Translations under genes and position numbers: made by a program
Part shown: positions 1 through 64,000 of the stretch, in pieces
How the letters are laid out: each line of letters begins with the position of its first letter
How positions within the stretch are numbered: the stretch's first letter is position 1
The notes under the pieces: model-generated
The model's input: only the letters and a program-made list of their open reading frames with translations
Database searches by the model: none
What the model was told of the DNA's origin: nothing
Assembly (NCBI GenBank): GCA_964630835.1
Contig: CAZVZM010000001.1
Coordinates: 60,151-124,150, forward strand
Length of the DNA stretch: 64,000 bases
Reading direction: 5' to 3'
From: an uncultured Halanaerobiaceae bacterium
Lineage (GTDB): Bacteria; Bacillota; Halanaerobiia; Halanaerobiales; Halarsenatibacteraceae

Positions 1-2
1 CT

Positions 3-935
3 ATAGCAAGCCGGGAGAAAAAGTCAGGCAGGGATGTAGGTGAGCTTTTGGATCTGGACCATGAATTGGGCGTGGAGGCAACTAATGATCCTGAAAGGGT
101 TCTGGATAACGATATCGATGTCGTTTTAAATGCCACCAGTTCTTTTCTCGATGAAGTAAGAGAGGAACTTGAAATGGCTATAGAGGCAAAATGCGATGTT
201 ATATCCATTGCCGAGGAGATGGCCTATCCGAGCGCCGGCGATCCTAAGTTTGCCGGGGATATTGATTCGCTGGCCCGGGAGCGGGGAGTTTCCGTTCTGG
301 GTACAGGCATCAACCCCGGTTTTGTGCTGGACCTTCTCATAATTACTCTATCGGGGGCCTGCGCAGAGGTGGAAAAAATAGAAGCTTCCCGGGTTAATGA
401 TCTTTCTCCTTTCGGTCCCACGGTGATGAAAACTCAGGGAGTGGGTACCACAGTAGAGGAGTTTGAAGAGGGTGTAAAAACTGGCAAAATTGTGGGCCAT
501 ATCGGTTTTAAAGAATCCATTTATATGGTTGCAGACAGGATCGGCTGGCAGCTGGATGAGGTTAAAGAGACACGCGAACCTATTATTTCCGATACACACC
601 GGAAGGCCGAACACGTGACAGTGGAGCCCGGTATGGTAGCAGGATGCCGGCACGTGGCCAGAGGCCTGCGCAATGGTGAGGAATTGATTGTTCTCAAGCA
701 TCCCCAGCAGATACACCCGGAAAAGGCCGGAGTCGATACCGGCGATTATATCAAAATCATTGGTGATCCGGGAGTTGATATGGCTATTCAACCTGAGATA
801 CCCGGCGGCAAAGGCACCATGGCTGTATCGATTAACATGATACCGGAGATTGTGAAAGCCGGGCCCGGACTAAGGACTATGGATGAGCTGCCGGTGCCGG
901 CAGCAATGATGGGAGATGTGAGCAAACTAATATAA
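3..935 (+). CDS. ord: 2,4-diaminopentanoate dehydrogenase (5'-truncated by window edge)
   Basis: The frame is open from position 3. Motifs GTGINPGFVLD and GHIGFKES fit a DapB-like dehydrogenase, and the gene lies directly upstream of ortAB. Confidence 0.85.
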   Translation: MASREKKSGRDVGELLDLDHELGVEATNDPERVLDNDIDVVLNATSSFLDEVREELEMAIEAKCDVISIAEEMAYPSAGDPKFAGDIDSLARERGVSVLGTGINPGFVLDLLIITLSGACAEVEKIEASRVNDLSPFGPTVMKTQGVGTTVEEFEEGVKTGKIVGHIGFKESIYMVADRIGWQLDEVKETREPIISDTHRKAEHVTVEPGMVAGCRHVARGLRNGEELIVLKHPQQIHPEKAGVDTGDYIKIIGDPGVDMAIQPEIPGGKGTMAVSINMIPEIVKAGPGLRTMDELPVPAAMMGDVSKLI

Positions 936-1080
936 GAGCTGGAGATAGGATTCAAAAAATTTCATTATGACTTGAGAGTTATAGCTTCCAGTATAATTAT
1001 ATAAGCTAATTTTGATACAAAGATTTAACAATTAAACGCTAGAAGAGCCTCTAAAAATATTAATCCGGGGTGATGATATC

Positions 1081-1395
1081 GTGGGTAAAAAAATTGAGGA
1101 GGGAAGCTGGGTAGAGATCCGCAGGACAGTTTTGGAGGCCGGCAGCAGAGCACCGCAGGTTCCTGAAGACACTCAGGATGTTCCTCTTGAGATGCGGGTG
1201 AAAGGTTATCTTCTCTCTCCGACTGCTGAAGGAGAAGAGGCTGAAATAGAGACGGTTTTGGGAAACCGCTATGAGGGAATTCTCCATGATTCAGAGCCTT
1301 CTTACGAGCACGTTTACGGTCCGCCCGTGCCCGAGCTTCTTTCCATTGGGGAGGAGCTCAGGGAAATAATGAGATCCGGTGGAGGGGATAACTGA
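1081..1395 (+). CDS. ortA: 2-amino-4-oxopentanoate thiolase alpha subunit
   Basis: 104 aa with WVEI..VL.AG.RAPQVPEDTQ.VPLEMRVKG; its stop overlaps the ortB start. Confidence 0.9.
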   Translation: MGKKIEEGSWVEIRRTVLEAGSRAPQVPEDTQDVPLEMRVKGYLLSPTAEGEEAEIETVLGNRYEGILHDSEPSYEHVYGPPVPELLSIGEELREIMRSGGGDN

Positions 1396-2816
1396 TGCCA
1401 GCTGAAAATTATGAAGAAGTTATGGATCGCCGCAATCAAATCATGAAAGAGGCGGTGGGGATAGATTATGATCAATTTCGCGTAAATGAGCTTATCTTTG
1501 ACTATGAAGCCATGATGGAGAAGGCGGGATATGACCTGGATGAAGTCCGCAGTATCCAGCAGGAGGCCAGTGTAGGGAATACCCCTCTGCTCGAGTTAAA
1601 AAATCTCACTGCTCTCGTCAGGGAGCTGGCTCCTCCGGGGAAAGGAGCACGAATATTCCTCAAGGATGAAGCCGCAAATCCCTCGGGAAGCTATAAACCG
1701 CGTAGAGCTTCCGTTTCCGTCTATCATGCTCAAAAGGAGGGCTATCCCGGCGTTGCAGCCGCCACCAGCGGAAATTACGGTGCAGCGGTGGCCTCTCAGG
1801 CCAACATTCGCAATCTGGACTCCATCATAGTTCAGGAGGTTTACGACAGCAAGGGCCGGGGGCAGCCCGAGATACTGGAGAAGGGGCGAAAATGCGAGGC
1901 TTATGGAGCGGAGGTTTTGCAGCTCACAGTGGGCCCGGAGCTTTTTTATACCTTTCTTAAAGTGCTGGAAGACACCGGATTTTTCAACGCCTCTCTCTAT
2001 ACACCTTTTGGTATTGCCGGCGTGGAAACTCTCGGATATGAGATTGTCAGCGAGATCAGGGAACAGGAAGGAAAGGATCCTGCTGCAGTTATCTGCACAA
2101 ATGCTGGCGGCGGCAATCTGACCGGAACTGCCCGGGGGATTGAAAAAGCAGGAGCTGATGATACGCTGATAATTGGAGCCAGCGTGGATTTGAGCGGTTT
2201 GCATATGGCCAGCGACAGAGACTTTAATCGCAAATCATTTACAACCGGGCATACCGGTTTTGGCATTCCCTTTGCCACCTGGCCGGACAGAGCGGATGTG
2301 CCCATAAATGCTGCCCGGGCCATGCGATATATGGATCGATATCTTATCGTCACGCAGGGCGAGGTATTTTACGTCACCGAAGCTCTGGCCCGACTGGAAG
2401 GGATGGAGAGAGGTCCGGCAGGAAACACTTCGCTGGCTCCTGCTCTCAGTCTGGCTCAGGAGATGGATAAGGATGAAATTATTGTTGTTCAGGAAACTGA
2501 ATACACCGGAGCGGGCAAGCACCCCATATCGCAGCTTAATTTTGCCCGGAAAATGGGTGTGGAGGTGTACAGAGGTGATCCCAAAAAAGAGGTGCCCGGA
2601 GAGTCGATAGTTATACCCGAACATCCCGAACAGATTGAGGGTGAAGACTTTAACCTTGAAAATATAAGGACTTCATATATCAGCAAAGCAGTGCAAAAGA
2701 GCGGCCTGGAAGAGCTCGGTCCGGATGAAATTGAATTTCTGGCTTCCGAAATCAATCTCTCCCCTGCAGAAACAGAAGAGTTGATTTCCAGCAGTATTGA
2801 TGTCGAAGTGGGCTGA
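1395..2816 (+). CDS. ortB: 2-amino-4-oxopentanoate thiolase beta subunit (PLP, fold type II)
   Basis: GNTPLLEL..KDEAANPSGSYK, ATSGNYGAAVA and GLHMASD motifs; ornithine-cluster context. Confidence 0.9.
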   Translation: MPAENYEEVMDRRNQIMKEAVGIDYDQFRVNELIFDYEAMMEKAGYDLDEVRSIQQEASVGNTPLLELKNLTALVRELAPPGKGARIFLKDEAANPSGSYKPRRASVSVYHAQKEGYPGVAAATSGNYGAAVASQANIRNLDSIIVQEVYDSKGRGQPEILEKGRKCEAYGAEVLQLTVGPELFYTFLKVLEDTGFFNASLYTPFGIAGVETLGYEIVSEIREQEGKDPAAVICTNAGGGNLTGTARGIEKAGADDTLIIGASVDLSGLHMASDRDFNRKSFTTGHTGFGIPFATWPDRADVPINAARAMRYMDRYLIVTQGEVFYVTEALARLEGMERGPAGNTSLAPALSLAQEMDKDEIIVVQETEYTGAGKHPISQLNFARKMGVEVYRGDPKKEVPGESIVIPEHPEQIEGEDFNLENIRTSYISKAVQKSGLEELGPDEIEFLASEINLSPAETEELISSSIDVEVG

Positions 2817-2962
2817 TGGAGGACTTTATAACCTGTTTTATGCGGTGCAATATCATCGTTATATAATATACAATGACTGCTCTGAGAAAAGTCATTTTAC
2901 CGGATCTCTGATTGATATGATACATGATGCGCCTGGGGTCCTATTTTCAAAATATTTATAGC

Positions 2963-3052
2963 TGGAAGATGTGATGTAAAGTAAAAGGGGAAATTTTTCG
3001 AGACCCGGGTTAGGTCCATGGCCGAAAACTAAACTTAGGCGGAGGAAAAATT
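2963..3052 (+). repeat. Dispersed intergenic repeat, copy A
   Basis: AAATTTTTCGAGACCCGGGTTAGGTCCATGGCC..CTAAACTTAGGCGGAGGAAAAATT shares blocks with the copies at 46449-46554, 53811-53875 and 61058-61168. Confidence 0.75.
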
Positions 3053-3098
3053 ATCTTATCGCGATCTTTTTTTATCTTAATGAGGAGCTGGCAGATAT

Positions 3099-4445
3099 AT
3101 GGGAAAAATCGATATACTTGCAGCTGAAATAGGCAGCACAACTACAATGGTTAACGCCTTCGATAGCCCCGGCGATAATCCTGATTTTCTGGGACAGGGT
3201 CTTGCCCGCACAACCGTAGAAGATGGCGATGTTACAATAGGCCTGCGTCGGGCCGTGGATAATCTCAGGGAAGAGCTGGATTATCAGGACCTCACCTGGA
3301 ATGAGTTTGTAGCCACCAGCAGCGCCGCCGGCGGCCTGAAGATGACCGTTCACGGTTTGGTAAAGGACATGACAGTAAGAGCGGCGCAAGAGGCTGCTCT
3401 GGGGGCGGGGGCGGTAATAGAACAGGTTACTGCAGGCAAACTTAAAGATAGGAATCTGGAAAAAGTCAGAGAGATATCTCCAAATATCATTCTGCTGGCC
3501 GGTGGAGTTGATTACGGAGAAGAGGAGACGGTGATTCACAATGCCCGGGCGCTGGCAGAGCTCGATAAAGAAATACCTCTTATTTACGCCGGCAACCAGG
3601 CAGTCCGGGAAGAGGTGGAGGAAATTTTTGCTCCTACAAACTTTGAGGTCCTGGCGGCGGAAAACGTATATCCCGATATAGATAATCTCAATATCGAGCC
3701 CACCCGGAAGTTAATTCACGATGTGTTTGCCAGCCATATAGTAAAAGCTCCGGGCATGGAAAAAATCGAGGAGTGGCTGGATCTGGAAATGATGCCCACT
3801 CCCGGTGCAGTTATGGAGGCTGCCCGCCTGCTCAAAAAGGAAATAGGCAATCTGGTTGTCTTTGATGTGGGAGGAGCCACCACTGATATTCATTCCGTCT
3901 GCCAGGAGTCCGGAAAAGTGGCGGAAATGCTTGTCAGCCCGGAGCCGGAAGCCAAAAGAACTGTTGAAGGAGATCTCGGTGTTTACCGCAATGCCCCCTA
4001 TGTAGCTGAATTGATGGGGGATGAGCTGGATTCTGATCGGGATCTCTCCCCGCTTCCCCGTGATGAAGAAGAGGAGGAGCTGGTAAACAGGCTTGCCCGG
4101 GAGGCTGCTGAGAGGGCATTAAAGAGACACGCCGGTCAGTTTCGGGATTATTACACCTCTGGAGGCAGGCAGACTGTGGCTGAGGGCAAGGATCTTACAG
4201 CTGCTAACTGGCTTATTGGCACTGGAGGAGCTCTGACCAGACTCTCCCGGGGGCGGGAGATTTTATCCTCGCTGCGTACAAAGCATTCCCGCAGGCTTCT
4301 GCCTCTTCCGGAAGCTAAGGTTTTGCTCGATGAGGATTACATTATGGCTTCGGTCGGAGTTATAAGCCAGCGCTATCCTGCAGCAGCCCTGAAGCTTCTT
4401 TTAAAAAGTCTCCGGCTAGAAAATAAGAACTTCAAAAATATTTAA
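3099..4445 (+). CDS. GlmL/MutL-like protein, probable ornithine aminomutase reactivase
   Basis: ASKHA motifs AEIGSTTT, SSAAGGL, DVGGATTDIHS and RTVEGDLG; adjacent to oraSE. Confidence 0.85.
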   Translation: MGKIDILAAEIGSTTTMVNAFDSPGDNPDFLGQGLARTTVEDGDVTIGLRRAVDNLREELDYQDLTWNEFVATSSAAGGLKMTVHGLVKDMTVRAAQEAALGAGAVIEQVTAGKLKDRNLEKVREISPNIILLAGGVDYGEEETVIHNARALAELDKEIPLIYAGNQAVREEVEEIFAPTNFEVLAAENVYPDIDNLNIEPTRKLIHDVFASHIVKAPGMEKIEEWLDLEMMPTPGAVMEAARLLKKEIGNLVVFDVGGATTDIHSVCQESGKVAEMLVSPEPEAKRTVEGDLGVYRNAPYVAELMGDELDSDRDLSPLPRDEEEEELVNRLAREAAERALKRHAGQFRDYYTSGGRQTVAEGKDLTAANWLIGTGGALTRLSRGREILSSLRTKHSRRLLPLPEAKVLLDEDYIMASVGVISQRYPAAALKLLLKSLRLENKNFKNI

Positions 4446-4514
4446 ACCAGGATAGAAATGAGGTTCTTCTTGTTAAACGGAAGAAGAGCCAAAAATGAAA
4501 TGGGAGGAATTTCT

Positions 4515-4889
4515 ATGCCTTCGCAGCGAGAGGATGATTTTGCGGAGCGAAGAAAACATCTTGCTGACCTGAGCGAGGAGGAATTAAAGGAAAAGTTCTG
4601 GGAGCTGGCTGAAGAAATAGTCGATCCCATTATGGATCTGGCCAGCACCCACACTTCTCCTTCTATTGAGAGATCGGTGCTTTTAAGAATGGGCTTTGAC
4701 AGCCTGGATGCCAAAGCAATAGTAAAGAAAATAACGGAAGCTGATCTGCTTGGCAAAGGAGCGGGTCACGTGATTTTAAAACTGGCAGAAAGAGAAAATA
4801 TGGAGATCAAAGAGGCGGGTCTGGCCATAAAAGAAGGCGACTTTGAAAGCGACAGTCTCAGAGCCCTGTTTGCAGGAGGTGGGGACTGA
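4515..4889 (+). CDS. oraS: D-ornithine 4,5-aminomutase small subunit
   Basis: REDDF..RRKHL..LSEEEL..KFW..HTSPSIERSVLLRMGF. Start moved from 4458 to ATG 4515 because of the GGAGG RBS. Confidence 0.9.
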   Translation: MPSQREDDFAERRKHLADLSEEELKEKFWELAEEIVDPIMDLASTHTSPSIERSVLLRMGFDSLDAKAIVKKITEADLLGKGAGHVILKLAERENMEIKEAGLAIKEGDFESDSLRALFAGGGD

Positions 4890-7087
4890 TGGAGGAACTG
4901 TCACCTGATGAAAAAATTGATATCGAGGCGCTTCTGGAAGACATAGAAAATTATGAACCCCGCCGCAGGGGCTGGATCTGGCGGGAACCGGTTGATGAGC
5001 TAGAAATGGGTGATTTCACCTATGAAGATATGAGCAAACCGCTCGATAACAGCGTTCCCCTGCCGGCGGCCAGGAGTTTTGACGGGATCGACCCCCAGCC
5101 CGAACCGGTTATAACTACCGAAATTGCTTCCGGCCGCTTCGAGGACGATATACGACGTATGCGCATGGCGGCCTGGCATGGTGCCGATCATCTTATGGTG
5201 ATCAGGACAGCAGGTCAGAGCCATTTTGACGGACTCATAGAGGGCACACCCGAAGGGGTGGGAGGTATTCCCATAACCCGCAAACAGATTCGCGTGACCA
5301 GAAAGGCCCTGGATTTGATCGAGGATGAAGTGGGCAGACCGCTAAACTTTCACTCCTATGTAAGCGGAGTGGCCGGTCCGGAGATAGGAGTGCTCTTTGC
5401 TGAAGAAGGTGTCAATGGTGCCCATCAGGATCCTCAGTACAATGTTCTTTACAGGGATGTAAATATGTATCGCTCCTTTGTAGATGCTGCTGTGGCGAAA
5501 AAGGTTATGGCTGCGGTGGATATGCTTCAGATCGACGGAGCTCACAATGCCAATGCCACTGCCCGCAAGGCCTGGAAGGTTATGCCGGAGCTTTTCGTTC
5601 AGCATGCCATAAACTCCATGTTTTCGCTGAAGGCGGGGATGAAAAAGGAGCTAATAGCTCTGTCAACTGTTCCTCCGGCGGCACCGCCGGCTCCAGACTT
5701 AAGGTTAAATTTGCCCTATGCCGTGGCTCTCCGCGAATTTTTTGATGGTTTCCGCTTTCGAGCTCAGCAGAATACCAAATACATGGAATCATCCGTGCGG
5801 GAGGCTACTGTCACCCATACTCTGAATTTGTTTATTTCTGCCCTGACTTCGGCTGATATTCAGAGCACCATAACACCGGATGAGGGCCGCAATGTCCCCT
5901 GGCATTACAACAACATCAAGGCTGTCGATACGGCCAAACAGACCTTTGCCGGCCTTGACGGTCTGGATAGGCTGGTGGATTTACAGGATGATTCCGGAAG
6001 CGAACTGCGCCAGAAGGCCAGGGAGCTCAAGGAGAGGGCCATACTGTTCATGGAGGAGATTCTGGAGACAGGCGGTTATTTTGAGGCTGTGTCGGAGGGA
6101 TTTTTCGTTGACTCCGGCCGCTATCCCGAACGCAATGCCGACGGCATTGTGCGGGAGCAGGACGGGGGTGTTGCCGCTGAAAGCATTGTCCCCAGGGACG
6201 ATGATTATCTGGCTCCGGTCTGCAATCATTTCGGCTATAACAATCTGCCCGAAAATGTGGAAAAGGGATGCGATCTGATAGGAGGCTGTACTCTTGAGGA
6301 GCGAGATAAGATAGAGTTCATAGATGAACTCGATCCTGAGGATAATGTGCGAACCCGACTGGAGGAGACAGAGGAATATCGCAAAGGCAATCTGCTCAAG
6401 CCCGAGGTCGAATGGAGCGGTGACGGCTGGCTTGAAGTAACTCTTTTCCTGCCGGTAGAAGAGCTTGTGGCCGAGGAGGCCGCTCATCAGATTGGAGAAA
6501 AAATGGGTCTGAAAAATGTAGAGGTAATTCACCGGGAGACCATGCATCCCAGCGAAGGGACTCTTATTGAAATGAAGGGTCAGGTGGACTTTGCCATAGA
6601 TCTGGATGAGCTTGAGATTCCGGAAAAAGATATTCCTCTGCCCGAGGATGAGATCAGGGGATTTGTGAAAGAAAATCCCCTGCAGGTGGTGGCAGCCACA
6701 GTGGGTGAGGACGAGCATTCTGTCGGCTTAAGAGAAATAATAGATATAAAGCATGGAGGCATTGAAAAATACGGTATTAAGACCCGCTATCTCGGCACCT
6801 CGATTCCCATAAATAAGGTTGTAGACGCCGCCATAGAGACAGATGCTGATATTATTATGATCAGCACAATAATCACTCACAACGATGTCCACAGAGAAAA
6901 CATGAAAAAACTCCATGATCTCTGCCGGGAGCGCGGCATAAGGGAGGACGTTCTGCTTATAGGCGGCGGCACTCAGGTGACCGATGAGATAGCCAAAAAA
7001 TGCGGCATGGATGCCGGTTTTGGCCGGGGAACCACCGGAGAGCAGGTGGCCAGCTATATTGTTAAGAAGCTGCGGGGAGATATCTAG
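4889..7087 (+). CDS. oraE: D-ornithine 4,5-aminomutase large subunit (PLP/AdoCbl)
   Basis: EIASGRFEDDIRRMRMAAWHGADH, C-terminal B12-binding DEHSVGLREIIDIKHGG and GFGRGT motifs. Confidence 0.92.
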   Translation: MEELSPDEKIDIEALLEDIENYEPRRRGWIWREPVDELEMGDFTYEDMSKPLDNSVPLPAARSFDGIDPQPEPVITTEIASGRFEDDIRRMRMAAWHGADHLMVIRTAGQSHFDGLIEGTPEGVGGIPITRKQIRVTRKALDLIEDEVGRPLNFHSYVSGVAGPEIGVLFAEEGVNGAHQDPQYNVLYRDVNMYRSFVDAAVAKKVMAAVDMLQIDGAHNANATARKAWKVMPELFVQHAINSMFSLKAGMKKELIALSTVPPAAPPAPDLRLNLPYAVALREFFDGFRFRAQQNTKYMESSVREATVTHTLNLFISALTSADIQSTITPDEGRNVPWHYNNIKAVDTAKQTFAGLDGLDRLVDLQDDSGSELRQKARELKERAILFMEEILETGGYFEAVSEGFFVDSGRYPERNADGIVREQDGGVAAESIVPRDDDYLAPVCNHFGYNNLPENVEKGCDLIGGCTLEERDKIEFIDELDPEDNVRTRLEETEEYRKGNLLKPEVEWSGDGWLEVTLFLPVEELVAEEAAHQIGEKMGLKNVEVIHRETMHPSEGTLIEMKGQVDFAIDLDELEIPEKDIPLPEDEIRGFVKENPLQVVAATVGEDEHSVGLREIIDIKHGGIEKYGIKTRYLGTSIPINKVVDAAIETDADIIMISTIITHNDVHRENMKKLHDLCRERGIREDVLLIGGGTQVTDEIAKKCGMDAGFGRGTTGEQVASYIVKKLRGDI

Positions 7088-7232
7088 AGGAGATATCCAG
7101 AGGATATGAACTTTAATTCATAATAGAATTTTAGCCAGGGCTCATAATATTGAAAGTTTGATGATATCGATTTTATGCAGTGCAAAAATTTATAGGATTT
7201 AAAGAAGAGCCGGTTTTAATTGCCGATCAGAA

Positions 7233-8381
7233 ATGGGGGTTTTAATCTTGGCCGACCGAACCAGGCCGGTATGGGCTGAAGTTGATCTGGACAGTATTCG
7301 CCATCAAATACACACAGTTCGTCGTCAGGTGGGTGATGATCCAGAGATAATGGCAGTTGTTAAGGCTGATGGCTATGGACACGGAGCTGTGCCGGTATCA
7401 CGGGCTGCACTGCAAGCCGGGGCAGAAAGGCTGGCAGTGGCCCTTCCCGAGGAGGGGATGGAACTGAGGGCTTCGGGGATTGAGGCTCCGATCCAGGTGC
7501 TGGGCGAAGCCCTGGGCGAACAGCTGCGCCTGCTGGTGGAATATGATCTGATACCCACCATATGCCGGGAAGATTCTTATAAAAAGCTGAGTGAAAAGGC
7601 CCAGGATGAAGGCGTCGAACTCTCAGCTGCTATAAAGGTCGATACAGGCATGGGAAGGATAGGAGTCAGTCCGGATGAGCTTCCCTCCTACCTGCGGCGA
7701 GTCTCCTCTGCTCCTGGACTCAATGTTGACAGCATCATGACCCATTTTGCCACGGCTGATGAAGCTGATAAGGAGTATACCCGGGAACAATACAGCCGGT
7801 TTCGCAGGGCGATTGAAGAGGCAGATAAAGAGGGCCTGAAGATCAAAGAAATTAAGTGTCAGGTGGCAAACAGTGCGACAATAATTGATATGCCCGAATA
7901 CTCCCTGGATATAGTTAGACCGGGTATTATGCTTTATGGCCTGCATCCCTCTCGCCAGGTAAATCAGGATTTTCCCCTGAAGCCTGTGATGTCATTAAAA
8001 GCCCGCATAGTTTATCTTAAGACTGTGCAGCCCGGCACATCTATAAGCTATGGAGCTACCTATGTCACTGAGGAGGAGAAAAAGATTGCCACCTTACCCC
8101 TGGGATATGCAGATGGTTACCCCCGGCATCTCTCCAATAAGGGAGAGGTTCTTGTGAATGGAACCCGGGCCCCTATCCGCGGCAGGGTGTGCATGGATCA
8201 GATAATGATTGATGTAAGTCATATTTCCGGTGTTCAGACTGGAGATGATGTGATTCTAATTGGCGGCGAGAGTGATGATGAGATCAGTGCAACAGAGCTG
8301 GCTGAGAAGGTGGGAACGATAAATTATGAAATTGTTTCCCGCCTGGGTAGCCGGGTTCCCAGGGAGTATTTAAACTGCTGA
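7233..8381 (+). CDS. alr: Alanine racemase-family PLP enzyme (canonical Alr type; possible alternative start TTG 7248)
   Basis: MAVVKADGYGHGA, KVDTGMGRIG, THFATAD, VRPGIMLYG, GYADG and GRVCMDQ motifs. Confidence 0.85.
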   Translation: MGVLILADRTRPVWAEVDLDSIRHQIHTVRRQVGDDPEIMAVVKADGYGHGAVPVSRAALQAGAERLAVALPEEGMELRASGIEAPIQVLGEALGEQLRLLVEYDLIPTICREDSYKKLSEKAQDEGVELSAAIKVDTGMGRIGVSPDELPSYLRRVSSAPGLNVDSIMTHFATADEADKEYTREQYSRFRRAIEEADKEGLKIKEIKCQVANSATIIDMPEYSLDIVRPGIMLYGLHPSRQVNQDFPLKPVMSLKARIVYLKTVQPGTSISYGATYVTEEEKKIATLPLGYADGYPRHLSNKGEVLVNGTRAPIRGRVCMDQIMIDVSHISGVQTGDDVILIGGESDDEISATELAEKVGTINYEIVSRLGSRVPREYLNC

Positions 8382-8453
8382 CATCCGGACAGTGACATCC
8401 ATCTGCAAATTACATCAGTGGGGCTTTCTCGGCAAAATTTCGATAAAATATAC

Positions 8454-8482
8454 TTGACCTGGAAAACTTTAATTATTATAAT
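8454..8482 (+). promoter_or_regulatory. sigma-A-type promoter upstream of tldD
   Basis: TTGACC (8454-8459), 17-nt spacer, TATAAT (8477-8482). Confidence 0.55.
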
Positions 8483-8786
8483 TTATTATACTATACTTCA
8501 AAACTGAAATCCATTTTCCATTTTTTAATTTCTTCTACCAATCAGTTATTGAAATTTGTTTAAGCTTAACAGCATTTGGGACTATTTTGTTCGGTTTTTA
8601 TGGAGACTATTGGGCTTTCTTCATATAGAAATTTTTTAAAGAAGTTTTTTCTCAACTTTTCAGGGTTTATAGTATCATATAACATCTTTTAATAACTGCA
8701 TCATCTTTGCATTATAGCAGCTTTTTAGAAGATCTTTTTTTGAGTCAGCACTATATTTACAGACAGAAAAACAAAGGGGGAGGAGA

Positions 8787-10169
8787 ATGGAAAAAAACTT
8801 AAAATCGCTTCTTGACGTGGATAAACTGGATTATGGCGATGTTCGCTACGAAAAGAATGAAGAGACCAGCATTTCTTTTGAGAACGATGAGATTAAGGAT
8901 ATCAAGTCATCATATCGGGAGGGCGGACATCTGCGTCTTTTTCAGAAGGGACGAAAAGCGGTAAATTCCTTTACTTCTGTGGAAGATGCCCTTGATATGC
9001 GGGACTCTCTTTTGATGGTCGCGGAAAAGTCAGCAGATCTGGATGATAGACAAAAGGAGCTCAAAGATGCCCCCGTCAAAGAGGATGAGGTGCGCATCGA
9101 GCCTGACAGCGATCCCCGGGATTACACCCTTTCTGAAAAGAAAGAGCTGCTGGAGGAATACAACAATCTGGCCCTTGAAGGGGATAATGTTATCAAAACT
9201 GAATTTCGCTACCGGGACTTTTACTCGGATAGAGTATTTATCAACAGTGAGGGCAGCAGGATAAAATACGAACTTCTGGGTAGCTATATCAGCGGCCGCG
9301 TCTACGGGCGCAAAGGAGATGTGGTGCAGACAAAAAGAATCAGTTTCGGAGGCTATCCGGAGTTTTCCCGGCTTGTAGACCGTCAGGATGAAGTGCGGGA
9401 AAATTTAGAGATACTTCAGCAGATGCTCAGCGCGGATCCTATTTCTGCCGGAAGCTATCCGGTAATAGTAAATCCGGAGCTGGGTTCAGTATTTATTCAT
9501 GAAGCTTTCGGTCATCTTTCGGAAGCTGACAGTATAGAAAATAATCCCGAATTCAGAAAGAGGCTGGAGATGGACAGAGAGCTTGGGGGATCTCATCTCA
9601 ATGTTGTTGATGATCCCACCCTGGAGGAGAAGCCCGGTTCCTATGTCTATGATGATGAGGGGCAGAAGGGTGAGCGCACGGATTTAATTAAAGAAGGCAA
9701 ACTGGCGGGGAGGCTTCATTCCCGGGCCACCGCCGCTACCTTTTCCGAACCCATTAGCGGCAACATGCGGGCCGTGGACTGTCATCATACTCCCATCATC
9801 CGCATGTCAAATATCTTCATAGTCCCGGGTGATCACGATCCCGATAAACTTTTTAATTCCATAGATGAGGGTTATTATCTGCTCAACAGCCGCGGCGGTC
9901 AGACCACCGGTGATCAATTTACCTTTGGCGCCGAATATGGATATAAAATTGAAAATGGAGAGAAGCAGGAGATGGTTCGCGATATCAATTTAAGCGGTGA
10001 ACTCTTCAAAACTCTGGAGAGGATTTCTATGGTTGCTGATGACCTCACATTTTCCGAAGTTGGAGGCTGCGGCAAGGGCAGTCCCGGCAGTGGTATGCAG
10101 CTCAATATGTTTTCTGGCAAAGGCGCACCTCATGTGAAAATCGATCAGGTTACAATTGGAGGGAAATAA
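8787..10169 (+). CDS. tldD: TldD-family metalloprotease
   Basis: HEAFGHLSEAD zinc motif, YDDEG, RMSNIFI and GCGK..GAPH at the C-terminus. Confidence 0.85.
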   Translation: MEKNLKSLLDVDKLDYGDVRYEKNEETSISFENDEIKDIKSSYREGGHLRLFQKGRKAVNSFTSVEDALDMRDSLLMVAEKSADLDDRQKELKDAPVKEDEVRIEPDSDPRDYTLSEKKELLEEYNNLALEGDNVIKTEFRYRDFYSDRVFINSEGSRIKYELLGSYISGRVYGRKGDVVQTKRISFGGYPEFSRLVDRQDEVRENLEILQQMLSADPISAGSYPVIVNPELGSVFIHEAFGHLSEADSIENNPEFRKRLEMDRELGGSHLNVVDDPTLEEKPGSYVYDDEGQKGERTDLIKEGKLAGRLHSRATAATFSEPISGNMRAVDCHHTPIIRMSNIFIVPGDHDPDKLFNSIDEGYYLLNSRGGQTTGDQFTFGAEYGYKIENGEKQEMVRDINLSGELFKTLERISMVADDLTFSEVGGCGKGSPGSGMQLNMFSGKGAPHVKIDQVTIGGK

Positions 10170-10170
10170 T

Positions 10171-11481
10171 ATGGCCAGAGATGATAGCTGGAAAAAAGGT
10201 TTTGAGCAGGCTGAACTCCTCACCAGCAGGAGTGAAAAACTGACAATAAATCTGGAAAACTGGAATGTTGAGAACATTTCCAATCAAAATTTGTCGCGCA
10301 GTTCTCTCAGAGTCATAGATGATGGCAATCTGGGCGGCAACACATGCCTCGGGCATTCTGATGAAGCCTGGCAGGGACTCATAGAGGGGGCGGAGCAGTC
10401 CGTTCGCTATGGTGATGAAGCTGTATTCTCCTTTTCGCAGCACAGTTTAAGCTCCTATCACGAAAAAACCGCGAACAATTTTGAGGAAGTTCCTGAAGAT
10501 GAGGTCATGTCATTTTTAAATGAGCTTCTTGGTTTCTTTCGGGAGGTCGCCCCTGAGGTTACGCTCAACGTAAGTTTCAACAAATCTTACAGCGAAATAG
10601 AACTTGAAACATCCCGGGGAGGCAGCTTAAAAGAAAATAAGAGCAACTATTCCCTCACCGTTTACCTTCCTATTCCAGGCGGAGGCTCCTCCTTTGGCCG
10701 CTATTTTGAGCAGGATGAGATGTTCTCGCGCCTGCCGGAGGCTGAGTTAAATGAATTCCTGCGTGAGTTTGAGTTGGCCGAAGAGGTTTCATGTCCGGAT
10801 ACGGGCAGGCTGCCGGTTCTATTCACACCCGGCGCCCTCTATTTTTTCACAGTTTCGCTCAATGAAGGGATCAGCGCCGCCAATATTTACAGGGAGACAT
10901 CTCCCCTTGTCGGCAGCAGGGAGAACAAAATATTTTCAGAGAAAATATCCGTAACTGATCGCCCGCACAGGGAGGATGCCGGTGCCAGCAGACACTTTGA
11001 CGATGAGGGGATCCCTACCCGGGAGCAGAAGGTTGTGGAGGAAGGTTTCCTAAAGGATTATATATACGATCTGGAATATGCCGCCCGCATGGACGCCCGC
11101 CCTAAAGGCAACGGCTTAAAGAAAGGACTTTTTTCCTCGGGAATAGATGTGCCGGTCTCTCCTTCATTTGTCAACCCGACTATTGAACCGGGGGAGGAGA
11201 AGAAGGAGGATATGATTTCGGGGCTGGATGAAGGCATTATGGTGGAAAGCATCGTTGGCTTTCACTCCTCCAACTATAGCCAGGGTCACTTTTCAGTTCA
11301 GGCTCATGGATATCATATAAAAGATGGCGAGCTTAAGGGCAGGCTCGAGGATGTAATGATTGCCGGCAATATTTATGATGATTTCGATCGCGTTTCCGCG
11401 GTGGGCCGCCGGCTCTATCCTGGAAGATTTGGATACTATCCCTACGTTCTTGTGCCCGATATACAGGTGAGTGCTCGCTAG
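10171..11481 (+). CDS. pmbA: PmbA/TldE-family protein (non-catalytic partner)
   Basis: FDDEGIPT, HSSNYSQGHFSV and MIAGNIYD motifs with no HExxH. Start set at ATG 10171 after GGAGGG. Confidence 0.8.
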   Translation: MARDDSWKKGFEQAELLTSRSEKLTINLENWNVENISNQNLSRSSLRVIDDGNLGGNTCLGHSDEAWQGLIEGAEQSVRYGDEAVFSFSQHSLSSYHEKTANNFEEVPEDEVMSFLNELLGFFREVAPEVTLNVSFNKSYSEIELETSRGGSLKENKSNYSLTVYLPIPGGGSSFGRYFEQDEMFSRLPEAELNEFLREFELAEEVSCPDTGRLPVLFTPGALYFFTVSLNEGISAANIYRETSPLVGSRENKIFSEKISVTDRPHREDAGASRHFDDEGIPTREQKVVEEGFLKDYIYDLEYAARMDARPKGNGLKKGLFSSGIDVPVSPSFVNPTIEPGEEKKEDMISGLDEGIMVESIVGFHSSNYSQGHFSVQAHGYHIKDGELKGRLEDVMIAGNIYDDFDRVSAVGRRLYPGRFGYYPYVLVPDIQVSAR

Positions 11482-11562
11482 GCAGGTGGCCAGAATACTA
11501 GAAAAAAACATTCGTTCATTTATTGCTGAAAATCAGATATAAATCCAAAGAAAAAATAAAAT

Positions 11563-11589
11563 GGGCTGCTGTATAAACTGCAGCAGCCC
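11563..11589. terminator. Hairpin between convergent pmbA and DUF1667-type gene, probably a bidirectional terminator
   Basis: GGGCTGCTG-9 nt-CAGCAGCCC perfect 9-bp stem, with an A-run before and T-rich sequence after. Confidence 0.65.
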
Positions 11590-11629
11590 GTGCTTATTTA
11601 ACCTTTCGGATTTTCCCGGCTGAGTAAAT

Positions 11630-12022
11630 TCAGGTGCTGCTCCTCACAGTTTTAGTGGCAATAATATCGGTATCCAGGCCGATAGGTTCAGATAAGATTG
11701 TATCGCCTTTGGAAATTGGTGCTTCAATAGATTTTTTGTTGAGAATTTCTATGACAGAGAAGAGCTTACTCCGGGGGATTTCATCCTCGCTTCTAACGCT
11801 TACCAGAGGTATCTTTCCATTTTCTACCTTCACATGATGTATCAGAGTTCTCTCTGGATTGAAAATTTCCTTACGCGTATAATCTCTACCTTCTTTACAT
11901 CTGGCTCCTTCCATGTTAATTGTTCTTTTGTCTGTATATGATGCTTCAATTTCACATCCCAGAGGACATTTAACACAGATAATCGTTTTTTTCGATAGGC
12001 TGCTGTAAGTCTTTTTATTCAT
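11630..12022 (-). CDS. DUF1667-type small Cys protein
   Basis: CVKCPLGCEI..GARCKEG..EIFNPER; typical third gene of the FAD-oxidoreductase trio. Confidence 0.75.
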   Translation of the reverse strand: MNKKTYSSLSKKTIICVKCPLGCEIEASYTDKRTINMEGARCKEGRDYTRKEIFNPERTLIHHVKVENGKIPLVSVRSEDEIPRSKLFSVIEILNKKSIEAPISKGDTILSEPIGLDTDIIATKTVRSST

Positions 12023-13274
12023 TTACAAACACCTGCACAGTTTCAGTGTTTTTTAATATTTTTTTGTTTGAATTTTCATCTTTATTGATTTTCACTTTTT
12101 CCATGCGGGAGGGATGCAGAGCTGGAAAACTTTTTTCGTTAATTATTTCTTTGCGGTTCTTTATTGATATCGCAGCACGAGTGAAGGGTTTTTCAGTTCG
12201 GAAAAATAATTCTGTTTCTTCACAAGCTTTTATAAGCTGGGGAATAACATAGTCTATTCCCTCTCCCGGTTCCACAAAAACATAATCTTTGTGGCCATCA
12301 GGATTATCTTTTAAATATTTTGCTGCAGATCTTCCTGCTCGAGCTGCCTCTGTAGAAACATAATCGACTATATCATGAATATGAAGGACATTTCCGGCGG
12401 CAAAAATCCCGGATATGTTTGTTTCCAGATTTTCTTTTACCAGAGGTCCGCCGGTAAGATTATCAAGGTGTATCCCTGCCTGGCGGGAGAGTTCATTTTC
12501 AGGAATCAGCCCGACGGAAAGCAGAAGAGTGTCGCAGTCCATTTTTTTTCTGGTAGAAGGAATGGGGTTTAAATCGTCATCAACCTTTGCACTTATCACA
12601 CCTTCTACTCTTGATTTTCCCAAAACTTCCACTGCGGTGTGATTTAGTTTTAGGGGAATATCAAAATCTTTCAGGCATTGATTTATATTTCGTGGCAGAC
12701 CGCTGGTGTAAGGCATTATCTCCAGAACCCCCTGCACTTCCACACCTTCAAGTGCCAATCGTCGAGCCATTATAAGGCCTATATCTCCGGATCCCAGAAT
12801 TACGGCCTTTTCCCCCACCATGATATTCTTCATATTAATCAGGTTTTGCACAAGTCCGGCTGTGTAGATTCCGGCAGGCCTTTCTCCGGCGATGGTGATG
12901 GCGCCTGCGGGCCTTTCTCTGCTGCCCATAGCCAGAATTACTGCAGCAGCATTAATTTTGCACATTCCTTTTTCCTCGTTGAAAGCTGTAATTGTTTTTT
13001 CTGAAGTTAATCCAGTTACAAGAGTGTTGAGCATACAGTCGATATTTCTCGATTTCATCTGATTTATATATCTGTCAGCGTATTCAGGCCCTGTGAGAGA
13101 TTGATCAAATTTTTGCAGGCCAAATCCATCATGGATACACTGTTTGAGTATGCCTCCCGGCTTATAATCCCTTTCGATTATAAGTATATCATCGATGCCG
13201 GCATCATGTGCAGAGATAGCTGCGGCCAATCCAGCTGGACCTCCTCCAATGATGACCAGCTCCCTATTTTCCAC
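12015..13274 (-). CDS. NAD(P)/FAD-dependent pyridine nucleotide-disulfide oxidoreductase (HcnB-like)
   Basis: IIGGGPAGLAAA, GGILKQCIHDGFG, TGPEYA, ILGSGDIGLIMARR and AGNVLHIHD motifs. Confidence 0.8.
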   Translation of the reverse strand: MENRELVIIGGGPAGLAAAISAHDAGIDDILIIERDYKPGGILKQCIHDGFGLQKFDQSLTGPEYADRYINQMKSRNIDCMLNTLVTGLTSEKTITAFNEEKGMCKINAAAVILAMGSRERPAGAITIAGERPAGIYTAGLVQNLINMKNIMVGEKAVILGSGDIGLIMARRLALEGVEVQGVLEIMPYTSGLPRNINQCLKDFDIPLKLNHTAVEVLGKSRVEGVISAKVDDDLNPIPSTRKKMDCDTLLLSVGLIPENELSRQAGIHLDNLTGGPLVKENLETNISGIFAAGNVLHIHDIVDYVSTEAARAGRSAAKYLKDNPDGHKDYVFVEPGEGIDYVIPQLIKACEETELFFRTEKPFTRAAISIKNRKEIINEKSFPALHPSRMEKVKINKDENSNKKILKNTETVQVFVNE

Positions 13275-14751
13275 GGCTGTTCACCTCTTTAACCGGTCCG
13301 GTAAACAAATATGAACTCTCCCTGTGAAGTTTTATGTCTGTTAGTTTTATTCCTTCTTCTCTCAATATTTGCACCACCTTTTCCAGGCAGTATCCTCCCT
13401 GACATCTACCCATAGTTATGCGGGTGCGGTTCTTGATAGCTCTTATTGTTCTGCTGCCCAGGGGATTACGCACTGCATCGAGTATTTCCTTTCTGGTTAC
13501 ATTTTCGCAGCGGCAGACAATATCTGCACTGGCGGGATTAACATCTGCCCTGTTACTTTTTTCTTCCGGACTGAGATCGTTAAAATATGGAGGACTGTCG
13601 CGATGTTCCTGAAAGGTTTTATCTTTTTTGAGGTTTTCTGCCTTATCCACCATATCCACCACGTATTCTGCAATTCCGGGGGCTGCAGTTAAGCCTGGAG
13701 ATTCAATGCCCAGCAGATTGATAAAATTATCGTGACGCGGGCTCTTTTTGATGACATAATCTGTGTATCCTCCGATTTCAGGAGGAACTATTTTGCTTCT
13801 GATGCCAGCATAGCTATTTATAATATCGCCGCGGGAGATTTCGGGAAGAAACTTTCTACCCTCTCTTATAAGGCGGTTCATAACATTTTTTGTGGTTGAA
13901 TGATCCTCTTTATTTTCAATGTACTCATCACTGGGTCCTATTAGTATATTGCCTTCAATTGTGGGGCTTAGATGAATGCCTCCTCCCCCTTTTTCGCGTG
14001 CTTCTTTTATCGGAGGGATAGGATATATTAGACGTGAAATCAGGTGGGATTTGTTTTTATCCAAAACGTGGTACTCGCCCCGGCAGGGGTATACTTTATA
14101 ATCGTTTTCTCCGGAAAAACTGGCAATTTTATCGGCATAAACCCCGGCAGAATTTATCACATAGCTGGCAGTGAACTTACGGTCAGCGGAGGAGAGGAGA
14201 AATATATTACCATTTTTTTCAATGCTTTTTATTTCGGAGTTGAGAAAAAGCTGCACTCCATTTTCTACAGCATTTTCTGCCAGAGCTATGGTCATTTCAA
14301 AGGGATTTACGATGGCACTGGTGGGAGAGTAAAGTGCGGCTTTACCTGGTGAAATGTTGGGCTCCATTTTCTTTATTTGATTTCTGCCGATGACTCCCAC
14401 CTCTGTGCCATTTTTTCTGCCAATATATTCAAACCTGTATAATTTAGGAATTCGATTTTTATTAAATGCCATCACAAGCTTTTCAGTTTCTTTAAAAGGA
14501 ATTGATAGTTTACTGCTTAATGATTTAATCTTTCTTTTTCCTCTCATATTGAGTTCTGCTTTCAGTGACCCCACGGGATAGCTAAAACCGGCGTGTATGA
14601 CACCGCTATTGCGGCTGCTGGCTCCTTCCCCTACATCTGCTTCCTTTTCCACCAGAGCTACATCGACTTTGAAACGGGAGAGTTCCCGAGCTATGGCGGC
14701 TCCAACTACACCGGCTCCAATGATTATGATATCAAATTTATTATTGTCCAT
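13264..14751 (-). CDS. FAD-dependent oxidoreductase, LhgO/GlpA (DAO) family, with C-terminal BFD-like [2Fe-2S] domain
   Basis: IIGAGVVG, SSRNSGVIHAG, GIESPGLTAAP, and C-terminal VCRCE..MGRCQGGYC. Confidence 0.8.
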   Translation of the reverse strand: MDNNKFDIIIIGAGVVGAAIARELSRFKVDVALVEKEADVGEGASSRNSGVIHAGFSYPVGSLKAELNMRGKRKIKSLSSKLSIPFKETEKLVMAFNKNRIPKLYRFEYIGRKNGTEVGVIGRNQIKKMEPNISPGKAALYSPTSAIVNPFEMTIALAENAVENGVQLFLNSEIKSIEKNGNIFLLSSADRKFTASYVINSAGVYADKIASFSGENDYKVYPCRGEYHVLDKNKSHLISRLIYPIPPIKEAREKGGGGIHLSPTIEGNILIGPSDEYIENKEDHSTTKNVMNRLIREGRKFLPEISRGDIINSYAGIRSKIVPPEIGGYTDYVIKKSPRHDNFINLLGIESPGLTAAPGIAEYVVDMVDKAENLKKDKTFQEHRDSPPYFNDLSPEEKSNRADVNPASADIVCRCENVTRKEILDAVRNPLGSRTIRAIKNRTRITMGRCQGGYCLEKVVQILREEGIKLTDIKLHRESSYLFTGPVKEVNSRGK

Positions 14752-14834
14752 AAAATACCTCCAAAAAATGATCGCCTCTAATAGTTCTTAATGTCTGGGA
14801 GAGTTCAGCTGTATGGAAACAAAAAGAGTTTACA

Positions 14835-16082
14835 TTATTTCATGCGGGGCAGAGTTGATATGCCAAAGGGAATAACCAGAACTTTTGCATCCCGTCCGAT
14901 ATCAGCAAGTGCTTCTTCAAGGGCAGAATTGACATCGCTGCAGCATCTAAAGAATAATTTTTCAGTGATGCTTTTAGGGAGAGAGGATACCAGTATTATT
15001 TCGCTGCTCTGATGAATATCTGCCACCCGGGAGGCTTTATGCCGGCCCAGAATAAATTCATTTTCAAGCTCTTCAATCAGCTCCTGTGGTGACTTATCAC
15101 CTGTAAGAGCTTCGGCAAAATTTTCTTCTCCCAGCCCATCTCCACACTCGCCCACAACAATCATTTTGCCTCCTTCTTTTACTGCTCTGGCTGCATGCTC
15201 CATTGATTTGTGAGTTTGATACAGGTCGATATCTTTGGGGAAACCGCCCGGAGAGGTAATTACTATATCTGCCTTTTCATCAATGCTTTTTTCGTATATT
15301 TCCTCAATATATTTTTTTCCCTGGCGATGAGCGGCTTCGATATCTCCGGAGACAATTTTGATAGTCTCTTTCTGCCTGTTGAGGACGGCATTTACAAGAA
15401 AGTCTACTCCTACCATATTTGCAATCTCTTCAATATCTTCGCGCACAGGGTTTCCCTCTATCTGGCCGCTTCTGGCCAGAGGATCCATGAACTGCTTATG
15501 ATTTTGCATGATTGTATTTTTGCTGCAAACACCCGGAGCGAGGGCTTTTGCGCCTCCGCTGAAGCCTGCAAAATAGTGATACTCAAGATTGCCGGTGGCT
15601 ACAATAAAGTCCGCATCCAGCACCTCTTTAAATACCTCCGCTTCTGTCCCACGACTGGTTATACCGATTTGTTCACATTGATACCTATCATGATCTATGC
15701 ATTTTATTCTGCTATATATTTCATCACCTACAAGCTTCTTTTTTTCTTCGGGAGTCTGTCTTCTGTGGACCCCCAGACCAAAAATAATTTTAATTTTGTC
15801 ATCGCTCACTCCTGAGGAGTTCAATCTATTAATGATGGGGGGGAGCATGACAGTGCTCGGGGCAGGTCGCGATATATCGCTGACCAGGATAACAACATTA
15901 TCCTCCGGGCTTACCAGCTCCTCAAGCTTTGCGCTTTCGATTGGAGCATCCAGGGACTTATTCACCTCTGCTTCTGGATTTGAGAGAGCCTCAGCTTCTT
16001 CAGGCATGATTTTCCCCTGAAAATTTTTATCGGGTATGTTTACAGTCAGCTTAGACCTGCCATACTTCAGTTTATTTTCCAC
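14835..16082 (-). CDS. larA: LarA-family nickel-pincer alpha-hydroxy-acid racemase/epimerase
   Basis: SDISRP, GLGVHR, HYFAGFSGGAK, NH and YQTHK motifs. Substrate unknown. Confidence 0.85.
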   Translation of the reverse strand: MENKLKYGRSKLTVNIPDKNFQGKIMPEEAEALSNPEAEVNKSLDAPIESAKLEELVSPEDNVVILVSDISRPAPSTVMLPPIINRLNSSGVSDDKIKIIFGLGVHRRQTPEEKKKLVGDEIYSRIKCIDHDRYQCEQIGITSRGTEAEVFKEVLDADFIVATGNLEYHYFAGFSGGAKALAPGVCSKNTIMQNHKQFMDPLARSGQIEGNPVREDIEEIANMVGVDFLVNAVLNRQKETIKIVSGDIEAAHRQGKKYIEEIYEKSIDEKADIVITSPGGFPKDIDLYQTHKSMEHAARAVKEGGKMIVVGECGDGLGEENFAEALTGDKSPQELIEELENEFILGRHKASRVADIHQSSEIILVSSLPKSITEKLFFRCCSDVNSALEEALADIGRDAKVLVIPFGISTLPRMK

Positions 16083-16123
16083 AAATTTAACCTCCTATTA
16101 TGAGAGAGTTTAAGTTTTTTAGT

Positions 16124-17086
16124 TTAATAAACAAGTTTGCCTTTTCTGACTATATCCCGATCATCTATTATAACCGAAGGTTTTTCTATCAGTCCATCGA
16201 GATGAATGCTGCTTTCTCTGCTGCCTCCCAGTGATATATTGTCACCAATGGCAAAGTGGACTGTGCCTCTTTTTTTCTTGTCTTCAGCCAGATTGCCAAT
16301 AAGGAGAGCGGCGGGATTTGTACCGATTGCAAATTCTGCAATGTTTGTGGCATTTTCATCAGCGTTATCCACTATATCTTTCAGCATATCAGCTTCTTTT
16401 CCTCCTTTTATCTCCTGAACCCGGCCCTCGCTGACTTCCAGAACTATATTATCTTCCAGGGCCCCTATATTGTCCATAGCGCAGTCGAAAACAATTCTTC
16501 CCTCAGCGGAGTCCTCAACAGGGCATGTAGGAGCTTCTCCCGGGGGAAGGGTGGCAAAACCGGTCTCCTTGTGAAAAAATCCATCGAGAGCAAAGGCTTC
16601 TCTGCCAGCAATGGAAAAGGTGACGTCTGTTCCCTGATTTGAGGTGACCCTGACTTTTTCCCCTTCAGTTATAATGCTCCGGACTTCGTCGGTGGTTTTC
16701 TTCAGTTCATCGAAGTCGGCGGTCAGAGCTCCTTCAATTAACATTTCCTCGGTGGTGCCTCTTAAAACCACTGTTTTGGTGCCCTCTTTAAAGGCATCCA
16801 GACGGGCATTAGTGTGAGTGATTGCGTATGTTGTCAGAGCAAAGACTGTGTCGGCCGTTTTCATGGCTTCTGCTACCATATTTCCGGGCTCATTTCCGTG
16901 TTCTTTCAGGAGTGGCATCACCATAAAGTAGGTCTCGCTGCTTATGTTTCTGGCTATGACTGAAAAGGAACGTCCTAGCTTATATTTTTTGGGGTCGGCC
17001 AGTATCAGGACATTATCCCCCTCTTCAACCCTGATGACATCTTCAATAATTTCTCTGATTTTTGGCGCCATTTCAAAATCAAGCAT
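16124..17086 (-). CDS. Peptidase M29/aminopeptidase T-like metalloprotein (short form)
   Basis: LPPGEAPTCP, AEFAIGTNP, EDKK..GTVHFAIGDN and S.IHLD motifs. Confidence 0.65.
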   Translation of the reverse strand: MLDFEMAPKIREIIEDVIRVEEGDNVLILADPKKYKLGRSFSVIARNISSETYFMVMPLLKEHGNEPGNMVAEAMKTADTVFALTTYAITHTNARLDAFKEGTKTVVLRGTTEEMLIEGALTADFDELKKTTDEVRSIITEGEKVRVTSNQGTDVTFSIAGREAFALDGFFHKETGFATLPPGEAPTCPVEDSAEGRIVFDCAMDNIGALEDNIVLEVSEGRVQEIKGGKEADMLKDIVDNADENATNIAEFAIGTNPAALLIGNLAEDKKKRGTVHFAIGDNISLGGSRESSIHLDGLIEKPSVIIDDRDIVRKGKLVY

Positions 17087-17146
17087 ATAATCTCCTCCTT
17101 AATAAAATTTAAAGTTAAAAAGTTCGGTTCTTTTCCAAAAATATTA

Positions 17147-17914
17147 CTAATTCCTGTCCGCATTCTTTCCCGCTGTGGCAGCATACACGGCAAATTCTTT
17201 TCGGCCATCTATCTCAAGCAGGGAATCTATCTCCTCCTGGTCATAGGCGCCAATAGCACAGATGCCAGTATTGAGAGCTTCGCCAGCCAGATAGAGATTT
17301 TGACATATATGTCCAGCTTCCAGAGCAATCAATCTGGGTGAAAGCCTGCCATACCTCCACTCAGTTCGCCGGGGAAGAGAGGTCCAGACAAACACTGCGG
17401 CGCTATCGGGTATGAATTTTTGCTGATTAAAAGTCTCGCTGTGGCAGGCTTTTCCCATTATTTCAATGATTTTGTCCTCTTCATAAATTAAGGCCAGTTT
17501 ATTTCCTCGGGGAAGATATCTGTATATTCCGGGGTTTAAAGATTTTATTCTTCCGGCTGCCAGATAAGTTTCAAAGGGGTAACGAGCCCCTGCTGAAGGG
17601 GCAATTCGCTTTCTTTTTCCTTCTCCTTTCGTCCCCTGGGCGGCTGCAAGCATAAAAGAAAGCTCATCAATGTCTATATATTCATCGCTGTAATCTCTTC
17701 TGCTGCGGCGGCTCCAGAGCACTTCCTTTAAGTCCGAATTTATGGGAGAGATATCATCATGAGGAGGCAAATTTATGATATCGACTGCATCCTCACACGA
17801 TTTTTGGTACGGAGGAGGAGATAACCCCTGTTGCTGTTCTGTTTCCATCTCTTTAAGTTTGTCCCAGGGACCGGCTCGCAAAAATTCTCTGTGGCTTTTG
17901 TTATTTTTATGCAT
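17147..17914 (-). CDS. SagB/ThcOx-type nitroreductase-family flavoprotein
   Basis: RRSRRDY, APSAGARYPFETY and EAGHICQNLYL..GICAIGAY motifs. Start set at ATG 17914 after AGGAGG. Confidence 0.8.
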   Translation of the reverse strand: MHKNNKSHREFLRAGPWDKLKEMETEQQQGLSPPPYQKSCEDAVDIINLPPHDDISPINSDLKEVLWSRRSRRDYSDEYIDIDELSFMLAAAQGTKGEGKRKRIAPSAGARYPFETYLAAGRIKSLNPGIYRYLPRGNKLALIYEEDKIIEIMGKACHSETFNQQKFIPDSAAVFVWTSLPRRTEWRYGRLSPRLIALEAGHICQNLYLAGEALNTGICAIGAYDQEEIDSLLEIDGRKEFAVYAATAGKNADRN

Positions 17915-17993
17915 TTTATTTACCCTCCTCCTGAACTGAGCGGTAAAAAATTTAGTTTTTTCAAAAATCAATTTTAATATAACTATCCATCTT

Positions 17994-18794
17994 TTAAGAA
18001 GAGGATGAAATATCTTTTACTACCTGGTTGGAAAGAGTTCCAATTCCCTTAATTGTGATCTCAATTTCATCTCCATGCCTGAGATAGCGAGGGGGCTTTT
18101 GACCTTTTCCTACCCCGGGGGGAGTCCCGGTAGTGATAAGTGTACCGGGAAGCAGTGTCATCTGTCTGGAACAATAACTGATTATTTCATCATAGCTAAA
18201 AATCATATCTTCAGCTTCAGAGTTCTGTTTTAATTTGCCATTTAGATAGGATTTTATTGCGGCTGATTCCGGGTCTGCAGATGTTTCAATAAAAGGACCA
18301 AAGGGACAGAATGAATCAAAGGATTTAGCTCTGGCCCACTGCCCATCATTTTCCTGACAGTCGCGGGCTGTAACATCATTAACACAGGTATAGCCCAGAA
18401 TGTAGTCATCAGCTTCGCAGGGAGAAATATCTTTTGCTTTTTTGCCCATGACTATACCAAGCTCAGCTTCGTAATCAACACTGTCGGAAGCCTGTGGGGG
18501 GAGTTTTATGTCATCTTCCGGTCCAATAATGCTGCTGGTTGCTTTGAGAAATATCAGCGGCTTATCAGGGACCTGTTTTCCGGACTCCCTGGCGTGCTCA
18601 TGATAATTAAGCCCTATGGCAATTACATTGGGAGGATTAACGGGGGGAAGGAGTTTGACATCAGAAATATCCCATTTCCTTTCTGTGCAGGAAAAAGCAG
18701 AAAATATACTGCCTTTAATTTCTGTTATTATATTTCCATCCATTCTCCCCGTGAGTGCATCGTTCTCGCCGGTCATAAATTGGGCCAATTTCAT
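17994..18794 (-). CDS. Fumarylacetoacetate hydrolase-family protein
   Basis: IGLNYHEH, DYEAELG, GYTCVNDVTARD, AKSFDSFCP and TGTPPGVG motifs. Confidence 0.85.
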   Translation of the reverse strand: MKLAQFMTGENDALTGRMDGNIITEIKGSIFSAFSCTERKWDISDVKLLPPVNPPNVIAIGLNYHEHARESGKQVPDKPLIFLKATSSIIGPEDDIKLPPQASDSVDYEAELGIVMGKKAKDISPCEADDYILGYTCVNDVTARDCQENDGQWARAKSFDSFCPFGPFIETSADPESAAIKSYLNGKLKQNSEAEDMIFSYDEIISYCSRQMTLLPGTLITTGTPPGVGKGQKPPRYLRHGDEIEITIKGIGTLSNQVVKDISSSS

Positions 18795-18884
18795 ATGATC
18801 ACCTCAAATTTATGATTCATAGTTCGATAAATTTTGAACTCAATCTTCAATTTTAATAAAATCTAAGGTTTTCCGATCACTCGC

Positions 18885-20108
18885 TCAATATGTTTGCCTG
18901 GAGAATTTTTCTCGAAGTTCCCTATCATCCCGGGCCTCTCCAGCGCAACCTTCTTCCATGGCAGTTCGAGCTACGGCCAGAGCGACTTCACCTGTTACCC
19001 CTCTGCGGAGGGGAGGAGGAATGATTTTATCCGGAGAAGGGCTTTTCACCAGCTCTGCCAGGTTGCGTGCAGCGGAAAGTTTCATCTCCTGATTTATTTC
19101 TGAAGACCTTACCGAGATTGCTCCCCGCATCACACCGGGGAAAGCGAGAACGTTATTAATTTGATTTGGGTGATCGGATCTCCCCGTAGCCACCACACTG
19201 GCTCCTGCTTTTTTTGCCACACTGGGATCAATCTCCGGCTCGGGATTGGCGAGGGCAAAAATAATAGGATCATCGGCCATTTTATCAATCATGGCCCGGT
19301 CCAAAACACCACCTACCGAAAGGCCGATAAATATATCGGCATTTTTGACTGCTTTATTCAGACTTCCGGCAATATTCTTCGGGTTGGTTTTTGCAGCAAG
19401 TTTTTCCTTGGCCTCGTTCATACCGTCCTCTCTGCAGGAATGAATTATTCCCCTGCTGTCACAGATGATCAGATTTTCTCTCTCAATTCCTTTCTGTATT
19501 AGGAGATTGGCCGTGGCAGTAGCTGAGGCTCCGGCCCCATTGATTACTATTTTGCACGCAGTCAAATCTTTAGAAGTAACCTTTGTAGCATTATAAAGGC
19601 CTGCCAGTATAACAATGGCGGTTCCATGCTGATCATCATGGAAAATAGCCATTTCTGTTTCTTTTTTCAGTCTTTTCTCAATATAAAAACAGTCAGGTGC
19701 CGCTATATCTTCCAGATTCACTCCTGAAAAAACCGGCGAGAGAAGTTTGACGGTTTCAACGATTCTATCGGGATCTTCTGTGTCCAGACAAATTGGAAAA
19801 GCATCAAGGCCGGCAAATTTTTTAAAAAGCACCGCTTTCCCTTCCATAACGGGCAGGGATGCTCCGGCGCCGATATTTCCCAGCCCCAGCACAGCGGTGC
19901 CGGAAGAAACCACAGCTATCATGTTTCCCCGGGATGTATAGTCAAAAATTTTTTTTGAATCATCGGCAATTTTTCTGCAGGGCTCAGCTACTCCAGGAGA
20001 ATAAGCCAGACTGAGATCCTCCTCGCTATCGATCTCCACTTTGCTTTCTACTGACAGTTTGCCTTTATTTCTGGCGTGCAGGGCGAGCGCCTTTTCATAT
20101 ATATTCAT
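18885..20108 (-). CDS. NAD(P)-dependent malic enzyme
   Basis: GTAVLGLGNIG, VMEGKAVLFK, LEDI..P.CF, HDDQHGTA and ALANPEPEI motifs. Confidence 0.9.
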   Translation of the reverse strand: MNIYEKALALHARNKGKLSVESKVEIDSEEDLSLAYSPGVAEPCRKIADDSKKIFDYTSRGNMIAVVSSGTAVLGLGNIGAGASLPVMEGKAVLFKKFAGLDAFPICLDTEDPDRIVETVKLLSPVFSGVNLEDIAAPDCFYIEKRLKKETEMAIFHDDQHGTAIVILAGLYNATKVTSKDLTACKIVINGAGASATATANLLIQKGIERENLIICDSRGIIHSCREDGMNEAKEKLAAKTNPKNIAGSLNKAVKNADIFIGLSVGGVLDRAMIDKMADDPIIFALANPEPEIDPSVAKKAGASVVATGRSDHPNQINNVLAFPGVMRGAISVRSSEINQEMKLSAARNLAELVKSPSPDKIIPPPLRRGVTGEVALAVARTAMEEGCAGEARDDRELREKFSRQTY

Positions 20109-20123
20109 ATTCTCACTCCAGAA

Positions 20124-20834
20124 TTAATTATATATTTTAAAATTATCATTTATGATTTCACAGCCCAGTCTTTGCAGTTTTTTGTCAATCCAATCACGTT
20201 TAAGATTTCCATTTCTAATCTTTTTCAGCATCTGTTTTTCCTGATCCTGTTTGGATCTGGCTTTTGAAATGACTTCCTCCAGGTTATCTTTCTTAACAGC
20301 CACCACTCCATCGGCATCTCCAATAATTATATCTCCAGGATATATAATCTGGCCGGCACATGATATGGGGACGTTAATTTCTCCGGGGCCATTTTTATAG
20401 GGGCCCTGAGGGATGCAGCCTCTGGCATAAACTGCAACTGCAGCTTGATTTTGAATGTAATCCTTATCTCTGATCAATCCATCTAAAATAAATCCCTTAA
20501 CCGCTTTCTTTTCTGCCAGCCTGCACATTATCTCACCGATTATAGCTCTGTTATTTTCACCTCTTGCATCGACTGCAATGATGTCATTTTTGTCCGACAT
20601 TTCCAGGGCCTTATGCACCATTAGATTATCTGTGGCTGTTGTTTTTACGGTGAGTGCTCTTCCAGATACCTTTAGTTTATTTGCTCTATTGATAGGCATG
20701 ACTTCAGAAGCGAGACAGCCTGATCTATTCATGACATCGGATATAACAGCTGCAGGATATTGTGCCAGCTCCTTGATTTTATCGATGTCCGCTTTTTTCG
20801 GCTTATCATATATTCGAAAACCTATTTCGGACAA
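20124..20834 (-). CDS. RraA-family protein / 4-hydroxy-4-methyl-2-oxoglutarate aldolase-like
   Basis: ISDVM, DNLMVH, AIIGEIM, DGLIRD and PGDIIIGDADGVV motifs. Probable TTG start at 20834 (ORF track gives 20858). Confidence 0.8.
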   Translation of the reverse strand: MSEIGFRIYDKPKKADIDKIKELAQYPAAVISDVMNRSGCLASEVMPINRANKLKVSGRALTVKTTATDNLMVHKALEMSDKNDIIAVDARGENNRAIIGEIMCRLAEKKAVKGFILDGLIRDKDYIQNQAAVAVYARGCIPQGPYKNGPGEINVPISCAGQIIYPGDIIIGDADGVVAVKKDNLEEVISKARSKQDQEKQMLKKIRNGNLKRDWIDKKLQRLGCEIINDNFKIYN

Positions 20835-20900
20835 AATGCATCCCTCCCCGGGCCACAACCTGTATTAAAAAGATTAATAGGCAATAAAGCTCAGATCTAT

Positions 20901-21770
20901 TTAAAGCATATTCTGGACAAGATCAGGTATATCCGTCAGATCTTCTGCGATTTTAATTCCGGCTTCAGCAAGGACTTTTTTCTTATGCCCGGCTCCTCCT
21001 TCTCCACCAGGAGATACTATTGCTCCAGCATGTCCCATTCTTTTACCCTCCGGGGCAGCTTCTCCGGCTATGAGTGCGATGGCTTTTTTATTCATATTTT
21101 TGTCGATGTATTCGGCTGCTTTTTCTTCATCTCTGCCCCCGATTTCTCCCAGCAGAACTATAACTTCAGTCTGATCATCTTTTTCATAAAGGGGGAGAAG
21201 ATCTATAAAACTGGAACCCTGTATGGGGTCTCCACCAATTCCTACGACTGTTGACTGGCCTATTTCCCTGTTGGAAAGATTATTGGAGGTTTCGTAAGAG
21301 AGAGTGGCGCTGCGTGACATTACTCCCACCTTTCCCTGTTTATAGATGCTGCCGGACATAAATCCAACCTTTGATTTACCAGGGGAGATAACCCCGGGGG
21401 TATTGGGACCAATTAGAACGCAGTCGTGATAGCGGGCGTAATTATAGCAGTAAAGCATGTCCTGAAAGGGAACACCTTCTGCAACGGCTACCACCAGGTC
21501 GAGACCAGCGCTGACGGCTTCAATGATAGCATCTTTAGTATAGCGGGGGGGTACAAATAAAATGCTGGAGTTGGCTCCCGTTTCCATTTGAGCTTCTCTA
21601 ACAGTGTCATAAACGGGGATGCCACTCACCTCTTTGCCGCCTTTGCCGGGTGTGACCCCAGCCACCACCCGGGTGCCATATTCCTTCATCAGACGGGCGT
21701 GAAATTTTCCCTCTCTGCCGGTAATGCCCTGAACGATAAGTTTTGTGTTTTCATTAATCAGTATGCTCAA
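20901..21770 (-). CDS. sucD: Succinyl-CoA synthetase (ADP-forming acyl-CoA ligase) alpha subunit
   Basis: VQGITGREG.FH, IGPNTPG, GIGGDP and phospho-His motif MGHAGA. Probable TTG start at 21770. Confidence 0.85.
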   Translation of the reverse strand: MSILINENTKLIVQGITGREGKFHARLMKEYGTRVVAGVTPGKGGKEVSGIPVYDTVREAQMETGANSSILFVPPRYTKDAIIEAVSAGLDLVVAVAEGVPFQDMLYCYNYARYHDCVLIGPNTPGVISPGKSKVGFMSGSIYKQGKVGVMSRSATLSYETSNNLSNREIGQSTVVGIGGDPIQGSSFIDLLPLYEKDDQTEVIVLLGEIGGRDEEKAAEYIDKNMNKKAIALIAGEAAPEGKRMGHAGAIVSPGGEGGAGHKKKVLAEAGIKIAEDLTDIPDLVQNML

Positions 21771-22911
21771 CGATTTCACCTGCCTTCTGCAATTTGGAGG
21801 CCTTTTTAACGACCTTATCCAGTTTTGTGGATGCTTCCAGACCGGCATCCTGCAGTATTTTTATTCCCTTTTCTCTGTTTGTTCCCTGGAGTCGACATAC
21901 AATATCCAGTTCATCCGGTATATCCTGCAATGATTTTTTGACCCCGTTTGCAATTTCATTGCAGCGGGTTATTCCACCAAATATATTGAAGAGCACTGTC
22001 TCTGCATCTTCATCCTGCTTGACAACATTTACGGCTTTATTTACCTCTTCGGCAGTTGCTCCGCCGCCCAGATCAAGAATATTGGCTACATCGGTTTCGT
22101 GACGGCTGAGAAGATCGAGCGTGGTCAGGGCCAGACCTGCTCCATTGCTTATTATGGATACGGAGCCGTTGAGTTTAATAACGACAAATCCCGCCTGCCT
22201 GCCGATGAGTTCAAGAGGCTCCTCTTTATCCTCATCAAGCATGTCAACTATCTGTTCCTGGCGGTAGCTGGCATTATCATCTGCCTGAAGCTTGGCATCG
22301 AGAGCTAAAAGGTTATTATCATCCAGAAGGGCCAGGGGATTGATCTCCACAAGCAAACAATCGTATTTTTTGTAGACTCCGTACAATTTTTTTGCTATTT
22401 CCTCCAATTGTTCAGCAGATTTGCCCTCAAGCTCCGCCATATTGTGAATTTCATTGAAATGATGTCTATGGAGCCCTGTGAGAGGATCAATAGTCAGCCT
22501 CAATATCTTTTCAGGCTGTTTTTCTGCCACCTCTTCAATATCCATGCCTCCCGAGGAGCTAAAAATTAGCGTGGTTTCTTTCTCTTCGCGATTTAAGGTT
22601 ATCCCCAGATAAAATTCTCTCTCAATCTTTTGTTTTTTTTCCAGAAGAACCTGAGAAATTTTTTCACCTTTAAGTTCGCTGCCAAGCAGATCTTCGGTTT
22701 TATCCCTTGCTTCTTTTGGTGAAGAAACGAATTTTATCCCGCCGGCCTTACCCCTGCCGCCGGCGTGTACCTGGGATTTAACGGCTAAATCTGTCCCCAG
22801 CTCTTCACCTATGTCGGCTGCTTTTTCCGGAGTATCTGCCACCTGTCCACTCGGTATGTCAATTCCCTCATTGGCCAGTATTTTCTTTGCCTGATATTCA
22901 TATATTTTCAT
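21754..22911 (-). CDS. sucC: Succinyl-CoA synthetase beta subunit
   Basis: YEYQAK, KSQVHAGGRGKAGG, NGAGLA, NILDLGGG and NIFGGITRC motifs. Confidence 0.85.
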   Translation of the reverse strand: MKIYEYQAKKILANEGIDIPSGQVADTPEKAADIGEELGTDLAVKSQVHAGGRGKAGGIKFVSSPKEARDKTEDLLGSELKGEKISQVLLEKKQKIEREFYLGITLNREEKETTLIFSSSGGMDIEEVAEKQPEKILRLTIDPLTGLHRHHFNEIHNMAELEGKSAEQLEEIAKKLYGVYKKYDCLLVEINPLALLDDNNLLALDAKLQADDNASYRQEQIVDMLDEDKEEPLELIGRQAGFVVIKLNGSVSIISNGAGLALTTLDLLSRHETDVANILDLGGGATAEEVNKAVNVVKQDEDAETVLFNIFGGITRCNEIANGVKKSLQDIPDELDIVCRLQGTNREKGIKILQDAGLEASTKLDKVVKKASKLQKAGEIVEHTD

Positions 22912-22943
22912 GTTTTATCCTGCACCTCTCAGTTGATTTTGAA

Positions 22944-23480
22944 TTAAATCAGACTTTTTCCCAGCTTGTATGCTTCATCGTTCATTTTTTCGGTGCCTTC
23001 AGGCACCATTTCAGAAATGGCCTCTTTCATTACATTATCTCCTGTAATGCCTATTACCTCATTCATCATGCCTATTGCTGCAATATTGGTAGGAAGTGTT
23101 GTGCCCAGCTCTTCTTCCACACTTATAGTGAGAGGAGCCTTATATATATCATTGGATATAATATCTTCGGGTATATTTTTTACTTTGAATGAATCAATGA
23201 TTACAGTAGAATCCTCTTTTAACTCCCCGTAGTAATTATCGCAGGCTTCCTGTGATAGAACTACGAATATGTCAGGGATGTGCACAGAGAGATCAAAAAT
23301 TTTGTCGGGGCTTATAACAACCTCTCCCCGGCAGGCTCCACCGCGAGCTTCTATACCATGTGATTCTCCCTGTACAACGTTGTAGCCGTCCTTCATACAG
23401 GCTTCAGCAATAATTATGCTGGCCAGAACCAGTCCCTGTCCACCTGTGCCGCTGAATCTTACCTCCAGTCTGTCATCCAT
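22944..23480 (-). CDS. 2-oxoacid:ferredoxin oxidoreductase gamma subunit (Kor-like)
   Basis: FSGTGGQGLVLA and EARGG motifs. Confidence 0.85.
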   Translation of the reverse strand: MDDRLEVRFSGTGGQGLVLASIIIAEACMKDGYNVVQGESHGIEARGGACRGEVVISPDKIFDLSVHIPDIFVVLSQEACDNYYGELKEDSTVIIDSFKVKNIPEDIISNDIYKAPLTISVEEELGTTLPTNIAAIGMMNEVIGITGDNVMKEAISEMVPEGTEKMNDEAYKLGKSLI

Positions 23481-24295
23481 TATTTGTCACCCTCTTTAAA
23501 GTTTGTTATTCTGTCATATTCGTCAATGAATTCCGGTCTATCCTCTTTGTATAATACTCCACGGGGCACTTTGTTTTTCTGGTCTTCAGGAGGGAGGTTT
23601 TCGGCCTGTTTTTTGCTAATAGTTATCTCCTTGAGTGTTTTCAGAAGTTCAGCAGCATCATTATAATTGTTTCGGCGGCCGTATTGAGTTGGGCAGGTTG
23701 TAAGAACTTCTACCACGGAAAAACCTTTATGATCTATTGCCTTTGAAAATAAATCGGGCAGCTCTTTGACATAATAAGCATCTCCGCGGCCGAAGAAGCT
23801 TGCTCCGGCTCCGATGACCAGCTCTTCTATATTTACATCCGGCTCCACCATGCCAAAGGGAGCCGTGGAGGCTTTATCGCCCTTCTGAGTGGTGGGTGCA
23901 TACTGTCCTCCCGTCATTCCGTATATTTGATTGTTGGCAATTATTGCTGTGAGATTAATATTGCGGCGTGCAGCATGCACCAGGTGATTGCCTCCTATTG
24001 CGGTTGCGTCACCATCTCCCATAAATACAATCACGTTGAGTTCCGGACGGGACATTTTAAGTCCTGTGGCATAACTTAATGCTCTACCATGGGGAGTGCG
24101 CAGGGAGGGAAAGTCCATATATGTGGGCAGTTTACCGGCACAGCCAATAGCGCAGACCATTGCAGTCTTGTTTTGATTAAGTCCCAGGTCATCTATTGCC
24201 CTGATAAGTGACTGCCAGGCTGTGCCATGTGTGCAACCCGGACAAATGAATGTGGGCATTATGTCTGTCCGCAAATATCTATCCAGCTTACTCAT
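23480..24295 (-). CDS. 2-oxoacid:ferredoxin oxidoreductase beta subunit (ThDP-binding)
   Basis: CPGCTHG, IGCAG, HGRAL and GDGD..IGGNHL..NNQIYGMTGGQ motifs. Confidence 0.88.
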   Translation of the reverse strand: MSKLDRYLRTDIMPTFICPGCTHGTAWQSLIRAIDDLGLNQNKTAMVCAIGCAGKLPTYMDFPSLRTPHGRALSYATGLKMSRPELNVIVFMGDGDATAIGGNHLVHAARRNINLTAIIANNQIYGMTGGQYAPTTQKGDKASTAPFGMVEPDVNIEELVIGAGASFFGRGDAYYVKELPDLFSKAIDHKGFSVVEVLTTCPTQYGRRNNYNDAAELLKTLKEITISKKQAENLPPEDQKNKVPRGVLYKEDRPEFIDEYDRITNFKEGDK

Positions 24296-24305
24296 GATTT
24301 CACCC

Positions 24306-25436
24306 CTAATTAATTTCCTTGATTTTTTTCAGCAGTTCCTGCATGGTTATATCTCGACTGGAAACCTTGTTATGCTGAATTACCTCCGCCCGACCTTCCA
24401 CTGCCTGTCTGGTCAGACCTGCAACCTGTCCTAAATTCATTTCAGATACGATTATCTTATCCACTCTTTTTGCTGTTTTTAATAATTCTTTTTCGGGAAA
24501 AGGCCAGATAGTGAGAGGTCTTATCAGCTCTACATTTATGCCCTCTTCCTGGGCCTTTTTTACAGCTCCCTGGGCGGGTCTGGTTGTTGATCCAAAGGCA
24601 AGCAGAGCAATGTCAGGATTCTGGCATGTTATTCTCTCCACCTCAACAATATCATCATAGTACTTATCCAGCTTTGAATTTATTCTTTTTACACACTCAT
24701 CGATGATATCCTCATCCAGATCAGGGATCCCGTTTTCACCATGGATCATTCCCGATATATTGTATCTGTATTCCCCGCCAAAGGGCGGCAATACTGGGAT
24801 TTCACTCTCATCTACTTCATATGGCAGATATTCTTCGGGTGGACCTCCATCTACCTTTCTATCAATGATCTCCAGAGACTCTTTGTCGGGCAGTGTCACG
24901 CTCTCTCTCATATGAGCAAGAGACTGATCACTCAATATTACCACTGGCACCATATATTTTTCTGCCAGATTAAAGGCTCTGATGGTTTCTGTGTAAGACT
25001 CTTTAACCGTCCCGGGCATGACAGCTATTCGGGGGCTATCTCCGTGAGAACCCCAGCGAGCCTGTAAAATATCTGCCTGGTGAGTTTTGGTGGCACCACC
25101 GGTGCTGGGACCCACGCGCTGGGCGCTGTAGATCACAATTGGAAGCTCGACCATGGCTGCATATCCCAGATTTTCCTGCTTGAGACTCATACCCGGACCA
25201 CTGGTTATAGTTATAGCCTTGCTTCCACCCGCGGAAGCTCCGATTACGGCCCCGATGCTTCCTAATTCATCTTCCATTTGAATGAAGCGTCCACCCCGTG
25301 AGGGTAATTTTTCTGCCAGCACCTCCATAGCTCCGGAGGAAGGGGTTATGGGATAACCGGCGCAAAATTTCACCCCTGCTGTCAGAGCTCCTTCAGCAAC
25401 TGCTTGATTTCCCTGCATTAAAACTGTTTTACTCAT
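24306..25436 (-). CDS. 2-oxoacid:ferredoxin oxidoreductase alpha subunit
   Basis: GNQAVAEG, YPITPSS, QMEDELGS, TSGPG and QRVGPSTG motifs. ATG 25436 follows AGAGGTG. Confidence 0.88.
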   Translation of the reverse strand: MSKTVLMQGNQAVAEGALTAGVKFCAGYPITPSSGAMEVLAEKLPSRGGRFIQMEDELGSIGAVIGASAGGSKAITITSGPGMSLKQENLGYAAMVELPIVIYSAQRVGPSTGGATKTHQADILQARWGSHGDSPRIAVMPGTVKESYTETIRAFNLAEKYMVPVVILSDQSLAHMRESVTLPDKESLEIIDRKVDGGPPEEYLPYEVDESEIPVLPPFGGEYRYNISGMIHGENGIPDLDEDIIDECVKRINSKLDKYYDDIVEVERITCQNPDIALLAFGSTTRPAQGAVKKAQEEGINVELIRPLTIWPFPEKELLKTAKRVDKIIVSEMNLGQVAGLTRQAVEGRAEVIQHNKVSSRDITMQELLKKIKEIN

Positions 25437-25629
25437 GATTTTCACCTCTTATTTCTATGGCTAAATCCGGGCACCTTAATTCACATAGCGAGCACTCCGT
25501 GCATTTTTCCTCATCTGCGATCCTGGGTCTGCCTTTCTTATCCAACTCCAGAACGTCTGTGGGACAAAATTCAACACAAATAGCACATTTCTTGCACCAT
25601 CTTCTATCAATTGTAATCCGGGCTGTCAT
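25429..25629 (-). CDS. 2x[4Fe-4S] ferredoxin, delta subunit of the oxidoreductase
   Basis: CKKCAICVEFCP and CTECSLCELRCP. Confidence 0.85.
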   Translation of the reverse strand: MTARITIDRRWCKKCAICVEFCPTDVLELDKKGRPRIADEEKCTECSLCELRCPDLAIEIRGENHE

Positions 25630-25744
25630 ATTTTCCCTCCTTGCTTTTAGCTGTTATTTTATGCACAATAATACAAAAAAATAAAGATCTCTCTCCAAAT
25701 CAGCAGGCGAATTTTGTTTGAGTTGCTTTCACAATGGTTAACAT

Positions 25745-26443
25745 TTAATCTGTTTCCGGCTGAAAACTGTCATCCCATCGTTCGATAATTAATTCTCTGG
25801 ACTTCTCAATATGTTCCTCCATAATTCTGCCGGCTTTTTCCTGATTGCCGTTGACAATAGCATTGACAATCATTCTGTGCTCCTCAACAGCTTCATGATG
25901 GCGAGAAGTATAAATAGCCAGGAGAGAGGCGAGAAAAGTGGTGAGATGGGAAATGCCATCGTATATATCTTTAAGCTGGCTGTTATGGCTTGCTTTGATG
26001 ATTGTCTCATGCAGCTCTTTGTGAGTTATTTTATACTGATCCAGATCTTCTTCCGGGCTGTTCTCAAGCAAATTTTCAATTTTATTTTGTAGCCCCTGTA
26101 ATTTATTTTTGTTTTCTCTATCAATTCTTTTTGCAGCCAGCCGACAGCCAAAGCTCTCCAGTGCAATTCTGGTTTCGTAAATATCTCCAACCTCCTTTTC
26201 CGAGAATTCTCTGATTTTATAACCCCGGTAGGGAATTTTTTCTATAATCCCCTGATTTTCCAGCATGTTGAGAGCTTCTCTGATGGGAGTATTGCTCACT
26301 CCAAGCTCATCAGAAATTTCATTGATTGGGAGAGATTCCCCAGGAGACATCTGTCCGGTGACTATTGTTTCAAGAAGTATGTCAAAGACCGCTTCTCCCA
26401 GTTGATTTTTGCCAGGAAAGGAAAAATTCATATCATCAACCAT
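25745..26443 (-). CDS. GntR-family (FadR/FCD) transcriptional regulator
   Basis: wHTH LGVSNTPIREAL followed by an FCD-like domain (HETII..SHN, EH..IV.AI). Confidence 0.85.
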   Translation of the reverse strand: MVDDMNFSFPGKNQLGEAVFDILLETIVTGQMSPGESLPINEISDELGVSNTPIREALNMLENQGIIEKIPYRGYKIREFSEKEVGDIYETRIALESFGCRLAAKRIDRENKNKLQGLQNKIENLLENSPEEDLDQYKITHKELHETIIKASHNSQLKDIYDGISHLTTFLASLLAIYTSRHHEAVEEHRMIVNAIVNGNQEKAGRIMEEHIEKSRELIIERWDDSFQPETD

Positions 26444-26734
26444 TGAATAACTGCCCCCCTTACTTATAAGAATAAGACCATTTTCATAATGCTTATACCT
26501 TCCATTTGTGATTTAAATTTAGTTTCATATCTAAAATCGAGAAATTATTTACCCGTTTTTGGCAAATGAATTCAATTTATATAATAGAATAATTTCCAGA
26601 TAAAGTCCAGAATTTATAATTAATATTACAAGATGAATGCTCATATGTTCAATCAGATGAAGATTTAATATTCCCGGGTTTCAGCATATCGGTTATTTCC
26701 ACCGCTTACTTAATAGATATCAAATATCCCTGTA

Positions 26735-26803
26735 AATGTCAAATGTATTTGTCAAAAAGTTTAAAACAATACATTTGACATTAAACATTCGGTGTGATAT
26801 AAA
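26735..26803. promoter_or_regulatory. Perfect 15-bp inverted repeat containing two opposed TTGACA boxes, plus a rightward extended -10 promoter
   Basis: AATGTCAAATGTATT (26735-26749) and AATACATTTGACATT (26768-26782). TTGACA at 26775-26780, 17-nt spacer, TATAAA at 26798-26803 preceded by TGn. Confidence 0.6.
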
Positions 26804-26934
26804 GTTTACTGAAGCGGTCATTTGTCCCCAACATATTCATTTCTATATTTTGGAAGGAAGCATTTGTTTTTATATTTTGCCGCTTTTTGAGAAGAATCTC
26901 ACAACAATAAATTTTAAGTTAAAGGAGTGATTAA

Positions 26935-27651
26935 ATGAAAATTGATCAGGAAAAATGCGTGGCCTGTGAAAATTGCCTTCCCTACTGTCCTGCTGAAGCA
27001 ATAAAAGCTGGAGAGGACAGGGTAAAAGTTGATGAGGAGTTGTGTTTTGAATGTGGCGTATGCAGCAGAGTGGAGGCCTGTCCCACCGATGCTTTTTATG
27101 AGCCGGATTACGTTTTTGAACATCCCCGATCTGTAAGAAAGGCTTTCAGTGATCCTTCAGTGGATCATTCGGAAACGAACATGCCCGGGCGAGGCACTGA
27201 AGAAGTAAAAACCAATGATGTGACCAATAGAGTCGAAAAAGGTTATGTAGGAATAGGCCTGGAAATGGGAAGACCTTCAGTGGGAACCACCGTAAAAGAG
27301 GTGGAAAAGGCTACAAAAGCTCTTGCGGAAAATGGTTTCAGCAACTTTGAAGAGTGCAATCCAGTTTTTGCTTTAATGAAAAATCCTGAGACCGGTGAGA
27401 TGAAGGAAGATGTGCTGGAAGAAAGACTTTTATCTGCTATAATAGAGCTCGATATTCCCGAAGATGAACTGGAAAAGTGTTTCAAGGTAGTTAAGGAGAT
27501 TGCAGATAAGATTGATACAGTTTTCACCATGGATTTAATATCCTGTTATGATGAAGATATGAAGCTAAGAGTTGAAGAAATGCTTGATGAATCCAGCTTT
27601 GAAGCCAGACCAAATGCCAAAATAAACATTGGAGTGGGAAAAGCAGAATAA
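26935..27651 (+). CDS. Uncharacterised protein with N-terminal 2x[4Fe-4S] domain
   Basis: CVACENCLPYCP and CFECGVCSRVEACP, then GRGTEEVKTNDVT..EMGRP in a C-terminal domain I cannot assign. AGGAG RBS. Confidence 0.75.
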   Translation: MKIDQEKCVACENCLPYCPAEAIKAGEDRVKVDEELCFECGVCSRVEACPTDAFYEPDYVFEHPRSVRKAFSDPSVDHSETNMPGRGTEEVKTNDVTNRVEKGYVGIGLEMGRPSVGTTVKEVEKATKALAENGFSNFEECNPVFALMKNPETGEMKEDVLEERLLSAIIELDIPEDELEKCFKVVKEIADKIDTVFTMDLISCYDEDMKLRVEEMLDESSFEARPNAKINIGVGKAE

Positions 27652-27666
27652 TAAGGAGGTAAAATA

Positions 27667-28305
27667 ATGACGCATACATTGCACCGCGAGGGTTCTGAGG
27701 ACAGTCTTAAAAACGACTATCTGCTGCTTATCACCCCTGCAATAGGCTATAACGATGAGGGAGCAGCGGAAAAGATAAAAGATCTTATCGATATAGTATT
27801 TGAGGTGGGACCGATAAACTACGGGTGTTATGAGCTGGGGCAGAATATTCTCAGCGATAAAATTAATGTGGATGTAATTAAAAATGAAACCAGAGATAAC
27901 TCCCGCATCAGGTGCGTTTTTTCCAGCAAGGAAAAGTTCAAAGAGGTTATTGAGAGAGTTATCGAAGAGGACACGGGCCTTTCCGTAACTCTCAGTGCAC
28001 TCAGATCAGATATTGGAGAAATTTTGGACGAGATGGACATTGATCCCCATTCGGCAAATCTCAGTCTGGGAATTCATGGCAACATGGATGAGCTTCCGGA
28101 TGGCAATTACCGAAAAATTACGACAATGTGCGGACATGCCATGATTTCTCCGGGACTGGTTGAGGATATGATACAAAAAATAAATGAGGATAAGATTTCT
28201 TATGAAGAGGCGGCTGTCAAACTGGCCGAACCCTGTCTCTGCGGAATTTTTAATCAGGAGAGAGCCGAGGAGCTGTTGCGCGAGCTAACTCCACTGTATG
28301 CTTAG
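27667..28305 (+). CDS. Hypothetical protein with C-terminal Cys/His motifs
   Basis: AAGGAGG RBS; begins MTHTLHR, ends with TMCGH and PCLCGIFN; 15 nt from the upstream gene. Confidence 0.7.
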   Translation: MTHTLHREGSEDSLKNDYLLLITPAIGYNDEGAAEKIKDLIDIVFEVGPINYGCYELGQNILSDKINVDVIKNETRDNSRIRCVFSSKEKFKEVIERVIEEDTGLSVTLSALRSDIGEILDEMDIDPHSANLSLGIHGNMDELPDGNYRKITTMCGHAMISPGLVEDMIQKINEDKISYEEAAVKLAEPCLCGIFNQERAEELLRELTPLYA

Positions 28306-28306
28306 A

Positions 28307-28432
28307 TTTTTGATATCTTCTCCGTAATTACTGGTGAAATTTACGAGATATGCCTGTAAAACGATAGTTGCTCACTTCCTATTATAGGAAGCTATGAGTC
28401 GAAGTGATACTCGAAGTTTTTCAAAGCCCGAG
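28307..28432. repeat. Dispersed composite repeat, copy B
   Basis: 28307-28380 is the reverse complement of the 35775-35842 module. A CTTCC-TATTATA-GGAAG junction follows, then GGAAGCTATGAGTCGAAGTGATACTCGAAGTTTTTC, matching 53811 onward. Confidence 0.75.
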
Positions 28433-28614
28433 CTAAAATTTTATAAAAAAATGCACATATATTATATACAAACTGCAGAGAGGAGGGGTTAAAAAGCTGA
28501 TATAAAGGATTAAATCAATGGCTGGAAATTGTTTTTAAAAACACCTGTTTTGCAGTAAAATTGGCATTGAAAGTGTATTTTGTGATTATCATTTAATTTC
28601 AGGGGGGTTTATTA

Positions 28615-29586
28615 ATGAAAAAAAGTTCAGTTCTATTTACTGTGGTAGCTCTAGTAATGGCTATTTCGCTAATTTCTGCACCTGCAATGGGAGCGGATGA
28701 ATTTCCGGAACAGGAAATTAATATCATTGTTCCCTTTGCTCCCGGAGGCGGTACAGATGTTTATGTAAGAAATATATCTTCACACCTTGAAGAGGAACTG
28801 GGCGTTCCTGTTGTTGTAGAAAACATTGAAGGAGCCGCTTCTCTGCGCGGAATAGGTCTTGCTCATGGAGCGGAACCTGATGGATATACTTTAATTGCTT
28901 TTAATCCACCATCTCCACATATGGCTATTGCCACACAGGGAGCCCACTTTACCGTAGATGAATTTGAATTAATCGGAGGTTATGCTATGGAGGGGCCGCT
29001 GCTTTCCGTACACCCCGATCAGCCCTATGAAACTTTTGAAGAGGTACAGGAAGCATATCGCGAGGGTGAAATTGAACTTCATGCTACCCAGTCTGAAGGA
29101 ACAATATTGCATATATCCACCGTTCTGGCCATGGAGTTTGCAGAGCTGGAAATAGATGAGTATATCCCCTATCCCGGTTCTGGAGAGATTATAGCTGCTA
29201 TGATAAGAGAAGAGGCTCCAACAGGAATTTCTACAGCCGGAGCAGCTATAGATCATATTGCTGATGGTTCATTGAGACCCATTGTTTTCATGGGACATGA
29301 GAGATATCCAGGACTTCCGGATGTTCCTTCAATCGCTGAACTGGGTTACGAAGAAGCTGCTTTGCCGCAGTTTAGACTTCTGGCGGCTCCCGAGGGGACA
29401 CCTGAAGAAATAGTGGACACACTGGAAAATGCTCTTCTCAGCGCTTTAGAGCAGGATGAACTGCTGGAATGGGCTGAGGAAGCCGATAGACCGGTTGAGC
29501 CTCTGACCGGCGAACAGGTTACTCAAATGAATGAGGATCTGGGAGAAACCATGGAATTTCTGCAGGAAGAGGGTATACTGGATTAA
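28615..29586 (+). CDS. tctC: Tripartite tricarboxylate transporter substrate-binding protein (TctC/Bug)
   Basis: Signal peptide, then FPEQEINIIVPFAPGGGTD, VVENIEGA, A.PDGYT and LPDVPSIAELG. Confidence 0.85.
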   Translation: MKKSSVLFTVVALVMAISLISAPAMGADEFPEQEINIIVPFAPGGGTDVYVRNISSHLEEELGVPVVVENIEGAASLRGIGLAHGAEPDGYTLIAFNPPSPHMAIATQGAHFTVDEFELIGGYAMEGPLLSVHPDQPYETFEEVQEAYREGEIELHATQSEGTILHISTVLAMEFAELEIDEYIPYPGSGEIIAAMIREEAPTGISTAGAAIDHIADGSLRPIVFMGHERYPGLPDVPSIAELGYEEAALPQFRLLAAPEGTPEEIVDTLENALLSALEQDELLEWAEEADRPVEPLTGEQVTQMNEDLGETMEFLQEEGILD

Positions 29587-29604
29587 ATTAAAAACCAGTG
29601 TATT

Positions 29605-29635
29605 TCCGGTGCAGCAGCTTCCCTGCTGCACCGGA
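29605..29635 (+). terminator. Stem-loop between tctC and tctB
   Basis: TCCGGTGCAGCAG-cttcc-CTGCTGCACCGGA perfect 13-bp stem followed by TTTT. Confidence 0.65.
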
Positions 29636-29712
29636 TTTTATAACTGATTTATAAAAGTGGTCATAAAGTTTTAACTTTTATTCTATGTATTTGGAAGGGA
29701 GGAGGATCTAGT

Positions 29713-30207
29713 TTGAAGGCCCTAAAAAATATTCTTATTAGATTTGACAGCCTCCTGGAAGTGCTGCTTCTTATTATAATTTTAGGTGTATCAATTTTTT
29801 TTCACCTGGAAGCATATTCTTTTTCAGACGATTCAAGAATTTATCCTCTGGTCACTTCCGGACTGGCCATAATTTTAACAGTTATTTATGTAACTATGAA
29901 GCTTTATAAAAACAGAGATAAAAAAGCCTCGGAAGAAGATTTTAAAAATTTAATTAACCCCACTTTCAAAAGGGTGCTATTTTCTGCTGTTTCTTTTGTT
30001 ATATACCTTCTGGCTGTATATTATTTCGGTTTTTTCTTGGCTTCAATCGCTTATATGATTTCCTATCCTCTGGCACTCGGTTTTAGAAAAATTCCGACCA
30101 TCATTATAGGTGTTATAACCGTAGCAGTCATAATTCTGGCATTTGAGTATGTGCTGGGTGCCGGTTTGGTTTCGGGAGAGCTTATTGAGCTGGATTTCTT
30201 ATTTTAA
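29713..30207 (+). CDS. tctB: TctB small permease
   Basis: 164 aa, about four hydrophobic segments, YYFGF motif, located between tctC and tctA. Confidence 0.75.
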   Translation: MKALKNILIRFDSLLEVLLLIIILGVSIFFHLEAYSFSDDSRIYPLVTSGLAIILTVIYVTMKLYKNRDKKASEEDFKNLINPTFKRVLFSAVSFVIYLLAVYYFGFFLASIAYMISYPLALGFRKIPTIIIGVITVAVIILAFEYVLGAGLVSGELIELDFLF

Positions 30208-30280
30208 ACCTGAAATTATACAATTGATGGAACAGATTATAAAATTACGATAGAATAACAACATTAAGGAGAGGAAACCT

Positions 30281-31768
30281 ATGTTAGGCATTTTAGGTGA
30301 GGCGATGTTATTTATAGTTCAACCCTATACACTGCTGCTGGTTTTAGCAGGAGTTATAGTGGGAGTGATAGTGGGTGCCATTCCCGGAGTGGGTCCTCCG
30401 GTTGCAATAGCGCTTTTGATTCCAATAAGCTATCCGCTCGGGCCCAATTATGCATTGGTGCTGCTTGTCAGTGTTTACAGCGGGGGAATGTTTGGTGGGG
30501 CTATAGCCTCAATACTGATAAATGCCCCGGGCACGGGAGCTTCGGCTGCGACCACAATTGACGGATATCCTATGGCCCGGAAAGGGCAGGCTCAAACAGC
30601 CCTCTCAATTGCTGCTTTTTCATCCGCTCTGGGAGGGATTTTTTCCGGGATCGTTCTTCTCTTTGGCATACCCTATCTGAGAGAGTTTGTATTGATGTTT
30701 GGAACTCCTGAATTCTTTTTGCTCGGCATACTTGGTATTGTTTTGATTGCCGTTGTAAGTAAAAAGTCAATGTTAAAGGGTTTGATCGGAGGTTGCTTTG
30801 GCCTTATGATGACAACAATAGGCATCGCTCCCATGGATGCCCAGATAAGATATACTTTTGATCTCTTTGCACTATACGATGGCATAGGATTTTTGCCGGC
30901 AATAATTGGTCTCTTTGCCATTGCAGAGATGCTGAAACTGGCAGGGGAGGATGCTTTAGGAATTTCAAAAGATTTAACTCTTTCAGGAAGCACGCTGGAA
31001 GGGATTAAGGTTGTTCTAAGAAACAAGCTCCTTTCTCTCAGGTCCGCTATATTTGGATTGTTGATCGGTACTGTCCCAGGAGCAGGAGGAACTACTGCAT
31101 CATTTATCGTATATTCACAGCTGAGTTCTTCTGCAGATGAATCGGAAGGGTATGGTGAGGGTAATCCTAAAGGCCTTGTAGCCACTGAGTCTTCAAACAA
31201 TGCTGTTATTGGGGGAGCTCTGGTTCCCACTCTGCTTTTTGGTATTCCCGGGAGCTCCACCACTGCCGTGCTTTTAGGTGGTATGCTCATACACGGGCTG
31301 AGGCCCGGTCTGGAGTTGTTTGAAGGAGAAGGTCTATTTACAGTTTATATAATTGCCCTGGCTCTTGTGCTCGGTCATCTGATGAAATTTATTCTGGGGA
31401 TTTCAGGATCAGGGCTTTTCAGCAAGGCTACGACTCTGAGAAAAGAAATTCTCATTCCAGCAGTGATGATTCTTTCTTCAATCGGTATCTATATTATTGA
31501 TCTGAACCATTTTGATCTGGTTCTGATTACAGTTTTCGGATTTATAGGCTACCTGATGGTTAAAAATAACTATCCGGTGATACCAATTATACTGGCTGTG
31601 ATACTGGGTGGAATGATAGAAGCTGATCTTTACAGGAGTTTAAGAATTGGAAGAGGTTCTTTGTTGTTTCTCCTGGAGAGGCCAATTTCGATTGTACTGA
31701 TTGTATGTATGATTATAATTCTTTCCAGCCCCATTTTGAAAAAACTGTATAAGCGGGTCTCAAATTAA
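30281..31768 (+). CDS. tctA: TctA large permease
   Basis: GAIPGVGP, INAPGT.ASAATTIDGYPMA..G, ESSNNA and LLFGIPGS motifs. Confidence 0.9.
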   Translation: MLGILGEAMLFIVQPYTLLLVLAGVIVGVIVGAIPGVGPPVAIALLIPISYPLGPNYALVLLVSVYSGGMFGGAIASILINAPGTGASAATTIDGYPMARKGQAQTALSIAAFSSALGGIFSGIVLLFGIPYLREFVLMFGTPEFFLLGILGIVLIAVVSKKSMLKGLIGGCFGLMMTTIGIAPMDAQIRYTFDLFALYDGIGFLPAIIGLFAIAEMLKLAGEDALGISKDLTLSGSTLEGIKVVLRNKLLSLRSAIFGLLIGTVPGAGGTTASFIVYSQLSSSADESEGYGEGNPKGLVATESSNNAVIGGALVPTLLFGIPGSSTTAVLLGGMLIHGLRPGLELFEGEGLFTVYIIALALVLGHLMKFILGISGSGLFSKATTLRKEILIPAVMILSSIGIYIIDLNHFDLVLITVFGFIGYLMVKNNYPVIPIILAVILGGMIEADLYRSLRIGRGSLLFLLERPISIVLIVCMIIILSSPILKKLYKRVSN

Positions 31769-31816
31769 GAAAATTATGCTTTGCAGGAATCGTTGTTTTC
31801 ACCCTTAATTAATTAG

Positions 31817-32896
31817 GTGGGAGATAATTTGACTGAAAATCAAAATAGAGTTTATCCTGAGCGCCTGGAATTTTTCACTCGCAAGCTGCTTCAGGCAGCT
31901 GGTCTTTGTAAAAACCATGCCGAAATTGTGACTTCATCTCTTATTGATGCAAATGTCAGCGGTAAAGATAGTCATGGTGTAACCAGGCTGCCAACTTATT
32001 TGAAAAGGCTGGAGAGAGGGTTGATTAATAGGCGGCCTCGAATAAGTTTTAAAAAGAAATCGGATGGGACCGGCATTGTTGATGGTGACAATGGCATGGG
32101 ACATATTGCTGCCATGAAAGCAGCAGAAAAGTCGGCAGAAATTGCGGAAGAAACTGGAGCTGCTTTTATTGGAGTTAAAAACAGCAACCACTTTGGAACA
32201 GCGGGTTATTATGCAAAACATATTCTTTCTAATAATAAAATAGGATTTGTTTTTTCCAGTGCTGCCCCCACCATGGTTCCTCACGGAGGAGCAACACCTG
32301 TTTTGGGAACCAATCCCCTGGCAGCAGGTATTCCCACCAGAGGAGAATTTCCAATTGTTATAGATATGGCTACAAGTGTGGTGGCCCGGGGCAATATTTT
32401 GCTTGCCGATAAAGAAGGAAAGAAGATTCCTGAGGGCTGGGCTGTTGATACTGAGGGTAGGCCTACAACTGATGCCGGGAAGGCTCTGGAAGGAGCTGTT
32501 CTCCCATTTGCAGGGCCTAAAGGATATTCGCTGGCTTTACTGGTTGATGTGCTTTCAGGTGTATTGACCGGGGCTTCCTGGGGTAAACATATAAATTCTC
32601 AAAATACCGACTTTGAAAATCCTCAGGATCTTGGGCATTTTATGGGGGCAATTGATATTGAAACCTTCATGACTCTTGATGTATTCAGGGAGAGAATACA
32701 GGAGTTTGTAAGAGAAATTAAGGATATCCCCCCTGCTCCGGATCAGGAGGAAGTTATGTTGCCGGGGGAAATAGAAGCCCGGACCGAAAGAAAAAGGCGC
32801 AGGGAAGGAATACCCATACCACTTTCTGTTGCGGGAGAGTTAAAAGATCTGGGTGACAAATATGATCTGGACAGGAATCTGCTTGAAGTTTTTTGA
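31817..32896 (+). CDS. Ldh_2-family (malate/L-lactate/sulfolactate-type) oxidoreductase
   Basis: DSHGVTRL, DGDNGMGH, NSNHFG, GTNPLA..DMATS and KGYSLAL motifs. Confidence 0.85.
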   Translation: MGDNLTENQNRVYPERLEFFTRKLLQAAGLCKNHAEIVTSSLIDANVSGKDSHGVTRLPTYLKRLERGLINRRPRISFKKKSDGTGIVDGDNGMGHIAAMKAAEKSAEIAEETGAAFIGVKNSNHFGTAGYYAKHILSNNKIGFVFSSAAPTMVPHGGATPVLGTNPLAAGIPTRGEFPIVIDMATSVVARGNILLADKEGKKIPEGWAVDTEGRPTTDAGKALEGAVLPFAGPKGYSLALLVDVLSGVLTGASWGKHINSQNTDFENPQDLGHFMGAIDIETFMTLDVFRERIQEFVREIKDIPPAPDQEEVMLPGEIEARTERKRRREGIPIPLSVAGELKDLGDKYDLDRNLLEVF

Positions 32897-32940
32897 TCCC
32901 AAACCTTTGAAAGTTATCTTTTTCTTAACAGGATATATCA

Positions 32941-34227
32941 ATGCTTTTAGGGAGGTATATATCAATCGGAAAATTATTTTCACAGAATTTGCACGATAAA
33001 ATAAGAGATAAATTTCATTACGTTGATGAGAGCCCCTACGCCGGTCGGAGAATTTTTCTGGACTCCGTTTCAGGGGCTTTGAGGTTAAAAGACATGGGAG
33101 AAAGAGCATGTAAAGAAGTCAAATCCTATGCCCAAAAAAATAGAGTTGATCCTGCCTCTGTTCATTTTGCTGAAATTAAGAGGAAATTCAAAAGCGATGC
33201 CCGGCTATTTTTCGGAACAGATTCGGGTAATATTGTGCCCGCAATGAGCGGCACTCACGCCATTTATCGCTGTGTAAATGCTGTCTGTGCCGCTGCGAAA
33301 GCCGGAAATAATATTGTAACTACAGGCCTGGAACACCCGGCCGCTTATGAAGCAACACATCAATTTGCCCAAAAATACGATCTGGAGAGAAGAGTGGCAG
33401 ATTTTGATCCTGAGAGTGGATTTGTGCCCGCAGATAATATCTTAGAACATGTGGATCAGGATACAGAGCTGCTTATGATTATTCATGGCTCAAATGTTAC
33501 CGGTGCTGTGAATAATATTAAAGAAATTGTTGCGAGAGCCCGAAAAAAGAATCCGGATATTTATGCTGTCGTGGATGGAGTTCAATATGCACCCCATGGT
33601 TTGATCAATGTTGAAGAGCTGGGTGTGGATGCCTATGCTATAAGCGGCTATAAAATATTTTGCAAGAAGGGCAGCGGGATAGCCTGGATAAATGAAAGAT
33701 TTGATCGGCTTCCTCACTGGCAGTTTCGTGAGAGGCCGGAAGGAGAATGGGCAATTGGCGCAGAGGATGAGTCCACATATGCGGGTTTTTCAGCAGTCAT
33801 AAACTATCTTAAATGGTTGGGTGAAAAATTTGTCAGCAGTGACGATGAAAGGGACAGAGTTTCTGCTGCTATGGAAAAAATAAGTTCCCATACTGAAGCC
33901 CTGATGGCAACTGCCCTGGAGGGCAGTGAAGGTCAGAAAGGACTGCGGAAAATGAGGAATGTAAAGATTTTTGGGCTTAAGGGCAGGCCGGAAAATAGAA
34001 CCGGTCTCATATCATTTAAAATTGAAGGTGAGGACTCACTTGAAGCTGCCCGAAAATATTTTGATAAGTTCGGAATCAGTCTCAGCACCAGGGAAATGAA
34101 CATATATGCCAGACACATTCTTGAAAGGCTGGGAGTGAACAATCTGATCAGAGCTTCATTTTGTCATTATAATTGTCAGCGGGAGATTAAGGAATTCATT
34201 GACGCAACTAATAAGCTGCAAAGCTAA
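32941..34227 (+). CDS. Class-V PLP enzyme (cysteine-desulfurase-like)
   Basis: LEHPA, GSNVTG, DGVQYAPH, PLP lysine in SGYK and C-terminal RASFCHYN. Confidence 0.8.
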   Translation: MLLGRYISIGKLFSQNLHDKIRDKFHYVDESPYAGRRIFLDSVSGALRLKDMGERACKEVKSYAQKNRVDPASVHFAEIKRKFKSDARLFFGTDSGNIVPAMSGTHAIYRCVNAVCAAAKAGNNIVTTGLEHPAAYEATHQFAQKYDLERRVADFDPESGFVPADNILEHVDQDTELLMIIHGSNVTGAVNNIKEIVARARKKNPDIYAVVDGVQYAPHGLINVEELGVDAYAISGYKIFCKKGSGIAWINERFDRLPHWQFRERPEGEWAIGAEDESTYAGFSAVINYLKWLGEKFVSSDDERDRVSAAMEKISSHTEALMATALEGSEGQKGLRKMRNVKIFGLKGRPENRTGLISFKIEGEDSLEAARKYFDKFGISLSTREMNIYARHILERLGVNNLIRASFCHYNCQREIKEFIDATNKLQS

Positions 34228-34239
34228 GATTGATTTATA

Positions 34240-34400
34240 ATGGTTTTAATTGTCCTGCTGAAGTTGGTCAATGCCCTGGGAGCTCCTTTGCTGGCTGCAA
34301 ATGTGATCGTCATGCTGCTGGCATCCTTTTTGATGGGTTTATCAGCTCTGGGCTGGCCCGGCCTTTACTACACTGCGGTGAGTGAAAAAAGCAGAGGAGT
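34240..34400 (+). pseudogene. Possible remnant of a membrane transporter gene (MFS-like internal helices)
   Basis: Short hydrophobic ORF (LLASFLMGLSALGWPGLYYTAVSE) that looks like an internal transporter segment and runs out of frame into the citE start. Resemblance judged by eye only. Confidence 0.3.
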
Positions 34401-34408
34401 GAACTTAT

Positions 34409-35281
34409 ATGCTGCGCTCTATTTTATTTATGCCCGGAAACAATGAAAAAATATTAAGCAGGGTGGAGAAGTTAAATGCGGATGCAGTAATTCTTGATCT
34501 GGAAGATGGAGTGCCGCCTGCAGAAAAGGAAAAAGCGCGGGAGCTGGTATACAGGCGCCTGCAAAGTCTGAAGGTAGCGGATCTTAAAAAAAGAATATAT
34601 GTCAGGGTGAACGGCCCGGGTATGGGGTGTATGCGTGAGGACCTGAGAGCAGTTCTGTCTCCTGTGCTTGATGGTCTTATGCTTCCTATGGTTAACTCAA
34701 CGCAAGAGATACATAAATTAACCACTCTGCTCACTGTATTAAGCACCGGCAAAAAAGATATAAAGCTAAATGAGCTCAGCCTTCTGCTCAATGTGGAAAC
34801 GGCCAGGGGAATTCTCAATCTCTCTGAGCTTATGTCAGCTACAGATCTGGTGAGCGGTGCAGCTCTGGGGGGAGAAGATCTTTCTTTGGATATGAGGGCC
34901 AAACGAACTTCAGGTGGCAATGAGATTGCTTATGCCCGTTCTCACCTGGTGATGGCTTCCAGGGCAGCAGACAAACTTGCTATTGATACGGTTTTTACCG
35001 ATATTGAAGATACAGAAGGCTTAAGAAAAGAGGCCAGGGAGGCTGCCCGGATGGGTTATGATGGCAAATTGCTGATCCATCCGTCTCAAATAGAACCTGT
35101 TAACGAAATATTTATGCCGGCTCCGGAGGAGATAAATTTTGCCCGCAGGGTTGTTGAAGCCTTTGAGCGGGGAGAAGAGGAGGGGCGGGGAGCTGTCAAA
35201 GTTGACGGCAAAATGGTGGATCCTCCGGTGGCCGCTCGCGCCAGGCGCATTTTGGAGATGGCTGATGATAGAATTTTTTGA
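34409..35281 (+). CDS. CitE/HpcH-HpaI-family CoA-ester lyase (citryl-/malyl-/citramalyl-CoA lyase-like)
   Basis: RSILFMPG, DAVILDLEDGV, VRVN, GGEDL and GKLLIHPSQI motifs. Confidence 0.85.
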   Translation: MLRSILFMPGNNEKILSRVEKLNADAVILDLEDGVPPAEKEKARELVYRRLQSLKVADLKKRIYVRVNGPGMGCMREDLRAVLSPVLDGLMLPMVNSTQEIHKLTTLLTVLSTGKKDIKLNELSLLLNVETARGILNLSELMSATDLVSGAALGGEDLSLDMRAKRTSGGNEIAYARSHLVMASRAADKLAIDTVFTDIEDTEGLRKEAREAARMGYDGKLLIHPSQIEPVNEIFMPAPEEINFARRVVEAFERGEEEGRGAVKVDGKMVDPPVAARARRILEMADDRIF

Positions 35282-35342
35282 AAGCCAGCGTTAACGGATC
35301 TGGTTAGATTATATAACAGGCTATAACGATCGGGAAATTTCC

Positions 35343-35371
35343 TTGACAAAAGATATTCACTCTAATATAAT
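35343..35371 (+). promoter_or_regulatory. Consensus sigma-A promoter of the T-box leader
   Basis: TTGACA (35343-35348), 17 nt, TATAAT (35366-35371). Confidence 0.75.
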
Positions 35372-35425
35372 GGTTTAAAACCTGGAATTTAGTCTGGTAA
35401 TTTATTGAAATACGAATATACAATA

Positions 35426-35710
35426 AAAGCTATGATGAGGACGAGTAATCTATCTGGCTGCCGCAGAGAGGGAAAATCACCGGCTGAAAATTTTCCCGGC
35501 CTGCCGATGGACGAAAACCCCCTCTAAGCTGGCTCCTGAAATATTTCCTGACGTGAAAAACATGGCCATTCAGGAAACTGTGTAAGGATTGCCCCGGCTG
35601 CTCCGTCGTTAAAAAGCATTTTGATGAGATAATTCGTTTTCCAAAAAAACGAGTTAATTAGAGTGGAACCGCGGACCCTTCCGTCTCTTGTGAGGCGGAA
35701 GGGTTTTTTA
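35426..35710 (+). promoter_or_regulatory. T-box riboswitch, probably tRNA-Thr specific
   Basis: Stem I with GAGG/CCTC base, AGTA, AGAGA and GGCTGAA; GTCGTTA element; T-box AATTAGAGTGGAACCGCG (35656-35673); terminator CCCTTCCGTCTC/GAGGCGGAAGGG plus T6. Confidence 0.85.
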
Positions 35711-35718
35711 TATTTGCA

Positions 35719-35842
35719 TGGAAGCTATGAAGCTCCGCTCACAATGAAATTTTTCCTCTGCTTCCTATAATAAGAGATGAGCAGCTATCGTTTTACAGGC
35801 ATATGTCGAAAATTTCACTAACGGTTATGGAGAAAAATTAAA
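35719..35842. repeat. Dispersed composite repeat, copy C
   Basis: 35719-35763 is a near reverse complement of 61125-61168, and 35775-35842 is a near reverse complement of 28307-28380. Confidence 0.75.
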
Positions 35843-35931
35843 TTTAATATACCGGAAAATATGGGATTTCTATCACGAGAAATTTTCCGGGAAATATTAA
35901 ATAAAAACAAACAAAACAGGAGGCAATAATC

Positions 35932-36783
35932 ATGTCAGAGAAAAAGACTATACTCGATTTTCAGAGGATGAAGGAAGAAGGGGAGAAGGTGGCCTGGATA
36001 ACTGCCTATGATTTTCCCACCGCATCCTTTGCAGAGAAGGCGGGAATGGATATGATACTGGTGGGAGATTCGCTGGGGATGGTGGTAAAGGGTTATGAAG
36101 GGACTGAACCCGTTACCATGGAGGACTGCATATCACACTCTCAGGATGTAAGACGCGGGGCTCCAAACACTTACTGTATCGGCGATATGCCCTTTATGTC
36201 CTACCAGGTATCCTGTGAAGAGGCTGTGGCCAATGCGGGCAGATTTATAAAGGAGGCCGATATGGATGCCATAAAACTTGAAGGAGGTCGACGTGTCTGC
36301 AGGCAGGTAGAAGAGATAACTGCTGCAGGAATTGTAGTTTTTGGACACATCGGATTGACTCCCCAGAGTTCGGGCCAGCTGGGAGGATTTAAGGCTCAGG
36401 GCCTGCATACTGACAGCGCCAGAGAGCTAATAGAGGATGCTCTGGCCCTTGAAGAAGCCGGCTGTGAGGCGATTTTAATCGAGGCTGTTCCTCCCCGCGT
36501 TACTGCCTTTATAGCGGATAAATTGGAAATCCCGGTTTATTCCATCGGGGCAGGTAAAGAATGCGATGGTCAGCTTCTCATATGTGGGGATATGCTGGGG
36601 ATGTTTGAAGCCTTTACCCCCAAATTTGTAAAGAAATATGCCAATCTGGCAGAGATTGAGATAGATGCCTTTGAGGAATACATCGAGGATGTGAAGGAGG
36701 GGAAATTTCCGAAAGATGAACACGTCTATAATATACGTGATAGCGAGGAAAAGTTTGAAGAAATGTTCGATGAGTTTAGATGA
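35932..36783 (+). CDS. panB: 3-methyl-2-oxobutanoate hydroxymethyltransferase
   Basis: TAYDF, LVGDSLGM, DMPFMSY, KLEGG, GHIGLTPQS and IGAG..CDGQ motifs. Confidence 0.88.
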   Translation: MSEKKTILDFQRMKEEGEKVAWITAYDFPTASFAEKAGMDMILVGDSLGMVVKGYEGTEPVTMEDCISHSQDVRRGAPNTYCIGDMPFMSYQVSCEEAVANAGRFIKEADMDAIKLEGGRRVCRQVEEITAAGIVVFGHIGLTPQSSGQLGGFKAQGLHTDSARELIEDALALEEAGCEAILIEAVPPRVTAFIADKLEIPVYSIGAGKECDGQLLICGDMLGMFEAFTPKFVKKYANLAEIEIDAFEEYIEDVKEGKFPKDEHVYNIRDSEEKFEEMFDEFR

Positions 36784-36858
36784 ATTTGAATATGGAAGCT
36801 TGATATTAAAACAGAGCTCTTCTTGAAGACCCAAAATAGTTGTGAGGAGGCAAATATA

Positions 36859-38052
36859 TTGCAGGTATCATCCAGAGTGGAGAAACTGAAAACTGAACAG
36901 GCCTTTGACGTGCTGGAGGAAGTGAATGCTCTTCGTGAGCAGGGAAGGGACATAATCAGTCTGGCTATCGGCGAGCCTGATTTTAATACCCCGGAAGTAA
37001 TAAAAAGAGCGGGGATCAGGGCTATTAAAGACGACAAAACAGGATACAGCCCTTCACCGGGAATACCGCAGCTCAGAGAGGAGGTAGCAGGCTATCTCAG
37101 CAGAAGCAGGAGAGCCGAATATGAAAAAGCTGAAACTGCAGTGGCTCCCGGGGCAAAACCGATGATATTTTACGGTATAATGGCTCTTATGGAGAGGGGA
37201 GATAAAGTGATTTATCCCAGCCCGGGTTTCCCGGTATACAGCTCAATTATTGAGATGATGGGGGGGGAACCTGTTCCCCTGCCCATGAGGGCAGAAAACA
37301 GCTTTAACTTCTCTTGTGAAGAACTTGAAAATATGATAGATGATCTGACTGCGGGTATTATTATCAATTCCCCTCATAATCCAACTGGATCTGTTATTGA
37401 CAGGGAAAGAATGGAGCAGCTGGCGGAATTGATAAAGGAAAAAAATCTCTGGATAATTTCTGATGAAGTATACTCGGAGCTTGTCTATGAAGGTGAAGCT
37501 CCCAGCATTGTGGACTTTCCAGGTATGAAGGAAAGGACGCTTTTAATCGATGGTTTCTCCAAAGCATTTGCCATGACCGGCTGGCGCCTGGGGTATGCAG
37601 GTGGTCCTGAAAAGTTGATTGACAGGATCGGCAAGCTTATTACCAACTCTGTATCCTGTACCGCCACCTTTACCCAGCATGCAGGGGTTAAAGCGCTGGA
37701 ATCTGCCTGGAATGCCCTGGATAGAATGGTTGAGAAACTGGCAGAAAGGAGAGAGATCGTCTGGGAGGGTTTAAACGATATTGAAGGAATTGAATGCCAG
37801 AAACCAGATGGGGCATTTTATGCCTTTGCCGATGTAACTGAGGCCTGCCGGCAGCTGGGCTTTTCTGATGCGAGGGAATATCAAAAGTTTTTGCTTGAAG
37901 AGGCGGGTGTAGCGGTGCTTTACAGGGAATGCTTTGGAAAAAGATTTCCCGGGGAGGAGCGAGAATACATCCGTATATCATATGCCAGCAGCGCCGGGCG
38001 CATAAAGGAGGCTCTGAATAGAATAAAAGCTCTGCATCCCCTGAAAATTTAG
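36859..38052 (+). CDS. Class I/II PLP aminotransferase (AspC-like)
   Basis: IGEPDF, NSPHNPTG, SDEVY and GFSKAFAMTGWRLGY motifs. Probable TTG start at 36859 after GGAGG. Confidence 0.85.
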   Translation: MQVSSRVEKLKTEQAFDVLEEVNALREQGRDIISLAIGEPDFNTPEVIKRAGIRAIKDDKTGYSPSPGIPQLREEVAGYLSRSRRAEYEKAETAVAPGAKPMIFYGIMALMERGDKVIYPSPGFPVYSSIIEMMGGEPVPLPMRAENSFNFSCEELENMIDDLTAGIIINSPHNPTGSVIDRERMEQLAELIKEKNLWIISDEVYSELVYEGEAPSIVDFPGMKERTLLIDGFSKAFAMTGWRLGYAGGPEKLIDRIGKLITNSVSCTATFTQHAGVKALESAWNALDRMVEKLAERREIVWEGLNDIEGIECQKPDGAFYAFADVTEACRQLGFSDAREYQKFLLEEAGVAVLYRECFGKRFPGEEREYIRISYASSAGRIKEALNRIKALHPLKI

Positions 38053-38054
38053 AT

Positions 38055-38083
38055 TTGACACCACCACATAAACATGTTAATAT
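38055..38083 (+). promoter_or_regulatory. sigma-A promoter of the ilvB leader
   Basis: TTGACA (38055-38060), 17 nt, TAATAT (38078-38083) with TGn extended -10. Confidence 0.6.
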
Positions 38084-38409
38084 ACTAAAAATCCCTGCAC
38101 GCAACAGAGCTGTAATGAGTTAATTTATGAAAATATCAAAAAATGCTCCGGTGTTACAGAATAATACTTTTGGCTCTTTTTCACATCACTTGTTGAACAT
38201 TGCTTATGGTCTCTTTTGCAATGTTTATCTCTGGAACCTATGGATTTCCATCATATATAGCATCTTACACAATAGCGGTTTAAGAGAAGGGGCATTCTTT
38301 TCTGATTAAAAGTTTTTGATAAAAATGGTTTGTTTTTGAGTTAAACCGCCAGGAACTCAGTACATTATTATGGAATTGATATTAAACTGGTGGGCGGAGA
38401 GAAAATATG

Positions 38410-38446
38410 GGTCTCTCCTGCTGGAAGCGGGGGGAGAGGCCTTTTT
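38410..38446 (+). terminator. Attenuator-type intrinsic terminator upstream of ilvB
   Basis: GGTCTCTCC..GGAGAGGCC stem followed by TTTTT, about 35 nt before the ilvB start. Confidence 0.7.
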
Positions 38447-38479
38447 CTATTCTAAATTAAGAGGAAGGAGCTGATTTGT

Positions 38480-40228
38480 GTGCCTCAGCTGCTATCAGGG
38501 GCAGAGATAATCGTTGAGTCTTTAAAGGAAGAAGATGTAGAGGTCATTTTTGGCTATCCGGGAGGAGCAGTAATACCTCTTTACGATCAGCTGTATGAGG
38601 AAGAATTCAACCACGTGCTACCCCATCACGAGCAGGGTGGTGTTCATGCAGCAGATGGATATGCTCGCTCCACGGGAAAAGTTGGAGTCTGTGTTGCTAC
38701 TTCGGGTCCAGGGGCCACCAATCTTGTTACAGGGTTAACTACAGCTAAAATGGACTCTGTGCCTGTGGTTGCCTTTACGGGACAGGTTCCCAGTCATATG
38801 CTCGGCAGTGATGCCTTTCAGGAAGCGGACATAACGGGCATTACCATGTCCATTACCAAGCACAATTATCTGGTTCAGAACATAGAAGATCTGGCCAGGA
38901 TAATTAAAGAGGCTTTTCATATAGCTCGCACAGGAAGACCCGGTCCGGTGCTGATAGATGTGCCCAAAGATATAATGCAGCAAAAGCACAGTTTTAGTTA
39001 TCCGGAAAGTGTAAAACTGCGCGGATACAGCCCCAACTACGAGGGGCATGAAGGGCAGGTCAAGACTGCCGCCGAAAAAATCAATCAGGCTGAAAGGCCG
39101 GTTATATATGCAGGCGGGGGAGTTCTTATTTCTCGTGCCACAGAAGAACTCAGAGAGATGGCATACAGAGGTCAGATTCCAGTAACGACCACTCTCACCG
39201 GACTCGGGGCTTTTGACGAAAATGAAAAATTAAGCCTCGGCATGCTAGGTATGCACGGAACCAGCGAGGCCAATTTAGCTGTTTCGAATGCCGACCTTAT
39301 GGTTGCCATCGGCTGCCGATTTGACGACCGGGTCACAGGAAAGCTGGATGAGTTTGCTCCGGAAGTGGAGGAAATTGTGCATATCGATATAGATCCCGGG
39401 GAGATTGGCAAGAGAGTTTCCATAGATGTACCGATAGTTGGAGATGCAAAAAATGTGCTGCAGAAATTAAATCCCCGACTCGAAGAGAGAGAGCATAGAG
39501 ACTGGCTGGATAAAATTGCCAGCTGGAAGGAGATAGATCGTGCAAATATAGAAATGTCCAGCGGCGAGGATCGCGCTGCCCCTCACAGGATTATGAATAC
39601 CATTTATGAACTGACGGATGGTGAGGCTTACATAGTTACAGAGGTGGGACAGCATCAGATGTGGGCTGCCCAGCATTATCAATATTCCCATCCCCGTCAG
39701 TTTGTAACCTCCGGAGGCCTGGGCACAATGGGGTATGGTCTTCCGGCCTCAGTTGGGGTGCAGGTGGGAAATCCTGAAGAAGATGTGTTTGTCATAGCTG
39801 GAGATGGCAGTCTGCAGATGAATATTCAGGAGCTGGCAACGGCTGTGAAAAACGAGCTGCCTATCAATATCATTCTTTTCAATAATGCGTTTTTGGGCAT
39901 GGTAAGGCAGTGGCAGGAGATGTTTGCCGACGGCCGTTATTCACACACATGCCTTAAAGAACGACATGACTGTCCCCGTCAGTGTTCGGGTCCTGATGAA
40001 GAAATTTGCCAGGAGATGGTTCCGGACTTTGTGAAAGTGGCAGAGAGCTATGATGTTAAGTCGGCCCGGGTGAAAGACATGGAAAATTTTAAGGAAGAAC
40101 TCTCCCGCTCGCTGAACCATGACGGCCCTTCCTTAATAGAAGTTATGATTGAAGAGGAGGCGAACGTTTTCCCCATGGTGCCGCCCGGAGGTTCCCTCTA
40201 TGAAATGATGTATGAGGAGGATGATTAA
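38480..40228 (+). CDS. ilvB: Acetolactate synthase large subunit
   Basis: FGYPGGAV, HEQG..HAADGYAR, TSGPGATN, DAFQEAD and ThDP motif GDGSLQMNIQE..NN. Confidence 0.95.
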   Translation: MPQLLSGAEIIVESLKEEDVEVIFGYPGGAVIPLYDQLYEEEFNHVLPHHEQGGVHAADGYARSTGKVGVCVATSGPGATNLVTGLTTAKMDSVPVVAFTGQVPSHMLGSDAFQEADITGITMSITKHNYLVQNIEDLARIIKEAFHIARTGRPGPVLIDVPKDIMQQKHSFSYPESVKLRGYSPNYEGHEGQVKTAAEKINQAERPVIYAGGGVLISRATEELREMAYRGQIPVTTTLTGLGAFDENEKLSLGMLGMHGTSEANLAVSNADLMVAIGCRFDDRVTGKLDEFAPEVEEIVHIDIDPGEIGKRVSIDVPIVGDAKNVLQKLNPRLEEREHRDWLDKIASWKEIDRANIEMSSGEDRAAPHRIMNTIYELTDGEAYIVTEVGQHQMWAAQHYQYSHPRQFVTSGGLGTMGYGLPASVGVQVGNPEEDVFVIAGDGSLQMNIQELATAVKNELPINIILFNNAFLGMVRQWQEMFADGRYSHTCLKERHDCPRQCSGPDEEICQEMVPDFVKVAESYDVKSARVKDMENFKEELSRSLNHDGPSLIEVMIEEEANVFPMVPPGGSLYEMMYEEDD

Positions 40229-40230
40229 TT

Positions 40231-40710
40231 ATGAAACATACTCTATCTGTGCTTGTCGAAAATGAATCCGGGGTGCTGGCCCGAATTGCCAGTCTTTTCA
40301 GCAGAAGAGGATTTAATATTAAAAACCTTTCGGTGGGCGAAACGGCCGAAAAAAATGTCTCAAGAATTACGCTGGTTGTTGAGGGAGATGAGCACATAGT
40401 GGAGCAGGTTATGAAACAGCTCAATAAGTTGATTCCAGTTTTTAAGGTCAGCAATCTCTCCCATGATCCCACCGTTAGCCGCAATCTTGCCTTTTTTAAA
40501 GTGAAGTCTGATTATAAAAGCCGTTCTGAGATCATACAGATGGTTGATGTTTTTCGGGGGGAAGTGGTTGATGTCAGCAAAGATTCCATCATGATTGAGG
40601 TGACTGGTGATGAGGAGAAGATACAGGCGCTGCAGGAACTATTAAAACCCTATGGAATAGAGGAGATGGTGAGAACCGGAAAGATAGCAATGGCCCGGGG
40701 AGAAAAATAA
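40231..40710 (+). CDS. ilvN: Acetolactate synthase regulatory subunit
   Basis: MKHTLSVLVENESGVLARIASLFSRRGFNI (ACT domain). Confidence 0.93.
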   Translation: MKHTLSVLVENESGVLARIASLFSRRGFNIKNLSVGETAEKNVSRITLVVEGDEHIVEQVMKQLNKLIPVFKVSNLSHDPTVSRNLAFFKVKSDYKSRSEIIQMVDVFRGEVVDVSKDSIMIEVTGDEEKIQALQELLKPYGIEEMVRTGKIAMARGEK

Positions 40711-40800
40711 TTTGTAATGGAGATATTGAATTCTGTTCGCATGAAATCTTCCCTGCAACTGATGCGGATAAAAAACCAAATTATTTAGGAGGCATATATT

Positions 40801-41799
40801 ATGACTGAAGTTTATTATAAAAAAGATGCTGAACCTGATAATCTCAAAGACAGAAGGTTTGCAGTGATAGGATACGGCAGCCAGGGTCGGGGACAGGCTT
40901 TAAATCTTCGTGATTCCGGTGTGGAAGTAGTCCTGGGGCTCAGACAGGGAGGCGATAGTTATCAAAAAGCAAGAGAAGATGGATTTGAGCCTCTCCCTGT
41001 AAAAGAGGCTGCCGCTGAAGGAGATATAATACACATGCTCATTCCCGATGAGGTACAGAGGCAGGTTTATGAGGAAAAAATTGCTTCCAATCTCTCGACA
41101 GGGGATGCCCTGGCTTTTTCGCATGGCTTTAATATACATTACCAGCAAATTGAGCCCCCTAAGAATGTAGATGTTTATATGGTGGCTCCCAAAAGTCCGG
41201 GTGACCTTCTGCGGCGTGTTTATGTTAAAGGAGAAGGCGTGCCCTGTCTTCTGGCTGTGTATCAGGACCACACCGGCAGTGCCCGGGATATTGCCCTGGC
41301 CCATGCAGATGGAATAGGCGGTACCAGAGCTGGTGTGCTGGAAACAACCTTTGCCGAGGAGACGGAGTCTGACCTCTTTGGGGAACAGGCTGTTCTCTGC
41401 GGCGGGGTCACAGAGCTTGTGCGGGCCGGCTTTGAAACTCTTGTTGAGAACGGATACAGCCCGGAGATTGCCTATTTTGAATGTCTGCATGAACTCAAAT
41501 TGATTGTAGACCTCATGTATGAAGGAGGGATCTCCTGTATGCGCGACAATATTTCAGATACGGCTGAGTATGGAGATCTTGTTTCCGGAAAAAGAATTAT
41601 AAATGATAAATCCCGCGAGGCCATGCAGGAAATCCTGCGTGAGGTACAAAACGGAGAATTTGCCAAACGCTGGCTTCTGGAAAATATGGCTGGCAGGCCT
41701 TCATACGGGGAGAGAAAAAGGAAGCAGGAAGAGCATCAGATAGAAAAAGTGGGGGAAAAGTTGCGAAAGATGATGAACTGGCAGGAGGAGGGAATATGA
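40801..41799 (+). CDS. ilvC: Ketol-acid reductoisomerase
   Basis: [31 protein letters not shown] and SDTAEYG motifs. Confidence 0.95.
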
Positions 41800-43373
41800 C
41801 GGTAAAAATTTTTGACACCACCCTGCGTGATGGAGAACAATCTCCCGGCGTTAATTTAAACGCAGAGGAGAAGTTGAGAATAGCTCAACAGCTTGCCAGA
41901 CTGCAGGTAGATGTAATAGAGGCCGGTTTTCCCATATCATCTTCCGGGGATTTTGAAGCTGTGCGCGGGATAGCAGAAAAGGTCTCCGGATCCGTGATAG
42001 CGGGGCTGGCTAGAGCCAGTGATGAGGATATCGATAGAGCCTGGGAGGCCGTTAAGCCTGCAGACCGGCCCAGAATTCACACTTTTATTGCCACTTCCCC
42101 GGTCCATATGGAGCATAAGCTGCAAAAAACACCGGAGGAAGTGCTGCAGGATGCCGTTCAGGCGGTGAAGCGAGCTAAAAGCTACTGTGAGGACGTGGAA
42201 TTTTCTGCTGAAGATGCTTTTCGCAGCGATAAAGATTTTCTCTGCCGGCTTTTTACCGCCGTGATCGAAGCCGGAGCCACAACCATTAATATCCCCGATA
42301 CTGTAGGTTATGCAACCCCGGAAGAATTCAGGAGTTTTGTAAAATATATATCTGCTTATGTGGAAAACATTTCTCAGGCAGAGATAAGCGTTCATTGCCA
42401 CAATGATCTCGGCCTGGCCGCAGCCAACTCTCTGGCAGCTCTGGATGCCGGTGTGACTCAGATAGAGTGCGCGGTCAACGGCATAGGAGAGAGGGCGGGG
42501 AATGCTGCTCTGGAAGAGATAGTTCTGGCCCTGCACACTCGAAAAGAAAAATATGATCAGAAGACTTCTCTAAATCTGCAGGAGATACACCGCACCAGCC
42601 GTCTGGTGAGCAATCTCACCGGCATGGAGGTGCAGCCCAATAAGGCAATTGTGGGCGAGAATGCCTTTGCCCATGAAGCGGGTATACATCAGGATGGAGT
42701 TCTTAAGGAGCGAACGACGTATGAGATAATGGATGCATCAACTATAGGACTTGAAGAAAATAAGATAGTTCTGGGCAAACATTCCGGGCGCAGTGCTTTT
42801 AGAGAAAAGCTAAAAGAACTTGGTTATAATCTGGATGAAGAGCAGCTAAATTCGGCATTTCAAAAATTTAAGGAGCTTACAGATCGCAAAAAGGAAATAA
42901 GCAGCCTCGATCTGGAGGCGATAGTTGAGGGGCAGCTCCTGCAGACCGGGGATATTCTGGAACTTAAAAAATTACAGATTACCACCGGCACAGGAATTTC
43001 CACAGCCACAGTCCACATGGAAAAATGCGGAGATAAGGTGCTTGAATCCGCCTGTTCTGAAGGAGGTCCGGTCGATGCGGTTTATCGGACAATAAATGCA
43101 GTTTCCGGGTGGTCCCCCTCTCTGCGCCTGTTTAAGATAGATGCCATCACCGGGGGCAAAGATGCTCTAGCCCATGTCACGGTTAAAATTGAAAATGATA
43201 TTGAAAAAGAGTGTGGCGCCGGCCACCAAAAAGATAGAGACGGAGTTTACCTTGGACGGGGTGTAAGCACCGATACACTTAAGGCCAGTGCCCTGGCCTA
43301 TATCAATGCCACCAATCGGCTGCTGACTGATCTGGAGGATCCCTCTCACCCGGAATGCAAGGAGGATGAGTAG
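41796..43373 (+). CDS. leuA: 2-isopropylmalate synthase
   Basis: [36 protein letters not shown] and C-terminal regulatory domain. Confidence 0.93.
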
Positions 43374-43374
43374 T

Positions 43375-44637
43375 ATGGGCCGGACTATGGTGGAGAAGAT
43401 CCTTGCTGCCCATTCGGATAGAGAAAATCTCACTCCCGGTGAGATAGTGGAAGCTGAAGTGGATCTGGTGCTGGGCAATGATATCACCACTCCCGTGGCT
43501 TTAGATGAATTCGATAAAATAGGTGTCAATAGCGTTTTTGACAGGTCCAAAATAGCCCTTGTGCCCGATCACTTTGCTCCCAATAAGGATATTGAGTCCG
43601 CGCGTCAATGTCAGAGAATGCGTGAGTTTGCCCGGGAACAGGATTTAGAACATTATTTTGAGCTGGGAGAAATGGGCATTGAACACTGCCTGCTTCCGGA
43701 ACAGGGCCTGATACTTCCCGGACAGATAATTGTGGGGGCTGATTCGCACACCTGTACCTATGGGGCTTTCGGTGCTATGGGAACAGGTGTGGGCAGCACA
43801 GATATGGCTGCAGCCATGGCCTGCGGAGAAACCTGGTTTAGAGTCCCGGGATCGATTAAAATTATATTTCGAGGCACGCTAAAGGACTGGGTGGGGGCCA
43901 AGGATCTCATACTTTATCTGATTGGTGATATAGGGGTGGATGGCGCCCTGTACAATTCTCTTGAATTTACCGGAGAGGTTATAGACAGACTGAATATGGC
44001 CGGCAGAATGACTATGTCAAATATGGCTGTGGAGGCTGGAGCTAAATGCGGCCTTATAGCTCCCGATCGGATTACGAAAGAATATTTGCAGGATAGAACA
44101 GACGAGAATTATACCTGTTATTACAGCGATGAGGAGGCAAAATATCTTCAGGTGATAGAGTATGATGCTGCCGAAATTGAACCCCAGGTAGCTCTGCCCC
44201 ATCTGCCGGAAAATGCTGTCCCTGCAGGCGATGTAAATGATGTATGCCTTGATCAGGTGGTGATTGGTTCCTGCACCAATGGACGTCTCAGTGATCTGAG
44301 AACTGCCGCTCGCGTACTGGAGGGGCGCAGAAAGTCCGAAAGCATCAGACTTATCGTCATACCCGGCACTCAGAGTATATACAGACAGGCCATAAAAGAA
44401 GGTATTGTAGAGAAGCTTATGGAGGCCGGGGCAGTAATAAGCACTCCCACCTGCGGACCCTGCCTGGGCGGTCATATGGGAGTCCTGGCTCCCGGTGAAA
44501 AGGCGCTGGCTACCACAAATCGCAATTTTGTAGGTCGTATGGGTGACCCTGAAAGCGAAGTGTATCTGGCCGGACCGGCCGTGGCGGCTGCATCAGCCGT
44601 TGCTGGCAGGATCGCCACCCCCGGGGAGGTTGTGTAA
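43375..44637 (+). CDS. leuC: 3-isopropylmalate dehydratase large subunit
   Basis: GADSHTCTYGA, IGSCTNGR, CGPCLGGH and TNRNF.GRMG. Alternative start at 43366. Confidence 0.92.
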   Translation: MGRTMVEKILAAHSDRENLTPGEIVEAEVDLVLGNDITTPVALDEFDKIGVNSVFDRSKIALVPDHFAPNKDIESARQCQRMREFAREQDLEHYFELGEMGIEHCLLPEQGLILPGQIIVGADSHTCTYGAFGAMGTGVGSTDMAAAMACGETWFRVPGSIKIIFRGTLKDWVGAKDLILYLIGDIGVDGALYNSLEFTGEVIDRLNMAGRMTMSNMAVEAGAKCGLIAPDRITKEYLQDRTDENYTCYYSDEEAKYLQVIEYDAAEIEPQVALPHLPENAVPAGDVNDVCLDQVVIGSCTNGRLSDLRTAARVLEGRRKSESIRLIVIPGTQSIYRQAIKEGIVEKLMEAGAVISTPTCGPCLGGHMGVLAPGEKALATTNRNFVGRMGDPESEVYLAGPAVAAASAVAGRIATPGEVV

Positions 44638-45141
44638 ATGAGTCTGAAAAAAATTGAAGGAAGAGTCTGGAAATACGGTGATGATGTGGACACGGATGTG
44701 ATTATTCCCGCCCGTTACCTGAATACCTCCAGTCCTGGGGAGCTGGCGGCTCACTGCCTGGAGGATCTGGATAAGAATTTTTCGACAGAAGTAAATGAAG
44801 GCGATATAATTGCTGCCGGATCCAATTTTGGCTGCGGCAGCTCCCGTGAACATGCTCCACTGGCCATAAAACACTCCGGTATAAGCTGTGTAATTGCAGC
44901 TTCTTTTGCCCGCATATTTTTTCGCAATGCTCTCAACATCGGTCTGCCCATCTTCGAATGTCCTTCGGCCGCTGCGGCAATTGATGATGGTGATATGGTC
45001 AGGATATATCCCCGCCAGGGAGAAATCTATAATCTGACTCAGGATAATAGATATGAGATCTCCTCTTATCCCCCCTTCATTGAGAAATTGATAGAAAAGG
45101 GTGGATTAATCAACTATACAAAAGGAAAGGTGTCAGAATAA
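44638..45141 (+). CDS. leuD: 3-isopropylmalate dehydratase small subunit
   Basis: [23 protein letters not shown] and SFARIFFRN motifs. Confidence 0.92.
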
Positions 45142-45142
45142 C

Positions 45143-46189
45143 ATGTCAAAATTCGATATAGCAGTAATACCAGGAGATGGTATAGGCCCCGAGGTTACAG
45201 CAGAGGCTCTAAAGGTGATGGAAAAAGTGGAGAGAGAAACTGAGATCGGTTTCAATATTGAAAAATTTCCCCCGGGAGCTGACCACTACCTCAGCACCGG
45301 TGAGCTGCTCAGCGACAAAATTAAATCGGATATATCCGACTGCGATGCTTTATTTCTGGGAGCGGTGGGTGATCCACGAGTGAAGCCGGGAGTTTTGGAG
45401 AGGGGAATTCTCCTCGACCTGCGCTTTTCATTCGATCAATTCGTCAATTTGCGCCCTATAAATCTCCTGCACAGCAGGTACACCCCGCTGAAGGACAAAG
45501 ATCCAGAGGATATAGATATGGTGGTGCTGAGGGAAAACACTGAGGGTCTTTACGTCAACAGTGGAGGTTTTCTGCATAAGGATACTGAGAATGAAGTGGC
45601 CGTGCAGGAAATGATCAACTCCTATCGGGGGGTAAAAAGAATAGTAGATTATGCTTTTAATTTTGCTGCCGCCCGGGAAGGCAGGCTCATACTCAGTGAT
45701 AAAAGCAATGTCCTGGGGTATGCACATGATCTTTGGCAGCGAGTATTTAATGAGACGGCAGAAGAGAATAGAGATGTAAAAGGTGAACATATTTTAATTG
45801 ATGCCCTCGCAATGAAGATGGTGCGCAGTCCTGAAGAAATGGATGTAATAGTTACCTGCAATATGTTCGGTGACATCATTACTGATCTGGGCGCAGAGCT
45901 GCAGGGAGGGATGGGAATGGCTGTATCCGCCAACATAAACCCGGATGGCATTTCCATGTTTGAACCGGTCCATGGTTCTGCACCGGATATTGCCGGCAGA
46001 GGAAAAGCTAACCCTGCTGCAGCTATCCTGGCAGCTGCCGAAATGCTTAAAAATCTTTCTCTCATGGAGGAAGCGGCCAGAGTGGAGAAAGCTGTGAGGA
46101 GAGCAATAAAGGAAGAGAGAATAACAGAGGATATGGGAGGAAGCCTGAACACTGAGGAAATGGGTGACTATATCTGCAACATGATGTGA
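45143..46189 (+). CDS. leuB: 3-isopropylmalate dehydrogenase
   Basis: PGDGIGPEV, NLRP, RENTEGLY, NMFGDIITD and EPVHGSAPDIAG; leu operon context. Confidence 0.88.
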   Translation: MSKFDIAVIPGDGIGPEVTAEALKVMEKVERETEIGFNIEKFPPGADHYLSTGELLSDKIKSDISDCDALFLGAVGDPRVKPGVLERGILLDLRFSFDQFVNLRPINLLHSRYTPLKDKDPEDIDMVVLRENTEGLYVNSGGFLHKDTENEVAVQEMINSYRGVKRIVDYAFNFAAAREGRLILSDKSNVLGYAHDLWQRVFNETAEENRDVKGEHILIDALAMKMVRSPEEMDVIVTCNMFGDIITDLGAELQGGMGMAVSANINPDGISMFEPVHGSAPDIAGRGKANPAAAILAAAEMLKNLSLMEEAARVEKAVRRAIKEERITEDMGGSLNTEEMGDYICNMM

Positions 46190-46448
46190 TTTTAGTTTGG
46201 TTTATAATTGCCCTCCCTCAAAACCATATCATCTCAATTTAGAATTATAATTCCCGGCATATCATGCATCCTGTCAATCAATTTGTGATAATTTTATTCA
46301 GTGCAATTATTTATCAGGGTCTTTTTCCAGGCCGAGGTTGTAAAAAGAAGCTATATATGCTGGAAATTTATATGGTTTTTCTTGCGTTCAGTTGGTAAAT
46401 AGGTGTGTCAAAAAAAAGTTTATTTAGTTATGCTGGAAGATATAAAGT

Positions 46449-46554
46449 TTCGTTCACAATGAAATTTTCCTGAGCCGGGGGAACAATTTTTTGGCCATGG
46501 ACCTGACCCGGGTTTCGAAAAAATTACCAGTGTCACTTCGCTTCATAGCTTCCA
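46449..46554 (-). repeat. Dispersed repeat, copy D (reverse orientation)
   Basis: Its reverse complement reads TGGAAGCTATGAAGCGAAGTGACACTGGTAATTTTTTCGAAACCCGGGTCAGGTCCATGGCC, matching 53811 onward. Confidence 0.8.
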
Positions 46555-46686
46555 GGTATAATCTTTATAAAAGCAAACTGGAACAAAATTATATCAACTC
46601 AAATACGGAGAAGATCCCTTATCAATAATTCGGAAGATATTTTAAGGACGCAGCGGTGAAGCAGCTGAGGAGGCAGAGGTAAATAA

Positions 46687-48252
46687 ATGCTAGAAATTCT
46701 CGATACCACTCTGCGGGATGGAACACAACAGGAAGGCATCGCATATTCCCCGGAGGATAAGCTTAACATAACAGAAAAACTCGCTGAGCTTGGTCTTGAT
46801 TATGTAGAGGGCGGCTGGCCCGGCTCCAACCCCAAAGATGCTGAATATTTTGCCAGGGTTCAGGAGCTTAATCTGCAGGATACAGAGGTGGCGGCATTTG
46901 GAAGTACAAGAAGGGCAGATAAATATCCTGAGGAGGATCCCAATTTAAAGAATCTGGTTGATTCGGATGTGGATACTGCCGTTATATTTGGTAAAGCATG
47001 GGATCTGCATGTTCGCGATGCGCTTTCGGTTGAGCGGGAAGTCAATCTGGATATGATATTCAGCTCGGTGGACTTTCTTAACAAATCTGGTATGAGAGTC
47101 ATTTTCGATGCCGAACACTTTTTTGATGGTTTTTCTGCCAGCAGAGGGTATGCCCTGGAAGTGGCCATGACGGCGGCTGAAGCCGGAGCAGATACTCTGG
47201 TTCTCTGCGATACCAACGGTGGATTTTTACCGGAGAAAATCAGCAGGATAGTGCAGGAGGTGCGAAAAAATGTAGACATTCCCCTGGGTATACATGCTCA
47301 TAATGATGGAGGTCTGGCCGTGGCTAATTCTCTGGCTGCAATAAAAGCCGGGGTTGAACACGTCCAGGGAACTATTAATGGTTATGGTGAAAGATGTGGA
47401 AATGCCAATCTCTGCAGCCTGCTTCCCACTCTGCAGCTGAAGAAGGGGTATTCTCTGATTCCTAAGGAAAGCCTGGAGAAACTGACGGCTGCAGCGCGTT
47501 ATATCAGTGAAGTGGGTAATTTAACTCCGCCCACCGCCGCTCCCTATGTAGGAGAGAGTGCTTTTGCACACAAGGGTGGAGTGCATGTTAACGCAGTTAT
47601 GAAAAACCCTGATACCTATGAGCATGTTGCTCCCGGAGAAGTCGGAAATCGCCGGCGGGTTCTTGTGTCGGAACTTTCAGGGCGCAGCAACCTTCGTTAT
47701 AAAGCGGATGAACTGGGAATTGAACTTGAAAAAAAAGAAACTGAGCAAATTCTCGACCGCATTAAAGAACTTGAGCACAGGGGATATAATTTTGAGGGGG
47801 CCGAGGCCTCATTTTATCTCCTGGTTGAAAGATTTAGAGGAGAGCACCAGCCTCTATTTGAACTGGATAATATAAGGATCTTTACCGATAAGTCAGCCAG
47901 CGGCCAGCCTCTATCAGAGGCGTCAATAAAGCTGACGGTTGAAGGAGAAAAGATGCATACAGCAGCAGAGGGGGTGGGGCCGGTAAATGCTCTTGATAGT
48001 GCCCTGCGCAAAGCTCTCTCCAGTTTTTATCCCTCGCTGGAAGATCTATATCTTGTCGATTACAAGGTCAGGGTAATAGACAGCAGTCAGGGAACTGCTG
48101 CGGCGGTAAGGGTGCTGGTTAAAACCAGTAATGGCAGCAAAAACTGGGGCACTGTAGGGGTTTCCACCAATATTATTGAAGCCAGCTGGCAGGCTGTGGT
48201 TGACAGTGTTGAATATGGCATAAGATTGAACAGGAAAGAGGGGATCGAGTAG
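46687..48252 (+). CDS. cimA: Citramalate synthase
   Basis: [40 protein letters not shown] and VDYKVR motifs typical of the bacterial CimA clade. Confidence 0.85.
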
Positions 48253-48287
48253 AGAAGTTTTTTACAGGAGAGGGGGAGATTAATTTA

Positions 48288-49958
48288 ATGAATGAATTGA
48301 ATAGCAGTGCTGTGACAGCGAGGGTGGATAACGCTCCTCAGCGTTCTCTTTTTAAAGCCCTTGGTTATACAGATGATGACCTGGATCGCCCTCTTATCGG
48401 AATAGCCAATTCCTACAGCGAACTGATTCCCGGCCACAAGCATTTAAGGCTTATTGCAGATGCCGTAAGAGATGGGATCAATAGAGGAGGAGGCACACCT
48501 CTGGAGTTCGGCAGCATCGGCATCTGTGATGGTATAGCCATGGGACATGAGGGCATGCATTTTTCCCTGCCCAGCCGGGAGTTAATAGCTGATTCTATCT
48601 GTTCTGTGGCCAGGGCTCATGCTCTCGATGGGCTGGTGCTGATACCGAACTGCGATAAAATCGTGCCGGGTATGATGATGGCAGCAGCCAGCCTGGATCT
48701 GCCATCTCTGGTGGTCAGCGGTGGTCCCATGCTTGCAGGTCGTCATGAAGGAGAGAAAGTCGACCTCAAAAACGTTTTTGAGGGAGTGGCTGGAGTAAAA
48801 TCAGGTCAGATGAGCAGAGCCAGTCTTGAGAAACTTGAAAATAGAGCCTGCCCCGGCTGCGGATCCTGTGCTGGCATGTTTACAGCCAACTCGATGAACT
48901 GTCTGAGCGAGGTTCTGGGACTTGCTTTGCCCGGCAACGGCACCATCCCGGCGGTTTATGCTGCCAGGGAACGTCTGGCCCGGCGGGCGGGCAGACAGGT
49001 GATGGATCTGGTGGAGAGAAATATATCTCCCCGCGATATTTTACAGCCGGAAGCTTTTTATAATGCTTTAAAAGTAGATATGGCACTGGGCTGTTCTACA
49101 AATACTGCGCTGCATCTGCCGGCGATAGCTCACGCTGCAAATATTGAGCTGGATCTGGAGATGATAAATGAGATAAATTCAGAGGTGCCGCAGCTATGCA
49201 GTTTAAGCCCCTCTGGGCGCCATCATATTGAAGATCTTCATCGGGCCGGAGGAATGGCAGCAGTAATGCAGGAGCTGCAAAAAAAAGATCTGCTTGAGGG
49301 AGAAGTTATGACCGTTTCGGGCAGGACTTTGAGGAATAATTTGAGTGATTTTCCTGCTGCTGAGGGTAGTGTAATTAGAAGGATAGATAATCCCTATCGT
49401 GAAGAAGGAGGTCTTGCTCTGCTCTCCGGCAATCTGGCTCCAGATGGAAGTGTAGTTAAATCTGGAGCGGTAGCTGAAGAAATGATGCGGCATGAAGGGC
49501 CGGCGAGAGTGTTTAATAGCGAAGAGGAGGCTGTTTCTGCAATAAATGGTGGCAGGATCAATTCAGGAGATGTAGTTGTTATTCGTTATGAAGGACCTAA
49601 AGGAGGTCCGGGAATGCGGGAAATGCTCACTCCCACCTCCGCTGTGGCAGGAGCCGGCCTGGAAAAGGAAGTAGCTCTGATTACTGACGGTAGATTTTCC
49701 GGCGCCACCCGTGGAGCAGCCATTGGACATATTTCACCTGAAGCCATGGCCGGTGGTCCTCTGGCCGCGGTGCAGGAAGGGGATTTGATTTCCTATGATA
49801 TTCCCGACCGAAAACTGAAAGTGAACCTGACCGATAAGGAGATAAATAATCGACTGGAAAAATGGCAGCAGCCTGAATTGCAAATCGATAGCAGATATCT
49901 GCGGAGATATTCCAGGCTGGTCACCTCAGCCAGTAGAGGTGCAGTTTTGCAGTCTTAA
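48288..49958 (+). CDS. ilvD: Dihydroxy-acid dehydratase
   Basis: [45 protein letters not shown] and TDGRFSG motifs. Confidence 0.95.
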
Positions 49959-49986
49959 TCAATATCGAACTGAAGGGGTGTTCAAA

Positions 49987-51078
49987 ATGAGCAAAAATGA
50001 TTGTAATTTAAGTTCAAAAGAAATAGAAGTTCGGAGGAGACAAAATTTAAAGGAAAAACCGGCCGATGATGATCTGACCTTTGGCAGAACATTCACTGAT
50101 CACATGTTTGTCATGGAATACAGCGGGGAGAAGGGCTGGTATGATCCTCGTATTGAACCCTATAGTTCTTTTTCCGTGGACCCGGCGGCTTCTTTCTGTC
50201 ATTACGGTCAGATGACATTTGAAGGCATGAAGGCATACCGCGGTGAAAGTGGTGAAGCTCTCCTTTTTCGTCCGAGGAAAAATGGAGAGAGATTTAATAA
50301 TTCCAATGAACGGATGTGTATTCCTCAGATGGATCCGGATTTTTTCGTTAAAGCTGTAAAAAAACTTGTGAAAGTGGATAAGGATTGGATACCGGAAAAG
50401 GAAGGAACAGCTCTCTATATTCGGCCTTTTGTAATTGCCACTGAGAGTTATCTCGGATTAAAACCTGCCGATGAATTTAAGTTTTTTATAATTGCATCAC
50501 CCGTAGGGCCCTATTATCCCGAGGGATTAAAACCCACACAAATTCTGGTGGAAACTGAATATGTGCGATCGGTCAAAGGCGGAACGGGCTTTGCCAAAAC
50601 CGGGGGAAATTATGCGGGAAGTTTAAAAGCACAGACCCGGGCCCGAAAAAAAGGATATAATGGAGTATTATGGCTGGATGCCTGCGAGAGAAAGTATATT
50701 GAAGAGGTAGGCACTATGAATGTATTTTTTAGAATTGATGATACCATAATTACCCCCGAACTGGGTGAGACAATACTCCCCGGTATCACCCGCGCTTCAG
50801 TTTTGGAGCTATTAAGAGACTGGAACGAGGAGATCGAGGAAAGGAAACTTGCTATTGAAGAGGTTTACAGTGCTTATCAGGAGGGCAAGCTGCAGGAGAT
50901 TTTTGGCACCGGCACTGCGGCGGTTATAGCACCAATCGGAAAATTGTCCTGGGAAGATAAAGACATAAAATTAGATGAAGAGGAACCGGGTCAGCTCACC
51001 CGGGAAATTTATGATTGTCTCTACGGAATACAGCGAGGCAGGGTTGAGGATAAATTTGGCTGGACTGTAGAGGTATAA
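49987..51078 (+). CDS. ilvE: Branched-chain amino acid aminotransferase
   Basis: YGQ..FEGMKAY, LYIRP, AKTGGNYA, EEVGTMN, LPGITR and GTGTAA. Start set at ATG 49987. Confidence 0.92.
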   Translation: MSKNDCNLSSKEIEVRRRQNLKEKPADDDLTFGRTFTDHMFVMEYSGEKGWYDPRIEPYSSFSVDPAASFCHYGQMTFEGMKAYRGESGEALLFRPRKNGERFNNSNERMCIPQMDPDFFVKAVKKLVKVDKDWIPEKEGTALYIRPFVIATESYLGLKPADEFKFFIIASPVGPYYPEGLKPTQILVETEYVRSVKGGTGFAKTGGNYAGSLKAQTRARKKGYNGVLWLDACERKYIEEVGTMNVFFRIDDTIITPELGETILPGITRASVLELLRDWNEEIEERKLAIEEVYSAYQEGKLQEIFGTGTAAVIAPIGKLSWEDKDIKLDEEEPGQLTREIYDCLYGIQRGRVEDKFGWTVEV

Positions 51079-51290
51079 AATATGAGGTGTAATATATCTG
51101 GTTTTCCTCACATATGGAACTTTTTCCTGAGTCTTCTTCCAGCGAATATTATTAGATGAGTATCATGGGAGTTAATCTGAGTCAAATTAACAGCCTTGCT
51201 TTTTATTTTTCGATGTATTATAATATACACCAACGAATTGATATATTATTGTCCTGAAAATATGTGGATCGACAGTTTAATATGCTCTAA

Positions 51291-52832
<1,542 letters not shown>

Positions 52833-52923
52833 AATACTTTAGTTTTGCAATGATACATTATTTTGATATAATTAATTTTGACACAGAAGAGTGCAATTAT
52901 TCCAATTGTAGTGGGGGGATTTT

Positions 52924-53700
52924 ATGGCAGATAAAAATGTTATTGATTTAAACTGTGATATGGGAGAAAGTTTTGGTGTTTATGATCTGGGCATGGATGA
53001 AGAAGTTATAAAATACGTGTCCTCAGCCAATATTGCCTGTGGATTTCACGCCGGAGATCACAATGTAATGGAAAAGACTGTTTCTCTGGCCTCTAAACAT
53101 AATGCCGGCATCGGTGCTCACCCCGCTTTTCCAGATCTTCATGGTTTTGGACGCCGGGAGATGGATATTGCTCCTGAGGAAATAAAAAATCTGCTCACCT
53201 ATCAAATCGGAGCATTATCTGCTTTTGCCAGAGCGGAAGGAAAAAAACTTCAGCATGTAAAGCCTCACGGTGCTCTTTACAATATGGCATCTCGCAATTA
53301 CGAAATAGCCGCAGCGGCTGCTGAAGCTGTAAGGGAAATTGATGAAAATTTGATTTTTGTGGCTCTCGGTGGTACCGAGCTGTATAGAGCGGCTGAATCT
53401 AAGGGACTGAGGGTGGCTTTCGAGGCTTTTGCCGACAGAGCATACAACGAGGATGGCACTCTGGCTTCAAGATCGCGCGAGGGAGCGGTTCTGGAAAATT
53501 CAGAAAAGATTAATAAGCGTGTGGTAAGAATGATTAGAGAGGGCAGAGTAAAGGCTATTTCTGGCGATGATATTTCTGTTAACCCCGATACTATATGTGT
53601 GCATGGAGATAATCCCGAGGCGCTGGAAATTGTAAAAAAGCTGGTGAAGGGAATTAAAGAAGCGGGTATTGAAATTAAGCCCATGGATCACCATCTGTGA
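52924..53700 (+). CDS. pxpA: 5-oxoprolinase subunit A (LamB/YcsF)
   Basis: DLNCDMGESFG, ANIACGFHAGD, HVKPHGALYN and TICVHGD motifs. Confidence 0.92.
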   Translation: MADKNVIDLNCDMGESFGVYDLGMDEEVIKYVSSANIACGFHAGDHNVMEKTVSLASKHNAGIGAHPAFPDLHGFGRREMDIAPEEIKNLLTYQIGALSAFARAEGKKLQHVKPHGALYNMASRNYEIAAAAAEAVREIDENLIFVALGGTELYRAAESKGLRVAFEAFADRAYNEDGTLASRSREGAVLENSEKINKRVVRMIREGRVKAISGDDISVNPDTICVHGDNPEALEIVKKLVKGIKEAGIEIKPMDHHL

Positions 53701-53810
53701 TCTCTTCCACCTGGATCGCAAATTTTCATTGAAGATGCTAGCTTCGCGTCTGATGGAGCTTATTTTCCATTATAATAAGTTATAAATTATGGTTCTTCTC
53801 TATTTATTAT

Positions 53811-53875
53811 TGGAAGCTATGAGGCGTAGTGATACTCGAAATTTTTCGAAGCCCGAGTCAGGTCCATGTACCAAA
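53811..53875 (+). repeat. Dispersed repeat, copy E
   Basis: TGGAAGCTATGAGGCGTAGTGATACTCGAAATTTTTCGAAGCCCGAGTCAGGTCCATGTACC. Confidence 0.8.
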
Positions 53876-53936
53876 ATGCGGTCCTGACTTAGAGTTTGCA
53901 GGGCAAAAATCAATATTCAGAGAAAGGAGGTGGATA

Positions 53937-54734
53937 ATGGTTTCGCAGGCAAAAAAAGAGGGGTTGGCTCCCGAAAAGGTCAGAAAAAAAATAAGAGAAG
54001 GGGAAATAACCGGACCCACACCGGGCTATGCCGGGGGTTATGCTCAGGCCAATCTGCTGATTATACCGGAAGAATATGCCTTTGATTTTTCTCTGTTTGC
54101 TTTTCGCAATCCTAAACCCTGCCCGATACTTGATATTTTGGAAGAAGGCAAATTCAGGCCACCAACAACTTCAGGAGCTGATATAAGAACTGATTTGCCT
54201 AAATACAGGATCTATGAAAAGGGAGAGCTCTCAGAGGAGACATCTGATATCAGGAATCACTGGCAGGATGATCTGGTTACTTTTTTACTTGGCTGCAGCT
54301 TTACATTTGAGCGGGCATTGCTGGAAAATAACATTCCTGTGCGTCACATAGAGGAAGATAAAAATGTGCCCATGTATGTAACAGACATAGATTGCAATTC
54401 AGCAGGTATTTTTTCAGGGCATATGGTTGTATCCATGCGTCCTCTGCCGGGAGGATTGATTTCCCGGGCGGTTGAAATCACCTCTGAATACCCCAATGTG
54501 CATGGGGCGCCAATACATATAGGAGCTCCTGAAGAAATTGGAATTGATGATATTGAAAGACCCGATTTTGGAGATACAGTTACCATTAAAGAAAATGAAA
54601 TTCCGGTATTCTGGGCCTGTGGAGTTACTCCTCAGGTGGCAGTTATGGAAAATAAACTGCCTTTCGTTATAACGCACTCTCCCGGACATATGTTCATAAC
54701 CGATATTCGCAATCGCGACCTTAAAAATCTATGA
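53937..54734 (+). CDS. DUF1445/YcsI-family putative hydro-lyase (D-glutamate cyclase-like)
   Basis: QANL, NPKPCP, DIRTDLPKY, FLLGCSFTFE and FWACGVTPQ. ATG 53937 follows AGGAGG; the longer ORF start lies within repeat E. Confidence 0.85.
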   Translation: MVSQAKKEGLAPEKVRKKIREGEITGPTPGYAGGYAQANLLIIPEEYAFDFSLFAFRNPKPCPILDILEEGKFRPPTTSGADIRTDLPKYRIYEKGELSEETSDIRNHWQDDLVTFLLGCSFTFERALLENNIPVRHIEEDKNVPMYVTDIDCNSAGIFSGHMVVSMRPLPGGLISRAVEITSEYPNVHGAPIHIGAPEEIGIDDIERPDFGDTVTIKENEIPVFWACGVTPQVAVMENKLPFVITHSPGHMFITDIRNRDLKNL

Positions 54735-54807
54735 AAGGTAAGTTCTAAGGTGCCATTATAACTAATCTAATAAGCATCAAATATAATATTTGCAAAGGAG
54801 GATTAAA

Positions 54808-56019
54808 ATGAATTTTGTCGAGAGGTTAAAACAGATTGGTCCCGGAGCGATGGTGGCGGCAGCATTTATTGGGCCTGGAACAGTGACAACAGCTACTGTG
54901 ACCGGGGCGGATCACGGCTATGTCCTGCTATGGGCGGTAGCATTTTCTATAATATCCACAATGATTTTACAGGAGTTCTCCGCCCGTCTGGGTATAGTAA
55001 GTGGAGAAGGTTTGGGAGAAGCGCTGCGAAAAGAGTTCGATAACCCGGTGATTAAAGGTGTCGCTATCTTTCTTGTTGTAGGTGCAATAGGAGTTGGTGC
55101 TGCAGCTTTTGAAACGGGCAATATTGTCGGTGGAGCTATGGGACTGGCAACTATAACTGGTGTGACTGAACAGATATGGGGGCCGATAATAGGTCTTGTA
55201 GCTCTGGCGATACTGTGGACGGGCAAATATAAAATAGTGGAAAGAGTTTTGATCGGTCTTGTAGCTCTAATGAGCCTCTCTTTTATAATCACAGCAATTG
55301 TTGTTCGGCCTGATCTGGGAGAGATTTTCACCGGTCTTTTCACCTTTTCACTTCCCGAGGGGGAGGGTCTCACCCTTGTCATTGCTCTGATTGGGACAAC
55401 GGTGGTTCCCTATAATCTATTTCTGCATGCTTCCTCGGTTCAGGATAAATGGAAGGGTGAAGAACATTTAGGGGCCGCTAGATTTGATACAATATTTTCT
55501 ATAATTATAGGCGGTTTAATTACCCTGGCAATTGTTATAACTTCTTCCGCTGTTATTCATGGCACCGGGATGGAAGTAGCCGACGCAGGAGATATGGCAA
55601 TACAGCTGGAGCCCACCCTGGGCAGATGGGCTAAGTGGTTCTTTGCCATAGGCCTGTTTGGAGCTGGATTTTCCTCTGCCGCTACAGCTCCCCTGGCCGG
55701 TGCTTATGCTACTGCAGGAGCGCTGGGATGGCCGCGAGATTTAAAGGGAACCAAATTTAGAGCTGTCCTGCTGATTATTTTGATAATTGGCGTAGTGGGT
55801 GCAGGATTGGGCATGGACCCTGTCCAGCTGATAATCTTTGCTCAGGCTGTAAACGGTATACTTCTTCCCATTTCAGCTATTTTTCTCTGGTATGTGATGA
55901 ATAATGAGGATAAGCTGGGAGAACACACAAACGGTATCGTAGCCAATATACTCGGCGGCATTGTAGTCGTTATAACAGTATTTATTGGAATTAATATGCT
56001 GATTGGAGTTTTTGGATAG
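54808..56019 (+). CDS. NRAMP-family (YcsG-like) transporter
   Basis: GPG..VAAAFIGPGTVTT and GTTVVPYNLFLH motifs; many transmembrane segments. Confidence 0.85.
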   Translation: MNFVERLKQIGPGAMVAAAFIGPGTVTTATVTGADHGYVLLWAVAFSIISTMILQEFSARLGIVSGEGLGEALRKEFDNPVIKGVAIFLVVGAIGVGAAAFETGNIVGGAMGLATITGVTEQIWGPIIGLVALAILWTGKYKIVERVLIGLVALMSLSFIITAIVVRPDLGEIFTGLFTFSLPEGEGLTLVIALIGTTVVPYNLFLHASSVQDKWKGEEHLGAARFDTIFSIIIGGLITLAIVITSSAVIHGTGMEVADAGDMAIQLEPTLGRWAKWFFAIGLFGAGFSSAATAPLAGAYATAGALGWPRDLKGTKFRAVLLIILIIGVVGAGLGMDPVQLIIFAQAVNGILLPISAIFLWYVMNNEDKLGEHTNGIVANILGGIVVVITVFIGINMLIGVFG

Positions 56020-56091
56020 TTGTTTCAGAAAAAGATTATTTTGAGAAAAGTATTTTCCAGGTTTACTATACTGGCTGATTAAAAGGGAAAG

Positions 56092-56121
56092 CCCCCTGTC
56101 GATTTGAAAGTCGGCAGGGGG
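56092..56121 (+). other. GC-rich stem-loop between the transporter gene and pxpB
   Basis: CCCCCTGTCGA-tttgaaag-TCGGCAGGGGG; only a weak T-tract follows. Confidence 0.45.
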
Positions 56122-56181
56122 AGTTATTAACTTTCAGTTTTTTAAACTCTGCTGTCTGAAATTTTTCGGGGGGATTACTTT

Positions 56182-56892
56182 ATGCCTTCCTGCAAATATG
56201 TAGGTGACAGGGGTATTCTGGTCGAATTTTCTCCAGAAATTTCCTATGAGGTTAATGAAAAAGTTCGGGGACTTGATTATGCTCTGCAGGAGGAGGGCCT
56301 GCCGGGCATTGAAGAGATCATTCCCACATATCGCTCACTGCTGATACTTTTTGATCCCTGCTCAGTTAAAAGAGAAGAGATAATGTCTGAGATTGAGTCA
56401 ACGGCTGAATCCATGCAATCAATTAAATTTCCCGATCCCCGGATTGTAGAGATACCTGTAAAATATGGAGGGGAGTTTGGACCGGATCTGGAGTTTGTGG
56501 CCAGCTATAATAATCTGAACAAATCTGAAGTTATTGATATTCACACCGGGGGAGAATACAGAGTTTACATGCTGGGTTTCACCCCGGGCTTTCCCTATCT
56601 GGGAGGAATGTCAGAGGAGATTGCCACTCCCAGGCTGGATAGCCCCAGAGAAAAAATAGCCGGAGGCAGTGTAGGTATCGCCGGGGATCAGACGGGGATA
56701 TATCCCATTTCCAGCCCCGGGGGATGGCGTCTGATTGGCAGGACTCCTCTGGATTTGTTTTCTCCAGAGAGAGAAGAGCCATTTCTGCTTCAGGTGGGAG
56801 ATATTCTTCATTTTAATTCCATTTCTGAGGGTAAATTTAATGAAATAAGAAGCAGGGTTAAATCCGAGAACTTTACTGTCAGTGTCAAATAA
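56182..56892 (+). CDS. pxpB: 5-oxoprolinase subunit B (KipI)
   Basis: GDRGILVEF, GFTPGFPYLG and QTGIYPISSPGGWRLIGRTP motifs. Confidence 0.92.
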   Translation: MPSCKYVGDRGILVEFSPEISYEVNEKVRGLDYALQEEGLPGIEEIIPTYRSLLILFDPCSVKREEIMSEIESTAESMQSIKFPDPRIVEIPVKYGGEFGPDLEFVASYNNLNKSEVIDIHTGGEYRVYMLGFTPGFPYLGGMSEEIATPRLDSPREKIAGGSVGIAGDQTGIYPISSPGGWRLIGRTPLDLFSPEREEPFLLQVGDILHFNSISEGKFNEIRSRVKSENFTVSVK

Positions 56893-57154
56893 AATATTAT
56901 AAGCATCTTTTAACAGAGGGGTTTAAGCAGAGGAGTTGAAAGTTTAAATTCAGTTATATTATGCTTATCGGGGCGATAATTTTTTTAATGATTGCACCGG
57001 AAAAGCTTTTGGCCGATTATTTAATTTGCAGTTTGCATATTATGCCGGGGATTATAAACACAAAATTTTGATGATAAAAATTTTGTGCAGTGTCACAATC
57101 TAATTTAAAGCTATATACTTGAAAAATCTAAAAAAATTTTTGGAGGAATTAATT

Positions 57155-58195
57155 TTGCCTGCTGTAAAAATTTTAAAATCCGGTCCTCTCACCACTGTCC
57201 AGGATGAGGGCAGAAAAGGATATCAGCGTTTTGGGATGCCGGTGGCCGGAGCTATGGATAAAATTTCTTATCGGGCTGCCAATTTGCTGGCTGGAAATAA
57301 TAGAGGAGCAGCGGTTCTGGAATTCACAATGGAGGGGCCTGATCTGAAGTTTCGCTCCGATAGTATAATCTCTATCACCGGAGGAGATTTTTCTCCTCGA
57401 TTAAATGGCTGTAAGATACCCATGTGGCAGACTATCTACGTTCCCGCCGGGGCCAGGCTGAAGATAGGGACCGTCGAAGCCGGATTGAGAGGATACATAG
57501 CTTTTAAAGGCGGTCTGGATATCGAAGAAAAAATGGACAGCAAATCGACTTATTTAAAGGGCAAAATAGGAGGATATAAGGGCAGAAAATTGCAAAAGGA
57601 TGATCTGATAAAGTTGAATAGGGAAGTTACCACTGGTGAATATTGCGAAAGAATATTTCCCCGTCAACATATTCCGGAATATAAAGGTCACGTAGAGGCA
57701 GGTGTAATCTTAGGCCCTCAGGATGATCATTTTACTGAAAAAGGCATAAAAGCATTTTTAAAGGAAAGATATTCGGTGACTTCACAGGCTGACAGGATGG
57801 GTTACCGCCTTGAGGGCCCTGAGATAAATCACAGAGATGAGGAAAGCGCAGATATCATATCTGATGGCATTCCACCTGGTGCGGTTCAGGTTCCAGGACA
57901 TAAAAACCCAATAATAATGATGGCTGACAGGCAGACCACGGGGGGATATCCCAAGATTGCTTCGGTGACATCAGTAGATCTGTCCCGGATAGCTCAGTTG
58001 AAGCCCGGGGAAACAGTATCATTCAAAGAAGTTAGTCTGAAAGAAGCTCAGGAATTGCTGGAGGAAGAAGAGAATAGTTTTAATGAAATTGAAGAGCGAG
58101 AGTTTAAATTGAAGGAGGATAGATTTTACAGAATTAAACTGGAGGATAGGAGTTATAATGTGCGGGTGGAGGAAAAAGAAATTGAAGAGAATTGA
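57155..58195 (+). CDS. pxpC: 5-oxoprolinase subunit C (KipA)
   Basis: TTVQDEGR.G, GPQDDHF, DRMGYRL and DRQTTGGYPKI. Probable TTG start at 57155. Confidence 0.9.
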   Translation: MPAVKILKSGPLTTVQDEGRKGYQRFGMPVAGAMDKISYRAANLLAGNNRGAAVLEFTMEGPDLKFRSDSIISITGGDFSPRLNGCKIPMWQTIYVPAGARLKIGTVEAGLRGYIAFKGGLDIEEKMDSKSTYLKGKIGGYKGRKLQKDDLIKLNREVTTGEYCERIFPRQHIPEYKGHVEAGVILGPQDDHFTEKGIKAFLKERYSVTSQADRMGYRLEGPEINHRDEESADIISDGIPPGAVQVPGHKNPIIMMADRQTTGGYPKIASVTSVDLSRIAQLKPGETVSFKEVSLKEAQELLEEEENSFNEIEEREFKLKEDRFYRIKLEDRSYNVRVEEKEIEEN

Positions 58196-58507
58196 GAGAT
58201 ACGAAGGAGGGAAAATAAATATCTTTCTAGAAATTAATGAACAGCAGACTTACTTCATTTTTAATTAATTTAAATTATTCCTAATGCCAATTATTCACGG
58301 GGAGGGATCCCCTTTTCTTTTTTTAATGTTAGCATGAAGATTTTAGCTTTTTCTCCATATCGATTATTAAATTTTGATTTAGTTCAACCGCATTTAGGAA
58401 ATATGTCTGCCCTGCTTTTATATTTTTAATTATACAGAAAGTTTTTAAACAAAGTTTCCGGCGACAGGTCATATTTTTAGCAGGAGAAGATGGAGGTAGA
58501 TACAACA

Positions 58508-60697
58508 ATGTCATATGATATTGATAAGAAGGAGCAGGCCCTGCTGGCAGATGAACTGGAGATTAGCAAATCTCAACTGGAAACTGTAAAGGAACTTATG
58601 AATGATGGAAATACTATACCGTTTTTAGCTCGTTACCGCAAGGAGCAGACGGGAGGCCTGGATGAAAATAAACTGAGGGAAGTCCAGGAAAAGCTCGATT
58701 ATTTCAGCCGGCTGCAGGAGAAAAAAAATGAGGTAAAAGAAAAAATTGCCGATCAGGATAAGCTAAGCCCCGAATTGAAAAACAAAATTGATAATGCCGA
58801 GACTCTGCAGGAAGTCGATGATATATATTTCCCCTATAAATCCCGGCGGAAAACCAGGGCCGATAAAGCACGGGAAAAGGGGTTAAAACCTCTCGCCGAT
58901 CTTATCATAGAACAGAAAGCAGATTTTCAGAAATTAAAAGAGGAGGCAAAGGGGCTGGCCTCATCGGAGGAGGAGCTATCCGGTAAAGAGGAGGCGCTGG
59001 AAGGTGCAAAGGATATTCTGGCCGATCGACTGGCCGCAGATCCCGATTTAAAGGAGCTATCCCGGCTGCTCTGTCAGGAGGAATCCAGACTGGTCAGCAG
59101 AGTTAAGAACGAGGAAAAAGATGAAAAGGGAGTTTATGAACAGTATTACGATTTTTCTCAATGCGTGCAAGAGATCCCTCCCTTTCGGGTTCTGGCTCTC
59201 AATCGGGGCGAGGAGGAGGATATTCTTTCCGTTAAGGTAGAGCATCCCCGGGAAAAAATAACAACCAGGCTGGAAGAGGAGATTATTGATGTAGATTCGA
59301 CTGTTCCGGAGCTGTTAAAGGATATAATTGATGATGCTTTTCGCAGACTGCAGGGGCCAGCTCTGGCCAGAGAAATTCGATCCCGACTGACTGAGAAAGC
59401 GGAAGCTCATGCTCGAGAAATTTTCTCTAAAAATGTTGAGGCCTTGCTCATGCAGAGCCCCATGCCCGATAAAACTATCCTGGGAATTGATCCTGCATTT
59501 AGAACCGGGTGCAAACTTGCTGCCATAGATCAGGAGGGGAGTGTCATTGAAACAGGTGAAATTTACCCCCATCCTCCTCAGGGAAAATGGGATGAGGCTC
59601 TGAAAAAGCTGGGAAAATTGATTGAGGATTATGGAGTGGATGTTATAGCTTTAGGCAATGGCACGGCTTCTCGAGAAACTGACAGGCTGCTCTCGGAGCT
59701 CAATGAGATGACAGATCTTGACGTCCCCTATACAATTGTGAGTGAAGATGGAGCTTCTGTATATTCCGCTTCGGAACTGGCCGGAAAGGAGCTTCCCGAA
59801 CTTGATGTCAGCATGCGAGGGGCGGTGTCTATCGCCCGGCGTCTGCAGGATCCTCTGGCAGAACTTGTAAAGATTGATCCCCGATCGCTGGGTGTTGGTC
59901 TCTACCAGCATGATATCGATGAGAAGGCTCTGCTGGAGGAGCTGGAGGTGGTTGTGGAATCAGCGGTCAATCGAGTGGGAGTTGATCTCAATACCGCTTC
60001 GCCGGCTCTCCTTTCTTATGTTGCCGGGATAAATTCCGCTCAAAGCAGCAAGATATTTGATCATCGCGAAAACAATGGTCCTTTTACGGAGAGAAAGCAG
60101 CTTTTGGAAGTGAAAGGGATTGGTCCAAAAACATTCGAGCAGGCTGCCGGTTTCCTGCGCCTTTACAGCCCGGAAGATCCTCTGGCCAGGACTCCAATTC
60201 ATCCTGAATCCTATGAGGCAGCGGAGATGCTTTTTAAGAAGATAGATTTTTCTGAAGAGAAACTGATCAGCCGGGAAGAAGAAATAAAACAGGAGTTGAG
60301 AGAAAAACTCAGACCCCTGGTGCCCCGTATGAAGGAGATCGCTGAAGAACTCGATGTAGGTCTTCCCACGCTTCGAGACATTATATCATCCCTTCAGGCC
60401 CCGGATCGAGATCCCCGATCGCAGTTCACACGGCCTATATTCAGGACGGAAATAAAGGAGCTTTCGGATATAAATGAGGGAGAGGTGCTGCCCGGCACTG
60501 TGCGAAATGTAGTCGATTTTGGAGCTTTTGTGGATGTTGGGCTTAAAGTGGATGGTCTGATACATATCTCGGAACTGGCCGAGCATTATGTCGATGATCC
60601 CCTTCAGGTAGTCAGTGTTGGAGATACTGTTAAGGTAAAAGTGCTGGAAGTGGATGAACGTCGTGAGAGAATATCTTTAAGCCGGCGGGGAATTTAG
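58508..60697 (+). CDS. tex: Tex-family RNA-binding transcription accessory protein
   Basis: TIPFLARYRKE.TG, GIDPAFRTGCK, IGNGTASRE-like LGNGTASRE, SIARRLQDPLAELVKIDP and a C-terminal S1 domain. Confidence 0.93.
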   Translation: MSYDIDKKEQALLADELEISKSQLETVKELMNDGNTIPFLARYRKEQTGGLDENKLREVQEKLDYFSRLQEKKNEVKEKIADQDKLSPELKNKIDNAETLQEVDDIYFPYKSRRKTRADKAREKGLKPLADLIIEQKADFQKLKEEAKGLASSEEELSGKEEALEGAKDILADRLAADPDLKELSRLLCQEESRLVSRVKNEEKDEKGVYEQYYDFSQCVQEIPPFRVLALNRGEEEDILSVKVEHPREKITTRLEEEIIDVDSTVPELLKDIIDDAFRRLQGPALAREIRSRLTEKAEAHAREIFSKNVEALLMQSPMPDKTILGIDPAFRTGCKLAAIDQEGSVIETGEIYPHPPQGKWDEALKKLGKLIEDYGVDVIALGNGTASRETDRLLSELNEMTDLDVPYTIVSEDGASVYSASELAGKELPELDVSMRGAVSIARRLQDPLAELVKIDPRSLGVGLYQHDIDEKALLEELEVVVESAVNRVGVDLNTASPALLSYVAGINSAQSSKIFDHRENNGPFTERKQLLEVKGIGPKTFEQAAGFLRLYSPEDPLARTPIHPESYEAAEMLFKKIDFSEEKLISREEEIKQELREKLRPLVPRMKEIAEELDVGLPTLRDIISSLQAPDRDPRSQFTRPIFRTEIKELSDINEGEVLPGTVRNVVDFGAFVDVGLKVDGLIHISELAEHYVDDPLQVVSVGDTVKVKVLEVDERRERISLSRRGI

Positions 60698-60749
60698 CCT
60701 TTAAGCTAAGTTATCTAAATTGTTGGATAATGTTCTTGTGTTTACCGCT

Positions 60750-60845
60750 TATACTGGAGGAAACACGAAGGTGGTCGGGGACATGCTCGCATCCTCCCGA
60801 CCACCTTCGTGTCAGCTCCAGTGTCCTCCGCTTCTGACCTGATAA
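60750..60845. other. GC-rich structured intergenic element (candidate ncRNA or repeat)
   Basis: Perfect 17-bp stem 60763-60779/60796-60812, with further CTGGAG/CTCCAG pairing and no T-tract. Confidence 0.45.
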
Positions 60846-61057
60846 ATTACACTCATTTCTGAATATATCCATGTTCCGGCAATAATTATACATTATTTTT
60901 TACTTTTGCAGGAAATAATGGAGTTGAGGCATAAAATAATAGTTGAAGACCATTATAATTGTAGTTTGCTTTTTTGAATTTTCAGGCGTATTATCTTCTG
61001 GCTCTCCCTGATAAAAATTGTTGCTTCTTTAAAATTCACTTTTATAATGTTTGTTTC

Positions 61058-61168
61058 TGGAAAGTAAGGGGTGATGTGATACTGGAAATTTTTCGAGGAC
61101 CGAATCAGGCTAAAGACTAAACTTAAGCAGAGGAAAAATTTCATTGTAAGCGGAGCCTCATAGCTTTC
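61058..61168 (+). repeat. Dispersed repeat, copy F (most complete)
   Basis: GTGATACTGGAAATTTTTCGAG..CTAAACTTAAGCAGAGGAAAAATTTCATTGTAAGCGGAGCCTCATAGCTTTC; carries both the left and right modules. Confidence 0.8.
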
Positions 61169-61283
61169 TCCAACAACTGATGTGGAGAAGAACCACAGTT
61201 TTTAAGTGTTTGAAATTTTTTATCATGATATGAGAGCTGAAGTTTTTGATTAAGAACAGAAAATATTTAGAGGAGATGATAAA

Positions 61284-62657
61284 ATGCTTTTTGAAAAAAT
61301 TAAATCACCTGGACTTGCTCATAATTCATATCTTATTGGCGACGGTGGAGAGGCGGCTGTTATCGACCCCAGGCGGGATGTTCAGGCTTACCTGGAAGCG
61401 GCAGAAGCAGAGGACTATGCCATAAAATATGTTTTTGAAACACACCGCAATGAGGATTATCTAACCGGATCCCGCCCCCTTAAAGAGATGACAGGAGCAG
61501 AAATCTGGCACGCCGATGCGATGCTTGATTACAGTTATGGTCAGCCGCTGCAGGATGGTCAGGAATTTAAAATCGGCAGGCTTAAGCTTGAGGGCATGTT
61601 AACTCCAGGCCACACTCCCGGATCCTTCAGTTTTCTGCTGTATGGTTATGAAGGAGAACCCTGGATGGTATTCACAGGGGATGTCCTTTTTGCCGGTGAT
61701 GTGGGACGGGTTGATTTTCTCGGTGAGGAAAACCTGGAGAAGATGGCGGGTAAGCTCTATGATTCTATCCACGAAAAAATTCTTCCTTTAGGTGATGAGG
61801 TGATCCTCTGCCCTGCTCACGGTGCCGGTTCTGTATGCGCCAGCGCCATAGCCGACAGGGAATGGACCACCATTGGTATAGAGAAAAATCTCAATCCTCA
61901 TCTGCAGTATGAGAGCAGAGATGAGTTTATTGAAGAAGTGGGAAAGATGCTGGAGTACCCACCCTATATGAAAAAAATGGAGGAAGTCAACCTTCAGGGG
62001 GCTGCACCGGTGACCGAATATAAAAAGCCTCCAGCTCTGTCTGTTGAAGAATTCATGGAAGAGATGGAGAAAGAAGATGCGGTAGTGATCGATACAAGAT
62101 CTGAGGTTAGTTTTGCGGGAGCTCACATTCCTGGCTCTCTTTCCATCTGGAAGGATAATGTGCCCGCTTTTGCCGGCTGGTTTGTGCCTGCTGACAGCCC
62201 GGTGCTGCTGGTCAGCGAAGACGGTTATCCCCGGGAGGAAGTAAAACACCTTTTCCGGACCGGTTTTGATGACATAAGAGGATATCTTGCCGGGGGTCTT
62301 GTGAGATGGCATATGGCTGCCCGCAAAAGCAAAACCATAAACACCGTCCGTGTTGAGGAACTCTGTGAGATTATCGATTATGATAAAGAAGATTATTTTA
62401 TCCTGGATGTGCGCTCACATGAGGAAGTGGAAGGAGAAGGAGAGATAGCTGAAGCCGTCAATATCCACCTGACCCAGCTGTTGAAAGATGATAATATCTC
62501 AAAACTGCCCGAAAATAAACAGATTTATATTTTTTGCGGCAGCGGTCTTCGTTCCATGACCGCAGCCTCCCTTCTCAAAAAGGAAGGTTTTGATAATTTA
62601 AGTGTGGTTTTGGGTGGGCTTATTGGCTGGAATTCCAGCACCTGTCCTATAAAATGA
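61284..62657 (+). CDS. MBL-fold hydrolase fused to two rhodanese domains
   Basis: FETHRNED, TPGHTPG, FTGDVLF and PAHGAGS motifs; C-terminal rhodanese FCGSGLRS. Confidence 0.85.
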   Translation: MLFEKIKSPGLAHNSYLIGDGGEAAVIDPRRDVQAYLEAAEAEDYAIKYVFETHRNEDYLTGSRPLKEMTGAEIWHADAMLDYSYGQPLQDGQEFKIGRLKLEGMLTPGHTPGSFSFLLYGYEGEPWMVFTGDVLFAGDVGRVDFLGEENLEKMAGKLYDSIHEKILPLGDEVILCPAHGAGSVCASAIADREWTTIGIEKNLNPHLQYESRDEFIEEVGKMLEYPPYMKKMEEVNLQGAAPVTEYKKPPALSVEEFMEEMEKEDAVVIDTRSEVSFAGAHIPGSLSIWKDNVPAFAGWFVPADSPVLLVSEDGYPREEVKHLFRTGFDDIRGYLAGGLVRWHMAARKSKTINTVRVEELCEIIDYDKEDYFILDVRSHEEVEGEGEIAEAVNIHLTQLLKDDNISKLPENKQIYIFCGSGLRSMTAASLLKKEGFDNLSVVLGGLIGWNSSTCPIK

Positions 62658-62708
62658 GCACCCAACCTTACCGAAATACCGTTATCGTTATAGAGGATGA
62701 CTTTTTAA

Positions 62709-63608
62709 ATGAGAGCGAAAAATGATTTATTAAACTGGCTGGAAATAATGAGGCCCTACAGCTGGCCGGCCACATTTGCCCCTGTTTTTATGGGGGCTGT
62801 GCTGGCCAGCTGGAAGGGAGAGATCTCACTTTCTCTGCTGGCAGTTATTCTTTTGGGAGTGATTGCCCTGCACAGTGCAGCTAACTTTCTCAATGAATAT
62901 TTTGACTGCAGGGCTGGTGTGGATGTGCCGGATACACAAAATACCAGCGAAGTTCTTCTGGAAGGGCGGCTTAATCCCCGACAGGTCTATCTGGCTGGCA
63001 GAGCGGTGATGATTATCTTTTTGCTGACAGCGCTCATTTTTTCTATAATGCTCTCCAGAATGGGTATCATTTTATTCGCCCTGATGGGAGTATTTGGTGC
63101 CTATTTTTACACTGCCCCGCCATTTTCATTAAAATACAGGGGCTTCGGAGCGGCGGGGGCCTTTATTTTTTTTGGCTGGCTTCTTCCTCAGGCGGTTTTT
63201 TACACCCTTGCGGGGGAGCTCAGTCCAAACATGGTCTTTCTATACGTCTTCCCTCCCGGCCTTCTGATAGCGGCTATTCTGCATGGGAACAATATGAGAG
63301 ATTTAGAGACCGATGCTGGGAAAATTGTCACTCTGGCAATTTTGCTGGGCGAAAGATGGGGAAAGCTTTTATTTTATATTCTAATATTCAGCCCATATAT
63401 GTTCGCGCTCATCTATATTTTTGCAGGACTGCTTTCAAATAGCGCTTTTATTGTGTTTTTCTCTCTTCCCTTAGCCCTAAAAATTGCCTGGAGATTTGTT
63501 AAAGCTGAAGATCTGCAGTATGAGCTGCTGGCAAGAATTGATGAGAAGACTGCAGCGCTGCAGGCATTTTTTGGGACACTCTGGCTCTTTTCTCTGCTGC
63601 TGAAGTAG
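62709..63608 (+). CDS. menA: UbiA-family prenyltransferase, MenA-like
   Basis: RPYSWPAT, NFLNEYFD, YTAPPFSLKY.G.G and NNMRDLETD..TLA motifs; membrane protein. Confidence 0.7.
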   Translation: MRAKNDLLNWLEIMRPYSWPATFAPVFMGAVLASWKGEISLSLLAVILLGVIALHSAANFLNEYFDCRAGVDVPDTQNTSEVLLEGRLNPRQVYLAGRAVMIIFLLTALIFSIMLSRMGIILFALMGVFGAYFYTAPPFSLKYRGFGAAGAFIFFGWLLPQAVFYTLAGELSPNMVFLYVFPPGLLIAAILHGNNMRDLETDAGKIVTLAILLGERWGKLLFYILIFSPYMFALIYIFAGLLSNSAFIVFFSLPLALKIAWRFVKAEDLQYELLARIDEKTAALQAFFGTLWLFSLLLK

Positions 63609-63649
63609 TTTATCTACCAAGGATTTACAGAAGTTGAAGTGAAATTGAT

Positions 63650-64000
63650 TTGATTGAGGAGGGATGTCCAATTCTGGTTTATGATGATGGTGAGGATAAT
63701 GATGAGAAAAAAAGTTATAGTCCCGCTCTAAAGCGGGCAAAGCAGAAGCTTTCTCGCACTGAAACGGAGGAGATATCTGACCGCACGGGTCTTGACTATA
63801 TCGAGGAGAGCAGCCGGTTTGAAATAGTTTCTTTCGGAGAACCCTATTATGTGCATCATCCTTCCGGTGAGGTTGATGCCTCTCATTCCAGCCTGCCATT
63901 AAATCGAGGTATGGAAATTATTTTTCTGCATTTTCTTCTGGAGGGAAATGACTGCCCCCCCAGCGGGAGATGGATGAAAATGAAGGAGCTACCTGACGGA
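63650..64000 (+). CDS. Probable DUF3786-like protein (3'-truncated, absent from the ORF track)
   Basis: Open frame from TTG 63650 to the window end. It encodes ..YSPALKRAKQKL..IIFLHFLLEG..PPSGRWMKMKELPDG, which resembles DUF3786 N-termini by eye. Confidence 0.5.
   Translation, partial: MIEEGCPILVYDDGEDNDEKKSYSPALKRAKQKLSRTETEEISDRTGLDYIEESSRFEIVSFGEPYYVHHPSGEVDASHSSLPLNRGMEIIFLHFLLEGNDCPPSGRWMKMKELPDG

Follow-up and report, generated by a model that had tools for sequence, protein, structure and literature searches.

An uncharacterised Fe-S protein pair beside a carboxylate transporter in a divergent, possibly modular catabolic locus

In the window (the whole 64,000-nucleotide stretch of DNA analysed, from an uncultured anaerobe), a divergent 24-kb locus contains two adjacent genes, fer4X and y212, whose products form the conserved core of similar loci across many anaerobic phyla. 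This uncharacterised Fe-S pair is the most interesting part of the locus; in hundreds of anaerobic species it is found next to carboxylate transporters. The conserved novel unit is the pair plus a TTT transporter, joined in some loci by an Ldh_2 dehydrogenase, an aldolase, a SagB enzyme or a NicX-like enzyme. The other genes are an addition specific to this lineage, and the island is not conserved as a whole. ORFs and domains support the proposal of the earlier note of a GntR-centred locus for carboxylate import and catabolism; the regulator is of the GntR/FCD type. We put at about even the chance that this divergent locus serves the catabolism of an imported carboxylate under GntR/FCD control and arose by combining modules instead of descending as a single block.

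The locus comprises 16 minus-strand genes, where 15 had been counted previously, and 8 plus-strand genes, as reported; the divergence from 26444–26934 and the mostly short or overlapping junctions also agree with the earlier description. Every minus-arm junction is at most 115 nt or overlapping, and a hairpin search of the intergenic stretches of this arm found no minus-strand terminator. Plus-arm gaps are 15–309 nt. Both boundaries are sharp: a hairpin terminator lies on the left, and on the right a 12/12 promoter (35343–35371), a T-box leader (35423–35691) and a terminator (35673–35706) precede panB/ilv/leu. The features are as follows.

11561–11591: hairpin terminator between pmbA (+) and the last minus-arm gene (13-bp stem, 7 GC pairs)
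11630–12022, minus: DUF1667 protein, third gene of the GlpA/LhgO-like trio (PF07892, 85 bits)
12015–13274, minus: FAD/NAD(P) Pyr_redox_2 oxidoreductase, second trio gene (PF07992, 110 bits)
13264–14751, minus: DAO flavoprotein with C-terminal BFD-like [2Fe-2S] domain, GlpA/LhgO-like (PF01266, 236 bits; PF04324)
14835–16082, minus: LarA-family nickel-pincer racemase (NF052593, 546 bits, cutoff 500)
16124–17086, minus: NicX/M29-like metalloenzyme (partial PF02073)
17147–17971, minus: SagB-type nitroreductase-fold FMN enzyme (PF00881; TIGR03605, 108 bits, cutoff 78)
17994–18794, minus: fumarylacetoacetate-hydrolase (FAH) family enzyme (PF01557, 241 bits)
18885–20108, minus: malic enzyme, short form (PF00390, PF03949)
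20124–20858, minus: RraA-like class II pyruvate aldolase/oxaloacetate decarboxylase (PF03737; NF004850, 252 bits, cutoff 231)
20901–21848, minus: succinate-CoA ligase alpha, SucD (NF004230, 394 bits, cutoff 336)
21754–22911, minus: succinate-CoA ligase beta, SucC (NF001913, 423 bits, cutoff 370)
22944–23480, minus: 2-oxoacid:ferredoxin oxidoreductase gamma, KorC (PF01558)
23480–24295, minus: the same, beta, TPP-binding, KorB (PF02775)
24306–25445, minus: the same, alpha, KorA (NF006412, 475 bits, cutoff 411)
25429–25629, minus: the same, delta, KorD, 66 aa, two [4Fe-4S] motifs (ferredoxin and OGOR_delta matches)
25745–26443, minus: GntR regulator with FCD effector domain, first minus-arm gene (PF00392, PF07729)
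26735–26782: perfect 15-nt inverted repeat, AATGTCAAATGTATT, 18-nt spacer, AATACATTTGACATT
26935–27651, plus: Fer4X, 238 aa, N-terminal two-[4Fe-4S]-motif ferredoxin domain and conserved C-terminal domain of ~170 aa
27667–28305, plus: Y212, 212 aa, without family
28615–29586, plus: TctC-family solute-binding protein with signal peptide (PF03401)
29605–29635, plus: strong hairpin, then T-run, directly 3′ of tctC (13-bp stem, 9 GC pairs)
29713–30207, plus: TctB small membrane subunit (PF07331)
30281–31768, plus: TctA large membrane subunit (PF01970, 425 bits)
31817–32896, plus: Ldh_2-family NAD(P)-dependent 2-hydroxyacid/cyclic-imine dehydrogenase (PF02615, 403 bits)
32941–34227, plus: class-V PLP enzyme, cysteine-desulfurase-like (PF00266)
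34409–35281, plus: CitE/CLYBL-like acyl-CoA lyase, last plus-arm gene (PF03328)

The gene set listed in the earlier note was placed correctly, with the SagB-type flavoenzyme, the NicX/M29-like metalloenzyme and the class-V PLP enzyme absent from it. The inverted repeat overlaps the plus-arm promoter TTGACA-17-TATAAA, including its −35 box, and is a candidate operator.

Both members of the pair are uncharacterised, as had been claimed, with no relatives of their novel parts in Pfam, NCBIfam or the PDB. Fer4X (AF2 pLDDT 86) matches only Fer4 families in Pfam and NCBIfam, and its C-terminal domain has no PDB relative by sequence or Foldseek, only the ferredoxin part being matched. It has all eight cysteines of a ferredoxin with two clusters, and an invariant charged motif, GRGTEExKTNDV. 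Y212 (pLDDT 92) matches neither a Pfam nor an NCBIfam family, and PDB searches by sequence and fold returned no relative. Among 130 diverse members, 26–53% identical to the window protein, C155-G-H157, C190, C192 and N196 are 100% conserved and an N-terminal M-T-H-x-x-H-R is 89–98% conserved; Y212 is probably the catalytic partner to Fer4X, with a metal or Fe-S centre. The two genes are translationally coupled and co-evolving, with a median intergenic gap of 4.5 nt and a mirror-tree r of 0.86 (≤0.08 for shuffled partners). The family comprises ~850 clusters at 50% identity and includes natural fusions of Y212 to a CooF-like polyferredoxin.

Synteny was compared across 80 related genome loci encoding the pair. 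Fer4X and Y212 are adjacent in ~77 of them, TctC is nearby in 32, and TctA lies within 10 kb in 39, so the core arrangement exceeds chance. Some loci (L043, L049) have the pair lodged between tctC and tctB/A; TRAP DctM is nearby in 7. A CooF-like/Prismane-like/Pyr_redox_2 trio lies immediately upstream of the pair in 18–23 loci, including all those whose pair is 59–67% identical to that of the window. NicX-like homologues adjoin the pair or the TTT genes in 9 of the 80 loci, and a DHDPS-fold pyruvate aldolase stands beside the pair in 8. The neighbouring pyruvate aldolases thus represent three unrelated folds (RraA here, HpaI in L084, and DHDPS). Further neighbours include sugar-acid dehydratases, amidohydrolases, AFOR, TPP enzymes and CoA-transferases. 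Since these neighbourhoods are heterogeneous, the family probably handles several substrates. Conserved synteny of the whole island was not found: the following components occur in 1–5 of the 80 loci each (Kor genes 2–5, LarA 3, RraA 2, FAH 2, SucCD with CitE 1, malic enzyme 1).

The sole clearly orthologous operon, L084, encodes Fer4X, Y212, TctCBA, an HpaI/GarL-like aldolase, Ldh_2 and, as its last gene, the SagB-type orthologue (52–75% identity overall, 52% for the latter). It has an AraC regulator, whereas the window has GntR/FCD, and it lacks the Kor/SucCD arm. Because of these differences, and as the island is not syntenic, the idea of a dedicated route for one substrate is unsupported. 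The view that the combination matches no described pathway fared better: the citrate lyase and malyl-CoA pathways, the sulfolactate slc/suy cluster and the LigK aldolase were each rejected on at least one defining feature.

Kor and SucCD match generic or succinyl-CoA models, and they could be housekeeping genes sitting behind the regulator by chance. Links across the two arms suggest that these function jointly: an Ldh_2 gene follows the closest RraA-like homologues in every case, SucC-SucD-CitE adjoin Y212 in L051, and of the enzymes encoded in the minus arm, the SagB type ends the L084 operon and the NicX-like type recurs beside the pair. The GlpA-like trio, within the same run of close junctions, may be a glycerol-3-phosphate dehydrogenase separate from the acid pathway. 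Its DAO flavoprotein was also compared with type-2 glycerol-3-P oxidase (280 bits, cutoff 460) and LhgO (219, cutoff 299), failing both, and its Pyr_redox_2 member is above the cutoff of no NCBIfam model.

Our best reading of the locus is a lineage-specific fermentative funnel centred on an uncharacterised enzyme linked to ferredoxin; the most likely substrate is an acid sugar or a di/tricarboxylate of the hydroxy or oxo type. TctCBA would import the acid, and Fer4X-Y212, in a role assigned solely from position, would perform the committed, electron-transfer-dependent step at a putative Cys3/His metal or Fe-S site in Y212, to which the two [4Fe-4S] clusters of Fer4X would conduct electrons. 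For this step, reduction or oxidation of the acid by two electrons is a plausible though tentative choice; a redox-activated dehydration or lyase reaction is a less likely one. The electrons would come from or pass to ferredoxin, whose turnover would fall to the four-subunit oxidoreductase of the opposite arm; in the next-closest group (L004, the pairs 59–67% identical) a dedicated CooF-like/CODH-like/NAD(P)H-flavoprotein trio may substitute for it. Ldh_2, the SagB-type flavoenzyme and the NicX-like metalloenzyme would convert the intermediate to a 4-hydroxy-2-oxo acid, which the RraA-like aldolase and FAH enzyme would cleave to pyruvate and a C2–C4 fragment. D/L-malate would yield pyruvate via malate racemase and malic enzyme, and 2-oxo acids would be oxidised to acyl-CoA and reduced ferredoxin. 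SucCD would then make ATP from succinyl-CoA, or activate a hydroxy-diacid for subsequent cleavage or formation by the CitE/CLYBL-like lyase.

Individual assignments vary in precision. LarA, earlier placed in an unassigned set, passes the NCBI malate-racemase equivalog and is predicted to be a malate racemase of the Mar2/LarAH6 type, which has been characterised and tied to malic enzyme (PMC7583248); here the two genes are three genes apart. The malic enzyme matches the N-terminal portion of PRK12861 with 388 bits. The FAH enzyme, for which no NCBIfam equivalog reached its cutoff, may at family level be a hydratase, hydrolase or decarboxylase of 2-oxo/2,4-dioxo acids. The closest PDB match of the RraA-like protein is the HMG/CHA aldolase 3noj, and the sole PDB relative of the NicX-like protein is NicX (7cn3, E 4.7e-12). 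KorB scores 268 bits against its model (cutoff 364), and KorD is annotated as a gene on L002. SucC failed as malate-CoA ligase (335 bits, cutoff 604). The real start of SucD is probably ~27 codons downstream of that annotated, as the NF004230 match begins at residue 28.

In the plus arm, Ldh_2 failed as sulfolactate dehydrogenase (300 bits, cutoff 500) and AllD (277, cutoff 356), and the CitE-like protein, whose top PDB match is CLYBL (5vxc), failed as citE (230, cutoff 443) and RipC (173, cutoff 375). The class-V PLP enzyme reaches 148 bits against TIGR01976 (cutoff 352), with SufS/CsdB as PDB relatives (74–86 bits). The top PDB relatives of TctC are BugE, Bug27, AdpC and a terephthalate-binding protein. 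The hairpin directly behind its gene is probably an attenuator that lifts expression of the binding protein over that of the membrane subunits.

The 24-kb cluster at 11630–35281 consists of two arms that diverge from a shared intergenic region. Its coordinates and gene content, as claimed in the earlier note, hold on ORF and domain annotation. The count of 8 genes for the plus arm also stands, whereas the minus arm contains 16 genes rather than 15. All of the genes named in that note are present; those encoding a SagB-type protein, a NicX-like protein and a PLP enzyme had been left unlisted.

Features of the locus and its borders
48–8381: ornithine oxidative-fermentation genes (2,4-diaminopentanoate dehydrogenase, PALP enzyme, MutL-like PF13941 protein, B12-dependent ornithine/lysine aminomutase and racemase)
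8787–11481: tldD/pmbA, after the ornithine genes
11561–11591: hairpin terminator, left boundary
11630–26443, minus strand: minus arm, 16 genes, encoding a GntR/FCD regulator (first gene), four Kor subunits (2-oxoacid:ferredoxin oxidoreductase), SucC, SucD, an RraA-like aldolase, malic enzyme, an FAH enzyme, a SagB-type nitroreductase-fold protein, a NicX/M29-like protein, LarA, and the three proteins DAO+BFD, Pyr_redox_2 and DUF1667
25429–25629, minus strand: Kor delta subunit (66 aa, two [4Fe-4S])
26444–26934: divergent region
26735–26782: 15-nt perfect inverted repeat, candidate GntR operator
26935–35281, plus strand: plus arm, 8 genes, encoding Fer4X, Y212, TctC, TctB, TctA (tripartite tricarboxylate, or TTT, transporter), an Ldh_2 dehydrogenase, a class-V PLP enzyme and a CitE-like lyase
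26935–27651, plus strand: Fer4X, 238 aa
27667–28305, plus strand: Y212, 212 aa
29605–29635: hairpin (13 bp, 9 GC pairs) with T-run, between tctC and tctB
35343–35371: sigma-70 promoter (12/12 match), right boundary
35423–35691: T-box leader (Rfam 88.7 bits, E 6e-20), right boundary
35673–35706: strong terminator, right boundary
41796–43373 and 46687–48252: two LeuA-type (HMGL-like + LeuA_dimer) genes of the ilv/leu operon

Junctions within the minus arm are at most 115 nt long or overlapping, and no minus-strand terminator was found between its genes. The edges of the locus are sharp on both sides. On the right, the promoter, T-box and terminator precede panB, an aminotransferase gene, ilvB/N/C and leuA; the T-box score lies just below the Rfam gathering score of 93, so that it was missed at the default threshold. 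One of the two LeuA-type genes in this neighboring operon may encode a citramalate synthase. Considering genes of at least 150 aa, the minus arm is the sole minus-strand block in the 64-kb window, and G+C falls to 0.38–0.41 at 26–30 kb, a stretch that takes in the divergent region and the tct genes; both observations would fit a segment that was inverted or inserted.

The earlier note had rightly singled out the locus and two uncharacterised proteins, Y212 and Fer4X. Y212 matches zero Pfam or NCBIfam families, its profile finds no match among all PDB chains (best E 0.12), and its AF2 model, despite a pLDDT of 91.8, has no fold match in the PDB by Foldseek (best E 0.058, TM 0.28–0.32). Fer4X consists of an N-terminal ferredoxin domain with two [4Fe-4S] motifs and a C-terminal domain of ~170 aa (AF2 pLDDT 86). 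This second domain likewise lacks a family or fold, since all Pfam, NCBIfam, PDB and Foldseek matches are confined to residues 1 to ~77. For neither protein did a PDB match reach E ≤0.001 in Foldseek; matches to beta-alpha-beta, PII and ACT folds were generic and too weak for use.

An exhaustive profile search with Y212 returned 847 clusters at 50% identity with E ≤1e-3, and 229 with E ≤1e-30, whose members are nearly all stand-alone proteins of 200–230 aa that begin at the conserved N-terminus. No tblastn match to Y212 was found in 72,556 plasmids. Among 130 diverse members, 26–53% identical to the window protein, C155-G156-H157, C190, C192 and N196 are 100% conserved, and M1, H3, H6 and R7 are 89–98% conserved. 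The three cysteines together with the histidine may form a metal centre or an open-site Fe-S centre. The first seven residues, M-T-H-T-L-H-R (27667–27690), are almost invariant across the family and contain the only low-confidence stretch of the AF2 model (residues 2–4 below pLDDT 50); this combination suggests an N-terminal arm that would become ordered only upon binding a metal, a cofactor or Fer4X. Fer4X itself shows an invariant motif rich in charged residues (R65, R68, D73, H78, G-R-G-T-E-E-x-K-T-N-D-V, R99, E110, G-R-P, E139, E171 and K229), which would fit the binding of an anionic substrate or cofactor.

Paralogy of Y212 and Fer4X is not demonstrable, given an hhalign probability of 14%, and the only common stretch is '...N-L-x-L-G'. 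The NCBI name 'DUF362' borne by some Fer4X homologues was not reproduced; as Pfam gives no DUF362 match in Fer4X, we attribute the name to the ferredoxin insert. Membership of these proteins in the new nickel-pincer enzyme family, which lies within the aldo-keto reductases (PMC13524815), was ruled out. Two homologous proteins, P0292 and P0325, are natural fusions of Y212 (residues 1 to ~206) with a C-terminal CooF-like multi-[4Fe-4S] domain and independently link Y212 to an Fe-S electron-transfer chain. Literature searches on TTT systems with 4Fe-4S proteins in anaerobic degradation, on 6-hydroxynicotinate reductase and on anaerobic dipicolinate clusters yielded no paper on the pair. The core pair is new in that it falls outside all described families and folds, and it occurs widely among strict anaerobes.

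In a synteny scan of one genome per species, at least 394 loci encode relatives of Y212. Among the carriers are Bacillota, Desulfobacterota, Dehalococcoidia, Synergistales, Acidobacteriota, some Alphaproteobacteria and one Bathyarchaeote, and the pair family is also found in Atribacteria and Aerophobetes. Halanaerobium sp. MA284_MarDTE_T2, Desulfosporosinus lacus DSM 15449 and Gelria sp. Kuro-4 are examples of carriers in culture. Fer4X lies directly upstream of Y212 in ~77 of the 80 best loci, with a median gap of 4.5 nt, and the distance matrices of the two proteins are correlated (r = 0.86, compared to ≤0.08 with shuffled partners). The occurrence of two pairs in 14 genome loci indicates strong expansion of the family by paralogy; four tandem pairs are present on one 6.8-kb sediment contig (L097, 15–5777).

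Neighbours within 10 kb of the pair, as number of loci among the best 80 of at least 394
TctA: 39
TctC: 32
Ldh_2: 14
GntR: 14
NicX-like: 9
Kor subunits: 2–5
LarA-like: 3
RraA: 2
FAH: 2
SucCD+CitE: 1
malic enzyme: 1

These counts identify the conserved unit as the Fe-S pair plus a carboxylate transporter, not the 24-kb island, and the pair is the most constant neighbour of TTT-type transporters. The combination of larA, kor, sucCD, TTT and Fe-S genes, which the earlier note had viewed as one system, is accordingly not conserved as a whole among the 80 loci; what persists is the pair with its transporter. Nor is a single dedicated fermentative route for one hydroxy-di/tricarboxylate supported, since Kor, SucCD, malic enzyme and LarA are rarely near the pair. 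De novo clustering of all neighbouring ORFs identified further partners: aldolases of the DHDPS family (8 loci), NAD_binding_2/DUF1932 and HIBADH-like dehydrogenases, AP_endonuc_2 isomerases, IlvD/Edd and GD_AH dehydratases, PdxA-like, AFOR and TPP enzymes, GlcD/F-like proteins, amidohydrolases and CN-hydrolases, as well as sigma-54 and LysR regulators and TRAP transporters.

In 18–23 loci, a trio of genes encoding a CooF-like polyferredoxin, a ~490-aa Prismane/CODH-like protein and a Pyr_redox_2 flavoprotein lies directly upstream of the pair; these include L004 (6141–9253), L008, L011–L013, L015, L025, L034, L039, L057, L068 and L091–L095. CooS, CooF and FNOR are modules of Ni-CODH gene clusters (PMC8776680). 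The related loci resemble such clusters in that CooF-like, Prismane/CODH-like and Pyr_redox_2 genes stand in the same order before the pair, but here the ~490-aa protein is coupled with the Fe-S pair and a transporter for carboxylates instead of with CO metabolism. Its CooS match is confined to the N-terminal cysteine motif (52 bits versus a cutoff of 478), and this 'mini-CODH-like' protein is, by its neighbourhood, linked to carboxylate catabolism rather than CO. Pairs 59–67% identical to that of the window occur in L004 (a Halanaerobiales MAG), L091, L092, L094 and L095, all with the trio before the pair. Where the contig extends (L004, L091 and L095), TctCBA follows the pair, and a NicX-like gene comes next in L004 and L091.

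Just one locus, L084 of a Bacillota MAG, seems to be an orthologue over the length of the operon, with identities to the window proteins of 68% (Fer4X), 75% (Y212), 62% (TctC), 72% (TctA), 56% (Ldh_2) and 52% (SagB-type). It consists of an AraC gene followed by Fer4X-Y212-TctCBA, an HpaI/GarL-like aldolase, Ldh_2 and the SagB-type gene, and is without the Kor/SucCD arm. The metagenome scan for close relatives revealed no second copy of the full island. The trio is absent from the window, where the divergently encoded Kor would be the obvious in-cluster electron partner.

The window enzymes could be assigned to differing depths. TctC, TctB and TctA, encoded together, all score over the gathering scores of PF03401, PF07331 and PF01970; the best solved relatives of TctC, at 65–109 bits, bind differing ligands. 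Both succinyl-CoA synthetase equivalogs are passed, NF001913 by SucC (423 versus 370) and NF004230 by SucD (394 versus 336), and the ligase fails the malate-CoA ligase model NF010647 (335 bits versus 604). Kor is complete, with alpha, beta (TPP), gamma and delta (two [4Fe-4S]) subunits. Its alpha subunit passes the generic 2-oxoacid model NF006412; against the 2-oxoglutarate-specific models, alpha scores 379 versus 579, beta 268 versus 364 and delta 48 versus 125. The LarA homologue passes, over its full length, the NCBI equivalog NF052593 for LarAH6-type malate racemases (546 bits versus 500); larB, larC and larE were not found among the annotated window genes. The LarAH6 group has been characterised as Mar2, and genomic context ties it to malic enzyme (PMC7583248). 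A malic enzyme gene is likewise present in the minus arm, three genes from larA, but here both lie inside a 16-gene operon.

The RraA-like protein passes the unnamed PRK06201 subfamily model (252 versus 231). LigK/GalC is the HMG/CHA aldolase of the protocatechuate/gallate meta-cleavage pathway. As an RraA-fold class II pyruvate aldolase/oxaloacetate decarboxylase, it is the best solved relative of the window protein (PDB 3noj), which nevertheless fails both LigK/PcmE cutoffs (NF006731, 149 versus 179; TIGR02798, 125 versus 304) and whose conserved partner gene in anaerobes is Ldh_2, not LigJ or LigI. The CitE-like protein has a CitE/CLYBL-like fold, with CLYBL as its best solved relative and malyl-CoA lyase next, and stays below the cutoffs of the models for citE, RipC and malyl-CoA lyase (for the last, NF041626, 72 bits versus 500). 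Citrate lyase CitDEF was rejected, the CitE model TIGR01588 giving 230 versus 443 and CitD and CitF being absent from the 24 genes of the locus. Ldh_2 fails the cutoffs for ureidoglycolate dehydrogenase and for the (R)-sulfolactate dehydrogenase ComC (NF040650, 300 bits versus 500). The pyridine-ring enzyme NicX is the only solved relative of the NicX/M29-like protein, and the PLP enzyme resembles SufS/CsdB only distantly.

Several minus-arm genes have partners from the plus-arm module in other genomes. A SagB-type gene is the last in the L084 operon, NicX-like genes flank the pair or the TTT genes in 9 of the 80 loci, and SucC-SucD-CitE adjoin Y212 in L051. In each of the closest RraA-like homologues (Caldanaerobacter, Thermoanaerobacterium and a metagenome contig), an Ldh_2 gene directly follows; these adjacent genes of Thermoanaerobacterales-type loci (L087, 5110–6904; L088, 10001–11750; L090, 7514–9263) sit in TRAP/SDR/AFOR/2-Hacid_dh/CdaR sugar-acid clusters. 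The same loci also hold a 92-aa ORF of no known kind, a tungsten-type AFOR, Fe-ADH, 2-Hacid_dh, TRAP, SDRs, FGGY kinases and CdaR. Pyruvate-forming aldolases of three unrelated folds are found beside the pair, namely RraA in the window, HpaI in L084 and DHDPS elsewhere, and this recurrence speaks for cleavage of a 4-hydroxy-2-oxo acid as one step of the pathways that the pair would serve.

We propose a seven-step mechanism, to which as a whole we give even chances. By family assignment, TctCBA would import a hydroxy- or oxo-di/tricarboxylate or an acid sugar. From gene context, Fer4X-Y212 would then carry out an electron-transfer-dependent step on the free acid, the intermediate would be tailored by Ldh_2, the SagB-type flavoenzyme and the NicX-like enzyme, and the RraA-like aldolase with the FAH enzyme would release pyruvate and a small fragment. 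Malate racemase and malic enzyme, again by family assignment, would convert D/L-malate to pyruvate. The context further suggests that Kor and SucCD may conserve energy and recycle ferredoxin, and that the CitE/CLYBL-like lyase may handle a hydroxy-diacyl-CoA, with SucCD possibly the activating ligase. A bolder and tentative reading, somewhat unlikely in its entirety, is that Fer4X-Y212 represents a new family of metalloenzymes, dependent on ferredoxin, that carry out the first hard step on free, non-CoA carboxylates imported by TTT or TRAP systems in strict anaerobes, the window island being one complete fermentation pathway built on that chemistry. That step might, for example, be a reductive dehydroxylation, the reduction of a ring or a desulfonation; the invariant Cys-Gly-His...Cys-x-Cys of Y212 and its conserved N-terminus M-T-H-x-x-H-R would form the active site, and the divergent Kor would supply electrons within the cluster.

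The locus could also be a mosaic in which unrelated modules were juxtaposed and co-oriented behind the regulator, the pathway being the plus arm, perhaps with the SagB-type, NicX-like and RraA-like enzymes. KorDABC-SucCD would then be an ordinary 2-oxoglutarate-to-succinate branch, malic enzyme and malate racemase a separate D/L-malate module, and the DAO-containing proteins a glycerol-3-phosphate-type dehydrogenase. Kor, SucCD, malic enzyme, FAH and LarA each occur near the pair in just 1–5 of the 80 loci, L084 lacks the Kor/SucCD arm, SucC and SucD pass the models for succinyl-CoA synthetase, and the best match of the DAO protein is glycerol-3-phosphate oxidase, all of which fit such an assembly. 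We regard it as unlikely in view of the 16 closely spaced genes uninterrupted by a terminator and headed by the regulator gene itself, the interleaving of the cross-linked SagB-type, NicX-like and RraA-like genes with the 'housekeeping' genes, and the unique orientation of the arm in the window. A disguised malyl-CoA (glyoxylate-oxidising) cycle combined with D-malate use is improbable. The enzymes of this pathway, according to Friedrich and Schink and Sakai et al., are reportedly a CitE-type lyase, a SucCD-type ligase, malic enzyme and a 2-oxoacid:ferredoxin oxidoreductase, and all four types are present in the locus. The CitE-like protein would condense glyoxylate and acetyl-CoA to malyl-CoA, SucCD would act as malyl-CoA synthetase to yield ATP, malic enzyme would form pyruvate and Kor would regenerate acetyl-CoA, while the upstream enzymes would merely supply glyoxylate, for example from 4-hydroxy-2-oxoglutarate via the RraA-like aldolase. 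Anaerobic glyoxylate/glycolate oxidation by this pathway occurs in Syntrophobotulus and Moorella (PMC6313629, PMC8092247), and the structural relatives of the CitE-like protein agree with it. However, the lyase and the ligase both fall short of their specific models, whereas the succinyl-CoA model is passed; the locus has no glycolate dehydrogenase or other evident glyoxylate source; and the conserved Fe-S pair, the transporter, and the SagB-type and NicX-like proteins would be left unexplained.

Two further proposals concern the substrate. An N-heterocyclic or amide carboxylate, such as the pyridine-dicarboxylate dipicolinate, appears quite improbable. Fer4X-Y212 would reduce the ring with electrons from ferredoxin, dihydro/tetrahydro intermediates would be handled by the SagB-type protein and Ldh_2, ring opening would fall to the NicX/M29-like enzyme, and FAH and the aldolase would cleave a C7 or C5 2-oxo-diacid. 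The relationship to NicX favours this assignment, if only circumstantially, as do the inclusion of the cyclic-imine reductase delta1-piperideine-2-carboxylate reductase (1wtj) in the Ldh_2 family, the near-threshold score of the DHDPS neighbours on the DapA model (206.0 versus 206.15), the amidohydrolase, CN_hydrolase and asparaginase_II genes near the pair, the best match of the L084 aldolase to the C7 enzyme 4-hydroxy-2-oxoheptanedioate aldolase, and the binding of aromatic dicarboxylates such as terephthalate by solved TctC proteins. Many loci, however, carry sugar-acid enzymes instead (IlvD/Edd, GD_AH, PdxA-like, HIBADH-like and AP_endonuc_2), and a literature search gave no anaerobic dipicolinate gene cluster for comparison. 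Of these enzymes, the HIBADH-like dehydrogenase best matches tartronate-semialdehyde reductase (below cutoff), and AP_endonuc_2 is a xylose-isomerase-like TIM barrel. A C3 sulfonate, sulfolactate or cysteate, is a very improbable substrate. TctCBA and Ldh_2, whose best model is L-sulfolactate dehydrogenase, would correspond to SlcHFG and ComC, and LarA would interconvert the enantiomers of sulfolactate, which is malate's sulfonate analogue. Cysteate or cysteine sulfinate would be the substrate of the class-V PLP enzyme, and desulfonation would fall to Fer4X-Y212 as a new enzyme of that kind. The sulfolactate cluster slcHFG-slcC-comC (+suyAB) is sulfolactate-induced in an anaerobe (PMC10507020, which cites Denger and Cook 2010) and, like the window, places a TTT importer beside an Ldh_2-family dehydrogenase and handles 2-hydroxy stereochemistry in the cluster. 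A SuyB/UxaA-type GD_AH gene lies upstream of the pair in L004, and many pair carriers are sulfite, thiosulfate or sulfate reducers. The window locus differs in its many extra genes, in lacking SlcC, Xsc, sulfite-handling genes and any protein with a SAF or GD_AH domain (the domains of SuyAB), and in that stereocentre inversion would fall to a LarA racemase, which passes the malate-racemase equivalog; Ldh_2 remains under the ComC cutoff.

TctCBA operons are exemplified by the citrate system of Salmonella, and their Bug/TctC binding proteins include BugE, AdpC and the terephthalate-binding protein. The window has all three components in canonical order and a binding protein with a signal peptide, but its regulator is of the GntR/FCD type, not TctDE, and its transporter is coupled to an Fe-S enzyme pair that is part of no described TTT system. 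As a system, a catabolic operon with a TTT importer under the control of a regulator is of a known kind, whereas its core enzyme pair is new. LutABC, which oxidises a small hydroxy acid, is built of several Fe-S subunits without flavin and includes a ferredoxin-like domain. In these respects it is a functional analogue only: no sequence relation was detected, and its CCG and LUD domains are absent from Fer4X and Y212.

To our knowledge, TTT transporters are abundant, yet very few have known substrates, especially in anaerobes. Once solved, the reaction of the pair would allow annotation of 'hypothetical' operons by the hundreds, from metagenomes of the subsurface, gut and digesters, and would show which dissolved organic acids sustain these communities; it may prove to be a new Fe-S-dependent reaction on free carboxylic acids. 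The window offers a ready-made set for finding the substrate: regulator, candidate operator, binding protein, enzyme pair and downstream funnel.

The regulator matches both the winged-helix PF00392 and the FCD effector domain PF07729. The 15-nt perfect inverted repeat in the divergent region overlaps the -35 box of the plus-arm promoter (TTGACA-17-TATAAA) and is a candidate GntR operator; its half-site CATTTGNCAA has 2 matches in the window versus 1.2 expected, and is not enriched. An Rfam scan of the divergent region and of the 309 nt that separate Y212 from tctC gave no credible riboswitch. Directly after tctC, the hairpin with its T-run probably acts as an attenuator inside the operon and would set how much binding protein is made relative to the membrane subunits.

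Follow-up and report, generated by a model that had tools for sequence, protein, structure and literature searches.

An FngABC-type dehydrogenase trio beside a predicted malate-type nickel racemase and a Kor-SucCD module in an uncultured Halanaerobiaceae bacterium: a possible ferredoxin-linked route for hydroxy-dicarboxylate oxidation

The window analysed here is a stretch of 64,000 nucleotides from an uncultured Halanaerobiaceae bacterium (GCA_964630835.1 CAZVZM010000001.1:60151-124150). In the arm that runs from a GntR-type regulator to a DUF1667 gene, 16 of 16 genes lie on the minus strand and the largest intergenic gap is at most 115 nt. The arm is headed by the GntR/FCD-family regulator (25745-26443; Pfam GntR and FCD), followed by korD (25429-25629), which overlaps the start of korA and encodes the delta subunit, a ferredoxin-type protein of 66 aa that has two 4Fe-4S motifs (CxxCxxCxxxCP). 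The genes korA (24306-25445), korB (23480-24295) and korG (22944-23480) complete the four subunits of a 2-oxoacid:ferredoxin oxidoreductase, and Pfam POR_N, TPP_enzyme_C and POR were matched in KorABG (22944-25445). An ADP-forming succinate-CoA ligase is encoded by sucC (21754-22911) and sucD (20901-21848), both assigned with NCBIfam; the SucD match begins at residue 28 and the true start is probably further in. Pfam and NCBIfam then identified an RraA-like gene of the aldolase/oxaloacetate-decarboxylase family (20124-20858), a malic enzyme (18885-20108), an FAH-family gene (17994-18794), a SagB-type nitroreductase (17147-17971) and an M29-like protein (16124-17086). These are followed by larA (14835-16082; Lar_N and LarA_C), and the ORF coordinates confirmed that it lies 83 nt (14752-14834) upstream of a gene trio (11630-14751), as the first-pass annotation had stated. 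The trio is composed of the A gene for an FAD dehydrogenase with a C-terminal BFD domain (13264-14751; Pfam DAO and Fer2_BFD), the B gene for an FAD/NAD(H) oxidoreductase of the pyridine-nucleotide-disulfide type (12015-13274; Pfam Pyr_redox_2) and the C gene for the DUF1667 protein (11630-12022; Pfam DUF1667), with overlaps of 11 nt and 8 nt. A GC-rich hairpin (11561-11591) lies between convergent gene ends, past the last stop codon, and is followed on the minus strand by a T-run; it is the probable terminator of the arm. On the plus strand a divergent arm (26935-35281; Pfam) encodes a pair of Fe-S proteins, a TctC-TctB-TctA carboxylate transporter, an Ldh_2-family dehydrogenase, a class V aminotransferase and a CitE-like lyase.

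The three adjacent trio genes match the layout of FngABC, and the P. furiosus FngABC of this architecture bifurcates electrons (PMC13689815; October 2026). At the sequence level, the BFD domain of the FngA-like subunit keeps four invariant Cys for a [2Fe-2S] cluster, and the CxxCxxxC...C pattern of the DUF1667 subunit, whose four Cys are invariant across clades, predicts a [4Fe-4S] cluster. The FngB-like subunit keeps its FAD and NAD(H) dinucleotide sites with the GGGPAG and GSGDIGLIMARR motifs. These Cys columns and motifs are common to the window trio, a glpK-linked paralogue and distant clade members, and by analogy the window trio may also bifurcate electrons.

The substrate residues of dmL2HGDH (S88, H92, Y289, H302 and R393; PMC10726252) correspond to the contact residues S49, H53, Y243, H260 and R318 in the A subunit of the window. 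S/T-H-Y-H-R was found at these positions in the window protein, in 120 of 120 closest homologues (at least 48% identity) and in E. coli LhgD, whereas 13 of 13 glpK-linked copies carry Phe at the Tyr position and Leu/Val at the His position, the same pattern as in the glycerophosphate oxidase MpGlpO. The Tyr/His proteins and the glpK-linked proteins form separate clades in the tree (SH-aLRT 96 and 91). In BLASTP, members of the Tyr/His clade scored 128-162 bits against E. coli LhgD, 75-110 against GlpA and at most 31 against Mqo, and their local motif xLIYPIP...G[IV]HL[ST] is nearly equal to that of LhgD. The five contact side chains and these scores agree with the earlier description of the A subunit as LhgO-like. 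On the NCBIfam LhgO model NF008726, the window A subunit reached 219 bits, below the cut-off of 299, the orthologue from genome G061 245 bits and the glpK-linked copy 161 bits; indeed, the window A subunit reaches no NCBIfam cut-off. The five residues, which include the Arg that binds the distal carboxylate, would best fit a C4-C5 dicarboxylate. The same Tyr, His and Arg serve as substrate residues in PfMQO (Y330, H343 and R446; PMC11097338), so they do not separate malate from 2-hydroxyglutarate.

The LarA homologue passed the LarAH6 equivalog NF052593 with 546 bits (cut-off 500) and aligned to Mar2 (PDB 6D6Z) over residues 3-413 with 452 bits (E 2e-134). Its catalytic and nickel-pincer (NPN) binding residues are kept (LarA D72, R75, H108, H174, K184, H200 and K298), and comparison with the rows of Dataset S2 showed the motifs DISRP, GVHRR, YHYF, GGAKAL, QNH, THK and GRHK, including the GxHK motif of the MAR groups. 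The N-Q-T signature (helix alpha-14; Y, F, H/Q, T) of the 2-hydroxyglutarate racemases LarAH7a, 11 and Hgr is absent from the window LarA, which has G-x-H-K there, and Mar2 itself showed no 2-hydroxyglutarate activity. The window racemase is therefore predicted to be of the malate type (LarAH6) and not of the 2-hydroxyglutarate type that had been suggested at first. NPN cofactor genes scored above cut-off elsewhere in the genome, with LarB and LarC on contig C16 and LarE on contig C63.

The Kor alpha subunit scored 475 bits on the generic 2-oxoacid model PRK08659 (cut-off 411) and 379 bits on the 2-oxoglutarate-specific model, which is short of its cut-off of 579. The top match of the beta subunit was 2-oxoglutarate:ferredoxin oxidoreductase beta, with 268 bits against a cut-off of 364. 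SucC (423 bits, cut-off 370) and SucD (394 bits, cut-off 336) were both assigned as succinate-CoA ligase, and the adjacency of SucCD supports 2-oxoglutarate as the substrate of Kor. Malate-CoA ligase was rejected as an identity for the ligase (335 bits against a cut-off of 604). The genome shows no Sdh/Frd, so a C5 branch would end at succinate.

The grouping of the trio with LarA is more than chance. An orthologue of the A subunit was found in 9 of 102 genomes of the class, and all nine also have a LarA orthologue, which is present in 11 genomes; the two lie in one cluster wherever contigs allow. The trio is clustered with KorDABG and SucCD in eight other genomes of the class, belonging to three families, and on a metagenome contig at 59% identity. 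Contigs of Atribacterota and TA06 hold the trio with KorDABG, SucCD, a GntR/FCD gene and a LarA-superfamily isomerase. In the Synergistia-like genomes, as in Atribacterota and TA06, the orthologues are neighbours of KorDABG, SucCD and a LarA-superfamily gene, and of a carboxylate transporter or GntR regulator. In 6 of 6 Atribacteria-like loci a GntR/FCD gene immediately precedes the trio, and KorD homologues are found before korA in related clusters. Only a few genes make up the shared core (trio, Kor, SucCD, LarA-superfamily gene, and regulator or transporter), and the extra genes vary by lineage. The malic enzyme is kept in related Synergistia-type clusters but the RraA-like and FAH genes are not, and the SagB-type and M29-like genes, which have no homologues in the related loci, are specific to the window's version of the cluster. 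TctCBA occurs inside related clusters, the Ldh_2 gene also in genome G026 and the class V aminotransferase also in one other related locus. Several trios of the Tyr/His clade stand alone amid unrelated genes. The clade spans Synergistia-like bacteria, Atribacterota, TA06, Altiarchaeales and others. The link between trio, Kor and SucCD drawn in the first-pass annotation is thus conserved across three phylum-level lineages, and it is the linkage predicted by a chain from 2-hydroxyglutarate through 2-oxoglutarate and succinyl-CoA to succinate and ATP.

A glpK-linked paralogue with a different substrate site is present in the same genome, and the window trio is very probably not the glycerol enzyme, in agreement with the first-pass claim. 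The Tyr/His carboxylate pair of its clade, as compared to Phe and Leu/Val in the glpK-linked copies, argues that it is quite probably a 2-hydroxy-dicarboxylate dehydrogenase of the FngABC family. What the sequences show are the genes present, the active-site residues, the motifs for cofactors and the recurring clusters; substrate, direction of catalysis, bifurcation by this copy and the ferredoxin loop are inferred. Our main specific reading, to which we assign a probability of roughly 0.38, is that the trio acts on L-2-hydroxyglutarate in a route that continues through KorDABG and SucCD. The acid would be imported through TctABC of the divergent arm under control of the GntR/FCD regulator, and the nickel racemase would supply the L-form from the D-form; its sequence suggests as an alternative role a parallel branch from D-malate through L-malate to pyruvate with the malic enzyme. 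The A subunit, with its L2HGDH-like carboxylate site, would oxidise the L-2-hydroxy-dicarboxylate and, by way of its [2Fe-2S] cluster, hand the electrons to the B-subunit FAD, which would also receive electrons from reduced ferredoxin through the DUF1667 [4Fe-4S] cluster and reduce NAD+. The trio would in this way convert 2-HG + 2 NAD+ + 2 Fd(red) to 2-oxoglutarate + 2 NADH + 2 Fd(ox), KorDABG would convert 2-oxoglutarate to succinyl-CoA and CO2 and regenerate two reduced ferredoxins, and SucCD would form succinate and ATP. Electron bifurcation of the FngABC kind, which goes beyond the first-pass annotation, would bring a ferredoxin loop with Kor into the proposed route. Of the chain of racemisation, oxidation, Kor and SucCD proposed there, the non-glycerol, LhgO-like character of the trio and the conserved linkage to Kor and SucCD have stood, but the racemase is of malate type and L-malate is about as likely a substrate. 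Against the 2-hydroxyglutarate route are also the malic enzyme, which is conserved in Synergistia-type clusters yet unused by the route, the Tyr/His/Arg shared with MQO, the missed LhgO and 2-oxoglutarate-specific Kor cut-offs, and the trios of the clade that have no related neighbours.

The trio could alternatively be an ordinary FngABC glycerol-3-phosphate:NAD+/ferredoxin oxidoreductase, the label that genes of this kind commonly receive, and lie next to larA, Kor and SucCD by chance, which we consider highly improbable. Homologues are named glycerol-3-phosphate dehydrogenase in the sources, the AF2 model of the A subunit (pLDDT 89) has MpGlpO as its best fold match (TM 0.91), and the top NCBIfam match is type 2 glycerol-3-phosphate oxidase, but its 280 bits are far under the cut-off of 460. 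The genome already has a dedicated copy, a second trio directly downstream of glpK on another contig, to which the window trio is 36% (A), 52% (B) and 37% (C) identical. The split between the Tyr/His and Phe/Leu-Val proteins is perfect (120 against 13), a glycerol gene was found in 0 of 14 Tyr/His-clade loci inspected, tblastn screens of the class orthologue loci returned only carboxylate-type neighbours, and the clustering with carboxylate genes recurs in the three phylum-level lineages. The earlier statement that the window has no glycerol kinase or facilitator also holds: the two glpK genes of the genome are on contigs C3 and C12, and a search of the 93%-complete genome gave no gene of the MIP/GlpF family. 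GlpABC was rejected as an identity, with 151 bits on the GlpA model TIGR03377 (cut-off 553) and partners of the FngB/C type, not GlpB/GlpC. Some other 2-hydroxy-carboxylate is an unlikely substrate of the trio. Candidates would be tartrate, 2-hydroxyadipate, glycerate and lactate, or an acid derived from a larger N-containing compound on which the products of the M29-like, SagB-type, aminotransferase and CitE-like genes act; Kor, SucCD, the malic enzyme and the racemase would then work further down an as yet unrecognisable pathway. This reading would account for the many unexplained genes of the island (SagB-type, M29-like, Fe-S pair, Ldh_2, class V aminotransferase and CitE-like) and, in related clusters, for an additional LarA paralogue whose active site is unusual, a group-22 NPN isomerase and an aldehyde:ferredoxin oxidoreductase; tartrate is also epimerised by MAR-type enzymes, and TTT and TRAP transporters are broad. 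On the other hand, the conserved core is small and lineage-dependent in its additions, and the contact residues best suit a C4-C5 dicarboxylate.

L-malate is harder to set aside, and the trio could quite possibly work as an L-malate dehydrogenase coupled to ferredoxin and NAD. LarAH6 would then equilibrate D- and L-malate imported by TctABC, and the trio would make oxaloacetate with Kor-derived reduced ferredoxin, the oxidation of L-malate being uphill with NAD+ alone (E0' about -170 mV, near the G3P/DHAP couple). Oxaloacetate would then either lose CO2 through the RraA-like or FAH-family enzymes or accept the amino group of glutamate, which would yield 2-oxoglutarate for Kor and SucCD and so succinate and ATP, with the malic enzyme as a parallel exit to pyruvate. 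The LarAH6 membership and adjacency of the racemase are consistent with this, and in G026 the LarAH orthologue is directly after the trio. The conserved malic enzyme, the two oxaloacetate-decarboxylase-family genes of the arm and the Altiarchaeales trios of the Tyr/His clade, which on three contigs have a fumarase alpha gene on one side and a beta gene on the other, are what make L-malate about as likely; in Table S1 of Desguin et al., malic enzyme (15%) and the FAH family COG0179 (12%) are neighbours of LarAH group 6. The Atribacterota and TA06 clusters also have an AspAT-like aminotransferase gene after Kor, and the substrate residues of PfMQO are the same Tyr, His and Arg. However, malate catabolism requires no malate dehydrogenase when a malic enzyme is at hand, Kor and SucCD would be tied in only indirectly, by ferredoxin or by a transaminase missing from most clusters, and both the whole sequence and the local motif are LhgD-like and not Mqo-like. 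EPSP and chorismate synthases are likewise part of the archaeal neighbourhood, and the fumarase linkage may therefore not be functional; Altiarchaeota are reported to possess Mdh. An Ldh_1-type MDH was sought without success in the genome of the window, and 7 of the 9 class genomes that carry the trio likewise gave none, but this absence follows phylogeny, as MDH is found in 0 of 16 genomes of the window's own family, 15 of which are without the trio, and an Ldh_2-family candidate malate dehydrogenase is encoded in the window and in G026.

That several groups of anaerobes have the trio next to a nickel racemase and an ATP-yielding 2-oxoglutarate-to-succinate module points to an undescribed ferredoxin-linked anaerobic oxidation of hydroxy-dicarboxylates. 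We slightly favour the view that the large and phylogenetically wide clade annotated as glycerol-3-phosphate dehydrogenase is a ferredoxin-dependent NAD+:L-2-hydroxy-dicarboxylate oxidoreductase, which would be a new substrate class in the recently found fifth family of electron-bifurcating enzymes. If 2-hydroxyglutarate is the substrate, the closed ferredoxin loop with Kor and SucCD, fed by a racemase, would allow strict anaerobes to gain ATP from D/L-2-hydroxyglutarate; if it is malate, the enzyme of the clade would be an energy-coupled malate dehydrogenase instead.

As compared to FngABC, the window trio has the same three-gene architecture and cofactor motifs, with a B subunit 52% identical to the glpK-linked copy, and its proposed energetics are the same, a donor of about -170 to -190 mV together with reduced ferredoxin reducing NAD+. 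It differs in that its A subunit belongs to the separate Tyr/His clade and its neighbours are Kor, SucCD, the nickel racemase, the malic enzyme and carboxylate transporters, not glycerol genes; the FngABC paper (PMC13689815) put forward polyols for members that do not act on glycerol, with no mention of malate, 2-hydroxyglutarate or LarA. With LhgD/LhgO of E. coli and L2HGDH of Drosophila (PDB 8W75 and 8W78) the A subunit shares the five contact side chains, the local motif and the fold (TM 0.80), with 128 bits to E. coli LhgD, but it falls under the NCBIfam cut-off, has the extra BFD [2Fe-2S] domain, is placed within the FngA radiation and has FngB/C-like partners instead of a quinone or membrane link. 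Mqo, which oxidises an L-2-hydroxy-dicarboxylate, has in common with the A subunit the catalytic His, the distal Arg and the Tyr/His pair for the carboxylate (PMC11097338), but the similarity to E. coli Mqo is fragmentary, and Mqo is linked to membrane and quinone and lacks both partner subunits and an Fe-S domain. The racemase resembles Mar2/LarAH6 of Thermoanaerobacterium thermosaccharolyticum (Desguin et al. 2020) in the equivalog match, the catalytic and NPN residues, the GxHK motif and the malic enzyme and FAH-family neighbours. Its loop reads H-Y-F where Mar2 has H-Y-K, Y-F being common in group 6, and it has His instead of Gln before the catalytic Lys, which was seen in 0 of 20 sampled group-6 rows; its tight coupling to SucD and an FngABC-type trio is undescribed. 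The proteins of the electron-confurcating lactate dehydrogenase LctBCD from Acetobacterium woodii (a GlcD-type LDH with EtfAB) are unrelated to the trio, and that system oxidises a monocarboxylate and gains ATP through acetyl-CoA instead of succinyl-CoA. Nevertheless, LctBCD with PFOR resembles the proposed route in the ferredoxin-driven uphill oxidation of a 2-hydroxyacid with NAD+, and in both cases the next enzyme, a 2-oxoacid:ferredoxin oxidoreductase, would regenerate the ferredoxin.

Our analysis suggests that the trio of flavoprotein and DUF1667 genes encodes an FngABC-type 2-hydroxy-dicarboxylate dehydrogenase within a conserved carboxylate-catabolic cluster, a reading to which we give a probability of about 0.75. 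Sixteen genes of the window lie on the minus strand without a switch, from 26443 down to 11630, with intergenic gaps of no more than 115 nt, and a GC-rich hairpin with a T-run is found 3' of the last stop codon. This arm is composed of a GntR/FCD regulator gene (25745-26443), korD (25429-25629), korA (24306-25445), korB (23480-24295), korG (22944-23480), sucC (21754-22911), sucD (longest ORF, 20901-21848), genes for an RraA-like protein (20124-20858), malic enzyme (18885-20108), a FAH-family protein (17994-18794), a SagB-type nitroreductase (17147-17971) and an M29-like protein (16124-17086), a larA homologue (14835-16082), and the mutually overlapping trio genes encoding a DAO and BFD flavoprotein (A subunit, 13264-14751), a Pyr_redox_2 flavoprotein (B subunit, 12015-13274) and a DUF1667 protein (C subunit, 11630-12022). 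The 66-aa KorD is a ferredoxin subunit with two [4Fe-4S] clusters, whose gene overlaps the start of korA and is shorter than the usual ORF length threshold; with it, Kor has four subunits. The longest ORF for sucD shares 95 nt with sucC and its family match runs from residue 28 onward, so the annotated start is uncertain, and the true one is probably an internal codon near 21770. The divergent plus-strand arm (26935-35281) encodes an Fe-S protein pair, TctC-TctB-TctA, an Ldh_2-family dehydrogenase, a class V aminotransferase and a CitE-like lyase.

FngABC was described in October 2026 as a fifth family of electron-bifurcating enzymes that evolved independently, and the Pyrococcus furiosus trio bifurcates according to G3P + 2 NAD+ + 2 Fd(red) = DHAP + 2 NADH + 2 Fd(ox) (PMC13689815). 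Many homologues are located away from glycerol genes and polyols were suggested for those, while malate, 2-hydroxyglutarate (2-HG) and LarA are not mentioned in that paper (PMC13689815). The P. thermosuccinogenes trio is glycerol-linked (PMC7282089). Our literature search found neither an FngABC acting on a substrate other than G3P nor a bifurcating 2-HG or malate dehydrogenase.

The genome to which the window belongs (2.34 Mb, 152 contigs, 93% complete) contains a second DAO/BFD, Pyr_redox_2 and DUF1667 trio (contig C3, 5617-10846), directly downstream of a glycerol kinase gene whose product scores 706 bits on TIGR01311; this is the genome's canonical FngABC of the glycerol type, and the window A, B and C subunits share 36%, 52% and 37% identity with it. 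A further glpK is present on contig C12. G3P is the sole proven FngABC substrate (PMC13689815), but its oxidation by the window trio is very improbable, because a separate glpK-linked paralogue exists and the substrate-site residues differ. The first-pass annotation had likewise set the trio apart from glycerol metabolism; our search confirmed that the window holds no glycerol kinase or facilitator gene, and the ORF coordinates place larA exactly 83 nt from the DAO gene, as it had reported.

In Drosophila L-2-hydroxyglutarate dehydrogenase, Ser88, Tyr289 and His302 bind the C1 carboxylate of the substrate, with His92 at the C2 oxygen and Arg393 at the distal carboxylate (PMC10726252), and the equivalents in Plasmodium malate:quinone oxidoreductase are His123, Tyr330, His343 and Arg446 (PMC11097338). 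The alignment gave S49, H53, Y243, H260 and R318 for the window A subunit, and the S/T-H-Y-H-R signature was found in this protein, in E. coli LhgD and in all of the window protein's 120 closest database homologues (48-59% identity). At the Tyr/His positions, Phe and Leu/Val occupy all 13 glpK-linked copies aligned (the one from this genome and 12 from the same class), and Mycoplasma glycerophosphate oxidase has Phe and Ile, so that the signature tracks genomic context perfectly in the sampled proteins. Among the Phe/Leu-Val-type trios examined, glpK adjoined 12 of 20, and Kor, SucCD, LarA or malic enzyme genes adjoined none of the 20. In a quick maximum-likelihood tree, the glpK-linked proteins all fell into a single clade (SH-aLRT 96), apart from a Tyr/His clade (91) within which the window's relatives (100), the Atribacterota/TA06 proteins (100) and the archaeal proteins (99) each formed a group.

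Members of the Tyr/His clade scored 128-162 bits against E. coli LhgD, 75-110 bits against GlpA and at most 31 bits against Mqo in BLASTP, and their local motif xLIYPIP...G[IV]HL[ST] is almost the same in LhgD. The window A subunit stayed below every NCBIfam cut-off (type 2 G3P oxidase 280/460, LhgO 219/299 and GlpA 151/553 bits). The A subunit's four BFD cysteines, the four cysteines in DUF1667 and the B subunit's two dinucleotide motifs do not vary between the clades, indicating that the FngABC electron-transfer architecture is kept. An alignment-based AF2 model of the A subunit (pLDDT 89) was closest in Foldseek to MpGlpO, Bp3253 and L2HGDH (TM 0.80-0.91), ranked so close together that the fold does not separate substrates; nor can the Tyr, His and Arg residues tell 2-HG from malate, since they are common to L2HGDH and MQO. 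A divergent, long-branched A subunit (G032:C1:3710232-3711677), from a trio without glpK linkage, carries S-H-Y-H-Q with Gln for the distal Arg, and may accept a substrate lacking a second carboxylate.

Among 102 genomes of the class, A-subunit orthologues (55-57% identity) were found in 8 other genomes of three families; the window's own family yielded none in its 16 other members. A LarA orthologue (56-67% identity) is present in all nine carriers and in two additional genomes of the class. Where contigs allowed it to be read, the related cluster order was AraC, trio, TctCBA, KorDABG, SucCD, LarAH, Usp, malic enzyme and a second LarA paralogue, with LarAH starting about 15 nt after SucD; in genome G026 it was TctA, Ldh_2, aldehyde:ferredoxin oxidoreductase, trio, LarAH and KorD. 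A metagenome contig (59% identity) showed KorDABG-SucCD-LarAH6-Usp-malic enzyme-trio, and Atribacterota (51%) and TA06 (49%) contigs showed GntR/FCD-trio-SucCD-KorDABG followed by an AspAT-like aminotransferase gene, with a PGDH-like 2-hydroxyacid dehydrogenase gene also present before the end of the Atribacterota contig. The link between the trio and Kor/SucCD that had been noticed in the window thus recurs in at least three phylum-level lineages. Three Altiarchaeales contigs shared another arrangement, in which the trio lies between the class I fumarase beta and alpha genes on the opposite strand, with EPSP synthase and chorismate synthase genes bordering the whole block. Other Tyr/His members, among them three trios that stood alone amid unrelated genes and gave no functional hint, adjoined GntR/FCD alone, TRAP transporter and 5-oxoprolinase genes, or uninformative neighbours.

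Several further genes were observed in or near these clusters. Aldehyde:ferredoxin oxidoreductase genes occur in G026 (L010:1813-3531), as another ferredoxin-dependent neighbour between Ldh_2 and the trio, and in G086 (L018:17391-19283). After the Kor and AspAT-like genes, the Atribacterota contig encodes a group-22 nickel-pincer isomerase (L033:10140-11393; NF052515, 520 bits); published group-22 rows lack D72 and K298 (Desguin et al. 2020). The TA06 contig has at the same place a gene of about 414 aa (L038:14502-14808), cut by the contig end, with a weak DUF362 match only. These clusters offer a candidate metabolic context for group 22.

The window LarA homologue reached 546 bits with the equivalog model for LarAH6 malate racemase (cut-off 500), 367 bits with the lactate-racemase model (below its cut-off of 460) and 452 bits against the characterised malate racemase Mar2, which racemises malate with a Km of 0.38 mM and showed no 2-HG activity (PDB 6D6Z; Desguin et al. 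2020). Every catalytic and cofactor-binding residue is retained, and the protein carries G-x-H-K as in malate racemases, the N-Q-T of 2-hydroxyglutarate racemases being absent. In group 6 an H-Y-F loop like its own is usual, and the H-Y-K of Mar2 is the exception. Just before the catalytic Lys, His replaces Gln throughout the window LarA subclade and in none of 20 sampled group-6 rows. LarB, LarC and LarE genes elsewhere in the genome make NPN biosynthesis available. Judged by its sequence, the homologue is a malate racemase; a shifted specificity is conceivable but not indicated. The first-pass annotation had combined larA, the trio, Kor and SucCD into a possible route from 2-HG to succinate and ATP; this is supported in part, in that the non-glycerol trio and its link to Kor/SucCD stand, and the assignment of the racemase to the 2-HG type finds no support.

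Other LarA relatives were also seen. A second paralogue (about 33% identical) closes related clusters after malic enzyme in genomes G061 (L013:18185-19531), G073 (L015), G031 (L016) and G029 (L023); its loop reads H-P-F and its motif G-H-H-R. This paralogue reaches no NCBIfam cut-off, appears to lack the equivalent of the catalytic Lys298 (LYHV-SAM), and may be an isomerase that catalyses another reaction or acts on another substrate. The window's own genome encodes a LarAH5-like paralogue (C3:21779-24230; 419 bits, cut-off 462) adjoining a galactarate-dehydratase-like gene and a GntR regulator gene, and a true LarA-type copy with the lactate racemase signature on contig C21.

As to the substrate, L-2-hydroxyglutarate is our tentative first choice. 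The cross-phylum core of regulator/transporter, trio, KorDABG, SucCD and a LarA-superfamily isomerase would form a linear chain for 2-HG, in which the trio product would be exactly the Kor substrate, and the ferredoxin reduced by Kor is the one that an FngABC-type enzyme needs. The A subunit is LhgD-like and not Mqo-like, and both SucC and SucD score above the cut-offs for succinate-CoA ligase; operation as a malate-CoA ligase with the CitE-like lyase was provisionally rejected (335 bits, cut-off 604). No Sdh/Frd flavoprotein was found in the genome, so succinate would be the end product, and a reductive operation synthesising 2-oxoglutarate is unlikely.

L-malate comes a close second and is almost as likely a substrate. 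Both in the window and in G026 the malate-type racemase directly adjoins the trio, the Synergistia-type clusters retain malic enzyme, two further genes in the window belong to oxaloacetate-decarboxylase families, published LarAH group-6 neighbours include malic enzyme and FAH-family proteins (Desguin et al. 2020), and the archaeal trios lie between fumarase genes. However, where malic enzyme is present, a dehydrogenase is not required for malate catabolism, which counts for 2-HG. An Ldh_1-type malate dehydrogenase was found in 2 of the 9 trio-bearing genomes, the window's own not among them, vs 54 of the 93 others, a pattern that follows phylogeny and is weak evidence for its replacement by the trio. 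On contig C18 of this genome (357-19137), another SucCD pair is grouped with a class I fumarase and another malic enzyme. Oxidation of another 2-hydroxyacid is unlikely.

The two-armed island (about 11600-35300) has a G+C of 0.38-0.45 as compared to 0.46-0.50 in its flanks, and orthologues of its key genes were found in none of 5 same-genus and 11 further same-family genomes. Its flanking genes lie on different contigs in the same-genus genomes. The lower G+C and the absence from same-genus genomes suggest that the island may have been horizontally acquired.

We propose that the A subunit would oxidise the L-hydroxyacid at its own FAD and pass electrons by way of its [2Fe-2S] cluster on to the FAD of the B subunit, while reduced ferredoxin would enter via the DUF1667 [4Fe-4S] cluster, and two NAD+ would be reduced. 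KorDABG would remake the reduced ferredoxin while forming succinyl-CoA, from which SucCD would yield ATP, and the net reaction would be 2-HG + 2 NAD+ + ADP + Pi = succinate + CO2 + 2 NADH + ATP. This would be the first anaerobic, quinone-free, ATP-yielding route for a widespread metabolite, and the nickel racemase would gain a place in energy metabolism. Oxidising malate to oxaloacetate is an uphill step in anaerobes, and with malate as substrate the trio would be an energy-coupled malate dehydrogenase solving it. Either substrate bears on the ferredoxin/NADH balance of fermenters and syntrophs. The cluster offers a concrete case for a whole FngABC clade acting on 2-hydroxy-dicarboxylic acids, and the two-residue signature (Tyr/His vs Phe/Leu-Val) could re-annotate thousands of genes labelled as glycerol-3-phosphate dehydrogenase. 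FngA homologues number more than 5,000 in UniProt. Our literature search found no description of a Tyr/His FngA clade with a Kor/SucCD/nickel-pincer cluster. The FngABC family (2026), LarAH6, Kor and SucCD are known; what is new is the recognition of Tyr/His FngA proteins as a clade of their own with a predicted carboxylate site, the repeated joining of its trio with Kor/SucCD and nickel-pincer isomerases in those lineages, and the hypothesis of a ferredoxin-looped hydroxy-dicarboxylate oxidation.

Follow-up and report, generated by a model that had tools for sequence, protein, structure and literature searches.

A widespread gene pair beside carboxylate transporters of anaerobes, a candidate Fe–S oxidoreductase of an uncharacterised family

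Several described systems resemble, each in its own respect, the gene pair analysed here. LutABC and LldEFG, together with GlcF/HdrB-type CCG proteins, are, like the pair, small, soluble, multi-gene Fe–S proteins from hydroxy-acid operons, of the oxidoreductase type proposed below; in LutABC and LldEFG, as in the pair, one subunit joins a 2×[4Fe–4S] domain to a further domain, and its partner has a non-canonical site for metal, rich in Cys, which is putative in gene 2. The NADH-linked phenylglyoxylate dehydrogenase PadEFGHI shares a logic, in which electrons pass from NAD(P)H to FAD, then along an Fe–S chain to a catalytic subunit. With TtdAB, SdaAA/AB, and class I fumarase the pair has in common that the genes are neighbours in a hydroxy-acid context, that the organisms are sensitive to oxygen, and that three Cys may bind an open-iron cluster. 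CDGSH proteins such as mitoNEET bind a [2Fe–2S] cluster by three Cys and one His, the same ligand set as in gene 2 of the pair, the likeness being in ligand chemistry only. Finally, SbtB and GlnK have a small alpha/beta sandwich domain encoded beside a transporter, as the pair is predicted to have.

The features of the locus in the window (the whole analysed stretch of DNA, 64,000 nucleotides) are collected in Table 1. A gap of 15 nt between the genes, strong ribosome-binding sites, and a strong rightward promoter ahead of the pair had been noticed in the sequence-only reading, and all can be read in the sequence: the TAA of gene 1 ends at 27651, the ATG of gene 2 is at 27667, and each ribosome-binding site is 7 nt from its ATG. 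The promoter comes from such direct reading; it is missing from the consensus scan because the scanner demands T at the last −10 position, where this promoter has A. The inverted repeat overlaps the −35 box and is the probable operator for the divergent GntR/FCD regulator. The spacer between gene 2 and tctC yielded neither a consensus terminator on the plus strand nor an Rfam match, hence co-transcription of the pair with tctCBA is possible.

Table 1. Coordinates of the gene pair, its expression signals, and its neighbours in the window
Feature	Position	Strand	Details
korG/korB/korA/korD, 2-oxoacid:ferredoxin oxidoreductase	22944..25629	-	divergent from the pair
GntR/FCD-family regulator	25745..26443	-	divergent; recurrent neighbour of the pair
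Perfect 15-bp inverted repeat	26735..26782	.	AATGTCAAATGTATT / AATACATTTGACATT, 18 nt apart; repeat search
Sigma-70-type promoter	26775..26803	+	TTGACA 26775-26780, 17-nt spacer, extended -10 TGn-TATAAA 26795-26803
Ribosome-binding site, gene 1	26921..26927	+	AAAGGAG, 7 nt 5' of ATG
Gene 1	26935..27651	+	238 aa; ORF call
Ribosome-binding site, gene 2	27653..27659	+	AAGGAGG, 7 nt 5' of ATG
Gene 2	27667..28305	+	212 aa; ORF call
Spacer between gene 2 and tctC	28306..28614	+	309 nt; imperfect hairpin 28372-28407
tctC	28615-29586	+	tripartite tricarboxylate-type carboxylate uptake system
tctB	29713-30207	+	tripartite tricarboxylate-type carboxylate uptake system
tctA	30281-31768	+	tripartite tricarboxylate-type carboxylate uptake system
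Ldh_2-family 2-hydroxyacid/imino-acid dehydrogenase	31817..32896	+	Pfam/NCBIfam profile match

The gene 1 product is a soluble protein of 26.6 kDa (pI 4.5). Its residues 1–56 form a clostridial-type 2×[4Fe–4S] ferredoxin domain with the motifs C8-x2-C11-x2-C14-x3-C18-P and C37-x2-C40-x2-C43-x5-C49-P, the second having a five-residue spacer; both Cys clusters were already recognised in the sequence-only reading, and Pfam Fer4 matches them (E 3.6e-10, 39.7 bits, cut-off 21.1). The region is a bacterial 2×[4Fe–4S] ferredoxin domain (Fer4/Fer4_7/Fer4_21), and the predicted structure of this part matches clostridial ferredoxins in Foldseek (TM 0.85–0.89 on the target). The top scores of the ferredoxin domain are with PorD/KorD-type and clostridial ferredoxins; gene 1, however, stays below the TIGR02179 PorD_KorD cut-off (36.5 vs 60.05 bits), and PorD/KorD delta subunits are stand-alone proteins of about 70–100 aa, whereas gene 1 encodes 238 aa with an additional conserved domain. 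This second, alpha/beta domain takes up about 180 residues (approximately 60–238) and contains GRGTEEVKTNDVT at residues 85–97 and EMGRP at 110–114, in the order noted earlier. Among 199 homologues, R86, K92, N94, R113, P114, P143, I169, and E171 are conserved in all, and G85, G87, T88, E90, K229, and N231 in at least 97%. No family match (Pfam, NCBIfam) and no significant fold match (Foldseek, PDB) is seen for this domain; the Foldseek matches, to ACT, PII, and ZipA proteins (E 0.02–0.1), are weak and involve a very common fold. Some gene 1 homologues are named DUF362 (PF04015) by NCBI; gene 1 has no match to PF04015 at E ≤ 0.01, and none occurs in the Pfam lists of 120 homologues.

Gene 2 encodes a soluble protein of 23.8 kDa (pI 4.5). 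Its N-terminus, MTHTLHR, and its CGH and CxCG motifs are those of the sequence-only reading, the motifs being located as MCGH at residues 154–157 and PCLCG at 189–193. Its AF2 model (pLDDT 92.6) begins with a beta-alpha-beta sandwich and continues with a C-terminal part made of helices. In 130 representatives of only 26–47% identity, C155-G156-H157, C190, C192, and N196 are conserved without exception; H6, R7, and H128 are nearly invariant. There are only three conserved Cys, spaced C-x34-C-x-C, with the C-G-H element 33 residues ahead of the C-x-C element. The motifs of both proteins are not chance occurrences, since they are invariant or nearly so across the 130 gene 2 and 199 gene 1 homologues, the eight ferredoxin Cys being retained in 98–99% of the latter. 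The invariant set of gene 2 supports a 3Cys+1His site, a putative metal centre, and together with the ferredoxin Cys argues for the metalloenzyme suggested earlier; a structural Zn could fit the 3Cys+1His set equally well.

Judged by sequence and predicted fold, the pair belongs to no known family or solved structure. Searches with phmmer and profiles against PDB, Pfam, and NCBIfam, and with Foldseek on confident AlphaFold models, recognised the ferredoxin domain only; gene 2 has no match in Pfam, NCBIfam, or PDB, and no flavin- or nucleotide-binding motif is recognisable in the pair. No characterised enzyme was matched, in agreement with the earlier statement that neither gene can be assigned to one. 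Gene 2 has no Pfam match to the CCG-domain Fe–S proteins (PF02754) and does not show their CX31-39CCX35-36CXXC arrangement; nor does it show the CDGSH motif, C-X-C-X2-(S/T)-X3-P-X-C-D-G-(S/A/T)-H, or a zf-CDGSH Pfam match. Fe–S hydro-lyases (SDH_alpha/beta, Fumerase, Aconitase) give no Pfam or NCBIfam, PDB sequence, or fold match. Paralogy of the gene 2 N-domain and the gene 1 C-domain, for which hhalign gave a probability of 21% on small alignments, was rejected because this value dropped to 3% with 130 and 199 sequences; the short match in the small-alignment run was PHxxNLSLG/PNAKINLGLG. A full-text literature search found no description of the pair, and database labels for both proteins are limited to "hypothetical" or "4Fe-4S binding".

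The pair is widespread. Gene 2 forms at least 847 clusters at 50% identity in many anaerobic phyla, and its carriers live in subsurface, sediment, digester, and gut habitats as anaerobic fermenters, syntrophs, or sulfate reducers. What defines the two-gene module is a gene 2 directly preceded by gene 1 in the same orientation, with the signature motifs CGH...CxC...N in gene 2 and GRGTE-x-KTND/GRP/S-x-I-x-E in gene 1, and all of these are present. Rare co-occurrence of the two genes, named as refuting in the sequence-only reading, is not what the loci show: gene 1 is directly upstream of gene 2 in 103 of 110 copies (81 loci from many phyla), with gaps of at most 30 nt in 96 of the 103 pairs and overlaps of 1 or 4 nt in 23. 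For one exception (L057, Bathyarchaeota), a masked run of N occupies the gene 1 position, and the readable end, ...TNVGLGYK, matches the gene 1 C-terminus; other exceptions are at contig edges or fall under the alignment-length threshold. It is because of this synteny that the earlier term "heterodimeric" appears strongly supported.

Almost without exception, the genes around the pair encode carboxylate transporters, hydroxy-acid enzymes, or electron modules. Systems of the tctCBA type are the commonest neighbour in other genomes; the Ldh_2 dehydrogenase recurs in 13 of 81 loci and in the nearest relative (L085), and the GntR/FCD regulator in 22 of 81. Acid enzymes near the pair comprise HIBDH, Ldh_2, DHDPS, PdxA, D-2-hydroxyacid dehydrogenase, IlvD, GlcD/CCG, LarA, and TPP enzymes. 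The electron modules include a trio of CooF-like, mini-CooS-like, and PadH-like FAD/NAD(P) oxidoreductase genes, in the same operon as the pair in 22–29 of 81 loci; its flavoprotein comes closest to PadH and its polyferredoxin looks like PadI/HydN. Elsewhere, a PFOR is directly upstream of the pair (L038), a POR gamma subunit downstream (L081), or a NuoE/NuoF-GltD fusion present (L050). In one protein (P0287), gene 2 and a CooF-type Fer4_11 polyferredoxin are naturally fused.

The substrate was approached through the same neighbours. Tartrate, glyoxylate/oxalate/oxamate, threonate/erythronate, hydroxyproline, citrate, 2-hydroxyglutarate, and sulfolactate were weighed, on account of Gcl/Oxc-like TPP enzymes, Frc-like CoA-transferases, AllG/FdrA, PdxA, Hyi-like TIM barrels, TauE, and one Ldh_2 closest to sulfolactate/malate dehydrogenases; no supporting neighbour recurs enough. 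A search of PDB for relatives of the TctC in the window brought no hint as to its ligand. A link to Zn uptake (ZnuA/Zur), considered as a clue to the metal, was seen at only two Synergistales loci and is regarded as coincidence.

Our preferred, though tentative, reading is that the pair forms a heterodimeric, soluble cytoplasmic Fe–S oxidoreductase of an uncharacterised family, with the imported acid as its substrate. The motifs and how well they are conserved, the obligatory pairing, the association with transporters and electron modules, and the missing kinship to known proteins are observed; what we infer, as follows, is that a complex forms, what the third metal centre is, which path electrons take, and to which class the substrate belongs. 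The 2×[4Fe–4S] domain of gene 1 would exchange electrons with a low-potential ferredoxin, for which the divergently encoded KorABDG is the likely source or sink in the window's organism; in many relatives, electrons would instead come from NAD(P)H via the PadH-like flavoprotein and the CooF-like polyferredoxin. From there they would reach the putative third centre, with C155, H157, C190, and C192 of gene 2 as candidate ligands, beside a strongly polar, largely cationic pocket made of R86, K92, N94, R113, and E171 of the gene 1 C-domain and H6 and R7 of the gene 2 N-terminus. This pocket would be where a small acid (hydroxy-, oxo-, or polycarboxylic) taken up by TctABC, or the first product of its metabolism, undergoes reduction, or oxidation should the enzyme run in reverse. 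Thermodynamics disfavours the oxidation of 2-hydroxy acids when ferredoxin is the acceptor. The earlier proposal of an early step on the imported acid is plausible, given the constant adjacency to five carboxylate transporter families.

The behaviour of duplicated copies is enzyme-like, in line with the preferred reading. The pair is frequently duplicated inside one locus, the copies falling into separate, well-supported clades that follow the neighbouring dehydrogenase (HIBDH side vs Ldh_2 side); context labels are clustered on the tree, with 37 changes vs 67 in shuffles (0/200). The varied enzyme neighbours around a constant pair would also fit a generic accessory role.

The sequence-only reading left the chemistry as "redox or dehydratase/isomerase". 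On the latter option the pair would be a non-redox Fe–S hydro-lyase or isomerase that works as tartrate dehydratase, serine dehydratase, or aconitase does: a [4Fe–4S] cluster on the three Cys of gene 2 would use its one open iron to bind the hydroxyl or carboxylate of the acid, carboxylates would sit in the Arg/Lys-rich pocket of gene 1, and the ferredoxin domain would only keep the catalytic cluster reduced or repair it. Exactly three invariant Cys with a His as a possible base, the many invariant Arg, Lys, Glu, and Asn residues of gene 1, and a two-gene architecture and hydroxy-acid context resembling TtdAB and SdaAB agree with this, and the three oxaloacetate/malate-taking enzymes of the window (RraA-like, FAH, and malic enzyme) could consume a dehydration product. 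Nevertheless, we consider a hydro-lyase unlikely: no Fe–S hydro-lyase is similar in sequence or fold (Pfam, NCBIfam, Foldseek), and a conserved 2×[4Fe–4S] domain, a polyferredoxin fusion, and NAD(P)H-flavoprotein operons would be unusually costly equipment for an enzyme without redox function. The evidence leans to redox because of the gene 2–CooF fusion and the adjacent electron-input modules, and the lyase part of the earlier claim is less favoured.

Other readings take catalysis away from the pair. It might be an electron-transfer or assembly subunit of a mini-CooS-like/CooF-like/flavoprotein complex, orphaned or re-used in the window. Gene 2 of the window belongs to a well-supported clade of 26 members, 21 of which directly follow the trio, and since the window has no trio, its pair might be what is left of a larger complex; in five of six close relatives belonging to the same taxonomic order, the genes run CooF-like, mini-CooS-like, flavoprotein, gene 1, gene 2, and at two loci (L071, L072) the pair sits between the mini-CooS-like and flavoprotein genes. 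However, about 70% of gene 2 copies in the tree (86/120) have no trio within reach; the window's genome has no mini-CooS-like gene, yet both genes are intact there, have lost none of the invariant residues, and retain strong expression signals; and the polar invariant residues of gene 1 resemble a ligand site rather than a wire, which makes such a subunit rather improbable. Less probable still is a redox- and ligand-sensing accessory that would gate carboxylate uptake by the ferredoxin redox state, by analogy with SbtB–SbtA and GlnK–AmtB. Transporters of five unrelated families (TTT in 40 of 81 loci, TRAP, MFS, 2HCT, and DASS) constantly adjoin the pair while enzyme neighbours vary, and the pair is placed between tctC and tctB in several Firmicute loci. 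The best Foldseek matches, PII-like SbtB for gene 2 (E 0.04, TM on query 0.25, rmsd ~8 Å) and ACT/PII-like folds for the gene 1 C-domain, point the same way, but they are not significant (E ≥ 0.04, TM on query ~0.25 at best for the SbtB match) and the fold is very common. Moreover, loci with one transporter often have two differentiated pairs; of 41 full-length loci, 17 lack both TTT and TRAP genes up to a distance of 10 kb (although at several of these a transporter of another family adjoins the pair); and the flavoprotein/CooF-like operons and the polyferredoxin fusion point to catalysis.

Returning to the oxidoreductase reading, its broader form is held with somewhat greater reserve: the pair may be the catalytic core of a widespread, unrecognised family of ferredoxin- or NAD(P)H-linked metalloenzymes, with two new domains and a 3Cys–1His centre, which would carry out an anaerobic step in the breakdown of small carboxylic acids absent from known pathways and, in many lineages, work with mini-CooS-like relatives of CODH. 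Many islands for carboxylate catabolism have the pair at their entry point, and roughly one locus in four connects it to a branch of the CODH/hybrid-cluster family, the mini-CooS-like one, that is still unexplained. Identification of its reaction would close a gap that recurs when the metabolism of anaerobes is reconstructed, and could reveal a new Fe–S or metal active site and provide a handle on mini-CooS-like function. The question is approachable by experiment, the proteins being small and soluble and the transporter binding protein offering a direct route to the substrate.

Compared with the systems described above, the pair differs from each. It has no sequence or fold kinship with LutABC and LldEFG: gene 2 lacks the CCG domain, gene 1 lacks LUD/DUF162, and there are only two subunits. 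Unlike PorD/KorD systems and PadEFGHI, it has no TPP-binding subunit, and gene 1 carries the extra domain of about 180 residues. TtdAB, SdaAA/AB, and class I fumarase have neither a ferredoxin domain nor electron-input partners and show no homology to the pair. In CDGSH/mitoNEET proteins, the order of the elements is reversed relative to gene 2, and the spacing and predicted fold differ. The likeness to SbtB and GlnK is not significant; the pair has no identified T-loop or nucleotide-binding motifs, and it carries predicted Fe–S cofactors.

The two genes, the cysteine motifs they encode, the 15-nt gap between the stop codon of gene 1 and the start codon of gene 2, the strong ribosome-binding sites, and the promoter are all found where the sequence-only reading had placed them. 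The Shine–Dalgarno sequences AAAGGAG (gene 1) and AAGGAGG (gene 2) each lie 7 nt upstream of ATG. The promoter was missed by the pattern scanner, because the scanner requires T as the final base of the –10 box. Both arms of the perfect inverted repeat contain TTGACA, and the –35 box of this promoter falls within the right arm; the repeat is likely the operator of the divergent GntR/FCD regulator, governing both divergent transcription units. The spacer between gene 2 and tctC has an imperfect 16-bp hairpin (28372–28407) followed by GAAGTTTTTC; neither an Rfam match nor a consensus terminator was found in it, and it could serve in processing or attenuation, or contain an internal promoter.

Features of the gene pair in the window, and carriers and electron-transfer genes near the pair here and in numbered loci from other genomes
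Feature	Position or locus	Strand	Details
Gene 1	26935–27651	+	238 aa ORF
Gene 2	27667–28305	+	212 aa ORF
Near-consensus promoter	26775–26780 (TTGACA)	+	~130 nt upstream of gene 1; 17-nt spacer, TGn-TATAAA; direct reading of sequence
Perfect 15-bp inverted repeat	26735–26749 / 26768–26782		repeat search
GntR/FCD regulator	25745–26443	-	divergent from pair; Pfam
Gene 2–tctC spacer	28306–28614	+	unusually long, 309 nt
korDABG	window		divergently adjoining pair
TRAP carrier	L015, L061, L070, L075		near pair
MFS carrier	L017, L060		near pair
2-Hydroxycarboxylate transporter	L081		near pair
DASS/CitMHS carrier	L031		two genes downstream of pair
Full PFOR	L038		directly upstream of pair
POR gamma subunit	L081		downstream of pair
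NuoE and NuoF-GltD fusion	L050		

The N-terminus of the gene 1 product carries the ferredoxin motifs C8-x2-C11-x2-C14-x3-C18-P and C37-x2-C40-x2-C43-x5-C49-P, followed by GRGTEEVKTNDVT (residues 85–97) and EMGRP (110–114); the gene 2 product starts with MTHTLHR and has MCGH at 154–157 and PCLCG at 189–193. With a pI of 4.5 and not a single hydrophobic segment, the two acidic proteins are soluble and cytoplasmic. Among 199 homologues of gene 1, all eight ferredoxin cysteines are 98–99% conserved, with no conserved Cys beyond them; Arg86, Lys92, Asn94, Arg113, Pro114, Pro143, Ile169, and Glu171 are invariant, and Gly85, Gly87, Thr88, Glu90, Lys229, and Asn231 are at least 97% conserved. In 130 representatives of gene 2, merely 26–47% identical to the window protein, Cys155, Gly156, His157, Cys190, Cys192, and Asn196 are invariant, and Arg7 (98%), His6 (95%), and His128 (94%) nearly so, which gives a putative set of three Cys and one His ligands and a conserved basic N-terminus. 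Judging by this conservation, gene 1 appears to hold two electron-transfer clusters and gene 2 a third metal center, with a polar and mostly cationic pocket that may suit a carboxylate.

The statement of the sequence-only reading that neither protein can be assigned to a known enzyme holds: Pfam, NCBIfam, PDB sequences, and Foldseek yield the ferredoxin domain of gene 1 only. This 2x[4Fe-4S] domain (Fer4, E 3.6e-10) is the sole one recognized by Pfam or NCBIfam across both proteins; all specific NCBIfam models score far under their cut-offs on gene 1 (e.g., PorD_KorD, 36.5 vs 60 bits), and gene 2 has no match in either collection. Similarly, a phmmer search of all PDB chains with gene 1 retrieves nothing beyond ferredoxin domains, and with gene 2 it has no match up to E ≤ 10; a gene 2 profile of 34 sequences does not find any PDB entry either. 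The alignment-based AlphaFold2 models are confident for gene 2 (pLDDT 92.6, pTM 0.88) and gene 1 (pLDDT 87.1; less so in the loop at residues 80–100), and neither has a Foldseek match at E ≤ 0.001 among 350,542 PDB chains. The one part of gene 1 with a good alignment is the ferredoxin domain (TM 0.85–0.89 on target); the rest of gene 1 and the N-terminal half of gene 2 show a weak, non-significant likeness to generic alpha/beta sandwiches (PII/SbtB, ACT, ZipA; E 0.02–0.1, TM ~0.25 on query). Homologues are publicly named "hypothetical protein", "4Fe-4S binding protein", "DUF362 domain-containing protein", or "PreA subunit"; the DUF362 identity is unsupported by Pfam. Paralogy of the gene 2 N-domain and the gene 1 C-domain is not claimed, as hhalign gave 21% at first and 3% with larger alignments. 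A full-text literature search found no description of the pair, which is a genuine, conserved, completely uncharacterized two-protein Fe-S module.

Gene 2 has 374 word-indexed homologues, and at E ≤ 0.001 the exhaustive profile search gives 847 sequences, each representing a 50%-identity cluster (230 at E ≤ 1e-30), nearly all of them stand-alone proteins of 200–230 aa. When each species was scanned through a single genome, at least 394 relatives turned up, their hosts being Bacillota, Thermodesulfobacteriota, Synergistota, Chloroflexota, Acidobacteriota, Planctomycetota, Pseudomonadota MAGs, and archaea (Bathyarchaeota, Methanobacteriota). The sequence-only reading had staked its heterodimer on the two genes co-occurring; in 81 fetched loci, a gene 1 homologue lies immediately 5' on the same strand for 103 of 110 gene 2 copies, the other seven being at contig edges, under the alignment-length threshold, or next to a masked N run. 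The latter is at 9699–9992 of the only archaeal locus (L057, Bathyarchaeota), and its readable end, TNVGLGYK, fits the gene 1 C-terminal motif. As ORF calling is crude in GC-rich loci, key counts were made by tblastn instead of called genes. The distance from the gene 1 stop to the gene 2 start is at most 30 nt in 96 of the 103 pairs, and 1- or 4-nt overlaps, a signature of translational coupling, are seen in 23. The pairing is old and obligatory.

Within the window's order, the pair occurs in 9 of 72 genomes (thrice in one relative, G037), and in none of five other genomes of the window's genus. This patchy presence suggests horizontal transfer of the island; since phyla are also intermixed on the gene 2 tree, the pair behaves as a horizontally mobile accessory module.

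The commonest neighbors, seen after clustering the ORFs of all loci and annotating the clusters with Pfam, are TctA and TctC of the tripartite tricarboxylate-type (TTT) uptake system (40–41 of 81 loci; 23 of 41 full-length ones), with the order tctC–pair–tctB in several Firmicute loci. Where TTT genes are missing, a carboxylate carrier of another kind lies near the pair, mostly directly adjoining. Enzyme neighbors differ from locus to locus: HIBDH-type (20 loci), Ldh_2 (13 loci), DHDPS-type, PdxA-type, D-2-hydroxyacid dehydrogenases, IlvD-type dehydratases, GlcD/CCG, LarA-like, hydroxypyruvate-isomerase-like TIM barrels, TPP enzymes, family III CoA-transferases, AllG/FdrA-like, class-V aminotransferases, and a short M29-like protein. 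Individual loci hint at a substrate among C2–C6 hydroxy-, oxo-, or polycarboxylic acids, and no specific pathway recurs.

Several neighborhoods merit separate mention. In an Anaerolineaceae MAG (L059, 7689–12109), the pair interrupts the run from an FdrA-like CoA-ligase-domain gene to an AllG (oxamate carbamoyltransferase subunit) gene, with an M42/M20 peptidase-family gene coming next, which links the pair to the anaerobic allantoin/oxamate branch. The 320-aa short M29-peptidase-like protein of the window (16124–17086, minus strand; no NCBIfam match) has homologues adjoining the pair and TctABC at 9 of the 81 loci, as well as in relatives L086–L089, and is another uncharacterized member of these islands. 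A SagB-type nitroreductase-family protein is encoded at 17147–17971 (minus strand; TIGR03605, 108 bits); in its closest relatives (L085, L086), the window has counterparts of this gene directly 3' of tctA or Ldh_2, the same slot being taken by the M29-like gene in other relatives. The divergent arm (12015–25629, minus strand) encodes four-subunit Kor, SucCD (over the succinate-CoA ligase cut-off), an RraA-like aldolase/oxaloacetate decarboxylase, malic enzyme, a FAH-family protein, a LarA-like racemase, a DAO/BFD flavoprotein, and a Pyr_redox_2 protein; this coherent carboxylate-catabolic set, with the CitE-like lyase (34409–35281), looks like a route from a C5–C6 acid to pyruvate/succinate and ATP.

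Electron-transfer modules also adjoin the pair. A trio of a CooF-like polyferredoxin, a 420–490-aa mini-CooS-like protein, and a pyridine-nucleotide-disulfide-type flavoprotein, present in 22–29 loci (of L001–L084), shares an operon with the pair, as it does in L005/L089 (6319–9431) and L086–L090. The gene 2 homologue P0287 (411 aa) is a natural fusion of a gene 2 domain (residues 2–206) with a CooF-type Fer4_11 polyferredoxin (~257–347), thus physically tying gene 2 to an electron-transfer chain. Another homologue, P0325, appears to be a frameshifted version of such a fusion.

A maximum-likelihood tree built from 120 copies of gene 2 places the one from the window in a clade of 26 members with good support, 21 of which directly follow the trio. 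The operon common to close relatives in the order reads D-2-hydroxyacid dehydrogenase, CooF-like, mini-CooS-like, flavoprotein, gene 1, gene 2, TctCBA, M29-like or SagB-type nitroreductase, HIBDH, and GntR; the nearest relative (75% identity) has the pair, TctCBA, Ldh_2, and nitroreductase and, as in the window, no trio. Second copies of tandem arrays, adjoining HIBDH genes, form a separate clade (100/100 support), and the two copies of double-pair Firmicute loci, one on the HIBDH side and one on the Ldh_2 side, belong to different clades. Copies that share a genomic context group strongly on the tree (37 changes vs 67 in shuffles; none of 200 shuffles as low).

The metalloenzyme proposed in the sequence-only reading is reasonable and partly supported; it had left the choice between redox and dehydratase/isomerase chemistry, and here the evidence leans to redox. 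The best-supported, if tentative, reading makes the pair a heterodimeric Fe-S oxidoreductase; that it is a hydro-lyase or isomerase with an Fe-S center of the aconitase style is unlikely. Differentiated paralogues track particular dehydrogenases, as expected of enzymes with distinct specificities and less of a generic accessory factor. We also give little credence to the pair being a subunit of, or an adaptor for, the mini-CooS-like complex. In that role it would be orphaned in the window: the mini-CooS-like gene is absent from its genome, where CODH is an ordinary 673-aa one, encoded elsewhere. A PII-like redox sensor of transporters, recalling the weak PII/SbtB likeness, is quite improbable.

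As an oxidoreductase, the pair might operate as follows. Ferredoxin, or NAD(P)H via the flavoprotein and CooF-like protein, would exchange electrons with the two gene 1 clusters; these would feed the 3Cys-1His center of gene 2. Next to that center, a pocket binding carboxylates would be the site at which the acid imported by the adjacent transporter, or its first metabolite, is reduced or oxidized. We infer that the reductive direction is favored, because a ferredoxin-dependent reductase opposite 2-oxoacid:ferredoxin oxidoreductase would provide simple internal redox balance in a Halanaerobiales-like fermenter.

The trio is an uncharacterized redox complex in its own right. Its flavoprotein is closest to PadH, the NADH/FAD subunit of phenylglyoxylate dehydrogenase. 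The CODH match of the 420–490-aa protein is confined to the N-terminal ~90 residues (B/D-cluster region), and the protein is similar to the "mini-CooS" described by Techtmann et al. (2012; PMC3328121).
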